Shown here piece after piece: positions 1 through 64,000 of a DNA stretch of 64,000 nucleotides. The stretch is from assembly GCF_964204865.1 (NCBI RefSeq), contig NC_135256.1, forward strand, positions 6,696,001 through 6,760,000, written 5' to 3'. The translations under genes were made by a program, and so were the position numbers. Each line of letters opens with the position of its first letter. Positions within the stretch are counted from its first letter, which is position 1. The DNA is from Styela clava. Lineage: Eukaryota. Below the pieces are notes generated by a model that saw only the letters and a list, made by a program, of their open reading frames with translations, was not told where the DNA came from and searched no databases.

Positions 1-1334
1 ATGAAAGATTGCAGCCAGTCGTCCAATTTGTGAATGAATGAACAGTGGAGTGAGACTTTGTTGATAAAAAATCGGTTATACGACATTCAAATTGACTAAA
101 TTAGCTGCTTTCCTATTTAGGAATCAAGTGTGTTAATCCGAATCAAGTGTGTGAATATTTCATATAATAATTCCTAAATAAATATATTCCGTGAACGTCA
201 TTAATTAATACTTACTTTTAAAATTTTATGTAGATTCAATTACATTTATTAAATGTATAGTGTAAAATTCGTTACTGTTTCAAATATTATGAATATTTTT
301 CGGTAGTTCCTAATCAAACTGCAGCTCGCAATTTTTTTTTATTGGAAATTTCTAGAACTTGTTTCAAACCTGGTGCCTGACGTATTCAATCACTCACGAT
401 TTCAGTAAAATGAAAATGAATATATATGAAGATGTAAGCAATATAATAATCTTTGTGTGTTCAGTATTCTTAAGTAGCTCATCTGGTGCATCTGACAGGC
501 ACAATACCGACAAGAACAGCTAACCGTAAGATTAAATAATGTATAAAAATGGGTACTCCCGTTGTATGTGTACCAGGTTAGGCTTGGGCATATTTTTATT
601 CCTATTTTCCATATTTTAGTTATATTACTAGTTCGGGGACTAACTTACACAACTTGAGGTAAAGTAGGCAAACAAAATTTGTTACATCCATATTGGTACA
701 AAATGAATGAGGTTTTATTGTGTGCATTCTTAGACAGTACAACAATTAAAAACGATGATATAGCAATGTGTAAATTTGAGTCGAGAAAAGCGAAAAAGGC
801 CTGCCTGAAGACTTGAAACATAGAAGAATGCGCAGAACTCAATAATTTGCGCAGATTACTCCTACCGCCTTCCCCGACCAATGTCAACGTCCGTTTATAA
901 GTAACGCAATGGGCTTGATATATGCTCTCGTTAGACTCCGTCGTTATTCATGTGGTTCGAACGCTTCGGAAGTAAATATTGGTTGATTTGATTTATTATG
1001 TTTGCCGACATTGTTTGCGAACCGTGTAGATTTAACCGCACTAATTATTTTAAACATGGACACTCTTGCAATCGCTGGTTACAAAAGATTTGATATTGAT
1101 ACACACAATACCATTCATATACTGTGTATTATATATAAAGAGCATTCTCCTGCATTGCATATGATTTCGAGTCTCCTCATATGAAACTTTAAAGGATTTG
1201 GTTCATACATATCTGCGGCTTAAAATGAAACATCAATTAAATCTCACTATTTTATACGGGGGCCAAACCTAAATTTTGCCTACATGACGATCTAATCAAA
1301 ATACGAAAATCGCCATTTTAGTTTTTTGAATGTT

Positions 1335-1565
1335 TCCGAAGTACGTGAACCAAGATGGCGGACACCGGTACGTAGTATGTGTCCAAGGTTAGGGTTAGGC
1401 CACAATTTTATTCCAATTTTTCCTATTTTAGTTCTATTACGAGTTTGGGGACTAGCCAAGTGACTCCCGTAGTATCTGTACCTGAAATTAGGGCCTAACC
1501 CTAACGTGGTACACATACTACGTTCCGGTGTCCGCCGTCTTGGTTTACATACTTCGGGAGTACCG
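1335..1565. mobile_element. Palindromic ~235-bp MITE (family P)
   Basis: Arms GAACCAAGATGGCGGACACCGG.ACGTAGTATGTG and reverse complement, internal GGTTAGGGTTAGG; further copies at 10103-10312, 27562-27798, 58137-58372, partial at ~551-690 and ~28140-28265, short derivatives at 52008-52118 and ~53610-53715. Confidence 0.85.
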
Positions 1566-2842
1566 TTCTTTGTTGCAAGTATTTGCATCCGCAGCAGTCT
1601 TCAAGTAGCCCTTAAATAGGCCTTCAAGCCGGTATACAATTCCGTATTATCTTTCAACGCTCAACCTCCTCTGAGTTTGAAAATCACCTCACAGTTTTCC
1701 TCTCGCAGTGTACATTGCATAAACGTAATAAAAAAAGAACTAGAAACGCTTCATCCAACTCCACAAACTTTGAGCCATGAAAAGACTCAACTTCAAATCC
1801 GTCGTCGAATCTTAGGCATATTTCTGGTGATTGGTATTTCTATTTACGAAATGAGACTAAAAACTAAACTAAAGTACGTACGAATGGAATAAGATACACA
1901 CAACCTTTATTTAAAATGCTGTTGACTTTGTCTTACGACCTTAGTCAGCCTTGATTGCAATATTAGTTGTCTTTCCAAATACAAATGTGAAAATGTAACC
2001 ATTTATAAGTTGGTTTTCATACAAATCATCACCGTGTATTAGGTCAAATATCCAAATGTATTACTTTTTGATAGATAATAAGTGTGGGGTTGCAATCCAA
2101 GATTTCTAGTCTTGTATGACAATATATGAACCAACCCAAGCTGGATTAATTCTGAAACATACCTTTTCTCTCCCAACGAATGGGTAGACTTGCATAATAA
2201 AGAAATATTAACAAGGCAGAAATACAAATATATAAGAAAAGAAAACGCGGAACACACTATCCCCCTGTTCAAACAAATTATATTTTCATTTTTCTGAATT
2301 CATCATAATCTTAAAATTAGTGAACGTCAAGTGTCCGATCTGCATGGAGCATGGCGTCAAAATCCAACATAGATGTGACGTGTAGCCTGATGGGGGTATG
2401 GCTGTCAAGGTCTTCATATTAGAGAGTATTATGACTTCTATGCCATGGTTCCGACAAATTCCAATTTCAATTTAGTGTTTTAGTTTGCATATGTTAATAA
2501 ATTGACCTTACATCTAACAGTACGTAAAAAACGTGATTTTTCATAAATGCGCTTTCAGTAACGTCATTATCGCTTATTGATTAGATCAAAATAGGAGCAC
2601 CTCGTCAAGTAAACTCCGAACGCTTTTTCTTTAATTTATCGGAAAATAAAAATAGATGAATTTTTTCTTGTGGTTTTGTCCCTGGCAAGTAAAAAATGTT
2701 TTTCGAAAAATTTGAAGCAAAATGCAATTATTTACATCATAAATATATATATAGTAGGTATATTCACAATTTTTTTTATGAATGTGTTGCTTTAGTAATT
2801 TGTTTTCACTATAGCGCCAGAGGAAACTTTTACTATCTAGAT

Positions 2843-3140
2843 CAGTGGTTCTCAAATATTTTAAGCCGCGCCCCCATTTTCAGAAATTGTCAAATCTCCC
2901 GCCCCACCTCAAAAATAACTAGCTAACAATAAGATGAAAATAACATAAAGTTCGGCGAAAGTATGTTTTATTTGAAAACAACGGTTGAAAATATGTGGAT
3001 TGAGCGTAAATATACAAAATAACGAAATGTAAATATCCAAAATAAGGCGGGCAAGTTCAAATCTAACAATAATTTTTATTTTTAATGAGCTTGACGTCCC
3101 GTTAAAAAAATTGTCTACGCCCCTTTTGTGCGGCGGTATT
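2843..3140 (+). mobile_element. hAT (Charlie-like) MITE; same family as 45530-45830
   Basis: Starts CAGTGGTTCTCAAA after ATCTAGAT; colinear with the copy in BHMT-1 intron 1 (CCCAC.TCAAAA.TAACTA, GCGAAAGTATGTTTTATTT, CAAATCTAACAA). Confidence 0.75.
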
Positions 3141-3519
3141 CCACGCAATTCAAAAATTTATTTATGGCGTCATAATACAAGTTATATTTATAGAACCTTC
3201 ATTATGATTCATAGTTGATGTTATGCCGCCAATATTAAAGAGGACCTCACGAGTGATATAGCCTGGGCTTTCACAACGTCTAAATCCGGCTCCGCATGGG
3301 AGCGATATCTTTGTACAAGAAAGTTATGAACAAACAGCTTATTCGCCTTGTAAGTAATGGAAATAACTTTGAATATTAAATGTAAAAGTTTAGACAAATG
3401 AATAAAATGAACTGAAATGACAGTCAGATTGAGGGCGAATTGTCAGTCGAGATTATTGCTTTCTCATAAAGGTGTTACATAGTCCCAGAATCTGTTCATG
3501 AACTACTTTAGAAAGTATC

Positions 3520-6500
3520 TTAATTGGATGAAAATAGTTCCTTCCGGCACAAGACTCCGTGTCTATCATACAATCGTGGGTAGTTGTACATTCCTTGGTC
3601 ACCAGACGATGGATTTCTCACGGCTATCCCCATTTGAGTATAAGACGCCGTAACGTCAGGATATCCCGAGTAATAATTAGTGTATGAAGCAGTGTTTCCA
3701 TTTGACAGTAAAACTCTTTTCGTCTGTTGAAAATAAAGACACGTGAATATAAATATTGATGTGAATAGGGTCGAGGTAGTGATTTAGATTGTGGCCGCTC
3801 TGAATTCTATTTACTTCATAGTGGGCCATATATGATATACAATTGGATGAGAAAAAATCTGCTCCGAATATAGAAAAAATTGCGAACACTATCATGTCAT
3901 TCGCGCAAAAATCATTTTTGAGATCAAGGTATCTGAAAGGTGGGATCCAAGATAACTGTTAAATTACGGTAGGTGTTAGAGTAGGCATGTGAAGTGGCAT
4001 TGATAGTTTGTTTTAAGTTGCAATAATTATTGAAAATGGTTGGCCAATGGTTAAAGCAGGTATGTAAAGTGGGTTTTTTCTGGAATGAGAGATAGATTGA
4101 TAATGAAGTGAGGATTCATTACAAAATCGGATAGTTCTCACAAATGATTCTAACTGTATAGCATATATAGTCGCGACTCGCGATTTATCTACATACCGAG
4201 TGGTCATATGTCATTGCCAACGTGACTTCTACGATTGAAGAAGACATCAGTGTTCGAATATATTTGAGAACCAAATCATAATGTTGAGAATCGATTATGT
4301 CTGCTGTTTTTGCCGACATTTTTGTACACATTGCAACAGCTTTATCGTAGTTGACATCTTGTGCAGTGTGTAATGAAGCTATATAGCATTGCCCGAGGTA
4401 CACGACACCGTCACAAGTTCCTGCGAAAATCATATATATACAGTTTAAATCCTGACTTTTCTATCCGGCGCTTATTCCTTTTGATCCGATTCAAGTATTA
4501 TACCTAAGCAGCCCCTGATAAATGTAAGAGGCTGCCGTTATTTGGAAGGACCCAGGCCTAACAAATTCTTCACCCTCTGAGTGAGATGAATAGGGGGATT
4601 CGAACCCGAGATGTGCCAACACAGTCTAAGCTGTATAAACTAGGTCATCGCGCCGTGATTACACAAAAAACGAAATCAAAAGCAATCAACTTCGTGCTCT
4701 CATATCTCAAGAACCACAATAAGTGTTCAAATTGGTTTTATATTGTACAAAAGCTGGCCAATAGGAATATTTATGTCATAAATATTGATTTTAGATTTTT
4801 CAGTCGTCTTTTAGTAAAATTGGCTATTTAAAGTGCGTATGAAATTATTATGTGAAAGCAAATTTGAAATACCGAAAAACTTCAATTTTTTAAGAAATAA
4901 CTGATGTTCAATCGGCACTATATCTAGAGAATTTGAATATCTTTCTATGGACACTTTTTGCAATTATTTTACGTTGTGCCATTCAAATTTTATAAGCAAA
5001 TATGTCACATATTCCGTATAGTCTCGACTGCGTCGCTAAGACAACGTGGCGTTACCAACAACATAATGCGACGTAGTTCCATCAATTTGTTGAAGCAGTA
5101 CAATACATAAACCAAATCATGGTTTATTAGTAGATAACAGAACAATAAAAAAAAATGAAACCATATTAGACGTACTATCACGTTGTCCGACATAATTTAC
5201 AAGACGGTAGGAGTTGCAGGCTGCTTGCATGAAAATTCGCCTTCAAGATTATGGACAGCTAAAGTCGTCCAAACTTTTTTTTTTTTCGAAAAGTAAAGAT
5301 TGCCTAGTACAGTGATTCCCAGACTTTTAAAAAAAAATTCCATGAGGGACCACCTGCAATGTTTAATGGTTCCCGGCCCTGTGCACTGAAAAAAAAAACA
5401 TTAAAAGTTCGCCATATATTAAAAAACATTAGACGACTGGACTAGCATTTCGTATAACCTGATATTTTGATCTAATGAGCAGGCAAATACTCATTTAAAC
5501 TAATATTGGCGATCAAACTAACTATTTTCCAGAAGAAACATATAATTCAATTAGACCATTACAATATCATTTTACGCACCCAATGTCTCAAAGTTGACGG
5601 GATATAACTGATAATTGTTATCTTACGCAATTTGCGACGCAATACGTCTCGAATTTACGTAGTAACATCTTCGTGGCGCCAGTCATGTGATCGCTATTGC
5701 GTAGCTACGTAATGAGTACGTCGGGGTCGCTTATTGAACTTGATTACCAGACACAGAATTACATATTTCGCTATAATTCTGGTTATACATAGCCACGGAA
5801 GTAAATATTAGCTGGAAGAATATAAGGAGCTTTATGTGATTGGTAATATATTCTCACCCAAATACGAGATTCGGGATCATAACTCACTTACAAGCAGAAA
5901 AATTAGGTTTAGACTAAAATCAATTTCTCATTTTTTGACAAAATAATTTTAAAATGTAAAATTTTATCTAACTGAACGATAAAATTGGCTTTAGTTTGAG
6001 ATGTCCGTCAATTTGCCACCCATAATTGTTAAAAAGCTTTAAACTTTCAGAATACCCAATATTTCGAATTATTTTATTATTGTCATACCAATGCGGCGCT
6101 GCGAACCTTCAGGGCGAGAGAGTAACTTAGAGACGTCAGGGTTCGAAAAGTTTGAGGAAGCGGAAATAACGGATTCACTGATATTTACCTAGAAACATCT
6201 TCTTCAATTCATCAAGTCGTTCTCCTAATTCTTCAATCCTTGATGTCACTAACTTTTCCACTGTGAAAACAAATGTTTTATTTAATATTAACAAAGAAGG
6301 CCCTGGACTAGCTACTATTAGTGAGCAATTGGGGTAACTATGAACTAATTTTACTTCTCGCCGATAATTATTTTTTCAATGTTGTCTAAAACAAACGGCT
6401 ATTTTATCAAAAATTCAGACTTACCTCCCTACAGGTTAAATGCAATTATTTTTGTAAATGCATGATTAACAGGAGCAAACGTGCTCAATGTACGATGCAC

Positions 6501-6920
6501 CACAAACATAATTCAAGCAGTAAAATAGGTTTATATCGTGAAAATTGAAAATTAGTTTAAATGAAAGCAGTCCATGCAGAAGAAAAGGAAGGACTATAAT
6601 ATCAACCTAATACACCTACCGGAATTCTCAATTAGTTGTTCAACAGTAGCATTAACTTTTTGATAGTCGACAATTCCTGGCGCTCCTTGTTGACCTTTGA
6701 CCCCAGGCATCCCGATTACACCATTTTCGCCTTTCAAACCTCTTTTACCAGGCATGCCTTGTAACCGACGAGAGTGGGCTGAACCATAATTGAGAATCGA
6801 ACTGTCTTCGTCCTCTGCAAATACATCGTCGACATTCTTGCATATCATATGCTTACTTTGTGTTGCCATAATAGTAGTAAACATATGACAGAGGAACACA
6901 ATAATTACCGAACGTCTCAT
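3520..6920 (-). CDS. Collectin-like secreted protein (signal peptide + 9 Gly-X-Y collagen triplets + coiled-coil neck + divergent C-type lectin domain), 4 exons, ~266 aa
   Basis: Exons 6920-6620, 6260-6189, 4420-4197, 3723-3520 join in frame with GT-AG sites (phases 1,1,0; 801 nt). Exon1 MRRSVIIVFLCHMFTTIMA..GMPGKRGLKGENGVIGMPGVKGQQGAPG; exon2 VEKLVTSRIEELGERLDELKKMFL (heptad-like); exons 3-4 CDGVVYLGQCY..YDKAVAMC..ADII..YPD..GMYN..GVLC (CTLD cysteine pattern). Confidence 0.88.
4505..4655 (-). mobile_element. tRNA-derived SINE-like element in collectin intron 2
   Basis: Minus strand GGCGCGATGACCTAGT (A-box-like) ... GGGTTCGAATCCC (B-box). Confidence 0.55.
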
Positions 6921-7126
6921 GATACTATAATCACTGGAAAGAAATAGTAGAATGAGAATCTCTGTAAGGTCGGAAGAAAGTAACTGAAGCTAAGGAATAG
7001 ACTATAGGCCTAGGGTCAATTATTACTCTTATCACTTTATCCTATTTCCAAATCTCGTTCAATTATCCATGTGGCTAACGTCACATAAGGATCCCAAGTA
7101 GAAAATATACAAGGAGAAACGACCTA

Positions 7127-7250
7127 TCATACTTATCCAGGGGGAGAGAAAAGGCGATAAAACTGTTAAATCATATGGCACGGCTATGATGCATGGACTT
7201 GATAAAGGAAGCTGTAACCGACCAACGATTCCTTCCACCCTCGAGGGAAC
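7127..7250 (-). mobile_element. Fragment of the same SINE upstream of the collectin gene
   Basis: Reverse complement matches the 51465-51605 segments. Confidence 0.6.
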
Positions 7251-7883
7251 GTAAGTTACTTGATGGGAACTAGGTCTGGGAATTTCAGGTAAAACACTTT
7301 ACCCGTTAACCGGGTAAAATTAACCGGTTAACAGCAGCGTGACACACAATAATTTATAATTTCAGCTTGTTACGTTGCAATGGTTACAAAATAATTTTGC
7401 GTGACCTTATCCCGGTATCGCTCGAAATTATTCACGAATCGAGATAGTTTCATGATCGGTCTGCTGCAAGAGATATGCAGCATGGGTTGGACATATGGAA
7501 GTATTTTAGTAAAACCCGATTTCGTTATTAAATGTCATTTATGTGACAAATTTTTAGTGTTCGTTGTGCAAATTCTACTTTGAGATATATAAAGAAAAAC
7601 AGCATCAACTACGCACTTGTTGGTTGACATTGAATATACGATTTTCAAATAAAATTGTGAACAGTATATTTCTACCGAAAACTGATTCATAATTAATTAA
7701 TGACAAATTTCATATTCAGCGATCTTGGTACTTCGATTATTTTTCACATTTATTGGGTTCTTACCAATACAGTTAGCGATACTATTTTGAATTAAACGCC
7801 ACAGGAGATAAATTTGCGATACGTAATCATATTTGGAAGAATTGTGCATTATAAAGATAATTTGTACCTGAGATGTCAGGTAA

Positions 7884-7950
7884 CGGTTAAGATAAATCGT
7901 AAACGGATAAGATAAATCGTAATCGTTAAGATAAATCGTAACCGTTACCA
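7884..7950. repeat. Short tandem repeat TAAGATAAATCGTAA(N)CG x3-4, within a CCGGTTAA-rich transposon-like segment (~7271-8080)
   Basis: Direct reading. Confidence 0.8.
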
Positions 7951-10102
7951 TCTAAAATCGGTTAACCGGTTACAAAACATTTGATCAAATCGCAAAGAAC
8001 AAATATTTAGAAGCGCCACGCAATACGTAACTGACCCTAATCTAACTTTATTCAACTCGAGTGTTTATTTACCGGTTACCTCGCTATATATAATTTTTTT
8101 TGCGTGGGAATCCTTCTTTGTTGCCACGAGAAAAACAAAAAAAAATACGTCATGTCTCGTCATAAGGAAGTCGTCAAATTCAACATTGCAACTTTCTCGA
8201 TTGTTCCCTGTTTTTCGCTTCACCCAACACGCAACTGTGACTCAGAATTTGAAGAAACCGATGTGAAATTACAATGATTATTCACAAAGCAATGGGCTAG
8301 TGCTGTAGTTCCGAAACATTTTAATATCGTTACCGATAAATCGAATTATCAAAAGCTCAATTACCCTTTCATAAAAATAAGATTGTCAGCACGCAATTAT
8401 AATAACAACGACATGAGCAATGTCCTGATTTAATCCCAGGGTGGCACTTTTTCTTCAATGTTAAACGATAAAACCTCGGTAAAGTGGAAGACAGACTGTA
8501 TCTTATTCCAACATCAAACATGAGCTAATTTCAATATTTAAAGGGCTTTGTATTTCCTATAATGGAAAAATAAAAATAAAACATTAATGACAGCTCAAAC
8601 TTCAGTATCTTATTTACAGTTCCATCAAGGCAAATCATTCGCTTTCTTGGAATCAGATTCTGATATTTGTCGCACTCTCAGATTGAGATAATAACTTGCG
8701 CATACTGCAGAAGCTAATGTAGGATCGTTTCTCAGTCAAGACGCACGATATTCAGTACGTTCATTTCTAAACCTTGGCAGCGGCAAAACTTTCATTTGTT
8801 ACGTAATAATAAGCTTTATCAGGCTTGTCCAGACTCAAATACTGTGTGCGTATACCGTATTTGGCGCATGTACAGTACTGTATTCGTCCTGTTTGAAAAC
8901 ACAACTATTTCCGCTCCCTGAATTAATTCTTTGAACCCTGACGTTTCTCAGCGAAGTTAATTTCTCGCCCTGAAGGTTTGCTGCGCCATATCTGTAGGAC
9001 AATAAACAATGTGTTGGCCACCCCTGAAGTATTTGATTAGGGCAGAATATATATAAGAGGTAAATTTGTGAAGGTTGAAGCATTATAAGGGCGTCCAAAA
9101 AACTTCATTTATATAAATACAAATTTTATTGAATTAATACCACAATGATCGAACATATAAAATAATTATAGAATCATATCATATAATCGAAAACTGCACA
9201 TCCAGATTTTCCGCATACCAGCAAAAAAAAACAGGGATTACATAAGAAAGTACCCCCTAAAATGTCAAATTCCCTTTTGGAGGTAATTATACCCAGTTTG
9301 GTAGCCCATGGACTAGTGCAGGGCTACTCAACTCGCGGACCGCCGTCCGAATCCGGACCTTTCGAGTATTAAATTTGGACTGCATCCGCTTTTGACTCTG
9401 GATGCCTCGTCAATTTTTATTTCATAATCGTGATGTAATGCATTTTTAATGCTATTTCACGGAGGGCAAAAGCAATGTCATAGCAATATAAGTTTCTCAG
9501 AGCATCGACTCACTTGTTTATTGCCTTAGCATTGGCTAATCATCAAGATTGGTGGCGTAAAAATTGATGTTTTAGCGGCCGTTTGGATTCATTTTTCACA
9601 TATTTTCAGGCATGGTGGTAAATATTAGCTTGTTTCTGTGCTGGATTATGCAAAATAGTAAACTCTCATTTCTCAGCCCCGAGATTGAAATAATTGGCAA
9701 AAACGAAGAAATGTAATTTCTCAGACTAATGATTGACAAATAACTTTCGTATTGGACGCGGAGTCGATTAATGAATCGTCGAGGCTGTGATTTTTTTTAA
9801 TATTGCTTGGAAAAATTCGTTCTTCTCTGCAACTAATATATTTCAATTCAGATACTAAGGTTTAGTCACGCAACAAACATTGTTTAATAAAACAAAGGAA
9901 TACAAAAATAAATTGAAATAACAAACATACAATATTTTGACCGCAATCAACAATGTTTTGCGATTTTTCCGGCTGAGCATTATATATCCTTATCCAGGGT
10001 GAAGTGCTAGGCTTGGGATTTGAATATTTACTGGTAATTGAACTAGAGGCTATTTATGCGACGCTCGTTTATTCTTTTCAGAACAAGGCTCATATCGTAT
10101 GC

Positions 10103-10312
10103 GAACCGATGGCGAACACCGGAACGTAGTATGTGTACCAGGTTAAGGCCATAATTGTATTCTAATTTTCCTTATTTTAGTTCTATTACGAGTTCGGGGA
10201 CTAGCCAAGTGACCCCGTAGTATTTGTACCTGAAATTATGGGCTTACCCTTACGTGGTACTCATACTACGTGACGGTGTCCGCCATCTTGGGTCGTATAC
10301 TACAGGAGTACC
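10103..10312. mobile_element. Family P MITE copy
   Basis: Same arms and central TTTTAGTTCTATTACGAGTTCGGGGACTAGCCAAG. Confidence 0.8.
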
Positions 10313-11300
10313 CAAGGCCCCATGCAAGGATCTGCTATTTATAGAAAGACCGGAATCATTTTGGTTCGATATTTTCTATCCAATTTATTACACCATATTT
10401 GTATTACACCGTTGTTGTTTGTTTGAACAATTTTACAATTGTTTTCTCTTTTTCTCGTCCAAATTATATCTCGATAAGCATAAACACTTAAACTCTGCCG
10501 TCGATTTCCGCGATTGCCAAAAGGTTTCCGGATATTTATTATTCCCTGCATAAAAGACTGTACCGAGACAATACAAAAAGATTCAATTGAAAAGGGGACA
10601 TACTATATTTGGACCACAATTGACGAGGTGCCTCTAAACGTTATCAAGTCGTCTTTTTACTGAGTGCAGCAGCTTTTACTCCTGTATTCTACCCATTGTC
10701 ACTGTTTAGTTCGGCATAGGCGTAGTTTTCCTATTTTAAACACTGATAAAAACCATAATGTCATGCTTTATAGTGGACTATTGCAACAATTTTACATGTT
10801 TTGTATGACTTTTATTTGCAACCATATATGGTAACTTCTTTCATACATATGTATCATTCAATGAAAGCGCTTATGTTTGTAGCTCCTTACAGATCAGTGG
10901 TTGTTTATTTTAAGCTGTCGATAATTGTTTAGTCTTAGTTTTTCGTATCAAACGAAATGGTTTGCGAAAGGCCTCTACTTTCATAGGTACGGATTTTTAC
11001 TCGAATCCACCACAAACGATAGCTTATTTTACAGACAAGGAAATTAAACACGACAGCAGCTCCTCACGTATCAGTGGAAGTGGGATAACGATAAAAAAGA
11101 AAATAATATCGTTGAATTCGCTGTTTGATTAAGGCAATCCTTCACTGAATTAGGCCCTCGACGGCGAAAGGATCGGCTGCAAGAAAAAGACACAGAGAAC
11201 TACGCCGCCGCCGCCTCTTTGTCTCCTGCCGCTGAAAGGAGGAAGCCATCGGAAGCAACAACTCCAGCGCCAGCAAACCTGGAGTCGAACATACCGCCAC

Positions 11301-11508
11301 CGGTTCCATTACATTTGAGTCCACGTACATTTAAACCCGTAACTTGAACCCACGACAATTGCACCTGCATACTATGTACCTATGGAAATTTGGACATACG
11401 GATATTTGAACCTATACTAACACTAACCCACGGATTTTAGCACCCGCATATAGATTGAACCCGCGGATATACGAGTGCAAATGTATGGGTTCAAATGTGC
11501 TGTCACCA
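11301..11508 (+). mobile_element. ~205-bp MITE (family Q) with ACATTTGAACCC subterminal repeats
   Basis: Reverse-complement copy at 46566-46770 in BHMT-1 intron 2; internal CTAACACTAACCC / GGGTTAGGGTTAG. Confidence 0.75.
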
Positions 11509-14234
11509 CCGCCGCCAATTGTAGACCTTACAGAGAACAACAACAGAAGAAATAGAAAGGACACAACAACATTCACAGAATCCTTAACATCGAAAACAGT
11601 AAGCAAAAGAACAGACGTTGAAAAGAAAAAATAACTGTGAGTGGACTTATTTAATTTCGGCCCCTGATAACCAAATTTCTCTGCTCTCTCATATCGGAAC
11701 CTTTGCACAATTCGGCTTCTAAAAACCCTTGTATAAAACGCCCAGTTGACGGCGTAAAACCCCAACAAATCAGAAAATACCATCACACATATAAGTGGAT
11801 GTGATGACAGGAAGCTTACCACTTTTACGTGGTATATAGTATATACTATATACAATGGTGATCTCTATTGAAGAGAAATGATCCATAAAAATTTCGTCGG
11901 CATAGACTGGGTATGAAGGCATTTGGGCTGGATTCCAGACTTGTCGTCCTGATCCGTAAATCCAAATATATATATATATATCGTGGACTGTCTCATCCCA
12001 TGGGAGTCCCATTGAAATCCAATTCAATAAAAAATGTTGAACCCAAGGTTAGCGTTTACTACATGTACAAAGAGACATGCAAATCGACCAAATTTATTGA
12101 CTTTGTTAACTTTAAAGATTCAGAAATATTAAATAACTATCAAGAGGGCTATCTATGATCAAATATATGAACACAATGTCCATAACGAATTGTTCTACCA
12201 TCAATTCCCCGAAAATCATACGGTATCCCGAACGGCCACGGTAACTTCTTAGTACCTGTATCAGGGTACCGGTAACCGTGCGCGGACTGTCTTAGGTTTT
12301 CCAGGTCCTGTGAATATGATCTATGATACATGATTCAGTTTTAAAATCATGTCCCTACTAGTGAAAAATAATACAGCAAAATTTTTGATGAAATATCACA
12401 TCATAAGATTCATAGAAAATTAGGAATAAATTTAAAAAAAATAGAAGCTTCAATCACCGAAAATTTCATTTCATTGATCCAGTAATTAAATAGAAGAGCA
12501 ATTTTTTTTATAACGATAAGAAGAAAAACTCTGACAACAAGAACAAGAGCAACAATAGGAACAACAACATCATAAAAAAGGCCCATACGAACGTCCTGTC
12601 ATGTTAAAACCGCACCGGTAAAAACATAATGATAATTTTGTTGACACACAAAACGTAATCTGATATAAAAATCGAATACTCAAACATTTCGTGTTGAATG
12701 GGAAATACAAATGTGTGCTGTCCCATTGCCACGGACAAGCCTGACTATACTTTAAGTGGGGATGTGCCTGTGTCGTAAAATTCAGGTCATCTTTCCTGAT
12801 CCCCTTTTATGATCACAGTAGTAAAATTAAATTTCAGTTAATTAGTGTACTAATTAAATGATGGTGGGAAGGACAGAATTAACTAACAATTTAGGAATGT
12901 CCATGCTGTGTAACTTTGGTCGATAGCGTTATATAGTTGCGAATGTTGATACTGAAATAATAAAACAGTACATTAGAATGAACTCTTTTACACTAAGTCC
13001 ACTTTAGTTCAAAGTGCTATCGTCCTCAATACTGACGGTAGTAAATTTTCAAAGCATTATATATATAGATCAAACATATGATCAAGCTTAAATTACAATT
13101 CTAAATCAGCGCACAAGTTGGATTTTTCAATACCGTCATTTCCGTTTATTGATTAGACGTTACTGAGACACATTGTCAAGCAAAATTTCCAATAATTTTT
13201 TTCAAATACTAATCGAATTAAATGTCATTTTAGTATTGGAAGCCAAGAATGTCCTACTAAGAATTTATCATCTAATGGTGTTTAGCCTTGGGGTTTATTC
13301 AATTGAGGAGGTTCTTTTGATTTATTTTTCCAATCGCAAAAAATGTTTTTGTATCGAGCAGTTACAATCATTAGACTATTTAACGATAAAAAATAGGACG
13401 CTTAATCATACGTTAACCCTGACTTAAGTGATATTCATTGGCGTATACAGAGTATACCTCAGGTATTCAGTGATTGGAGTAAAAAACGTCTTTTTTATCA
13501 GTGTCCTATGAAAGGCCTTGCTCACGATTAATGGCAACGAGACAAGCTGGTGCATCTATCTACCATCCAGCCACTATTTGAAAGTAGATGGAGATCTTTT
13601 CAAAAACTTTGTTCAAAGATAAATAGTCAAAAATAATAAACAAAACGCCTTGAGTTCTACTTCAGGTTTTCGATTAGGAATAGAAAAATAAAGATAAAGA
13701 TTAAGTGTAGATATCTAGAATGCATTTTGCTACTAGGGCACTAACGATCTCTCAAAACTCTTTTTTTTTTAAATTCAAATTGTAGTTTCGAAATGTTGCT
13801 TTGAGCGAAAATGAATATATAGACATGAATAAATCAAGGTCGCATCTTGAAAGTGAAAATATAAATGTTGTCAATGATTCAAGAAAATGCTCAGCTCATG
13901 TTATATTTATCTACATAATACTATCTCAGTCAAGCATCCTTGTGGCAACTAACACATACGAAGTAGAAATTAAACAAGGAGGAAGGACAGTTTTATATAC
14001 AATCCCCTGGTATACCCAACATTTAGATACATGTTTATAAATATTGTATTGTATTGTATTTGAGGTGATTTACTTAAACAAAGCAATTCCGATATCTTAA
14101 GGAAATATTCATCATTTTATTTTTTCTTCAAGCTGTTCAACAAAAATCACAGTCTAAGTAAATAGCGACATTGATAAATAGTGAAAAATATACAAATTGC
14201 ATTTAGCATTGAATGCGTAGTTTTTCAACTAAAG

Positions 14235-15179
14235 ATGGATGGTGAATATGAATTAATCAAACAAATTAGCTATCTCTGTGTGAATTCGATATCGACGGTT
14301 TTTCTTCTCTACATCACTATCTGTCAAATAGTCATCTTTATCAGGAAACGTTTGTACAGAAAAAGACTTCGAAGCGTAAAGGAAGTTTTAAAACCTTCAA
14401 ATATACCTCTCGTTATGAATGCCATTCTCATCATTTCAGGGATCTTTGGTATTTCGTTGAGTGCTTGTCTGAGTGCGGTGAATGTTAGTAAAGTGATTTA
14501 TTGGAAATGTTTCGTCAAATTCAAAAAAGATTATATGGAGAATGAAACGGAAATTTCTGTCATTAAAAAATGTTTTGTCAATTATGGTGATCATATGACT
14601 AAGTTATTTTCAGCCGGTCAGTTTTTCTACATGTTCTTGATAACATTCATATACATGTTGCTGTGGTTACGACAAACGATGTTCAACACGGAGCCAACTT
14701 TAAAACGACTTTCATCAAAATATTTGAACATTTTCAGTTATTTTCAAGGATGTTTCATTATATTATCCGGCGTGATACTGGGGATATCATGGATGTACTA
14801 TCTGCGTTATGCCGATCCTTTTACATTTATCTTTCTCAGCATTCAGCTCGAGATACAGATTGCCGTCCTCATTCTCTTTTTAGTTCCGTTAATCAAACAC
14901 CAACGAAGCCTGAAATTTCTTTATCAAAATCCAAAACCTCCTGATCGTCTCATACGACTGATGAAACGTTCTACTGCAGCAACGATTGTTGCTATGGTAA
15001 CAGACATAGCAACAATCGTAGTGTTCCAAATAGCTTCCGAATATTTGATGTCGATTAATGCTCTCCTAAATATGTGTTGCGTTATATTCTGCTTCGCCGA
15101 TTGGAGAGAAAAGTTCATTCCATGTCTTGTATTATGCACAAATGATAAAGCGGAAGCCGAACAAGTTGATGCAAAATAA
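14235..15179 (+). CDS. Orphan 7TM (GPCR-like) membrane protein, subfamily A copy 1 (~314 aa), single coding exon
   Basis: Long ORF (track starts at GTG 14181; first ATG 14235 aligns with paralog starts). Seven hydrophobic segments, basic loops after TM1/TM3/TM5. Clear paralogy to 18952-19956 and 26343-27353. Confidence 0.85.
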   Translation: MDGEYELIKQISYLCVNSISTVFLLYITICQIVIFIRKRLYRKRLRSVKEVLKPSNIPLVMNAILIISGIFGISLSACLSAVNVSKVIYWKCFVKFKKDYMENETEISVIKKCFVNYGDHMTKLFSAGQFFYMFLITFIYMLLWLRQTMFNTEPTLKRLSSKYLNIFSYFQGCFIILSGVILGISWMYYLRYADPFTFIFLSIQLEIQIAVLILFLVPLIKHQRSLKFLYQNPKPPDRLIRLMKRSTAATIVAMVTDIATIVVFQIASEYLMSINALLNMCCVIFCFADWREKFIPCLVLCTNDKAEAEQVDAK

Positions 15180-16461
15180 ACGAGAAGATGCAAAATAAAC
15201 TGTATATATACCAACAATTTTTTCGGGACTCGATGGTTGAAGTGTAATGTCGCACCAGTTAAGATGTATTTTACTTAAAGCCGTTTTCACAAGTTAACGC
15301 CTAAATTATATTAATTTGGGTGATCGTTACCAACCTTGAAATATTCGTACCTGTCAGACTCATGGAAGCTCCAAATTCAGGTGGACTTTTCACGACAGGA
15401 CTTTTCAAGGAATTACGATGTAAAACAAAAATATCTTCTGCTATTTGTTATTTATTCATTCACACAATTTATTTCTGAATATTGAAGCGATTAGTTTTTT
15501 TTTATCTAAGTTATATATCGTTTTGCTAAATATTTGTTGGAAACGGAGTGGTCCATATATAAAACGTTTTGCTAAATTCGGGCTGTTGTCGAATAAACTT
15601 TCTCCGAAACTAATAGATTAATTGATGTTCAATTTTAGCATTTAATTGTTGAAGCCGCTAGAAGCCTATTATTATTTTTATTTTTAAAAAAGTACACGTT
15701 TCGTGTTTAATTCTATTTATCGTGACGGCCTTCTTCACAATTTGCTTGTATTGGTTGTTGAGAGTAAGGACGCCCGTTTTAATGTTCCCTTCCCGGACTC
15801 CTTTCATTTGTTCAGAGTTTGTCGATGTTTTAAATGAAAATACAGTGGCCGATCTTTACTAGTTTCGCCGAAATCCGGCCTAAGTTTTACGCGTGATCAG
15901 TGGAAGATATTTCAGTACTATGACGGTTAATTTCCTGACTAAGGCCAAAAAATGTTCATACCAGAAACTAAAATAAACACGTAAAATCGTGACACAGTTG
16001 ATTGCATTGTAATGTAGGCGCAATGATAACCGTGTTCATTTTCGAAAACTAGAATTACCGTACAGAATGAAAACTTTGGAATCTTAGACAGGTTTCCTGC
16101 GTCAAGGTGTCATTGTTAGCAAGTTTTATGACTTTTATGCCATTGAAAATGGCGAAACAGGTTATTGTATGTGATTAGCATTTGTCGAGTTATAAAACGT
16201 ATCAGGACAATCCACGCCGATGATTTACTAAACAATAAAAAGGCGAAAGAGGTAAATCTAGAGCTCAGTATTCCAAAAACATATTGATTTACTCTAAATC
16301 GTCCCGACTGGATTCGAAACAGAGAACAGGAATGAAATCGTATTATTATAACGCCCAGCGGATGCAGTATATAATATCTAACTCCATGGTTTTCAACTTT
16401 CTTACCCTGGGGGACAGGTACGCGGACGGTAACAAATATTGAAATACATAAAACACAATAT

Positions 16462-17570
16462 AAGCCGTTAGACGCCCAGCATGGATCTCCGCCGATGCTT
16501 GAGGCTACAGGAACTGCCAGTTAATTTTGAGCGCTGTGCGTCTTGCCGGTATTCTTGCTCGAACGATATGCTGCGGATAATATTTAAAACATGATCACTA
16601 AAATTCCCAAGGCTTGCCCAGTTCATCGACTATCGACATGAAAGACGGTTTGTTCGGACGCGTATTCTCATCCGCGGAAGATAGTTATTTCGGAATTTTA
16701 ATATTCGACTTAGTGAAGTAGAAAATGGCAAAATATCATGGGAAAACTGGGAAAAATTTTAAGGATTGGCGCGTTTTTTAGCTGCTATCATGGAAGTAAA
16801 ATATCAGTCCTGAATTTGGGTAACAACGCATAGTATTAGGAAGACAGGATAACCCACGTGAGAAATTTCATTCAGATCTGTGCAACCGTTTGGACGCTAC
16901 AGCTGGACAAACAGACAGACAGACATACAAGCTTCATTACTTTATAACTATTACAAGCCGGTAGGCGTCCAGGATCTTCGCTTAAAGTGAGGCTCGCACT
17001 CAAGCAACCGGTTGCCATCAATAGAAATTTGAGGATCTCTAACGGGGCGCGATTCGGTGAGTGAGCGGGTTGGCAAATAGGTAAGTTCATTTAAACCCTG
17101 CGCCTTTCGTAGACATACTCGCGTGACTGATATACGGTACCTAAAAATTGAAAAAAAAATAACGTTCGCAAAAATCCCTAAGGCTTCCCCAGTTTATGGA
17201 GTATTGAGACAAATGACAATTTGTTGAACAGAGTATTTTCCCGTGCGGAAGGTAGCAATCTTGGAATTTCAATTTTCAACTTGGTTGGCGTGAAAACGGC
17301 GATAAGTTGTGGAATTTTCTAATGATCGGCGCATTTTCGCTGTTGTCATGAAAACCAATTTTTCAATCCGGACTCCCGATAAAACGCACACTCCTAGGTT
17401 AATAGAAGAGCCCACATGAGGAATTTCTCATAGATAGGCCCAGCCGTTTAGACGCTACAGATCGACACACAGACAGACAGACAGACAGAACGACCGATAA
17501 TAAGGATCTCCTGAAGCGGAGATCCAACAGAGCGACTGAGAACAGGCTCTCCTATAGCGGAGATCCAATA
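16462..17570 (+). mobile_element. Two tandem Helentron-associated (HINE/DINE-1-like) units
   Basis: Units ~16462-16950 and ~16955-17525 share AAGCCG.TAG.CG.CCAG starts, AAAAT.CC.AAGGCTT.CCCAGTT and CCGTTT.GACGCTACAG..(CAGA)n; terminal hairpin GGATCTCC-TGAAGC-GGAGATCC at 17504-17525 with a degenerate copy after it. Confidence 0.65.
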
Positions 17571-17601
17571 ACCTGTGTTCGAGTAATATACTTCAACATA
17601 C

Positions 17602-17603
<2 letters not shown>

Positions 17604-17635
<32 letters not shown>
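17604..17635. repeat. (CA)n microsatellite
   Basis: About 16 CA units. Confidence 0.95.
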
Positions 17636-17639
<4 letters not shown>

Positions 17640-18951
17640 TTCCAAACAATTCAATCCAACAGTCAATTAGACTCAAATTTACACTTTTACCTCCACGTGG
17701 ACGACAAACACAGAGTGCAGCAACAAATGTGGAACAAATAATATTCTTATCCGTTGGGTATTTTGAAATTTGACGCACATAGCAGAGCAATTTAGGAATG
17801 AAATACAACACATTTCAAATTTTTGCTTTTTGTTGTTGTCTAAATACGATAAAACTCATGTAACTGATGCGGAATTAAACAAGTCTTTGCATATTCTCAG
17901 ATTTTTAAGTTGGAGATTAAATAATGAATTTACAAAACTCTTTTGCGACATATTTAGAAAAGTTTAATTGCTCGTCGGTCAAGACGAGTAATTCGTTGGG
18001 CAATCAACACCATATTTTTCAAATATGTCAAACAACAACGGAAACAAAATTGTTTAATAAAACACAACGTAACTTCGTCTTTTCGGTAACAAGTCGGTTA
18101 CATCAGCGAAAAACTGCACCGATCCGCGGAACAGCCGTTGGGAACCGCTGCTCTAGGTATTATTCTAGGTCAAGCTGTATCTTTTCGCTTTAGCCAAGCC
18201 CTTTGCTGTTTTCATGGCGCAATGAACTTATTTTAGTAAAGTCGGGGTCTGTAAAGAAATCATTAGCCTAACTGACAATTGAGAAGCGCCTGGATTTTTT
18301 GTGTTAGCTTTATTTAATTAGTCAAAAACAAAAACGTTTTGTACAGCGAGAAAAGATATTTCGAAAACTATAGATAATATATTTTCTAGATCAGAAGAAA
18401 ATACGTAGTAATTGTTTCCCGAGGTTACAGCATCCTCACTCTGAGCTTGTTAGTTGCAGCATAACGTAGTCACCACCGTGCTGTGCTACGAGCAAAACAG
18501 AATATTTCAATCTATTCTAGAATACATAAATCGAATCCAGAATTTTTATTTTCTTGATGATCTAGTGATTTAAATAGCTGTCGCTAATACTAGTATTGAA
18601 AAGATCAATATTTCTAAACCAACATTTCGCCAATAATTGAGCACGAAAATTAATGTCCCATTGTTGCCCCCTTTGCAGCGTTGTAGAAAGATAGCAACTG
18701 GTTTAGAGTGGTGACTCAATTAATCTTTTACAACTCTACAAGCCCCAGATATTTATTGATATATGTATTCATAACAGATTTTTCCGTGAAATCCTGAGTG
18801 TTTTGAACTTGAATGGGAATATTTGTTTAAACTTTTTGTTTTGTCTTTTGACAGAAAATCAGAAATCGCATACTTTGAGGAAATCAACTTTTAATAACAT
18901 ATCACTATACAAATTGAAATCAACTGCGAATGAAGATTTTGTTAATTTAAC

Positions 18952-19956
18952 ATGGCCGAGAAAAATGAACTAAACATAGAAATTGGGTATCTTTGTGCGA
19001 ATTCGATATCGACGGTATTGCTTCTCTACATCACTATCTGTCAAATGATCATCTTTATCAGAAAACGTTTGTACAAGACAAGAATTCGAAGCGTAAAAGA
19101 TGTCTTGAAGCCTTCAAATATACAACTCCCCATGAATGTTACGCTCGTCGTTTCAGGGATCTTTGGTATTTCATTGAGTGCTTGCTTGACTGCGGTGAAT
19201 ATCGATAAAGTGACTTTCTATAATTGTTTTATGAAACTCCATAAAGATGAAATGGACATTGAAATGCAAATTTCTAGCGGGTTGGAACTAAATAGTGAAT
19301 TCGAAAAATGTCATGACCGCACTGACTTGTCCAAGTTATATTTAACCGCACATCTATTGTACACGTGCTTGATAACATCTGTCTACATGGTTCTGTGGTT
19401 TCGACAAACGATGTTTAATACGGAGCCAACTTTAAAGCGACTTTCGTCTAAATATTTAAGAATCTTCAGTTATTTCCAAGGATGCTTTATTATAATAACA
19501 GGCCTGTTAATGGGAATAATATGGATATACCATCTAGCAAATATGGACTACTATGAAGATTTAGGAATCCTCACTTACGTCTTTTTGAGCATTCAGCTTG
19601 AGATACAGATTGCAATCCTCATTCTCTTTTTAGTTCCGTTAATAAAGCACCAACGACGCCAAAAATTTCTACATCAAAATCAAAAACCTCCTGATCGTCT
19701 CATACGACTGATGAAACGTTGCACTGCAGCAACAATTGTTGCTATGGTAACAGACATAGCAACAATCGTAGTATTTCAAATCGCGTTTGAATATTTGATG
19801 TCGATTAATGCTTTTATAAATATATGTTGCGTCCTATTCTGCTATGCCGACTGGAGAGAAAAATTCTTTCCATGTCTTGTATTATGTAAAAATGATAAAG
19901 CGAAAGCCGAACAAGTTACCCCGGGCAATGATAATAGACGTGAAAATGCAATTTAA
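18952..19956 (+). CDS. Orphan 7TM (GPCR-like) membrane protein, subfamily A copy 2 (334 aa)
   Basis: Intact ATG-TAA ORF with seven hydrophobic segments; shares WxRQTMFNTEPTLKRLSSKYL, LFLVPLIKH and CxADWREKFxPC with its paralogs. Confidence 0.87.
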   Translation: MAEKNELNIEIGYLCANSISTVLLLYITICQMIIFIRKRLYKTRIRSVKDVLKPSNIQLPMNVTLVVSGIFGISLSACLTAVNIDKVTFYNCFMKLHKDEMDIEMQISSGLELNSEFEKCHDRTDLSKLYLTAHLLYTCLITSVYMVLWFRQTMFNTEPTLKRLSSKYLRIFSYFQGCFIIITGLLMGIIWIYHLANMDYYEDLGILTYVFLSIQLEIQIAILILFLVPLIKHQRRQKFLHQNQKPPDRLIRLMKRCTAATIVAMVTDIATIVVFQIAFEYLMSINAFINICCVLFCYADWREKFFPCLVLCKNDKAKAEQVTPGNDNRRENAI

Positions 19957-20935
19957 GCCAAAACAGTATTTATTGTTGGGGTTTTGTTGTTAAAGCCTCA
20001 AGCCTGAAATTAATGACATCTCAGTTCAGAGATATCTTGTTCATACCCGTTATCACAATTCGTCTAAGTCAACATTTCCCAAGCAGGGAGAAATCCCTCC
20101 CCAGTGAAGACTGATATATAGAAATTACTCTGTATTCAATGTCATTTTGCTGATTTTGTTATTTTTATTGTTTTCCAGTATGACTGTTAACTTAATAATA
20201 CATGTTTATGCTCATATGATAAGCTGTTCAAACTATGCAGAATTTGGAGTGCTCATAACACTAGCTAGGGATTGAACAATGAGGGGAAAACAAAGTTCTA
20301 TGCATATAGTGAGGGAGGAACAAAGATATCCAACATAGGCACAGGGAGAAATTCTGATAATATATCTTAACCAAAATTGCTAAATTCTTACGTCCCATAT
20401 TTATAACCAACTTCAATGGAGATGCTCGTCCATCCCTGTTCAGTACAAATGTACCAACTGGTGCAGATATTAGAAATGGCCCATGATCATCATACCAGTC
20501 ATTTTCTCCAACGATTATCTCTGTTTGAGACGAAATTTCATTTCTTCACTCTAATAAGTCACCGTACTTCAATATTTTTGGTGAACCATGAGTAAGCATC
20601 AGTCTGTGAGGTAAACAAAGCTTTACTGCCATTTCCGCCGAGCGATGGCAGCCCTATGGTGTGTACTGTGTAGTCATTAGATACTCGCTATTCATTCGGA
20701 TATTGATTCATCAACTTAGTTCGATGATTACATCGAAATTGGTGAGAACCTATGTGTACCAGAATATAAGAGAGTAGAGGTACATACAAGAATATTTGCT
20801 TTGTCAACTCCATAAACAGTCATCGTAATATTAATAACGTATAAGTAATAAATTATTCTGGTATGGAAATGGGAGAGTGATATAGGGCCAGTGCTTTAAG
20901 GCGTTGGAATGTCGGCTTATTTTTAGACTTTAGAT

Positions 20936-21208
20936 CAAGGGTGGGCAAGGTTTTAGGACCAGGGGCCAACAATTTTGCCTAACTAGACTGGCGGGTCATG
21001 TAAGTGTGACGTAAAAAGTTACATTACAGGAACAATATTTACAGTGTTACAAAAGCAAAAGTGGAAAACAATAAGCTTCGTGCAATAACTAAATTTAATC
21101 CCAATCCCATCGAATAAAATAACAAAATTCGGTTTCAGTTTGGGAGCATCAGGCTGCATTACCCAACGGGCCAGATTTGACCATCCGGCCGTAGTCTGCC
21201 CCTGTCAG
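20936..21208. mobile_element. hAT MITE (family shared with 40260-40547)
   Basis: Perfect TSD CTTTAGAT; internal CATGTAAGTGTGACGTAAAA.GTTACA shared with the second copy. Confidence 0.85.
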
Positions 21209-22293
21209 CTTTAGATGATTGAAGCAAATGGGTAACGTGGACCGCATTTTTACATACATACATATATTTTCTTAAATGACGGAACCTGTCGTTGGTACGT
21301 TCAATACAGAAGAGAACCCGTTCTTAAAATTCCCATCACTAGATACAACCATACGGTCATTAGAGTTCACACTCACTTTATTCACTATTTCAAATCACTG
21401 AATGAAAACAAAATGCATTCTAGAATCTAGAATCCACATTTATTATTACTTGTGAAATACGCTCGCAGTAATCAGATTTGAAAGCTCTATTAAATTTGGA
21501 AGTTGGGATCCTCCAATAGCAACTACCACGTATGTGGCCTGCTTCAGCCCGGCCTGATTGCTCTAATTGTCTAATTTCCTATTGCTAATTAATAATTACT
21601 GAACCAATTGCTTTAAAATTTGATTGGTGGAAGATTCTTGTTGTCGCAAGAATGCTATTATTTTTGTGAATCTTTGAGATTCGTTTTTCACTCTGAAGTT
21701 TTGTGTAACGTCATCAAAATAAGATATTGCCCAACGCGTTAGGCGATCGTTATTCATGGATCTGATGGTCAGCGAATTTAGGTAACTATTAACCATGCAT
21801 TACGATATTTCATATTGGCAATTGATTGATTTTAGCACTGGGTATGGCCTCAAATAAAAGTTCATTCTCTAAATAATATTGCAACAAACTATAAGCAATC
21901 AAATTATATCAGATATTTGTTTGGTGCGAAGATATGAAAACATCGTATAAAAACCATGACCCTGACAATCACCATTTTTGTACTGAACAAGAATGGACAA
22001 GCATATCTCGCGTAGTTGCTTATAATTGTGATTTGTGGGACGTACGAGTTCATTAAGTTAGGTCAGTGGTTTTCAACCCTTTTTATGTCACGGCACACTA
22101 TTGAGCTATTTAAATATTTGCGGCACACCTATCACAAAACAGGAACATTTTCTACTCTTGAAGCCATTTAGCTATAAAATAATAAAAAACATAGAAGATC
22201 AGATAAGGGAAATTCTATTATTGTTAATATAACATATTCTGTATTAAAAATGGATGGTTAATAGTTACCGATATTATAACTGTTTCCTTAGAA

Positions 22294-23412
22294 CAGGGGT
22301 GGCCAACCTTTCACATACCATGCGCCACGTTTTAAACAAAATGTTTCAGATGCGCCGTAAATCTCTTGTATTCCCACGCCTAATGTCCGCTTCTTGTTGA
22401 AATTATATAAATTTATAATACACACACATATATACACACGTATATGTAGTTTTTACAATTTACAACTTCACATGAATAGAAATTAAGCAAGGAAGTATAA
22501 TAAATAAAACTGATCAATTTTATTTAAGTACCGCCTTTATGAGACTTTTGCTGCTGTTTTACTTTCGCCGGTTTTTTTATTCTTGGAGTTAAGTTTGTTA
22601 CTGAGAGGAGCAGTGCATTCTTCAAATTTAAATCTGTAAGTCCTGACCTCGCTTTGCTTTTAATTAGTTCCATGGCAGAAAATGTTTGTTCACATCTATA
22701 TGTCGTTCCGAAACGACATATAAAACCCTGGGCAAATTTTCTCAGTTCTTTAGTATCAATATCTCCTCTACTCTACTCTACCCTCGATTCTAATTGGCCT
22801 TTGCTAATCAGCTGTTTGGCCCAGCGTCGCGTGATTTTACTCCAGGCTTCTTCGAGATTAGTACTTGCGTCACAGCAAGCGATTTTACGCTTCGCTTTTG
22901 TTGACAACGGTCATTTGAAGTTTGGATGAAAAAGGTGGAATTTAGGGGTCATTTTCAGCATGTTGTGGGTTGATTCATAAGAAATTTTTTAGGCTTGGGC
23001 AATTCAACTGGTTGTTCAATGGTTATTGGGAGATATTTGGGAAGTCTGGGCAATGGAAAATCCATGTTTCAAGCTGATAAATGACGATTTTCTATTTTCT
23101 TTTCACTTCAGTAGGAAAAAAATAGTAAATTTTACTAATTTTTGCTAAAAGTCTAGAATGAATGTCGTAAAGTCCGTCCAAAAGCTAACGTCAATAATCG
23201 CCTGCTGTTTCTAATTCCAACAAGCCGTAAGTGGAGAATAGATTTTAGGTACAATCAAAAGTCACCATGTAAATCGCAAAAAAACGGCTTGGCGTGGAGA
23301 AGCCAAGTGCAAATAACAATTTTGGCATGAAAAGGGTGAAGGATGCAATGCGCCACCTCTAATCATGCAATGCGCCACGTTTGGCGCATGCGCCATAAGT
23401 TGGCCACCCCTG
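22294..23412 (-). mobile_element. Nested hAT (Buster/SPIN) deletion derivative retaining the transposase C-terminal dimerisation region
   Basis: TIRs CAGGGGTGGCCAAC / GTTGGCCACCCCTG; perfect TSD CCTTAGAA; minus strand ~22750-22615 reads ELRKFAQGFICRFGTTYRCEQTFSAMELIKSKARSGLTD. Confidence 0.9.
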
Positions 23413-23808
23413 CCTTAGAATAATGTACACGAGACCCACCTCACATTATTGTAAGAGATGCGCGGCCGTACGAGTAATACGTGACGCGATACGCTTTTGT
23501 TTTTCTCGCCCCTCCCCTGGGTGTAACCTTATTATTACCAAAAGTATTATCACTTTTTCACAACTTAATTCATTTTTTGTTACAATTCAATGTTTCTCCC
23601 ATTGCCAAATTCATTCAACGGTGCAATTGTTAGCGAAAGAAATAAAAGAGGCAAATAAACCGTGTTTCATCACAGCAATTAATTATTATCGCTAAAAACA
23701 CTGAATAGGTTCAAAGTTGTTATAAACAATTTTACCGTAGAACGAATTTTTTCACGTTATGAATTTTGTGCAAGGCCCGAGCATAATTTGATGGCAAAGA
23801 TCGTAGCA

Positions 23809-24756
23809 CAGGGTGGTCCAAACTGCGGCCCCCGGACACATTCCGTGCGTCCCACGAAATAATTTTAGCGTTCACTTGGCAGATATTTGTATTTATTAGC
23901 AGAACATTTTCGAGTTATTTTTGAACCATTCCAACTGGGAATATCCCATTTCCTAATCTTGATGTCGGGATTAATGTTTGTTAAAATCACGGAATTTTAA
24001 TATTGTATCTATAAGCATTAAGACGGCGCCAATATGACACCCTTTGATCGGCACCAGGAAAATGGTTTGTCTTGTGCAAACAGGACCAAGCCGATGAGCT
24101 AAGTCGCGCTTAAACTTCGAACTTTAAGCTCGAGTTTAGTAAATTCTCATTTGGAGAGACGTTGTGTGCCTTTAGTTTAGTAAAACACTCCTCTATTTTC
24201 ATTAGTTGGCTATGTTGACAGCAGTGACGAACCGCGGATCTGACTTGGCGCCGCGCGATCCAGTTTGTTTTAGCTGTGTCCGGAGTCCCAACTTAGACGG
24301 ACTTGGTTGTTCGCACCTGGCCTGCTCACGCTACAAGTAATAAAATTAGCCAAATATAACAATGCATCATACAATCAGTGTGAAAAAAGGTGACCGAGGT
24401 AAACTAAGAGAAAAGGTATTTTCTTGCCCACAACGACCTTAAACCTCATTGCCTGGTGTGTTTTCAAGTAATATCTGTCACGAAAGAATATAATATTAAG
24501 ACATCACAAAACCAAACCCGAGAAAACATACCGAACATACTACGGTATTTCTCGGCAAGCAATTTTAAAATAACTAAAGGCTTTATATATCCTCCTAAAA
24601 AAACTGATTAGAACGATAAAATCTCATTCTTGAATATATTTGAAGTGAGTAAATTTGCGATGTTTTGATCACTTTTGGGTTTTCTCCGACTGCGGCCCGT
24701 GAGACATTTTTAAAAAATTTTGCGGCCCGCCAACCTCGCAACCTTTGACCACCCTG
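23809..24756. mobile_element. Second nested hAT MITE
   Basis: Termini CAGGGTGGTCCAAA / TTTGACCACCCTG with subterminal GCGGCCC motifs; TSD not preserved. Confidence 0.65.
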
Positions 24757-26342
24757 GCCGAATTTACTATTTCGAAACGCTTATTCGACTTTTCAGACCG
24801 CAGAAACTATCTGAAAAATAACCGTTTCTGTGTTTGAGATCAAGATAATCGTCAATTCTACCACGTTTCCGTGAAGTAGTGCAATTTACTAAATTTCATG
24901 AAGTTTTTAATATTAAGTTTCATTGCATCAGTGTTTGTGCTACCACTCGTTTCGCCTGATTACTGACATGATTACAGATCGCAAGGATAGGCAAAATAAA
25001 ATATTTTCATCAAATCGAATAATTCGAATATTTTTAACAAATTGTCGAATATCGGATATTTTTAATACAAATACATTGGGCATCCAGAATGCTAGGCCTT
25101 CTAATGTTGGTGAGCTATTTCCGCCCATCCTCTCTTTTTTACAAGGTCTAATTCTTACGCTACGTTTGGTTTTATATTCCTGGGAGAACTATGCGTTCAT
25201 ATGGGCGACATATGTTAAAGACGGCTATTAAAGAGTGAATTCGGGATTTTATTCTGATTCTTATCTTTCACGCCGAGTTTGATCTTCCTCCCCACCGATT
25301 GTAAATTAACTATCCCAATTTTGAGGTAACAATATTATCATTTCTGACGTCGGAATGCGAATATTTATAGTTGATCTTCTTATGATTTTACTTTCCTATT
25401 ATGTCGGTTTTATTTTCGTATTAAATGATGAATGAAAACCCTGGAAAGTTATTGCGTGAATCCTAAATGTTATTTTGAGTTGAAATAATAGTTAAATAAA
25501 TAGGCATGAATGGAAATTCTACTAGTCAAATAATAATTCCTTGGTCAGATTTGAGAAAAATTTCGCACAAATATTTGTTACCTTGGATGACATTTTCAAT
25601 TTTACAAAACGGTGTTGGCGCGCATTATGCAAAACTTAGATATAAAACAATACCCAAATACCTGAAATACGACTCCGCAAATTTGTCGTTTCTGTTTGTT
25701 AGCAAGAGCCGTGAGTAATTCTTGTGGAAATTGGAATCACTTGAAATAAATTCGAAAATGAAATCGCTTCGTGGCACACCAAAATATTTTCGCGGCACAT
25801 TGGCACCCTGGTTGGGAACCACTGAGTTAGATGAACAAGCATTTCTCGTGGAGTTGGGTATAATTATGAGACGTACGAATTTAGCGCAAGTTTGGTGAAG
25901 ATATATTATCAGAATTTATACCAGTGGTTCCCAGCATTTATCGATAAATTTCACTCTGAGCCTATGATGGATCGATCTCTTTGTTCCTCCCTCACTATAT
26001 GCAATTTGTGCCTAGAACTTTGTTTTCCCCTCATTGTTCAATCCCTAGCTAGCGTTATGAGCACTCCAACTTCTGCACAGTTTAAATAGCTTATAATATG
26101 AGCATAAACATGTATTATTAAGTTCACAATCATACTGAAAACAATAAAAATAACAAAATAGGCAAAATGACACCGAATGCAAGTAATATACTGTATGACA
26201 GTCCTTACTGGGGAGGAGTTTTTCCCCACTTGGGAAATTATGAATGAGCCGAATTGTAAACCGGTCATCTCTGAACTGAAATGTCATTAATTTCAGGCTC
26301 GAAGTTTAAACAGAAAACCCCAACAATAAATACTGTCTTGGC

Positions 26343-27353
26343 TTAAAGTCTAGTGTCATTGCCCGGGGTAACTTGTTTGGCTTCCGCTTTATCATTTTTG
26401 CATAATGTAAGACATGGAATGAACTTTTCTCTCCAATCGGCGTAGCAAAAAATAATGCAACATATATTTATAAGAGCATTAATCGACATCAAATATTCGG
26501 AAGCGATTTGAAATACTACGATTGTTGCTATGTCCGTTACCATAGCAACAATTGTTGCTGCAGTGCAACGTTTCATCAGTCGTATGAGATGATCAGGAGG
26601 TTTTTGATTTTGATGAAGAAATTTTAGACTTCGTTGGTGCTTGATTAACGGAACTAAAAAGAGAATGAGGACTGCAATCTGTATTTCAAGCTGAGTACTC
26701 AGCAAGATTAAAGCGAGCGTATGTTTAAAACCATAAATATCTCCAGTATAACGATAGTACCATAATATTGTCAAAACGACGCTGGATAATATGATGAAGC
26801 ATCCTTGAAAATAACTGAAAATTTTCAAATATTTAGAAGAAAGTCGTTTTAAAGTTGGCTCCGTAATAAACAACGTTTGTCGTAACCACAGCAGCATGTA
26901 GACAGATGTTATCAAGCACATGTAGAAGAATTGTGCGGCCAAGTATAACTTGGGCAAGTTAGTTTGACCAAAGCAATTTTCAAATCCACTATATAGTTCT
27001 AACTCTCCAAAATCTTCTATTTCAATGTTCATTTTATCTTCATTGATTATTTCCAAACAATTAGTATAAGTCAATTTACCAATATTTACGGCAGTCAAAC
27101 AAGCACTGAATGTAATACCAAATATGTCAGATAAGAGAATTGCAACATCCATAAGAAATTGTATATTTGAAGGCTTCAAGACATCCTTTACGTTTCGAAT
27201 TCTTGTTCTGTATAAACGTTTCCTGATAAAGATGACCATTTGACAGATAGTGATGTAGAGAAGCAATGCAGTCGATATCAAATTCACACAGAGGTAGCTA
27301 ATATCTGTATTCAATACATAGTCAGGGTCAATGTAATTGCTGTTATAATCCAT
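26343..27353 (-). CDS. Orphan 7TM (GPCR-like) membrane protein, subfamily A copy 3 (336 aa)
   Basis: Intact ORF; inverted paralog of copy 2, including ~500 bp of homologous 3' flank. Confidence 0.87.
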   Translation of the reverse strand: MDYNSNYIDPDYVLNTDISYLCVNLISTALLLYITICQMVIFIRKRLYRTRIRNVKDVLKPSNIQFLMDVAILLSDIFGITFSACLTAVNIGKLTYTNCLEIINEDKMNIEIEDFGELELYSGFENCFGQTNLPKLYLAAQFFYMCLITSVYMLLWLRQTLFITEPTLKRLSSKYLKIFSYFQGCFIILSSVVLTILWYYRYTGDIYGFKHTLALILLSTQLEIQIAVLILFLVPLIKHQRSLKFLHQNQKPPDHLIRLMKRCTAATIVAMVTDIATIVVFQIASEYLMSINALINICCIIFCYADWREKFIPCLTLCKNDKAEAKQVTPGNDTRL

Positions 27354-27561
27354 GAGAAGCTCAACAAATTCGCTTCCACCAAAATAATAAAAAATCTTTT
27401 TTTGTTATTTATATTTCTGTCAACGGGCAATCTCGTTATTTTTAAAACTTTTTCTAAATAATTCTATATTCGAACAAAACAATATTGATTACTCGGAGCG
27501 TCTGAGTAGCTGCTGTTATATGTTCTCTTTCAGTTCAGACCTGCTTCAAGTTAACATAGAA

Positions 27562-27798
27562 AGGCGCTCCAGTAATATGTGAACCAATATGGCGAACACC
27601 GGAACGTAGTATGAGTACCAGGTTAGGGTTAGGACATAGTTTTATTCCAATTGTCGTCATTTTAGTTCTATTACGAGTTCGAGGACTAGCCGAGTGACTT
27701 CAGTAGTATTTGTACATGAAATTACGGCCTAACTTTAACTAGGTACACATACTACGTTCCGGTGTCCGCCATCTTGGTTCACATACCTCTGGAGTACC
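27562..27798. mobile_element. Family P MITE copy ~210 bp upstream of 7TM-A3
   Basis: Same arms and core. Confidence 0.8.
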
Positions 27799-29967
27799 AG
27801 TAAAAGAGTGGCAGGATAAGTGATGCAAAATCCTCATTATTCAAATATGGCTGGGTGTGCGGGACTTCGTTCAGAGTGAAATGTAGAAACATGAAAAATC
27901 TAGAGCCATGCGAGCTATATATAATTTTTTCATTGTGATTTCTGCGATATCTAATGACATGAGGTTTGTAACAAATCAAGTCAAATGTATGATCCATATT
28001 TCCATTTCCATTTTGAGGTGTTCATTTTTGGAAAGGGGACATGACATTGTCACCATTGATATTTTATTCATATAAGTCTTTTTAGAATCAAAGCACTTTG
28101 CAAAGTTTCCTATTTTAGGTGCTCCAGAAGTGTAGAACCAGAGAAGTGTGTACCAATACGGAATTTACTTGGCTAATACAGATAGTCCCCAAACTCGTAA
28201 TAGAACTAAAATAAGGAAAATTGAAATAAAATTATGGCCTGACTCTAACCTGGTAGACACACTACGGAAGAACCCTTTTCTTAATAGCTTATTTACAGTG
28301 CAAAAAAACAGTATTTCATGCGGCTAACTAAACAAAACCCAACAGACTGGTCTACACTAGACTCAATTAGACGACTATCAACTGTCATTTTAATATTTAG
28401 AAGGTAAATAAAATGGTTAAAGCTTTTTTAACTTAATGCATTATTAGGGAAAGAAGTAAATAAACTCCATGCCTATGTAATATTTTTATTGAGCCATAGT
28501 AAATTCTACTTCTACTATTCTATCCTAACAAGAAAACACAAAACAAAAATTCCTTACTATATTGGTAATTATATTACTCAGCAGGTGTAGTGCGTCTAAT
28601 CAATAAACGGAAATGACGCTGTTAAAAATTTCAACTTCTGGGTTGATCAAAAAATCGAATATAAACGTGATCAGATGTTTGGTCTTTTACAGGGCCGGTT
28701 CATGCCTTTCAGGGACCCTGATCACTTGAGAATCTGGTACCCTATACAGAAAAGTAATTTTAATTAACGTGAATCCAGTGTTCCATGTGATCTGAAATTA
28801 AACAAAAGAGTCATGCTCAAATACATGGACACGAAGACTAAAGCGAAAGAGTAGTCTACGTTACCTTTTAATGCATCGGTACCGCCAAAACACTTCCTTG
28901 TTTTACGTAGCACGATTATATTGTGTCTTCCGAGGAGCTGCAGTTCCGTTGCAATAAACACTTAAAAAATCATAAAACTTTTTGCAATAGTGAAGTATGG
29001 GAGAATATTTCTGTTAAACTGTTAACAATAGCTGTAAATACTTGGTAATTATTTCTACTTGATGGTGATATATAGTTTCGACATATTGATTAGCAGAAAT
29101 TGACCTTCCGTAGTTTAAAGTCATATGGTAAAATGCCGGTATTTTCTACGTTTATTTTAAATTTCACATTTGCAGTTTTCCCATAACGCTTCCTGAATGT
29201 AACACAGTGCTCAAGGGTGTCAATAGATCTATTGAAAAATCTCTGAGTCAGAAGTTTGCATTCCGTTGTTCTTGTCAATCGATCAACTGAATGGTACGAC
29301 AACGTTATACTAACTTGAAAAGACGTATCAGTGCTTTGAGGATATTTTCCAGAAAACTATACCAAATATGGGCATGATGAAAAAAGTGTCGTTGTGATCG
29401 TTGTTGAAGCAGAAATCGATAGCAAAAGACATACATTGTTTATTAGTATTTTTAAGAAGAGTAAACATTTATTTTGTCTACGAGAAGGAGCCTGTAGACT
29501 AGTTGCTTTTTTTTACTGACTCGGCCTATTTTACAAATTTTACGGAAAATGGTCAATGAGATTTAGATAATGCATAAGGTCGATACATGCACTTGGAAAC
29601 ATTGGAAATATTTTTTATAATTGTTAACTTGGTATGAAATTCACAACAATAATTAAAATCAATTTCCTGATTTTTTGCAAAGATGGCCCTAACATTTTGC
29701 CGAATGTTCTACGATAAACGATCGATACAACGTTATCCGCACAAGGGACAGAAGCCGGTTCAAATTGCAAATTATTTAAATAACATATATGAAAAAGCCT
29801 AACTCGACAAATATATTGTTTGCATAACATCCGTGGTGCAAAATAAATATAAGTATAAACGCTCCTTTTTATGCAAAATGTCGGTGCACTCATTTTAACC
29901 TATTTTTGTTTTTAAAAAGCATTATAACTAAATTTTCATTGCTTTAACGTTCCGGAGTTTCTATAAT

Positions 29968-30981
29968 ATGTGGTTTCTACAAAAAAGCTAAAATGTTTCG
30001 GCCAATGATACCGATTCATTTTACAGCAAAAACGAAGTATTTAGAGTATGGCTGTTTGCTGTGATTTTTGCATCCTTCACGTTTCTCTTAAACTTCTATG
30101 TCTTGGTCGTTACTTTGATTTATGAATGGAAAGTACAAAAGGTAAACAGAGAAATCATGAACCGAATTTGTCAGGAGAATCGATATTCAAGAATGAAAAA
30201 CATATAGCTAGTGACGTCATGAGATACTTAATCATAACGTTTCTGATTTTGTTCGTTGCTGTCGGATGCCTTGATGCTGTTGAATTACGTTATTTTTATG
30301 ACAATGAAGTGGATCTGTGCAGAATCCTACGATATGTGAAGCATCTTTTAGTGGCCATTTGTCTTTTTATACCGTATCTGATTTACTGGATGCGTCAGAG
30401 ACAATTTTACAGATGCAACAAATTTATGCGAACATTGAGTTGGCTAGTATTAGCTTTCATCATCATTGGTGTGCTTCTTACGGGTTTAATTATAATTCTT
30501 ATTCGTGGCAAATACAGCAATACCTTACTAGGTTGCTCATCTGAAAAGAGATATACGATCCCCATTGTGCTTTTGCAATCAGCATTTGCATATATTGCTA
30601 TGGCAATTTTCCAATTTTCTTCACTTTTTCTCTTTGTTTATCCTTTATGGAAATTAAGAAAAAATCATAATTCATAATGCGAGTTCCAGAAAATTAATGA
30701 AACGAATTAAACGTTGTTCAATTGCTACAGCTGTATCGATCTTTGTAATGACGATTGGTCCTTCAATTTCTTCTATATACAATTCGTACTTTCACCTGTT
30801 AATTTTTGATTCGCTTGTATTGGAATTCGTAGTCCTAGTTGCTACTATCTGTGTCATAGCTTCCTTCGATGAATGGAAACTTAGGCTGTTTCCGTTTGCT
30901 CATCACGTAACATTTGTTCAAGCTACAATCACAGATTGGCCTCACAGTCATTCTTATCATAATACTACTATTTTCGGATGA
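29968..30981 (+). pseudogene. Pseudogene of orphan 7TM subfamily B
   Basis: Colinear with intact 34122-35144 but has TAA at codon 8 (29989-29991), a 1-bp deletion near 30196, a 21-bp in-frame deletion after RQFY, and a TCATAAT duplication giving stop/frameshift near 30670. ORF-track pieces 30126-30677 and 30697-30981 are its fragments. Confidence 0.88.
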
Positions 30982-32228
30982 ATACATAAAATACTAATTG
31001 TCTGCCTTACCCTGTGATGCAAATAGGAAAATCTATTATCCGATTTTTTCTAACTTTTTGCACAATTGCATTGTGTCTATTATACTCATTAAATTAAAAC
31101 AGCGGTTCTCGTGACTATTTTGAAATTACTATTTTACTTTGCTTTACTTAGCTAAAAACTACAAACAGCGAAAAAATAAGTCTCACGCGAATGCTCATTT
31201 AATTACTCATATATTGTTTTACATGCTGTATGCTTATATAGTAAAATTAGGTATCATTTATATTCATCCTTTTGACAATATACTATTCATTAATTTTCAT
31301 ATTTATATTGATTCGCTTTCATTCTTTATTACACTCTGTTGTAGTTTATAATATGTAGGTTTATCATGTACTTATTATTTATCGCTATCTTTATTCGTTG
31401 TGTTTTTGATTTTTCCAAGACTAAGAATTTAATTCATCAAACTACGCGTGTGTAAAGCAGTGATTCTTTGAATTTGACTTATCTATTTTAAAACTTTTAT
31501 TGCCCTTTTTCCAGGTCGCAATTCCGATTTTGTTTAGTGCAAGTAGTTTAAAATGTGTGCGAAAATAAGCATTATACTACCAACAATAATAATAATATAA
31601 ATAAAGAATATCAGTAACCCTGTTAGGAAAGGTGGTTGTAGAGTTTAGTCCAACGTGGTTTAGAATTGATAATAATAATAAATAATAATATAAATGAAGA
31701 ATATTAGTAATATAATAGCAATTACAAAGTAAAATTTTCTTCCAAAAATGACAAAATTTTTTTCGGGAAAGGTGGGTGTAAAGTTTCCTCGATACATAAT
31801 TTGACATAGACAGCGACAAACTATGAGACAAACTATGGGTCGCGACCCACTGGTGGCCGGTGGGTCGCAAAAGGAATCGTAGTGGGTCGTGAAAAGATGT
31901 AGAAATCTTTGGTTAGTTATACTGGTTATTAGGATTGGTGGCAAGTGGCAACTCGAATGCGTAAATCTTCAAAAAAAAAAAAAAATTAAATTGAATTTAA
32001 ATTCTAATCTGTGAAAGTTTCCTTTTTACGATCTTATCAAAGGAACAAAAATTTGCTACTCAAAGAATAACCATGTGGTTTTTTTTACGCATAGCAGTTT
32101 GGAACACTGTACAGCACATATTACCGTGTTTACATATTTTTGTTTGATAATATTTGTCTAAATCATGTTGAGTATATAATGCGTTTCAAAGTATTCAAAA
32201 AAAAATTCTCAGAGCATTAAATTCTGTC

Positions 32229-32570
32229 ATGGGGTTGGTATTGCTGGTGGGATACACTTCAGTTCAGCTCGATCGGCATTATCTTTTGAAAAACCATTTC
32301 CATGATGTTGGTGAGGCCGTCTTCATTTACTCAAGAGTGACCAAAAATAAATATTTGGAAGATTTTATTGCTACGTCAGTCAGTCAATTGAGCAGTAACG
32401 CTTCTTTCGTACGTTGCAATGACAATAGGGAGCACTTCAGCAAATTTACTATAACGCTTCCTGATTGTGACGCAGTGCTCAAGGGTGTCAATGGATGTAT
32501 TAAAAAATTCTGACTCTGGAGTTTGCATTCCATTGTTCTTGTCAATTGAACGGCAACGTTATATAAGGTA
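32229..32570 (+). pseudogene. Possible decayed small secreted-protein gene repeated in each subfamily B duplication unit
   Basis: 94-aa ORF with hydrophobic start; homologous broken copies at ~29165-29370 and 37292-37475 conserve peptide blocks with several third-position changes. Confidence 0.35.
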
Positions 32571-33184
32571 ATTGGTGGAAAGGTGGTAGCATATATATCA
32601 GTACTTTCATGAAATCTATACCGAATGTGGGATAACGTCAGAAATTTTTTGCTTGTCGCTAAATCGGACAGGGCCGAAAGTGTTTATCAGAATATTTGTA
32701 AAATGAGAAAACTTATATTTTGTCCACGAAAATGAGAATGAGGAATTTTACCGAATTTAATCCAGGAGTTTTAGATGAAGTTGAAAGTAGACACATGCCC
32801 TTGAAAACGTAGAAGAAAATTTCTCATAATGCATGCCTATTGGTAAGAAAGTAAATATGGACTTGTTGTTGTTTGTTTGTTGTTGGGGAGGAAAAAGCTT
32901 TCGAATTCGAAGTTGTCGAATTAGAACTATACTCAGAACCATAACGAGACAATTCTTAACTTTCAACTCCAACGTACGATACGACAATCAACTAGTGAAC
33001 AATGGCCATAGTTTATGTACTAAAAACTAAATAATAATACATAAAAATGTCTTAATTACGCGTGGAACTGGGATAAATATTACTAGAACTAGGTATTAGT
33101 TGTGAAATAGTTCGGGACTATTTAACTCGATTATGTCCAGTAAAAAACAAGTTATGACGATTTATAATTTAGAATAGTCTATAT

Positions 33185-33850
33185 CAAGGGTGGCAAACAT
33201 CAACCGGTAGCGTGCCACGTCTCAAGTAGTCGATCGCGTCTGATGTTGAGTGAATTTATAAAATGTCCCAAAAATTACCTTGACCAGTTTCATGCATCGC
33301 AATGTGTTTCAAATCAGGAAAAATACAGTACTGTATACGCGCAAAATACGTCATACACATACAATATTTGAGTTTGGGCAAACCTGATAGATCATATTTT
33401 TACGAAACAAATAAAAGGTTCAGCCAAGGTTTAGAAATGAAACTGCAGAATATCGAATGTCTGGACTGACAAACGATCCCACAAAAACATCTGCAATACG
33501 GGGAAGTTATTGTCTCACTCCAAGAGTAGTGTGATAAATTGTATTCGCAATGGTAGCACTGACATCAAAATGCCGTATTATTTCTAATTCCAAGCGAGCG
33601 AAGGAAGAGTCGGACTTGGAGTGAATTGTAAATTAGATACTGAAGTTTGAGCAGTAATGTAACATTGATGGTTCGAGAATATTTATATTTTCCTGTTTAG
33701 ATAATATGGATACTTGGCAAGGTTTTCAGAGGAATTTTCAACACTTACGACTAAAAATTAGACAGGACTTAGATCTGAATTGTATGATTCGAATAAATCT
33801 TAACTAAATGAGGAAAATTTACTCTGCTTTAAGCAGCTTTGCCACCCCTG
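33185..33850. mobile_element. hAT MITE upstream of the intact subfamily B gene
   Basis: CAAGGGTGGCAAA / TTTGCCACCCCTG; flanks GTCTATAT / ATCTATAT. Confidence 0.8.
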
Positions 33851-34121
33851 ATCTATATATTAACTTGTTTGACTCCGTTTAATATTATTAATTTCAAAAA
33901 CAACAGTAAAATCTTACTAAAATAACAAAATTATCCCCATATACAATCATATGAAATCACAATATTCATTATATATATATAAAACAAAAATCTTTATATG
34001 CATGGTTTTCTGAGGCTAAAATTCGATGTACTTTCAATGTACTAATGGCAATGCACTAATTTCAACCTATTTGTTGTTTTTAAAAACAATTACTAATAAA
34101 ATTTCTAATAGTTTCTACAAG

Positions 34122-35144
34122 ATGTGGTTTCTACAAATAAGTCAAAATATTTCGGCCAATGATACCATTTCATTCTATAAAGACGAAGTATATAGACAAT
34201 GGCTGGCGGCTGTAGTTTTTGCATCTTTTACATTTTTCATAAACTTCTACGTCTTGGTCGTAACTTTGATTTATGAATGGAAAGTACAAAAAGAAAACAG
34301 GGAAATCATGAACCGAATTCGTCAGGAGAATCGATATTCAAGAATGAGAAAACATATAGCTAGTGACGTCATGAGATACTTAATCATTACGTTTCTGATT
34401 TTGTTCGTTGCTGTGGGATGTCTTGATGCTGTTGAATTACGTTATTCTTATGACCATGAAGTGGATATATGCAGAAACCTGCGATATGTGAAGCATTTTT
34501 TAGTCGCTATTTGTCTTCTTATACCGTATCTGATTTACTGGTTGCGTCAGAGACAATTTTACAAGTCAGATTTACTGAAGCCAATATGCAACAAATTTAT
34601 GCAAGTATTGAGTTGGCTCGTCTTAGCTTTTATGATCATTGGTTTGGTTACGGGTTTACTCATAATGATTTTTCGTGGCGAATATAGCAATACTTCAATA
34701 GGTTGCTCATCTGAAAAGGAAGATCCCACCCCCCTACTGCTGTTGCAAACAGCATCTGCGTATATTGCTTTGATAATTTTTCAATTTTCTTTACTTTTTC
34801 TTTTTGTTTATCCATTATGGAAATTAAGAAAAAATCATAATGCAAATGCCAGAAGATTAATGAAACAAATTAAACGGTCTTCGATCGCTACAACAATAAC
34901 ATTCTTTGCAATGATGGTTGGTCCTATAGTTTCTTTTATATACAATTCGTACTTTCACTTGATAATTTTTGATTCGCTTGTACTGGAATTCGTAATCCTA
35001 GTTGCTACTATCTGTGTCATAGCTTCCTTTGATGAATGGAAACTGAGGTTGTTTCCCTTTGCTCATCACGTCACATTAGTTCAAGCTACAATCACAGATA
35101 GGCCTCACAGTCATTCTTATCATAATACTACTATTTTCGGATGA
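34122..35144 (+). CDS. Orphan 7TM (GPCR-like) membrane protein, subfamily B, intact (~340 aa)
   Basis: ORF opens at 34026, but the ATG at 34122 (MWFLQ) matches the start of the pseudogene paralog. N-terminal sequons NIS/NDT, seven hydrophobic segments, Cys at top of TM3 (DICRN) and in loop TM4-5 (GCSS), motifs YWLRQ, LFVYPLWK, FDEWKLRLFP. Confidence 0.87.
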   Translation: MWFLQISQNISANDTISFYKDEVYRQWLAAVVFASFTFFINFYVLVVTLIYEWKVQKENREIMNRIRQENRYSRMRKHIASDVMRYLIITFLILFVAVGCLDAVELRYSYDHEVDICRNLRYVKHFLVAICLLIPYLIYWLRQRQFYKSDLLKPICNKFMQVLSWLVLAFMIIGLVTGLLIMIFRGEYSNTSIGCSSEKEDPTPLLLLQTASAYIALIIFQFSLLFLFVYPLWKLRKNHNANARRLMKQIKRSSIATTITFFAMMVGPIVSFIYNSYFHLIIFDSLVLEFVILVATICVIASFDEWKLRLFPFAHHVTLVQATITDRPHSHSYHNTTIFG

Positions 35145-35925
35145 ATACAAAGAAAATTATTTGTATCTGAGATTGCCTCCCGTTTTGATGTTCATGGGAA
35201 AAGAATTATGATAATTATCATGTTATTTTCCGTTTTTTAACTTTGCGCACAATTTACGTGAAAATATCACTGTCTTTTTCTCAAGAAATTTCCTTGAAAA
35301 ATGTTCCCCGACCTGGGTTGAAATTACGAATTTTGCTCTGCTGTAATCAACCATAAACTAGCCTACAATGATTGAAAAAATAGGTCTACACATAGAATGC
35401 ACATTTATTCACTCAAATACATATTGTTTTATATGTTGTACTTATATAGTGAAATAAACATCATTTATTTTCATCTTTTCGACAATATGCTATTGTAAAA
35501 TGTTTTGTATTCGCTTTTATGCTTTATTACACATTGTTGTATTTATCGTTATCTTTATTCGTCGTATTTTTACTTTTTCTAAGACTAAAAATTTTATTCA
35601 CCAAACTGAAACCATTATTGGGTCATATGTAAAAAGACGACGTGTAGTTAAAGCAGCGATTCTTTGAATTCTGTCCTTCGCCTATTATAAAACTCTTTAT
35701 TGTCTCTTCAATATACATAAACAATATGTTGTTAATTCAGTCTTCCATGGACCATTATCCAATGGTGTTCGCAAGTCGCACCCCGCTTTATAATGTGCGC
35801 GTAAATAAGTATAATATTAACAACAATATTAATAATATAAATGGAGAATATCAGTAATATAATAGCAATTGCAAAGCAAAATTTTCTTCCACAGAAGATT
35901 ATAGAGGAAACTCTCTGTCTTTCCA

Positions 35926-36965
35926 CAGAAGATTAATGAAACGAATTAAACGGTCTTCGATCGCTACAACAATAACATTCTTTGCAATGATGGTTGGTCC
36001 TATAATTTCTATTATATACAATTCGTACTTTCACTTGATAATTTTTGATTCGCTTGTACTGGAATTTGTAATCCTAGTTGCTACTATCTGTGTCATAGCT
36101 TCCTTTGATGAATGGAAACTTAGGTTGTTTCCCTTTGCTCATCACGTAACATTAGTTCAAGCTACAGTCACAGATAGGCCTCACAGTCATTCTTATCATA
36201 ATACTACTATTTTCGGATGAATACAAAGAAAATTATTTGTATCTGAGATTGCCTCCCGTTTTGATGTTCATGGGAAAAGAATTATGATATTTATCATGTT
36301 ATTTTCCGTTTTTTAACTTTGCGCACAATTTTCGTGAAAATATCACTGTCTTTTTCTCAAGAAATTTCCTTGAAAAAGGTTCCCCGACCTGGGTTGAAAT
36401 TACGAATTTTGCTCTGCTGTAATCAACCATAAACTAGCCTACAATGATTGAAAAAATAAGTCTGCACATAGAATGCACATTTAATCACTCAAATACATAT
36501 TGTTTTATATGTTGTACTTATATAGTGAAATAAACATCATTTATTTTCATCTTTTCGACAATATGCTATTGTAAAATGTTTTGTATTCGCGTTTATGCTT
36601 TATTACACATTGTTGTATTTATCGTTATCTTTATTCGTCGTATTTTTACTTTTTCTAACACTAAAAATTTTATTCACCAAACTGAAACCATTATTGGGTC
36701 ATATGTAAAAAGACGATGTGTAGTTAAAGAAGCGATTCTTTGAATTCTGTCCTTCGCCCATTATAAAACTCTTTATTGTCTCTTCAATATACATAAACAA
36801 TACTTTGTTAATTCAGTCTTCCATGGACCATTATCTAATGGTGTTCGCAAGTCGCACCCCGCTTTATAATGTGTGCGTAAATAAGTATAATATTAACAAC
36901 AATATTAATAATATAAATGGAGAATATCAGTAATATGATAGCAATTACAAAGCAAAATTTTCTTC
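35926..36965 (+). pseudogene. Recent ~1.08-kb tandem duplicate of the 3' end (TM6-TM7 plus 3' flank) of the subfamily B gene; 94-aa ORF 35936-36220
   Basis: Near-identical to 34850-35889 with an offset of 1076 bp; the 5' two-thirds of the gene is missing. Confidence 0.85.
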
Positions 36966-37716
36966 ATAAACGACAATCCAGTTGGAGATAGTGGATGTAG
37001 AGTTTCCTCTATACCTTGACATATATACTTTACAATTTACTTTATCTGACAAAAACTGTTGATTCTATATTGTAACACATTGCCTACATTGTAATATTCT
37101 AACACATTGAAGACACAGAAGAGACATTTTCAATTTTTAATATTAGTACGTCAGGTTTATGTTAATAATTAAATCAATAACATTGCTACTATTATATAAG
37201 TATATTTATTTTATAGATTAATTAACATATTTTTGTTTGATTTTATTTTTTAAAATCATATTGAGTATTATTCAAGAAAAATTATCGAAGCAATGAAACT
37301 CTTTTGCGGGTTGGTATTGTTGGTGAGATATACTTCAGTTTAGCTTGATCGGCATTACCTTTTAAAAAAAAACATTTCCATGCTGTGGATGAGGCAGTTT
37401 TCTTTTACACAATAGTTACCAAAAATAAAGGTTTGGAAGATTTTATTGCTAAGTCAGTAAGTCAATTGTGCATTTTGTCAGCGCCGAAAACACCCTGTAG
37501 TCTAGAGTTCTAGACTCTAGTTTGTCAACGTTTCCCATTTTTATTATACAGTATCAGGTTTCAAAGCCGTTTCCGCTGCGAAGCTATTGGAGAAAGCCAA
37601 ATGTATATAGCAGTTGTACATAGGCCTGGATGAGAGTAAAATTTCCAAGTTCTTGTTAAGCAACAAATTTTATAATGTTGCCTATTTCCATCAGCACGAG
37701 AGAAAATATATGATAA

Positions 37717-38895
37717 CACTGGCCAACAAAAAAATTTTTTTTATGGTGTCTAAGATGTTTTAAACGTTTTTAGCACATTTGAGGGCGCTGATTTCAGAAA
37801 TGCTGTTACTTTTTCTCTATCAGGTCTAGTTTTTCCTCTATGGTATATCCCTCTCTGCAGGAAGCCGATTGTTACAATAAAGATAGGCAAATGAAGGAAC
37901 AATATTTTTCTGTAATTTTCTTGAACATATCCATGGAATCTCACCAAAATATTCACAATTAAAGCTGGAACTTGTAATAAATGCTTACTAATAGATGTCA
38001 TCGGCTATAAATTGACGTTTTACTGATTTTCTAGAATGGGAGGCCTCGGCATCATCGCGCTTGATAGGCCAACAGTAGTCTGCAAGCATGGTGGAATCCC
38101 AACGACCTTGATAGCGAACTTCCATGTCATTGATATCTTAATGGAAGCGCTCCCCTTGCTCATCGCTCACATCACCTAGATTTTCTGGAAAACGGGCAAG
38201 ATGGCTGTGCAAAAAATGTAACTTGATGCTCATATTTGCAGCCAGTTGACAGAGACTTGTAAGTAGTGTTTCAACAAGCTCTTTGTAGTTGGGCGCCTTT
38301 GTTTTTCCCAAAAAGAATTTTACTACAATTGTAAACTCCGTCCAAACCCTCAATTCTGTTGGATTCATAAAATTACAGAAAGTTACATCATTCAATAACT
38401 TTCGAATCTGGGGTTCATCAAAAATTCCAGCTCTTAATTTTCCTGTGGTTAGACCTGGAAATTTCCTGCAAATATATTTGAAACAGTCGCCATCTTTCTC
38501 AAGAGCCTTCACAAACTGTTTCATGATGCCAAGCTTTATGTGAAGAGGAGGAAACACAATTTTTGAACGGTCGATCTAAGGAGGAGCCAAAACATTGAGA
38601 AAGCCAGGAATCAACTCACTGCGCACAGGCAAATCTTTTTTTATCCAATGCTCTGTTCTTGCCCTGCTGTCCCACAAACACAAGAAGCAAGGGAATTTCG
38701 TGTAGCCACCTTGTAGCCCAAGGAGAAATCCTACCATTTTCAAATCGACACATATGATCCATTGGTGCTGTCTGTATGAAATATTTTCAAGTGCAAATTT
38801 AATTTCATCATATTTTTCTTTGAGGGTTGTTGAATGACCTAGAGGGACTGATCCAAATAGGTTTTCATTGTGAAGAAGAACACATTTTAAACTTA
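37717..38895 (-). mobile_element. Truncated DNA transposon relic, Chapaev3/CMC-like transposase C-terminal half plus one terminus
   Basis: Decayed frame LKCVLLHN..WIICVDLKMVGFLLGLQGGYTKFPCFLCLWDSRA..PPLHIKLGIMKQFVKAL..SDEQGERFH*DI..ME.RYQGRW; terminus TAA|CACTGGCCAACAAAAA at 37717. Family assignment is from recalled motifs. Confidence 0.75.
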
Positions 38896-39287
38896 TAATT
38901 ATAATCTATCTTGCAAATTATTTGAATACTATTTAAGAATATTTCACTCGACAATTGTAATTTTCAGAGCGTCCATATAAAAGAGCATAGAGGAAATATA
39001 TGCACACAAATACATGCTTTGACTACGTCAAAAGGCAGATGAAATGACCCTATTATCGACGCTAACTAACCTGTACAAGCGACAGAGGCGTCTCTGCTTA
39101 AAGATCTTCCGAGGTCCCCTCGCAACTCAAGTACACAAATAATGCAATAATTTCTGTTCATTTGTTTTATCTGTGATGCCGACTAACTGATTGATATATT
39201 GGAAAAAAACATAGACATGGACAAGATATCAAGGCGATGACTACAAATCAATCAACTTGATGTCCATACAATATGATAATCTGACAG

Positions 39288-39332
39288 AGACTGAAGTTCT
39301 GAAGGCCCCTGATTCAATACCGAGTCGGGGCA
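39288..39332 (+). pseudogene. Truncated tRNA-Phe(GAA) pseudogene (anticodon arm to 3' end)
   Basis: AGACTGAAGTTCTGAAGGCCCCTGATTCAATACCGAGTCGGGGCA aligns without gaps to the 3' part of eukaryotic tRNA-Phe (AGACTGAAGATCTAAAGGTCCCTGGTTCGATCCCGGGTTTCGGCA); 5' half absent. Confidence 0.6.
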
Positions 39333-40259
39333 TTCTTTGCCTTTTCTATGCTCAACATGCATAATTCATAAGAAATCAAGTCTGGTTTTTACAAACCCTA
39401 ACTTTATCATTAAAAGACGACATATCCATACCTCATTAAATCAAAAAGTCTTGTATTTATGTGACGTTTCGTCTGGCGAGGTTTAGTTTGTAATCTTTTG
39501 TACAAAATCTCCACCAAAAAAAATCATCTTGGAAGATCACTTTATATCGAACAAAATTGATTAATTAATAGGTTTCATCTCTCGAAACTGTGGTCGTTAC
39601 TCACGTCGTGAATAGCATAGCTTATTGGTTCCATGCGTTGTTGCACAAATAACGTACTCTTTGGGCTCCCAAAGGACCTCGACATCCCATAGTATAGTAA
39701 ACTTCAACGTTTATAACGTTAGAGAAAAATATTGACATTTAAACTTGTATTCTAAGACACTAAGTATCAACTTAGAAAAACGGTTTTATTAGGTAAGAAG
39801 CAACCATGATAACCTTAGTTTGTATATTATTTGAATCTTAGTTCTTCAAGTGGAAATCGCAAATAAAAAAAAAGGTTGCTATTGCTCACGATAGGGTTAG
39901 TGAACCCGTTCTTGGAATGTTGTGATATTAGCGAACTCGTTCTTGTTTTTTGTTTTGACGTTAGACGACAGCAGCAAATGGGATACACCGCAGCTGTGGA
40001 CTAGCGTTATATTTGGCGTTTCGAAAGGTGTTAGTTAGATTTATGCAGAGCGTTTTCGGTCGATCCAGCTTACGTAGTAACATACAATTTTTCACGCATT
40101 TTCTGAAATTAGGGAATCAGTTGTGACTGAGTTTGATACTGAATAGAACCCGTTCTTCCGAAATGCTCCACATTTCACGGTAAGAAGTATGCAATGGAGC
40201 AGGCAGTTCTTTGTTGAAAGCGAAAGTTACTTCTTCGACATACTGAAATTGTCTTAGAA

Positions 40260-40547
40260 CAAAGGTGGGCAAGGTTTTTGAAGAAGGGGCCAAAAAAATG
40301 CTCTCCTAGTCTGGCGGGCCATGTAAGTGTGACGTAAAAGTTACAATTATGAACAATATTCACCTTGTTTCGAAAGTGAAAGTGGAAAACAATATCAATC
40401 AATCGCAATCTCAACAAACTCCTTTAACTATTTTTTAGCTGAAACATCGAACCTCGTTCTAGTTTGTTTGTAGCAGCATCAGGCGGGCCGGATTGAATTA
40501 CCCAACAGACCGGATTTGGCCCGCGGGCCGTAGTTTGCCCATGTCAG
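40260..40547. mobile_element. hAT MITE (family shared with 20936-21208)
   Basis: Perfect TSD TCTTAGAA; GGCCCGCGGGCC subterminal motif. Confidence 0.85.
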
Positions 40548-41278
40548 TCTTAGAATCAAGACAAGAAAAATAGGTTTAAAGCCCGGAATTTTGGGATCCC
40601 ATTTATATGTACAGCACTTGTGTCCATCGCATTTAGTACTAAATATAGTGTTTTTTTTGTCGATTACAAACATGAGACGATTTACATTTAAAAGTAGCCT
40701 ACGTCATGATCAATACAACATCGAGGCGCCATAAAAATTATCGACGTTTCTATTCGGATTCTTGTTCAATTTATTCAGTATTACACAATACATACAAATT
40801 TGATTTCCATTATCCTATTTGTTTTTCGTTATGGAGAAAGTATGTTCTATTCCCAGTGCTATTCAGATCGTACTTGGCGAAATAAACCCAACTGACTTCT
40901 ACAGAAGTGAAATAAGCACACAATGGCTGTACTGCCAAATGTTCATTATAAAGTTGCATGATCGAATTAAATTGTTCCAAATAGCAGATTATGAAATACA
41001 CTCAAAACCTCAATGCAGGTAAGTATACGTTTGAAATCCAAATTACCAGAATCAAAAACGATAAATCAAAGACAAGAAACTCTTGAGCGAGGGCGGGAAA
41101 TACGTCATCAACTTCTCATATAAAACGTTGTATGAAAATATCACATCAGAAATGGAGAATATCAGTGAAAGGTTAATAGAAGGCTGAAGTTGCCATACAT
41201 GACATCGCAGAATGTCACTTGATCAACAATTTATATTTTCACTATACTGAAAACACACTTTGTACGAACAATATAATT

Positions 41279-42466
41279 CAGGGGTTCCCAAACTTATTTG
41301 GCCGCGGGCCAACATTTCAAGGCGAGGATACTCGCGGGCCAGTAAAGCGAGATGACCAAAAAAGCCCGACGTAAAGGCTGGGGTTAGAAAAGGCTAGGGT
41401 GCCGCAAATAGGCACCAAAATAGGATGCAAGATTGATTCTAGATACACCCAGTATTGCAGTTTGTTATGTAATAAAATTCATAAGTATGATAGTTAGGTG
41501 ATAGAATACCCGAGGAATAACAAGCACGACTTTCAAAAAGTATTTGTAACTGATAGCGACTAATGAGGTTACTTGCTCATCTGGAGTACGGCTTCGTATA
41601 AATGTCTACTCATATCATGGTCAAGTGTATTTTTTCCATCCAGTAAAAATAGCAAACGAAATTATGAAAAAAGTAAAATTGACACACATTTTACTGGGAA
41701 GGGAAATCGCTGGGAACTGATTATCAGGCAGCGACACCCAAGGTTTGTTATCTAATTAAATTTGTAGTTGAAGTTTATAAAACACTGTTATCTCTGGTGA
41801 GTATGGTTTTTGCAGTTGTACTACCAATATTATCCACTGACACTGAGGTTGAGATTGACCCCAGAGATAAGAGATGACCCCAGATAGCGACTCATGTTTT
41901 TTTTGTTAAACAAAAAAACGTCTCAATGTATATGAATATTAAAAAAAAACGAATAACCAACATAATTTACTTGCATTTTTGTAGATACGTGTAATTGGGG
42001 TTTGCTCGAAAACTGATGTTCAAAACGTGGCTCCAATTTGTTACATTGTATTTGCAATACCGCACTCTTAGTGATTATCTGTCAGTCTCGACCGTAGTTT
42101 AACAGGAATAGAACAAGAATAGTTTGTTGGCAAAGAAGACAAATCGCTGAAGTTTGATTCTTTTCAATAAAGAAATAAGAACGCTGCCATTTATCCGAAA
42201 AACGCCTGTTTGCAGTGTCTAGTTTTCGTTTTTGTGACATCTTCAAGCTTCCTTAATAAAGGGCTGAAACGTGATACCTAAAAGACTGCCGTACGCAATC
42301 CTAATACCGGTACGTAAGTTAAGATACCGGTATAATTGAATTGTTACCGGTTAATTGAACGTGTTAGTATTTATTCATGGTTATAGTTTCACTAATGTTC
42401 GGCGGGCCATTTGAAATCGTCTCGCGGGCCGTAATTGGCCCGCGGGCCGCGGTTTGGGAACCCCTG
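41279..42466. mobile_element. Non-autonomous hAT element
   Basis: TIRs CAGGGGTTCCCAAAC / GTTTGGGAACCCCTG; perfect TSD ATATAATT; GCGGGCC subterminal repeats. Confidence 0.9.
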
Positions 42467-45219
42467 ATATAATTAATTAAGAAACATTAAAACGGCATTT
42501 CTTGGCGAAAGGAGGCGCGAAAAACCAATGCTGGTTATTGAGAAGCGATTGAGCCTAACAGTGTAATATATAGAAAAAAGGAAAAGAACATTATAAATAG
42601 GTTTACGAAAAAAATGGGATCTAACCCGTTACATACAAAAATACGACTTTCTACGAGTATCATTATTCTGCTCTAAATTAAAAAGTCCTAGGCTAGGGCA
42701 AGTGGGTGGATTATTCCGCACGGCTCCCAGTCGCAGTTTGTGAAGATTGGTACATGTCGTTTGCATACAAGGCGATTCTCAGTTATTATTACAATCCCTA
42801 AAATCCGAAGTTTTTGAAATAGAAATTAAAGTTCGATTTTATGTTTTACAATTAATTATGGTGAGAAAGGCGGAAATGGAATATTTTTATTCACAGGCAC
42901 GAATTTAAACAGTTCTCGTGCATCAATTTTTTTCACTCACCTCACTTCACGACAATCCTGTTTACTCTATCATTCATATAAACTGTCGCTTGCGACGTTG
43001 GACATGCAATGCAGTGTAATCTTTTGTGTATATTCATGTTTATTTTCATGTACCATTTCTTATTTGGTGGAATTCAGGAATGTCGTTCTGGCGAATATCC
43101 AAAACGTTGTCTATTTTAAATTCGTCTTGAATCGTCGCAAAAATCCGACAGCAGACAGAAGACTTGTCAAAAATAAATCCAGAAAGTATTTGCGACAAAT
43201 ATAAAACATAGATTAATTAGCGAGTGCAGTCGGCCGGAACGACAGGAATTCAGTTGATAAGTGTTATTCACTGCGGCAGTCGCGGTGCACATGCGGTCGG
43301 CGCGGCACGGGAGGTCGGCGTACGTTCAAATAGCTAGGTCTGTAAACAAGAGGAGAAAACGGGAATCGCTGTGTTACTTGTGTCGGCATCTAACTGTGCC
43401 TGTGGCATATATTTAGTTTTGAAGTACCCGTTTTCTTAGAGCAAGATAATAGATGCAGAAGAAAGAAAAGTTAATATTTATGGAAATTAGCATGGCAATA
43501 ACATATTGCTGAGGAACCTTTTCGAAAGGGATGTAATTTTTTTTTGTAATTTGTGATTTTACATACGTTCAAACTATATAGACAAACTCAAGTTCTATGT
43601 AATTTAAAATAAAGTCGTTTTCTCCTAAGTCGTTTTTAGAATATTACATACAGATTCATTGCTACCCACAAATCCTTCTTGGATGTAATCCCTGTAAGCT
43701 GAGCTCAAATTGAGACGAGCACGCCGAAATTGTTTGATTTACTGACAAGAGGAAATAACTGTTTGCAATGATATTTCGATTTCAACGACTGAGTCACATC
43801 AACGGAAGCCTTACAATGTATAATAATTGCTGTATATTTAGTTTCGATAAAGGAAATGGTTTGCAACAACGTTTGAAGGGATGAGGGCTAGCGCATAACA
43901 GTAGGTGATTCTCAGTGGTAAGATTCAAAATTTTAAGAACGGGTTATATTTTGCGATCTTCCATACAAAGCCCTCACCCACGCTCAAAATCGAAAATTAG
44001 TTTTTATCCAGTTACGTTTATGTATGCAGATTGTGCTGGAAATTTAAATTTTCAAATCATTCCTAACCTTAAATGAATAATTGCTAATTATTTATTTCAA
44101 AACGTGGCGAGGTGTTCTTCCAATTCTCAATTTTTTGCATCAGTGGCAGGGGCTTTGTATAAAAGATCCCCATTTTGTATCTAACTCACTAACAACAGGT
44201 TCCCTCGTTTCATAAAATGCTCGTATAGCATATTTGGATTATTTTAACTAACTGCAGTTAACAGTAACAGTTGGACGTGTTTCAATTCATCCTAATTTGA
44301 TTTGGACATTGAAATTATAACTAATCTTTAGTCACAGGACACGAAAATTAGACGACCCGTCGTTCTGAGTACGACGGCGTTACAGTGTCATGCCCTCGGG
44401 ACTCCAAAACAAGTTTATAAAATGACCAACTATTAGGAAGCTGCAACTCATGTTTGCAGTGAAAATTTGATTTTGTCCAGCTGTAGCCAGTTCTAAACTG
44501 TTCACTTTGCATTCGGAAATATATATGATATCAATACATGTATTCGGAAACCGAGCAGTGTGTTTGTATCATTCAGAAATAGAAGGCATATCCTCAGAAA
44601 ATACAACAATAACAGTTTAGCTACGAACACAAGAAATATATATTTTTACTTAGAAATGTATGTATGTGACTATGGGAGCTGCTTTGCAATGAAATGCATA
44701 GCTAAAACATAAAACAAGAACATCACAATATTCCAACAACGGGTTCGCGTTAAGACCCTGAATCCCACCACTGGTTATACCTCATGGCGAAACGGTGATC
44801 ATAAACGGAATGGAACTAGCGTTACCTAATTCTGTTCATTAAGTCAAAGTGAATCCACCACATTTGGGATTATCATTGAATAGACATATATATACAGCAT
44901 AAGCCAAAATCACGGTAGCAGTTAATAATAAATAATTAATTCAAAAACTGTATCCTAACTTGGCCCACGCTATATCTTAAACTGCGTCGATTTTCGCTTA
45001 TATTGGAGTCGAATTTCGCAAAGTCTCGAATTCTGATTTTTCCCCACTTTACGCCTTGGTCCACTTGTTAACTTTATTATCCAAGATAACTGTCGCTTAC
45101 TGAGATGGGGTGCAAAGCGGTACAGGGTGTTGTGAATATTTATGTTTCTTTCGAATTCAAGATACCATTGGTTATTGTATATTATTTACTAATTTATATT
45201 GATATTATTCCGTTTAACA

Positions 45220-48200
45220 ATGAGTGAAAAGAAGGGAATACTGGAACGCCTCGCCGAAGGTCCAGTAATCGGCGATGGTAGTATGATTTTCACTTTGGAA
45301 AGGCGAGGCTATGCAAAAGCGGGACCATGGACGCCAGAAGCTACTGTGGAATATCCCGATGCAGTTCTTCAGCTTCATCGTGAATTCGTAAGAGCAGGAG
45401 CAGATGTTGTACAAACATGTACTTTCTATGCCAGTGATGGAAGACTCACGTATGCTCAAGATAAAAATGAGATCACGCACACTGTAAGAACAGCGATTCA
45501 TAAAATTTTGACGATAGCACTATTTAATGCAGTGGTTCTCAAACTTTTTAAGTCGTGCTCCCTTTCTGGAATTTTGCAAGTTTGGCGCCCCACTTCAAAA
45601 ATAACTATCTAAGATTAAGCTACAAATAACAGATAGTAAAGCGAAAGTATGTTTTATTTATAGAAAATGTTGAAAATACGTGGATGGAACGTTAATAATG
45701 GAGAAATGTTAATATCCAAAATAAGATGGTCAAGATCAAATCTAACAAATATTTTTATTTTCGGTTAGCTTCACGCCCTCTCAAAAATTGTCTAGGCCCC
45801 TCTTATAGGGCGCGCCCCACCGTTTGAGGTCCTATAATTTTATAGTTCGGGAGTGATATTACATATTTATTTGTTTATTCTCTTTTAGAGTGTTGAACTG
45901 AATGATGCGGCTTGCAAACTAGCGAGGAAAGCCGCAGATGAGAATGGCTGTCTTGTATGTGGTGGAATATCTCCAGTGCCTGCCTTTGCTCAGAAGAAAG
46001 GTGAATCAATTGTCCGCAGAGAATTTAGCAAGCAGATAGAAGTCTACAGAAAACACGATGTAGATTTTGTTATGTGTGAAGTAAGAATTTTGAATATTAG
46101 GGTTTCAGGCAGTGGTTGGATTCAAAATTCTAGGAACGGGTTCTATTTTGTATCAACCTCGTCAGCAACTGGTTCTCCCAAATAAGGTGTGTATGACACT
46201 ACGTAAGTTACATTAACATGACAGGCTTTTCATAAATCTAATACATAACATTCGAAAAGTCAAATAAAACGCTAGCTGTCAGCTGTGGTGAATGTTATAC
46301 TCATTTTCTGGGGTCTGACGTCTGAGACCGATAAAAATCTAGAACCCTGATAATCATGACATTCCAAAAACGTTTGCACAAACCCCTGAATATCACCACT
46401 GGCGATAAAGATGAATTCCCAACATGATATTTGGCAATAAACTGTGATAAAGATATACGTTAGGTATGAAGAATGTGTTCAACTACCAAACATTTAATTC
46501 CGATCATTGTATTACTTTCTAGTTAATGTACTGATAGATTTCAAATTATTTCGACATAGATTTTGTGGTGACCGTACATTTGAACCCATGTACATTTGAA
46601 CCCATGTGTATATCAGCGGGTTCAATCTTTATGCCGGCTAAAACCCATGGGTTAGGGTTAGTATGGTTTTAATATCCGCAAAACAAACAAAAAAATTCCA
46701 TAGGTGCAATAGTATGCAGGTGCAATTGCCGTGGGTTCAAATGTACGTGGGTTCAAATGTCATAGAACCAGATTTTTTTAATATTCAGTTTTTTAACGAC
46801 ATCCGTGAAGTTGAAATATGTGCCAGTGAAATGAAGAAATTGAAGAAACCGTTCGCGTTATCAATGAGATTAGGCGTGATGGGTGATGTTAACGGAGTAT
46901 CAGTTGAAGAATGTGCGATAAGAATGGCAAAAACAGGAGCAGATATAATAGGTTAGAAGTGTTCAAATGTACCATATTGGACGGAGGCAAGACATTAATA
47001 TATTTTTCGAATGTTTCATTCCAGGAAACAATTGCATTTATGATGTTAATACCAGTCTGAAAGTAATAAAACGAGTGAAAGAAGCATTAGAGAAAGAAGA
47101 CTTACATCCATATTTGTTGTGTCAGCCATTGGGAATGCATTGTCCAGAAACGGAAACAAGTCAAATGGGATACCTATCTCTACCCGAGTTTCCATTCGGT
47201 ATTTAGTATAGATTTATCTAAAATTAATACAAACTGAGTTCATTTCGTACGCATAATTTGTTTTCAGTGTAGGCGACAGGACCAGAATAAAATGGTAACA
47301 TACGTGCTTTGACCAAAGTATATATTCTATAAACTGTACAATCCCACTATACATACACATACGTACATATTCCCGTACATCACATATGATTCAGTGGTCA
47401 TTCAAGTTAGGTATTGGCCCCATGGCAATGAAGGAAAGAGCGTGTATTGCCAAAGCCAAATGAAAATAGTCCAATTTTGTTAAGAATGCCCGATTTCTGT
47501 TACAGCTTTAGATCCTCGTGTTATGACTAGAATAGAGGTTCATGAGTTTGCCAGGAAAGCGTGGAAACTCGGAGTTAGATATATTGGTGGTTGCTGTGGA
47601 TTCGAACCTCATCTTATAGCAGCAATATCACAAGAGGTAAGTTAAATCATACGTTTGTTTCAAGCGCTAAATATAATTCTCCGCACAATGTGATAAGCGT
47701 AATAGTTCTAAGATGGTGGATATTTATTGTCGTATGGCTTGCTCATTATAAGGTTGTAATTCCTGACTTAAATTGGACTTTACATCCACCGAAACTATAT
47801 GCACACAAGTTTGTTTGCATACGTATATAACCATTGCTTATTTTTTGTATCGAACTAACTAATAGCAGAAAATTTATGTATACATGTCACTGTGTAAGCT
47901 ACATTAACATGACAAGCTTTATATAAATCTAATGCATAACTTCCGAAACGCCAAATTCAACGCTTGACGCCGGCTGCAATGCGTATTGCTGCGATTGCCC
48001 AAGTAAAAGATAAAAACAAAAACAGTTTCGCGGAAAGCCGACTGAACGAACGAACCGACTGAATCTTACCACTGCAAAAAACACTTTTATTTGTCTTATC
48101 TCAGTTGGCTCCAGAACGAGGAGGAAAACAACCACCCATCAGAGATATGATGCAAGCGTTTGGTGGGGTATTTTTTAAGAAGAGTGCAGTTTCAAATATT

Positions 48201-51200
48201 GCTTCTGGAAAACAGTAAGATACAACTTGTTCACTGCATAATTTATATTAATTTATAGATAGCGCGCATCACGCAGCACTTGAGAGCCTTACTGCGGAAA
48301 ATAAAGGATTAGTGACCTGTAATATTATCTTAAAAAAACGCAAAGACAGTGAATTTTATCCAATTAAAGAGTCCAGCTGCACACTAACACAAATGTATTT
48401 TTGTAACGTTTCGTCTGACCCTAGTCGGACTTCCTCAGACAAGCAGTTTACAACAATGGCAAGAAATAAATTTGATAAATAAATTGGAAATCTCAAATCA
48501 AGTATGACGTAACAATGCATAAACATTTAATTTGCATTTAGCCGTAGAAGTAATGATGGGAAAATTAGAACCACTAATATCAGTGGAGCTCATTTCAGAT
48601 GTGATTAAAAAAAAAATATATTATTGCATTTACGAAAATGATGGGTAACTAAATGTAATTCAAATTAAGATTATGGGCACTTAGAGAACCACGAGGAAGT
48701 AAACCAACATTTAAACATAAATCAATGCTTAGTTTGGTTAGGACCAATTTTAAAATAAAATAAGGTTAAAAGTTATTGCTGAATTTTGATCTTAAATAGC
48801 GTTAAAATATAATAATAATTCATAATAATAAATGAATGAATGAACCATCTAGCATATTTCGAGTAGGACAAAAAAAAATAATAATTAAAAAACTATCGCA
48901 AGCACATAAATCCAAGGTTTTGAATTATAATTAAAATTAAACTTGGGACACTTGAAAATAATAGTAAAATAAAACGTCAATCAAGGGGCGAGTAATAATA
49001 AAATATTAAGAAAAAGGGTGATTGTTAAATTTAAATATTATATGATGTTGAAATGAAAATTATTATTAAATAATAATTCTTAGATGAGTCTACAGTCTAT
49101 TTCTCCCGTGAATTGAGTCCTTGGGGTTCCAATGTTCCGGATTTGTTGATGTAGTATGCTTCTACTGTTTGGCGATAGCCCTGGTCTCTGAATAGTTTTT
49201 TTATTCTCGTTACTGAAAAGTCACTTATTGAATGTCCCAGTTTGTTGAAGTGTTCTCCCACTACTAAATCATGTTTCCTTTCCGTAATACTTCTCAGATG
49301 TTCTGTTATACGATGTTTTAACGACCTTCCGGTCTCGCCGATATACTGCGTCGCACATTTCTTACAGTTTATTAGATAAATAACATTTTTTGATTTGCAA
49401 CTTATTCTTTCGTTATTGTTTATATGGACTCCCGTCACGTTCCCGGTACTTATTTTTGTTTCTTCGGAATATTTACAGGTGGTGCTTGCTTTTCTATTAC
49501 ATTTATAAAAACCAGATTGTACTTTCTGTGATATTACTGGTTGTAGTTTAGCTCTAACCAGTCTATCGCGTAATGTAGGGCACTTTCTATATGCAATTTT
49601 CGGAGGTTGAGGGAAAATCTCTTTTAGTCGTGCATTGTTGTCAAGAATATATTGGTAGTCCGAAAATATTTTTCTAAAGTGCGGTTGGTTTGGGTGGTAG
49701 TTGGTATTAAATGGCAATAGTTGCTGACTTTGTTTTGTACCTTTCGGTGTTAAAAGATAATCTCTGTTCATTTCTTTTACCAATTTTATTGTTTTGTCAA
49801 TAGAAGTCTCTTCGTAATTTCGTTGCATGAGATAGCGTTTCATAATTTCTGCATGCTTGTCGAAAAATTCGACATTTGAGCACGATCTTCTTATTCTTAT
49901 GAAGAGTCCCTTTGAAATGTTTGCAGTAATATGTTTGAGGTGGCATGAGCAGGGTAAAAGATATTAGTGAGAGATGGTTCATTCATTCATTTATTATTAT
50001 GAATTATTATTATATTTTAACGCTATTTAGGATCAAAATTCAGCAATAACTTTTAACCTTATTTTATTTTAAAATTGGTTCTCACCAAACTAAGCATTGA
50101 TTTATGTTTAAATGTTGGTTTACTCCCTCGTGGTTCTCTAAGTGCCCATAATCTTAATTTTAATTACATTTAGTTACCCATCATTTTCGTAAATGCAATA
50201 ATAAATTTTTTTTAATTACATCTGAAATGAGCTCCACTGATATTTGTGGTTCTAATTTTCCCATCATTACTTCTACGGCTAAATGCAAATTCAAATGTTT
50301 ATGCATTGTTGCGTCATACTTGATTTGAGATTTTCAATTTATTTATCAAATTTATTTCTTGCCATTGTTGTAAACTGCTTGTCTGAGGAAGTCCGACTTG
50401 GGTCAGACGAAACGTTACGCAAATACATTTGTGTTAGTGTGCAGCTGGACTCTTTAATTGGATAGGATAGTCATGTTTATTCCAGCTATAGTATCCTTGC
50501 AGTATACGCATACGGATCCACTAGCATAAAGGCATAGAAAAAAGATAGGAAGTTAGTCTCGCGCAACCCAACTCAAATTTACAGTGAATTTTGATACGTT
50601 TTTTTATTAGTGCCTATCGGAGCTGTTCCGAGAATCTCATGATGAAGCAGTTTTAATCTTCTTTGGCAGTTACGTCGCTGAAAATAATAACTTTAACACA
50701 ATATTGGCATTGCTAAGTAATCAAACGGTAAAGTACTTCAAACAATGCAGTCGCCGATTGGGAACCTCGCTCAAGTCAAAGTATTTGTGAAACTTTACAA
50801 AACAATATGCGCCGTAATATGGAGTACAGTTCAAATCAGATTTGAGCAAACAAAGTTTATAGTTTGAATCTTCTGCCCATACAAACAAGCGAAAGGATAA
50901 GAAGTCGGGTCAATGTAATCTATAAAATAGGATTCATAACTCTCTATAAAAAAAGATTCTCTCGGTGTTCGCGGTGGCAGAATTCGTTTTGGCATAATAC
51001 AGTTGAACATCCAATCAACCGTGGGTAAAACTGCACACCGACTACCCACAAACATATATATAAGTATCAGAATTCGGGTTTTCAGGAATGCAATACATTT
51101 TTTATTATCGCAGATTGTACTGCAACGTTCTTATTCTAATATCTATTCTAGCCAGAATCTCCGACTCTTGAACATGTTTTAATCATTATGAACTCCTCTT

Positions 51201-51788
51201 GCAACCCAATCTAGAAATTTTGAAGCCACAAAAATCCCGTAAGCCATTGAGCAGTTCAGTTTGACAGTCCGTTAAAAAATAAGACTGATTCAACAAATCT
51301 TGCAAATCTCAAACTTGCAAGACGGTGTGGCGCATTGCGCTAAGCGTTAGGAATACGCTCGCTCCCGCCTCTTTGAGTACCCTGCGTGGGTTCACAGGTA
51401 CGAATCTCATGTGGCGATAGGTATGTGCGAAAGGATTGTTGGACTCCTCGACACGTAACCGCTGATCGGTTACGGCTTCCTCCACCATCAAGTCCATACT
51501 TCAGAAATTATTAACTGACTAACTATTCCCATACCCGACATGGACTGGTAACCGGACGATACGATTAAACCGTCTTATCGGCTTTTCTTATTCACGGACA
51601 AAATATGTAGGCCTAAATACGATGGAAGCCTATTCAATACAAATCCGCCATCATAACATACATTTATTTCACGTTTCAGGTCGTCAAGGGAATATTGGTG
51701 TGGACTGAAAGCTGGTACTGGCAGACCTTACAACCCAGCCCTTTCACAAATATTGGATAATAAATTTCAGTTTGATAAGGATAATTGA
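45220..51788 (+). CDS. BHMT: Betaine-homocysteine S-methyltransferase family protein, paralog 1, 7 exons, ~380 aa
   Basis: Exons 45220-45483, 45889-46080, 46789-46951, 47025-47198, 47506-47636, 48105-48214, 51680-51788 (1143 nt, all GT-AG, phases consistent). Motifs [30 protein letters not shown], Zn ligands GNNC and [19 protein letters not shown]. Confidence 0.95.
45530..45830 (+). mobile_element. hAT (Charlie-like) MITE in BHMT-1 intron 1
   Basis: CAGTGGTTCTCAAAC start; homologous to 2843-3140. Confidence 0.75.
46566..46770 (-). mobile_element. Family Q MITE in BHMT-1 intron 2, ending 18 nt before exon 3
   Basis: GTACATTTGAACCCAT x2 ... GTGGGTTCAAATGT x2. Confidence 0.75.
48401..48442 (-). 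ncRNA. Minimal type I hammerhead ribozyme motif of the Penelope-like element
   Basis: Minus strand reads TTGT-CTGAGGA-A-GTCCGAC-TAGG-GTCAGAC-GAAAC-GTT-ACAA: CUGANGA/GAAA core, stem II, palindromic ACGU stem III, 4-bp stem I. Confidence 0.75.
49097..49843 (-). CDS. Penelope-like element ORF fragment: RT C-terminus, Cys-rich linker and GIY-YIG endonuclease
   Basis: VIY...YIGET...R..EH and terminal E..YI...P.GLN motifs; linker CNRKASTTC resembles the Cys-rich linker of Neptune-type PLEs. Confidence 0.85.
   Translation of the reverse strand: MKRYLMQRNYEETSIDKTIKLVKEMNRDYLLTPKGTKQSQQLLPFNTNYHPNQPHFRKIFSDYQYILDNNARLKEIFPQPPKIAYRKCPTLRDRLVRAKLQPVISQKVQSGFYKCNRKASTTCKYSEETKISTGNVTGVHINNNERISCKSKNVIYLINCKKCATQYIGETGRSLKHRITEHLRSITERKHDLVVGEHFNKLGHSISDFSVTRIKKLFRDQGYRQTVEAYYINKSGTLEPQGLNSREK
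50379..50420 (+). ncRNA. Minimal hammerhead ribozyme motif (inverted PLE repeat copy; sense in BHMT-1 pre-mRNA)
   Basis: TTGT-CTGAGGA-A-GTCCGAC-TTGG-GTCAGAC-GAAAC-GTT-ACGC; predicted cleavage after 50416; stem I weaker than in the other copy. Confidence 0.7.
51321..51607 (+). mobile_element. tRNA-derived SINE in BHMT-1 intron 6
   Basis: A-box-like TGGCGCATTGCG and B-box-like GGTACGAATC; body and tail (TCGGTTAC.GCTTCC..ATCAAGTCCAT, TTATCG.CTTTTCT) also present in reverse at ~7127-7250. Confidence 0.7.
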
Positions 51789-52007
51789 ACACTCCCATGC
51801 GAGCTAAATATGCTTAGCTAATAGCTCCTGTATGATTGCATTTTGTGTATCAGAAATGCCTAACAACGGTTAAGAGTGAGAGCCTTAAATGTAAACATGG
51901 AATTTGTGATATTTAATTAAGTTAATTATGGATAGCACGCGCAATATGAAACAAAGCATCGCGTTGTAACTTGTTTGTGTAAAGATTAATCTTTTGTTAG
52001 TTTATTT

Positions 52008-52118
52008 GGCGCTTCCGTAGTATGTGCACCAAGATGTCGCACAGCCTGATAACTTAACCAGGTACACATACTATGTTCAGGTTGTGCGGCATCTTGGTGC
52101 ACATACTACGGAGGCACC
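52008..52118. repeat. Short hairpin derivative related to family P MITE, downstream of the BHMT-1 stop
   Basis: 42-nt arms pair with one mismatch and three G-U wobbles. Confidence 0.8.
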
Positions 52119-52713
52119 GTTTATTTTGGAAGCCTAATATGTAAAAAGTCCGTTTTCATCACATTCATTAAATCTTGAAATTCCGATAAATATTGTCGTC
52201 GCTACTGATATCAAAAAACGTGTTCAAGTCATTTAAAAATTGACCTTTTTTCGCTTCTGTTTATATAATATATCAGACTTTGACTGTAGTAATCACTACA
52301 GATATAATCTACATACGGAGTGATGGGATTCATCTCGGTCTTGGGATAGATAACATAGAAAGCACCAGTTTGTCATGGTTCGTGAACGCACAGTTAAACC
52401 CATGAGGGCGCTGCTGCGTCATTTCTTACTCCAGTGATATTTTGTGATTTCATTTTGTGATACTTTTGAATTATTAAATTAGTATATTTTATTCTTTTCC
52501 TTCTGAATTAATCAGCCAACAGGTGTCGCTGACTCCTTTGCGACCCCTTATCGATTGCAATGAATTTCTGACGTTATTTCTTATGTGTATATTTCAATTT
52601 TTTTCTAATTCCGTTATACACTTTTGTGTTGTGTTTGCATTGATTCTTGCATGGGGTCTAGTCGTGCATTGGATCTACTCTGAGCAACCCCTTCATCACT
52701 TCAAAATTGTCAT

Positions 52714-53312
52714 TTTTACACCAGGGACATAAATTGCGAGCTGGGCAGTGTCTGTGATGTCTGTGCTCTCGTCAAGAGTGACTGAGTATGAAAACATTTG
52801 GCTTTCTCACACACTTGATCATAAATGTCACTTGACAGGTTAGAAATAAGCTCTGCCACTGTGTTGGCAGAAAGGCTGATATTGCTAAACTGGCCTTTCT
52901 TTTCTGGACAGATTGTACTTGCAGCTTGTAACAAGCACTTTTTTACAAACTCACCTTCTGTGAATGGCTTTCCGGGTATTGTAATATTCTCATTAATCAC
53001 GTAGCTAGCTTCGACTGCTGCACTACACTGGTTGCTTTCTTGAAGAAATTTTGCTGCTTCAGTAGACATGTTTTAAGACTGGCAACTCGTTTAGCTCTTT
53101 CATCTCCCTGATATTTTGTATACTCCCCATGTCTTGTCGTGTAATGACTTTTTAAATTGTATTCCTGGTGCAATGCAACTTTCTCTGTGCAGATAAGATA
53201 TGTCGAGAGTGCCCCTATGTTCAACAAAGAAATATTGCATTTTCAACTTCTCTTGCAATTGTCTGTGCTAATCCCCAACCTTTCTCTTCACTGCAGGCTT
53301 TGGAAAAGACAT
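52714..53312 (-). mobile_element. Decayed SPIN/Buster-type (GTF2IRD2-like) hAT transposase N-terminal fragment
   Basis: KRKV..YFF..LICTEKVALHQEYNLKSHYTTRH (BED-finger-like), KPFTEGEFVKKCL, SNISLSANTV, LDESTDITDTAQLAIYV; broken by stops and frameshifts. Confidence 0.85.
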
Positions 53313-54670
53313 GTTTGGGATGTGCAATATATAAAATTCAACTTGCTATCATTGTTGCGCTGATGTTTCAATCAAACATTTGGCCGATGGACGTGATGTC
53401 TCACCATAACATGGTTAAAATGTGACAATCAATATAAATCTAAGCGTTAGTGACGTCAAAAATCACTGTTTTTAACTTACTTCAAACGATTTTCTGATTA
53501 AATATCAGGCCTACAGGTACGGTCCAGTTAGGTCACCGTACCGCATATGCATTTCGGGGGATAGATGATAAAATGTATTTTTTTGCCGTACGTGTTCATA
53601 TCTTATGTCGGTGCTCTCAAAGTGTGTGCACCAAGATGGCACACGACCTGAACCCTAACCTGGTACACGCACCATGTTCAAATTGTGCGCCATCTTGGTG
53701 CACATACTTCGGTAGCTACCTTATATCAAATGTATTAATCATGCTAACTGATCTGAGTGACCTGTGGGTGGCACTAACATCACACTTTCAAACCAAGGCG
53801 GGGCCACAAACTATCGTCCCGCGGTCCGCAATTGGCGACTTTTATCATTTCGTAATTGTCCAAACTAGAAATGTGGATAAATTCTGCCAAGGCACAATGA
53901 AAATCAGTAAACTAGACACCAACACATAAGAATGATATATTCCGATTGAAGCTGTATACAAAATTAATCAATGCCAAGACGATCTGGACGTTTATATAGC
54001 CTACCTATTCTGATGCTAATTTACCTTTGCGTTTAAATAGCTTGCAAAGTGAATCTGTATTTGTGGAATTTGCTTACGATAAACATTCGAGTCTTGCCTT
54101 CAGATGGAGTAACCTGGGTTTTCTGTCCTCGCTTGTCGAGAGGACCGACAACTGTAAATTTCCCACACATGTTGGATCATATGCAGGTTCCCCCTCTCAA
54201 GTAAGTTTTGACGGAAACTTCATGTGATCCCGAAAACTCATGTCTTCAGTATCGCAAAGCATTTGTATTTGGCAAATTTGCATATAATTGTAACGTCCCA
54301 GCACATTCAAAACTAACAGGGAAAATGATGAAAATATATATTACTTTACATTAGTACCGTTAAAAATCTTAATATTATTACAAAACACTTTTAAATAGCA
54401 TAGCAAATTAAATAATTGAAACTGATTGTCAGTGACGTATAATTGGTTTAAATGTTTGAATTTTAGTAATCACTTTTGCACCGTGTCATGAAAATGAAAT
54501 ATCAATTCTCATATCATCGACCCAAAACAGAATGACACAGTGGCAAAAACGAAAAATAGCAAAATCATCTTTCAAGAGTTTATAATCATAAATTAATAAA
54601 TAATTGATGTCGTAAAATCTCTTCCACCAAATTACATTTTTGTTTTTCATATCATATTTTATTTTAATCG

Positions 54671-57600
54671 TTAGTTGTAATTTTCGTCCTTTGGTTTCGA
54701 ACACGGTGGGTTAAAAGGTCTCCCAAAGCCTGGTTTCATATTCATCCAATATTCCTTTGAAGCTCTGGTAATATATAAAGGTAAAAAAGAGGATTCGACA
54801 TTTTCCTTTCTTACAAAAATTGTATTTTCAGTGACCCTAATATGCTATCTTTTTCATACTATAGAGTCGTGTTTTTAACTATTTTCGTGAAGCGAAGCCC
54901 AATGAAACTTTTCAGGAACTCGAGGAACCCACGTGAATTAGTTGTTTTCATTGTCTGAATTGCAAATCTTTTTCAAATTATTATAAAATCGAACCTAATA
55001 TTTTCAGAACAAAATGATCTTTAAAGTTCAATAATGGTATCAAACCAATTTAATCACATTTAAACTATAAACTTAAAAATATAGACTCTTATATTTGAAT
55101 GGAAATTTGCGGAAACTCTGAACTGTACCGGCGGGACCCCGATTGAAAACCTCTGGTATGAAGTGTTATGTTTACAGAACGTATTTTACATTATCAAGGG
55201 CCATCCATTACATACACGAAAGTCAATATTTTGTTTACTTCAATCGAGTTCAGCTGGAAATTACCTTAACTCTTAATGTTTTGAAAAATATCACACTAGC
55301 AAACGAAAGACTTTTCATAGGATGCTCCCGCCAAAAATAGTAATTATCCAATTACAATTTGTTTCATTGATGGTGTTCAGCACTGAATTCAGCAATGTCG
55401 GGAGTAAAGTTAGCATTTACTTAAAATGTGGCGGATGCCATTTCCAGTACTTAAAACGTGGCGAGGAAAATCGACATTTTCACATTAGTGGCGGGGCTTT
55501 AAAAATATTCACTTCTATAGGCCAGTATATATTTCAAACAAAATAAAGCGTTCTAAGTATATTGCACATTTGATCTACTCACCTTTCTCCACTCGCTAAA
55601 TCGGACCTATGACTCGTTTTAAAATATTCTCCGCCAAATGCTTGTGCCATATCTTCAACTGGAGGTTTTCTACCCCTTTCGGCAGCAAGCTACAATACAC
55701 AAAAAAGCTTGTTTTCCAGTTTGTAAGTAATGTTATTTTCCGTATTTTACAGGCCAAAAGCGCACCGAGTTACATAAGGCACACTGTAAATAAATTACTT
55801 AGATTGGGTTTTATTTGTATAAGAGGCGCATCAAGCTATAAGACGCAACGGGTACTAGTACTGATTCTGATTGTGAGCAATAAAGCTCCACCAGTCGCAC
55901 CAGCTGACGAAGCACAGTCGATTGTTGTGGGAGAACAAAATTTATGTGCGCCTTAGGGTCAGTAAGATACGGTAGTTCTTTATAACAACAAAATCTAAGT
56001 GTGTTCGGCCCAAAGTTCAGTTTGATTCAACACTTATTTTGTTATTTATGCCTGGCAATCAATCAAAATATGTATCAGTTTATAGCACACTGTTAGAGAT
56101 GGCAAGCATTGTTTGATGGCACAGGTATATTGCATCTGAAGGACATTTCTCTTTACATGCGTCGTACTTCGTAGCTCACAAATATACTTGTTGCTGTTTT
56201 GTAGACAAAAATTATGTTGTTTGTTGTTTGATTGATTGAGATTTTTCCAACAAGACGATATCATGTAGTTGCGAACCAGTAACAACCAATGCAAATTACA
56301 CTAGTAAGCAATCAAGCCATGGCAATACTCCCTTAGATATAAAACATTTCCGTAATTGTTTTAAACACAGAACGAACCTCTTGAGCTATTGCACGAATAT
56401 GATGAGGTTCGAAGCCACAACAACCTCCTATATATCTGACGCCAATCTCCCACGCTTCTCTGGCAAACTTGTGAGCTTCTATTCTTGTCATTGATCTTGG
56501 GTCAAGACCTGGTGGGGGTAATAAATAGGTTAGTATAAAATGAACAATGTAATTTTGAAATATTTTGTCCGATTTATTAAAAGTTTGCCGACAAACATGA
56601 AAATTGGCTTCCAATTTTCTAAAGTTTTTTATGTATCAAACTTGGCAATTGAATAAAACTGCAATCAATTGCCTCGGATAAAGAAATCCTTTCGGGGCTG
56701 AACACGCCAAGACACTGGATTGTGTCGACAGTTGTGATGGTTCGATTTCCGTCTCCCCCAAACCAGTTGAAAAGAGTAAATACAGTTCAATACTTACATT
56801 CGCTTTTTTAACTTCGGGATAGCTTTACAAGCTTTGAAAAAATACTACAAAAATATTCTTGAGTTAATGAATGGTTCTGGGTATTTCTGAACATATTTTG
56901 TATAAAAGTTTTTAAAAAACAACTGTACTTACATAACGGATATTCTATAAGAGAGTAAAAGCCAATTGGACTGTTTTCTGCATCAGGGCTGATGTAACCG
57001 ATTGGTTGACAGATAAGATAAGGGTGCAAGTCTTCCTTTTTAAGTGCATTTACTATTCTCCTCATCACTTTGAGGCTGGTATCGGTGTCGTACGAGCAGT
57101 TTGTTCCTTTATTACATTATTAAATTTTAAAACCTGCTCTGTATGGCGATAATAATTAACGAATATGAAATATAGCGCTGAATTGTCAGTGATTTTGAGC
57201 TTAATTAATTCAAGAGTCTTGCTGTATATTTCTGTTATTGCGCAACACTATTTTTATTTCACTTATAATATAGTTATCTTTATTCTTGTTACAGCATCTT
57301 TGAATTATATGCATACAGATTCACTGGTGCAAAAGGATAGAATAAATATAGTCGGTACCGAAAGCACAGGTTTATACAGCAGATTGGAATAGGCATCAAA
57401 AGACATTACACATATGTTTTATGCGATTTGCGTCTTTGTTGTTTCCAGTTTATGGAAACTGTAAACACACAACAACGGCTGTTAGTGCATAAAATTCACA
57501 AAGTTACTGCTGTGAAAAACACTGTATTCTACGGCTTTACAACTTTATTGTTTGCTCTGTCTGACGGCAGAGCGTACTAAAAATGAAAATAACAGGATGA

Positions 57601-59940
57601 AACTAAGAGTGTAAAAACATACCAATAATCTCCGCTCCGGTTTTTGCCATCCGTATTGCACATTCTTCTGGTGAGACTCCGTTCACATCTCCCATTAATC
57701 CAACTCTCATACACAATGCAATTGGTTTATTCAATTTTTTCATTTCACTCGCACAAAGTTCAATTTCATTGATGTCATGAAAGAACTGGAATAAAATGTT
57801 TAAATTCGTATAAAATAGTCTGTGTGGTTGAATACTTGTCTTTTGAAGATTTGTTGCCCAGGTGTGGGCAAACTTTTTTAGTAATATCTACATTTAGAAA
57901 AGTAAAAACATCAGCTGGCACAAATTTATTTGATAAAGCAAAGTCCAAAAACTCATTACCAGATAAATTTTATAAAAAGAATATTGACAACGCGACTGAT
58001 GCATTCGATGACTGTCGTCAACCAATTTATCAAAGTTAGGAGTGAAGTTTAAAAATGAATCCTAATTTTTTATGTAGTTGTAAGAAATTTTCACAACTTT
58101 CTCCGAGAGCAGGGGGCCGTACATTATACTTTGGTGGATACTCCGTAAGTATGTGAATCAAGATGGCGGACACCGGAACGTGGTATGTGTACCAGGTTAG
58201 GGTTAGAGCATAATTTTATTCCAATTTTCCTTAATTTAGTTATGTTAGGTGTTCGGGGACTAGCCAGGTGACTTCCGTAGTATTTGCATCTGAAATTATG
58301 GTCTAACTCTAGCGTGGTACACATACTACGTTCGGTGTCCGTCATCTTGGTTCACATACTTCGGGAGTACCCATTGGTGGATCGCATCCGGTCTCTTAAA
58401 CAAATCTGAATCTTCTTTTATTCTATATTTATAGCGCAATATATCCTTCTCACCTCAGCCATAACGAAATCAACATCATGATCCTGATAAACGTTAGCTT
58501 GTTTTTGATATTCCACTCTAGCCGCTTCCTCTCCCCTTTTTTTATGTGAAGGAACAGGAAAAAATCCACCACAAACTAGACATCCGTTTTCGTCAGCGGC
58601 TTTTTTAGCCAATTTGCAAGCTGCTTCATTAATCTTGGCACTCTGTAAAAAACAAAAAAACTGTGCTAGTATTCTTTTATTAAAAAAGACTATCAATTTT
58701 CGAATCCTGCGTCAACAAGTTTTATGAAATATGTTTCGTATGTGTTTGTTTACAAAACACTTAACGTGCGTCGGGGTCCCATGTTCAAATTATCTGTGCT
58801 ATCGATTGGGTTTTTGCGAGACTAACTACTAATCCTTTTCTATGCCTTTGCGCTGGTGGATCCCTATGCCTACAATGCAAGCATGCTAAAGCAAGATATC
58901 ATAACCATTTCAAGTGATTAATTCACACATATATATATATATACATTTGTGTTAGTGTGCAGCAAGACTCGTGAATCACTTAGAACAGGGTAGTCCAAGG
59001 TTGTCAGCTCGGGAGACCACAAAATTATTTTTGCATTGTTCGCAGGCCACAATAGTGCCAAGAATAGGTAAACAGTTCAATACAAAACAAACACTTTTAT
59101 TGTGGAAACACATTGATCAGTATTTGTCATTTATTAAGCTAAACATGCAAAAACCACCAAAAACTTAATAAAACATGCAGAAGTTTTTTTTATATTTATA
59201 GTTAATGTAAGATTCAAAACTCTTTCAAGCGGAAAAAGAGCTTCCGCAATTGTAAGTGATTCCGAACATCGAAGATAATTACTAAATCTTCTGTCATATA
59301 GGCAGCAATTTTTGTAATTCTGTTTAGGCTGGTTGCAACAAACTCCCGACATGAATTATATTGAGACCATAACATTGATATTTAGTTACCAGGCATAGCC
59401 AACCAAGGCTAATAAAATCCGCATTCAATTTTAAGTTCTCAACGATGCCAAAATTGTAAGCATATATTCCTGATCAAAAAGATAGAAACTCAGCTAGCCA
59501 TAACATTAGTCAATTCAGTGACATTAGTGATGTAAAATATGTCAAAAGATTTTTCTAGTTTATTTTATGACGAAACAACACTAAATATAATTTTTTGATT
59601 ACTCTTCGAATGCGACGCGGGCCTGGGTTTGCACCAGCCTGACTTAGAACGAGTATCTGTATGTATGTGTACTTACTGTATGAGTTACTTCTTCGCCCTT
59701 GCGGCCGTATGCTAATTTATCGTCGTTGGAATAAAATGAAGCAGTCTGAACAACATCGGCTCCAGACCTCACATATTCTTTGTGCAACTGAAGAACGGCG
59801 TCAGGATACTCCAAAACGGCTTCTGGGGTCCACCGACCTGCTTTGGCATATCCTCGTTTTTCGAGAATAAAACACATGCTTCCATCTCCGACAACTGGAC
59901 CTTCAGCTAGTCGCTGCAAAATACCTTTCTTTTCTGCCAT
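54671..59940 (-). CDS. BHMT: Betaine-homocysteine S-methyltransferase family protein, paralog 2, 7 exons, ~373 aa
   Basis: Exons 59940-59677, 58642-58454, 57785-57623, 57106-56933, 56508-56378, 55689-55583, 54764-54671 (1122 nt). Same intron positions and phases as paralog 1; GTNC and [10 protein letters not shown] Zn ligands intact. Confidence 0.94.
58137..58372. mobile_element. Family P MITE copy in BHMT-2 intron 2
   Basis: GGATACTCC...GGAGTACCC termini; same core. Confidence 0.8.
58986..59641. mobile_element. hAT MITE in BHMT-2 intron 1
   Basis: CAGGGTAGTCCAA / TTGCACCAGCCTG; perfect TSD ACTTAGAA. Confidence 0.8.
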
Positions 59941-61269
59941 ATTGCGTATTTCAGGTTTTTTATGTAAGGAATTCTGCGTTAAACTAATGCTAGAATAGTC
60001 ATCGAATCTGTTTTTTTTTACGATAAAAACTAAAGAGCAATGCTGAAATATATAAAGGCCTCACACGGGTGACCGAATACAGCGTTCAGGTACATAATAA
60101 AAAGTGTTTCCTTAAATTAAAATAAAACAAGAAAATTCTGAATAAATATCGCGACCCATAGCAGTCAAGAAATTTACAAAATTGACAATAACAGCCATCT
60201 AGAGATTTTTCTCCATTTCAGTACAAAACACTTGTAATCGATTTCAATCATCCAAGAAAAGCGTTTTTTCAACAGCAGCAATTGTACTTTAGGTTAAGGG
60301 TCCATATGTACACTTTGTGTATAATAACGTTTCACTAGTCAAGGATTAAATAAACAATAAAGCTTTAGAACAAATAAAATCAAAGTGCACAACAATTCTG
60401 TTTTAATGTGGCAGTGCACCAAAGTCTGATCTGGTATTTTAGATTAATCATTGGTAATCTTTATCATTCTACTGAATAAAAGAAGAATAAATAAAAATAT
60501 AAAACAAATCTGATGTCCCGGAAAAGACATCCTAAAATTAAAATTCTACGTTATAATACACAAACTCGTGCTCGGTTTCTCATCACTAAATTTGGAAAAC
60601 AGAATCAGATTTATACTCATAAAGCTACTTAGCTGACAACACCAAAATTCACTAACCACAAAGCACACACGTCTCTGTAAAACATGTTTTCAATGAGCAA
60701 GTTCTTATTTGCTGTTTTGAGGTTTTTTTATTGCACATTGTAACTGAAGAATGATATAACGTCACTAGTCATGCTGACCAAGGAAAACTTGTTCAAATGT
60801 TTTTTAGCTCTCAATTGTTGTAGTAATCTTTGTTTGAAGATAATAAAACTTGTTTTGTGCGGGTCGGTGTGCAGGACCGATTAAAGTCATATAGACTCCC
60901 GACCCTTGTGTATATGCTTTATATAAGCTCATTAGAGCATAATATAGTACCATGGGCGGAGGCAAATGATATTAAATAAAATATAAAGATAAAGAAATGA
61001 GTGAATGAATCAGCAATTCAAAGTTATTATGTAAGGTATTAAGAGGCAATTAAGGATTTTGAGAGGACATGTATTGGTGGAAGCCGATCGTGTCCAATGA
61101 AAGAATTTAAAAAAAATCATAGATTAAAAAAAAAATTTATTGGACACAGACTGGGATCACAAATGGAAAAATAGGGACAAGAAAATAATATCATCACAGA
61201 TTCAGTAATACAGTGCATGACGTTAAAGTATCATTCGACACCTTAATTGGTTTGCAGGGGAAAAAATAG

Positions 61270-61740
61270 CACCAACATTCATAAGTATTTATACATACTT
61301 GAAAAAGACTGGAATATTAATGTATGGTCCACAATTAAATATTCATTGCATCACTTTTTACACGATGAATTTTAACAATATGAATAATATACTAAATTAA
61401 TTTACGAAATAGAATTATGGAATAAACAGTGATAATCACTGAATACTATATAGTGGCTACCATTATTCATAAAGATTTATACATACTTGAAATAGAAATG
61501 AAATATTAATGTATGATCCACAAGTAAAAATGCAATTGATCACGCAGTTCAACACTTATTACACAATGAATTCTAACAAGGTAAAAAGGTTATTAAATTA
61601 ATTTATGAAAAGGCTACCAACAGTAATAAGTATTTATACATACTTGAAAGAGAAATGGAATATTGATGTATGATCCACAATTAAATATGCACAATTAGAT
61701 ATGCAATTGATATGCAGTTCATCACTTAATACACAATAAC
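61270..61740. repeat. Degenerate tandem repeat, 3 units of ~160-190 bp
   Basis: ATTTATACATACTTGAAA..GA..TG.AATATT.ATGTATG.TCCACAA recurs near 61287, 61475 and 61632. Confidence 0.8.
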
Positions 61741-62483
61741 TTAGCAGCTTAAAAAAGGCAATTACAGTATATTAAACAGAATTATACGAATCACATGGAC
61801 AGTACGGATAGTATGGATACGGTACATGGAAAACAAGAATTTTTCCATATTTTTATCGAAAGTATATGCTGAACAGTTTTTGATTTCGGGTGGTACAATG
61901 CTCCAGACCTGTACACCACTATATTTCAGAGATCTTTCTGAAACTCTGTGGCTACTTGAGGGGTAAAATGCGACTTCTTTTTTGGGGACCTGGTAGCGTA
62001 TTTATTAGTCCGGCGGATAAAAGGTAAAATCATACACTTTTGATGCAAGCATGAAACTTGGCACACATGTACAGTAGCATCCCCTGATCAATTTTGGATA
62101 TGATTCCACCCAAGAAAATACCTCGTTGCCATGGAAACGAGGTATCCTCCGTATTGCTATTAAAGTGAAAGAAACATTACTTTAGGATAGGATATTTTCA
62201 AGATAAGTAAACCGGTATGTATTTAAGAAGTAACGAATATGATCAGAAGTGCATTTTGACAATTCCCCTTGATAACAGAATACCTGGTTACCATGGAAAT
62301 GAGGTATCGTTATCGACAAACACTATTATTAGTCGCACAACCCGAACCCGAACCGAAACACAAATACTATGTTCATGTTGTGCGCCACCTTGGTGCGAGA
62401 ACAAAATAATAACATAACGATCCTTATATATACTTCGTTTCCAATAATTGATTGAAGTCCGATTGATTGAGGTACCACTAAGA

Positions 62484-63147
62484 CAGGGTGGGCAAAATAC
62501 AGCAACGCGGGCAAGATCCAGCTCGCCGAAGTATTTCATCCGGCCCACTTGTGCCTGTAGAATTTACGACTACAGTATATATAGATTTTATGGATAAAAA
62601 TTTGCGTTGAAACTAACGAGTCGTCGGCTAAGATATAGATAGACATGTATTATCTGCACCTGTAAATAATGTGGAAAGCCAGCCACCTATACCTAAAACT
62701 CATTGAAGATGACCCGATTGCTGCATGATGCTGTTTATTATATAAATTTTAGTCCTGGTTTGGACTTATTTTTTCACCAACATTCTCTCTGCAGCTGCCG
62801 TAATTTGCTAGCCACTGTAACAAATCCTTCAGTATGAGTGGGAAACGCAATGTGGATTCCGAATGACGTTTTTTATCAAGAAATGGAGAGACGTATTTTT
62901 TAAAGACAATATTCAACTGCCTGCTTAATTTGTAATGAAGGGTTTCCGGTGTTCGAAGAATATAACATTACGAGAATTTTTTTTTTTTTTCTGAACAAAA
63001 CATATATAAGACTTTCGCCAACAATTTTCGACACAAGAGCTTGAAATCAGGGCAGCAGATACGGTTATAAAGCTCACTTCACTTCATAGTCCACTAAGTC
63101 TATTATCTGTAACTGGACCCCCTCAGGAAAGTTATTTCCCGCATCTG
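62484..63147 (+). mobile_element. Internally deleted SPIN/Buster-type hAT element
   Basis: Terminus CAGGGTGGGCAAA after CACTAAGA; degenerate transposase start at 62834 (MSGKRNVDSE*..CLICNEGFPVFEEYNI). Right end approximate. Confidence 0.6.
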
Positions 63148-64000
63148 CTGGGGTAAGATAAACTACGTCGAGTAGAGAATATTTCCCTTTTCTTATTTCG
63201 GTCCATCAACCTGTCAAGATATAAGCCATAAAAATTGATTCCCATAATCTTATCTCAATCCTTGTACACATATTATTATTCCATAAATATTAAGGTCTTA
63301 AACCGCTATTCATTATATCAATCGGCCGAATTTATCACCGGTAAATAACGAATGTCAAAAACACATTTCCTGTGCACCGCGATTATAATCATTGTGACAG
63401 ATATAAAACAGTATGTTGCCTGGTATTCAATAGAATTGCAGTCTTATAAAATGTAGTGGAAATATTGAGGTTTGTTGGAGCTTAGTGCACACGATTTTCG
63501 AGAGGAAAGTAGTATTAAATGTCTATTGTTAATTGAATTCTGATTATTAGAAGGGCAATATAGATATTTACTATTTTCACATGACCCAGATAGCCAACGG
63601 CAATATATGGAAGAGTAGAATGTACCTAAAAGTTTGTTTCAAGAATCGAATTCAATTAGGCAATATATTTCATGCATTATAAGTGCTTTGTTTGAAGTAT
63701 ACATCTAAATAGTAAAATTGCTCCCACTGGTTATTGGGGAGTCATTGTGGAATATATTTTTGGAAAATATAATTATTTCAATCGTTTTTCTATTTATTTT
63801 TTATTGTAGCACTTACATAAGGCGACGTTAGATCTAAATTACAAGAATCAACGATTTCAGCCGAGTCTGAGCTGAAATGTAATGTAAGTTTTCCGTCTTC
63901 CACAGATTATCTGGCTGAGATTCTCCATGCCAGGGTTATGAGAATAATTTTTTTTCATTAATATATATGATGACGATATGATAGCTCCAAGATAACAATA

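What the first reader, a model, noticed from the sequence alone, without database searches (positions are those of the whole stretch)
14235..36220. Cluster of an orphan, intron-less 7TM receptor-like family with its own motif set: candidate lineage-specific chemosensory or immune receptor system
Seen: six loci (4 intact, 1 pseudogene, 1 partial) in 22 kb. Subfamilies A and B are very divergent but align motif for motif: end of TM3 LWLRQ / YWLRQ, TM5 LFLVPLIK / LFVYPLWK, pre-TM6 LMKRCTAAT / QIKRSSIAT, post-TM7 CVIFCFADWREKFIP / CVIASFDEWKLRLFP. Loops after TM1, TM3 and TM5 are basic (positive-inside rule gives N-out/C-in), and subfamily B has N-terminal sequons plus a TM3/ECL2 Cys pair. There is no DRY, CWxP or NPxxY. 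Established: single-exon, clustered, birth-and-death 7TM genes are the hallmark of chemoreceptor repertoires, and ascidian genomes are reported to lack vertebrate-type olfactory receptors. Inference: this may be an unnamed receptor repertoire in which WxRQ occupies the DRY position.
Basis: partly seen in the sequence, partly recalled or inferred. Interest (0 to 1): 0.82.

Follow-up and report, generated by a model that had tools for sequence, protein, structure and literature searches.

The report
Unnamed sea-squirt GPCR-like receptor family
This stretch of the sea squirt Styela clava genome holds four intact genes and two broken copies of a very large, undescribed family of seven-helix membrane receptors that is so far named only from sea squirts. 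The family is a reasonable but untested candidate for the smell or taste receptors these animals have seemed to lack.

Summary
The window (Styela clava, contig C8) holds six loci of one family:
- three intact subfamily-A genes;
- one intact subfamily-B gene;
- one frameshifted B pseudogene;
- one B 3' fragment.

All quoted motifs are present.

**What it is**
- No member reaches the threshold of any Pfam family, and none matches a solved structure by sequence.
- AlphaFold2 models are confident (pLDDT 87-89, pTM 0.84-0.86). They are seven-helix bundles with helix 8 after TM7, and an ECL2 hairpin in the B model.
- Foldseek and an unbiased VIA search of 48,161 chains return almost only GPCR-fold proteins. 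The GPCR class is not resolved.
- The family keeps a few class A landmarks. The TM3-top Cys lies exactly 25 residues before the invariant Arg of W-x-R-Q (189/189). An ECL2 Cys and a TM7 Asn 11 residues before a helix-8 aromatic are also kept.
- It lacks D2.50, CWxP and NPxxY.

**Size and range**
- 438 first-look candidates in this genome.
- 1404 clusters (at 50% identity) in public data.
- Named members come from Styela, Ciona and Clavelina, all annotated "uncharacterized".

**Evolution**
- The cytoplasmic face is conserved and the extracellular face varies.
- dN/dS is about 0.3 inside and 0.4-1.3 outside.

A chemosensory function is plausible but untested. The scan had already met this family on other pieces of the same genome (s1-819807 and others).

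The parts
14235..15179 (+). Subfamily A gene 1: intact, single exon, 314 aa, motif LWLRQ. The mechanical ORF starts at a GTG at 14181; the first ATG is at 14235.
   Evidence: It is 70% identical to the other two A genes. RNA(?) contigs lie at 14146-14792.
14480..14620 (+). Hypervariable, Cys-bracketed first extracellular loop (ECL1) of A gene 1. Across A-type paralogues this loop is 16-42 residues long, usually carries 2 or 4 Cys, and often has N-glycosylation sequons.
   Evidence: ECL1 entropy is 1.82 bits against 0.47-0.74 bits for the cytoplasmic loops.
18952..19956 (+). Subfamily A gene 2: intact, 334 aa. It is annotated at NCBI as uncharacterized protein LOC120328584. The WFRQ motif is at 19396-19407.
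   Evidence: AF2 model: pLDDT 88.6, pTM 0.86, seven helices plus helix 8. The top 50 Foldseek hits are almost all class A GPCRs. Contigs from three runs tile 18854-20000 without joints.
26343..27353 (-). Subfamily A gene 3: intact, 336 aa, on the opposite strand.
   Evidence: Within the A trio dN/dS is 0.36-0.41 and dS about 0.45.
29956..30978 (+). Subfamily B pseudogene. It reads in three pieces in frames 3, 2, 3, with breaks near 30198 and within 30583-30674. The pieces are 68-80% identical to the intact B gene.
34026..35144 (+). Subfamily B gene: intact. The ORF is 372 aa. The probable true start is the ATG at 34122, which gives 340 aa like the paralogues and is followed by sequons NIS and NDT. 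The WLRQ motif is at 34539-34550. The TM3-top Cys is C149 and the ECL2 Cys is C227.
   Evidence: AF2 model: pLDDT 86.7, pTM 0.84. The top 50 Foldseek hits are all class A GPCRs with probability 1.0.
35903..36217 (+). Partial tandem copy of the B gene's 3' third (residues 268-372, from pre-TM6 to the stop), 90% identical, about 760 bp downstream of the intact gene.

Best explanation
The cluster belongs to a very large family of highly derived, rhodopsin-like (GPCR-fold) seven-helix cell-surface receptors. So far the family is named only from ascidians.

**Shown**
- The genes are single-exon and arranged in tandem arrays that gain and lose copies.
- The proteins have the N-terminus outside.
- Most members have the canonical TM3-ECL2 cysteine pair. 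A-type members instead carry a Cys-rich, glycosylated, hypervariable ECL1.
- Every member has a near-invariant cytoplasmic surface: W-x-R-Q at the end of TM3, Q...LF..P in TM5, K/R-R before TM6, and F-x-D-W...P at the TM7/helix 8 junction.

**Inferred mechanism**
- The variable outer half binds many different ligands.
- The conserved inner face, centred on the Arg at the DRY position, engages one common partner, most likely a heterotrimeric G protein or arrestin-like adaptor.
- The repertoire therefore works like a chemoreceptor family, sensing waterborne, food, settlement or conspecific cues.

Ligand, coupling partner and expressing cells are all inferred, none shown.
For: **Fold**
- AF2 pLDDT is 86.7 and 88.6, pTM 0.84 and 0.86. 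Both models have 7 TM helices and helix 8; the B model also has an ECL2 hairpin.
- The top 50 Foldseek hits against the PDB are class A GPCRs for both models.

**Landmarks**
- The TM3 Cys is present in 83% of members and the ECL2 Cys in 86%; both are present in 187 of 227.
- The Cys-to-Arg spacing is 25 in 189 of 189 members. The TM7 Asn-to-Trp spacing is 11 in 172 of 173.
- W is 98%, R 95% (otherwise K), Q 95% and P 99% conserved over 227 members.

**Topology**
- 169 of 227 members have a sequon N-terminal of TM1.
- K+R density is 0.219 inside against 0.095 outside.

**Repertoire-like evolution**
- The profile finds 438 first-look candidates in this genome. Only 116 were scored, and all 117 resulting matches had E <= 1e-15.
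- There are tandem arrays on C16, C17, C13, C1, C9 and C8, with scattered pseudogenes.
- 1404 clusters at 50% identity exist in public data.
- Among A paralogues the extracellular TM halves have entropy 1.56 bits against 0.74 bits for the cytoplasmic halves (p = 2.6e-10).
- dN/dS is 0.4-1.3 outside against 0.22-0.44 inside.

**Context**
- Reviews state that tunicates lack OR, TAAR, V1R and V2R genes and insect- or nematode-type chemoreceptor genes, and that their receptors are unknown (PMC7776563, PMC2396169, PMC12922724).
Against: - No sequence-level link to any GPCR family reaches threshold. Only 2 of 118 members touch 7tm_1 (best E 1.1e-4), and Sre and Srd get one weak hit each.
- Most class A microswitches are absent (N1.50, D2.50, W4.50, P5.50, CWxP, NPxxY), so G-protein coupling cannot be assumed.
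- Expression evidence is thin. It consists of low-depth contigs from runs only guessed to be RNA, with tissue unknown.
- Nothing ties any member to a sensory cell or a ligand.
- The taxonomic range outside ascidians could not be searched.
Confidence: 0.55

Rival explanations
1. The family is a diversified GPCR-type receptor family, but not for external chemicals. It would serve immunity or self/non-self recognition (for example on haemocytes, or in gamete or colony recognition), or it would bind rapidly evolving endogenous peptides.
For: The same features fit this reading: a variable outside, a conserved inside, and birth-and-death arrays. Foldseek ranks chemokine, opioid, formyl-peptide and S1P receptors first. 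B-type members have a peptide-receptor-like ECL2 hairpin. Ascidians have many lineage-specific peptides (PMC6475428).
Against: The Foldseek ranking among class A subfamilies is weak (E 1e-3 to 0.2, TM-score 0.4-0.58). There are no expression data for haemocytes or gonad. Several hundred copies are more than known peptide systems need.
Confidence: 0.25
2. The proteins have the 7TM fold but are not G-protein-coupled receptors. They could be channels, transporter or scramblase-like proteins, trafficking proteins, or ligand-gated proteins of another kind that share only the ancient seven-helix bundle.
Against: The Cys3.25-like and Arg3.50-like pair sits at exact class A spacing, with an ECL2 Cys and helix 8. 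There is no TM7 Lys for retinal. An N-out topology with glycosylated, hypervariable outer loops and a huge copy number is typical of receptors, not of housekeeping 7TM proteins.
Confidence: 0.12
3. The ORFs are not functional host genes. They would be decaying copies or cargo of a repeat.
For: There are many copies, some with stops or frameshifts.
Against: Most copies are intact ORFs of 300-400 aa in AT-rich DNA. dN/dS is below 1 and much lower on the cytoplasmic face. The family is conserved across three ascidian orders, has NCBI gene models, and contigs concentrate on the genes. No transposase or reverse-transcriptase domain was found.
Confidence: 0.02

Closest known systems
Class A (rhodopsin-like) GPCRs, Pfam 7tm_1 PF00001
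   Same: Seven-helix bundle with the N-terminus outside. TM3-top Cys paired with an ECL2 Cys. A near-invariant Arg 25 residues after that Cys (the DRY-Arg position). ECL2 beta-hairpin in B-type members. A TM7 Asn 11 residues before a helix-8 aromatic. Class A GPCRs are the top Foldseek hits for both models.
   Different: No HMM match at threshold. W-x-R-Q replaces E/DRY. N1.50, D2.50, W4.50, P5.50, CWxP and NPxxY are absent. ICL1 is long, basic and conserved. There is a family-specific TM5 Q...LF..P motif and an F-x-D-W...P motif at the TM7/helix 8 junction. A-type members swap the ECL2 Cys for a Cys-rich ECL1.
Vertebrate bitter taste receptors TAS2R (class T, PF05296)
Lineage-specific chemoreceptor expansions, such as nematode serpentine receptors (Sre, Srd, Srg) and sea-urchin, amphioxus and mollusc rhodopsin-type expansions
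   Same: Hundreds of mostly single-exon paralogues in tandem clusters, birth-and-death evolution, a variable ligand side and a conserved signalling side.
   Different: Only single weak hits to Sre (7e-4) and Srd (3e-3) among 118 members. The deuterostome expansions described so far are recognisable as 7tm_1; this family is not.
Ciona 'Other/Unclassified Rhodopsins' of Kamesh et al. 2008 (PMC2396169)
   Same: Ascidian-specific, fast-evolving 7TM genes without vertebrate orthologues.
   Different: Those were found with GPCR HMMs or BLAST, so they resemble known families. The present family has no such match, and its Ciona members are annotated only as 'uncharacterized'. Whether any overlap exists could not be checked.

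Membership tests
Class A GPCR (Pfam 7tm_1, PF00001) | Match to the family HMM above the curated cut-off | tested here: not met
   There is no hit for the five window proteins or for 45 Styela paralogues. Only 2 of 118 family representatives hit weakly (best E 1.1e-4). A PF00001 scan of the genome gives 56 matches, none at the family loci I compared.
Class A GPCR (Pfam 7tm_1, PF00001) | Seven-helix GPCR fold with extracellular N-terminus and helix 8 | tested here: met
   AF2 models. Foldseek and VIA hits. Sequons and the positive-inside rule.
Class A GPCR (Pfam 7tm_1, PF00001) | Conserved disulfide pair: Cys at the top of TM3 (3.25) and Cys in ECL2 | tested here: met
   C149 is present in 83% and C227 in 86% of members; both are present in 187 of 227. 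A-type members (about 12%) lack the ECL2 Cys and have 2 or 4 Cys in ECL1 instead. The disulfide itself is inferred.
Class A GPCR (Pfam 7tm_1, PF00001) | E/DRY motif with Arg3.50 at the cytoplasmic end of TM3 | tested here: inconclusive
   Arg is 95% conserved (otherwise Lys) and lies exactly 25 residues after the TM3 Cys in 189 of 189 members, as in class A. However, the acidic residue and the Tyr are replaced (W-x-R-Q). No residue-level structural superposition was available.
Class A GPCR (Pfam 7tm_1, PF00001) | Microswitch residues N1.50, D2.50, W4.50, P5.50, CWxP6.50 and NPxxY7.53 | tested here: not met
   The family consensus and near-invariant columns show none of them. Only a TM7 Asn (81%) with an aromatic at +11 recalls NPxxY...F.
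Class A GPCR (Pfam 7tm_1, PF00001) | Ligand-dependent coupling to heterotrimeric G proteins | not testable with these tools
   This needs a heterologous signalling assay.
TAS2R bitter taste receptors (class T, PF05296) | HMM match and TAS2R signature motifs | tested here: not met
Nematode serpentine chemoreceptors (Sre PF03125, Srd PF10317, Srg PF02118) | HMM match above cut-off | tested here: not met
   One member of 118 hits Sre at E 7e-4 and one hits Srd at E 3e-3. No Srg hit is listed. An automatic Atlas cluster name 'Serpentine receptor class gamma' is only a label.
Microbial rhodopsins / opsins | Retinal-binding Lys in TM7 | tested here: not met
Insect-type 7TM ion-channel chemoreceptors (OR/GR, 7TMIC) | Inverted topology (N-terminus inside) and the 7TMIC fold | tested here: not met
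   N-terminal sequons occur in 169 of 227 members, and basic residues are enriched on the loops after TM1, TM3 and TM5. No OR or GR structure appears among the top 50 matches listed in the PDB searches.
Chemoreceptor repertoire (a functional class, not a homology family) | Large copy number, tandem arrays, pseudogenes, variable ligand side | tested here: met
Chemoreceptor repertoire (a functional class, not a homology family) | Restricted expression in sensory cells and response to chemical cues | not testable with these tools
   Only low-depth contigs from runs of unknown tissue, guessed to be RNA, were available.

The most novel reading that the evidence does not exclude
This family is the missing ascidian chemoreceptor repertoire. 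It would be a separate, previously unrecognised branch of the GPCR superfamily, hundreds of genes in Styela and present in all three ascidian orders, that replaced the OR, TAAR, V1R and TAS2R-type receptors tunicates lack. It would signal through a W-x-R-Q / F-x-D-W cytoplasmic interface rather than DRY / NPxxY.
Probability: 0.35. Interest if true: 0.85.

Novelty: new variant of a known kind. Interest (0 to 1): 0.66.

Why it matters
[quoted passage not shown] They respond to chemical cues for larval settlement, feeding and taurine chemotaxis. Yet every survey has failed to find vertebrate-, insect- or nematode-type chemoreceptor genes in them, and the receptors are still called unknown (PMC7776563, PMC2396169, PMC12922724).

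A family with 438 first-look candidates in this genome, more than the 397 for recognisable class A receptors, would turn that open question into concrete experiments. It has the GPCR fold, a hypervariable outside and an invariant inside. Ciona, the model species, also has members.

Styela clava is an invasive fouling species, so settlement-cue receptors would have applied interest. For GPCR biology, a receptor family that keeps only C3.25, R3.50 and helix 8 would be a natural experiment in which activation motifs are dispensable.

Tried and rejected
**Searches that found nothing significant**
- Pfam on the window proteins, on 45 Styela paralogues and on 118 public representatives gave only noise plus a few faint GPCR-clan hits.
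- Single-sequence and profile searches of PDB sequences found nothing significant. The profile's weak rhodopsin hits (E 0.03-0.06) are out of register, aligning family TM1/ICL1 with rhodopsin TM5-6, so I discarded them.
- In the ESM Atlas, unnamed chordate clusters score 0.95-0.96. Named clusters reach only 0.82-0.84 (fungal DUF7703, THH1/TOM1/TOM3, GPR137_N). These are leads only, and I rejected them as evidence.
- Word-based homologue searches returned 3 and 5 hits and added little.
- A literature search for the LOC identifiers and for any description of the family found nothing.

**Steps that could not be run**
- A profile-profile comparison with a class A alignment built from this genome was planned.
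The source organisms of the ENA and Logan members are therefore unknown.
- Complex prediction was not used, because no G-protein sequence was available and the report does not claim binding.

**Explanations rejected**
- A transposon-borne or non-functional ORF is rejected because dN/dS is below 1 and the family is conserved across ascidian orders.
- A microbial-type rhodopsin is rejected because TM7 has no Lys.
- A 7TMIC receptor is rejected because the topology is N-out.


Full report
**1. Observation**

The window is G000:C8:6696001-6760000 of Styela clava. The 334-aa ORF at 18952-19956 is 100% identical to NCBI's 'uncharacterized protein LOC120328584'.

ORF listing and a tblastn of 59 family ORFs against the window give exactly six loci:
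- Three intact A-type genes: 14235-15179(+), 18952-19956(+) and 26343-27353(-).
- A B-type pseudogene at 29956-30978(+). It reads in frames 3/2/3, so it has at least two frameshifts.
- An intact B-type gene at 34026-35144(+).
- A 3' fragment at 35903-36217(+), covering residues 268-372 at 90% identity.

The B ORF probably starts at the internal ATG at 34122. That gives 340 aa, like its closest paralogues, and is followed by the sequons NIS and NDT. The 32 residues upstream form a low-confidence helix in the model.

Only nine ORFs of 130 aa or more exist in the whole 64 kb of roughly 35% GC DNA, and five of them are these genes. A and B share 27% identity over TM3-TM7 (E 6e-9). The region holds no N stretches.

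**2. No curated family fits by sequence**

- Pfam gives nothing for the window proteins or for 45 Styela paralogues.
- Among 118 public representatives there are only scattered weak hits. The GPCR clan appears four times: 7tm_1 twice (best E 1.1e-4), Sre once (7e-4) and Srd once (3e-3). All are far below the cut-offs.
- Single sequences and two family profiles find no solved structure by sequence. The weak rhodopsin hits of the larger profile are out of register.
- A PF00001 scan of the genome finds 56 class A matches, none at the family's loci.

**3. The fold is that of a GPCR**

With family alignments, AlphaFold2 gives confident models.

| Feature | B model | A model |
|---|---|---|
| pLDDT / pTM | 86.7 / 0.84 | 88.6 / 0.86 |
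| TM1 | 49-~78, running on as a cytoplasmic helix to 100 | 2-37 |
| TM2 | 111-140 | 54-~85, prolonged into ECL1 |
| ECL1 | short | helix at 110-122 |
| TM3 | 146-179 | 126-157 |
| TM4 | 190-216 | 167-196 |
| ECL2 | beta-hairpin 220-229 | short |
| TM5 | 235-267 | 204-239 |
| TM6 | 273-307 | 248-278 |
| TM7 | 314-333 | 281-296 |
| Helix 8 | 338-342 | 301-305 |

- Foldseek against the PDB returns class A GPCRs in the top 50 for both models. For B these include CCR6, XCR1, opioid, ghrelin and somatostatin receptors (E about 1e-3, probability 1.0, TM-score 0.4-0.58). For A they include S1PR1, EP4, MRGPRD and beta1AR (E 0.02-0.2).

The fold is therefore secure. The GPCR class is not resolved by structure scores.

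**4. Landmarks kept and lost**

I aligned 227 members: 59 Styela ORFs plus public representatives. Conservation is as follows.

| Position (B numbering) | Conservation |
|---|---|
| W172 | 98% |
| R174 | 95%, rest K |
| Q175 | 95% |
| Q253 | 95% |
| L259 | 98% |
| F260 | 90% |
| P263 | 99% |
| K/R283 | 92% |
| R/K284 | 100% |
| TM7 N327 | 81% |
| F335 | 93% |
| W338 | 85% |
| P344 | 85% |
| C149, top of TM3 | 83% |
| C227, ECL2 | 86% |

- The TM3 Cys lies exactly 25 residues before the Arg in 189 of 189 members. The TM7 Asn lies 11 residues before the Trp in 172 of 173.
- From my own knowledge of Ballesteros-Weinstein numbering, these are the spacings of C3.25 to R3.50 (rhodopsin C110/R135) and of N7.49 to F8.50 (rhodopsin N302/F313).
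- No equivalents of N1.50, D2.50, W4.50, P5.50, CWxP or the Pro and Tyr of NPxxY are conserved.
- ICL1 is unusually long (20-30 residues), basic and conserved.
- The N-out topology is supported by N-terminal sequons in 169 of 227 members and by K+R density of 0.219 in cytoplasmic loops against 0.095 in extracellular loops.
- A-type members lack the ECL2 Cys. They carry instead a 16-42-residue ECL1 with 2 or 4 Cys and frequent sequons, highly variable in sequence and length. This agrees with the neighbouring note s1-829513.

**5. Size, range and evolution**

*Copy number in this genome*
- Single-protein searches give at least 150 and at least 113 matches.
- The profile search finds 438 first-look candidates. 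Only 116 were scored, and all 117 resulting matches had E <= 1e-15.
- The family therefore probably numbers in the hundreds. By the same crude measure it is at least as large as recognisable class A receptors, which give 397 candidates.

*Arrangement*
- Genes lie in tandem arrays, for example about 30 A-type copies at C16:5.75-6.0 Mb, and arrays on C17, C13, C1 and C9. Most are intact single ORFs of 300-400 aa, with scattered copies carrying stops.
- Two more B-type copies lie 36-41 kb beyond the window's end.

*Public data*
- The profile finds 1404 clusters at 50% identity, 593 of them at E <= 1e-30.
- Every named member among the 30 I looked up is an 'uncharacterized' or 'unnamed' protein of Styela clava, Ciona intestinalis or Clavelina lepadiformis. 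These species represent all three traditional ascidian orders.

*Tree*
- In a FastTree of 208 members, A-type is a well-supported clade of 27-34 sequences (support 99). It contains only Styela sequences or sequences of unknown origin. B-type sits in a separate clade of 30 (support 100).
- The Ciona and Clavelina proteins fall in other clades together with Styela genes. Old lineages therefore carry recent species-level expansions.

*Selection*
- Among A paralogues the cytoplasmic TM halves and loops are much more conserved than the extracellular ones. Entropy is 0.74 against 1.56 bits (Mann-Whitney p = 2.6e-10). ICLs are 0.47-0.74 bits and ECLs 1.8-2.9 bits.
- Nei-Gojobori estimates on the 25 closest pairs give overall dN/dS of 0.3-0.7, with 0.22-0.44 for the cytoplasmic half and 0.4-1.3 for the extracellular half. 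dS is 0.03-0.5.
- The window's A trio has dS of about 0.45 and dN/dS of 0.36-0.41.
- These are constrained genes. Their outer face is relaxed or diversifying.

**6. Expression**

No run on record as RNA holds the stretch. Four small runs from one 2020 study are guessed to be RNA and hold part of it.

Their contigs tile the A gene from 18854 to beyond 20000 in three runs, and they cover parts of 14146-14792 and 15595-15831. Apart from 30-bp repeat matches they leave 16000-18400 empty. There are no joints.

This pattern fits low-level, unspliced transcripts better than random low-coverage DNA. However, the library type is a guess, the depth is about 3, and the tissue is unknown.

**7. Interpretation**

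*Shown:* this is a huge family, named so far only from ascidians, of N-out seven-helix proteins with the GPCR fold. The extracellular side is hypervariable and the cytoplasmic side is near-invariant.

*Inferred:* the members are ligand-diversified receptors that all engage one intracellular partner through the W-x-R-Q, K/R-R and F-x-D-W face, most likely a G protein. The repertoire would serve chemoreception.

The inference gains weight from the literature. Tunicates lack OR, TAAR, V1R and V2R genes and insect- or nematode-type receptor genes. Only two ordinary class A receptors have been proposed as candidates, and the taurine receptor of larvae is still unknown (PMC7776563, PMC2396169, PMC12922724).

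The rivals are:
- receptors for immune, self/non-self or endogenous ligands;
- 7TM proteins that do not couple to G proteins;
- non-functional repeats, which is very unlikely.

I found no paper that describes this family or its LOC identifiers.

**8. Relation to earlier notes of the scan**

The same family was flagged on other pieces of this genome (s1-819807, s1-819909, s1-815980, s1-825945, s1-823139, s1-813409). One follow-up (s1-819807) reached essentially the same reading. My results were obtained independently on this window and agree with it.

**9. Limits**

- Genomes of non-ascidian eukaryotes could not be searched, so 'ascidian-only' means 'only seen there'.

Noticed in passing
window 53608-53727 (-): A 40-residue stretch matches (60% identity, E 1e-8) the C-terminal extension (residues 341-380) of a B-type ORF elsewhere on C8 (L037). 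It is probably a dispersed repeat that was read into that ORF's tail, not a seventh family locus.
   Followed up: no
G000:C8:6796468-6797577 and 6800546-6801544 (36-41 kb beyond the window's end): Two more B-type copies (81% and 69% identical to the window's B gene, one with a stop) extend the cluster beyond the window. A- and B-type genes, only about 18% identical, share one neighbourhood.
   Followed up: partly
window 16951-16982, 17261-17290, 17457-17500, 17595-17643, 18512-18543: Short intergenic pieces are matched by parts of longer contigs (up to 881 bases) from the putative RNA runs, or were flagged as repeats by read laying. They are probably dispersed repeats that are transcribed elsewhere.
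   Followed up: no
whole genome: By the same crude first-look count, this unnamed family (438 candidates) is at least as numerous in Styela clava as recognisable class A GPCRs (397 candidates, 56 matches at E <= 1e-10).
   Followed up: partly
window 34026-34121: The B ORF's first 32 codons lie upstream of the start used by its paralogues and fold as a low-confidence helix. The annotated or real start is probably the ATG at 34122.
   Followed up: partly
window 48357-50464: Another first-reader note (s1-829534) describes a Penelope insertion with hammerhead ribozymes in a BHMT intron. The 248-aa ORF at 49097-49843(-) lies there. I did not examine it.
   Followed up: no
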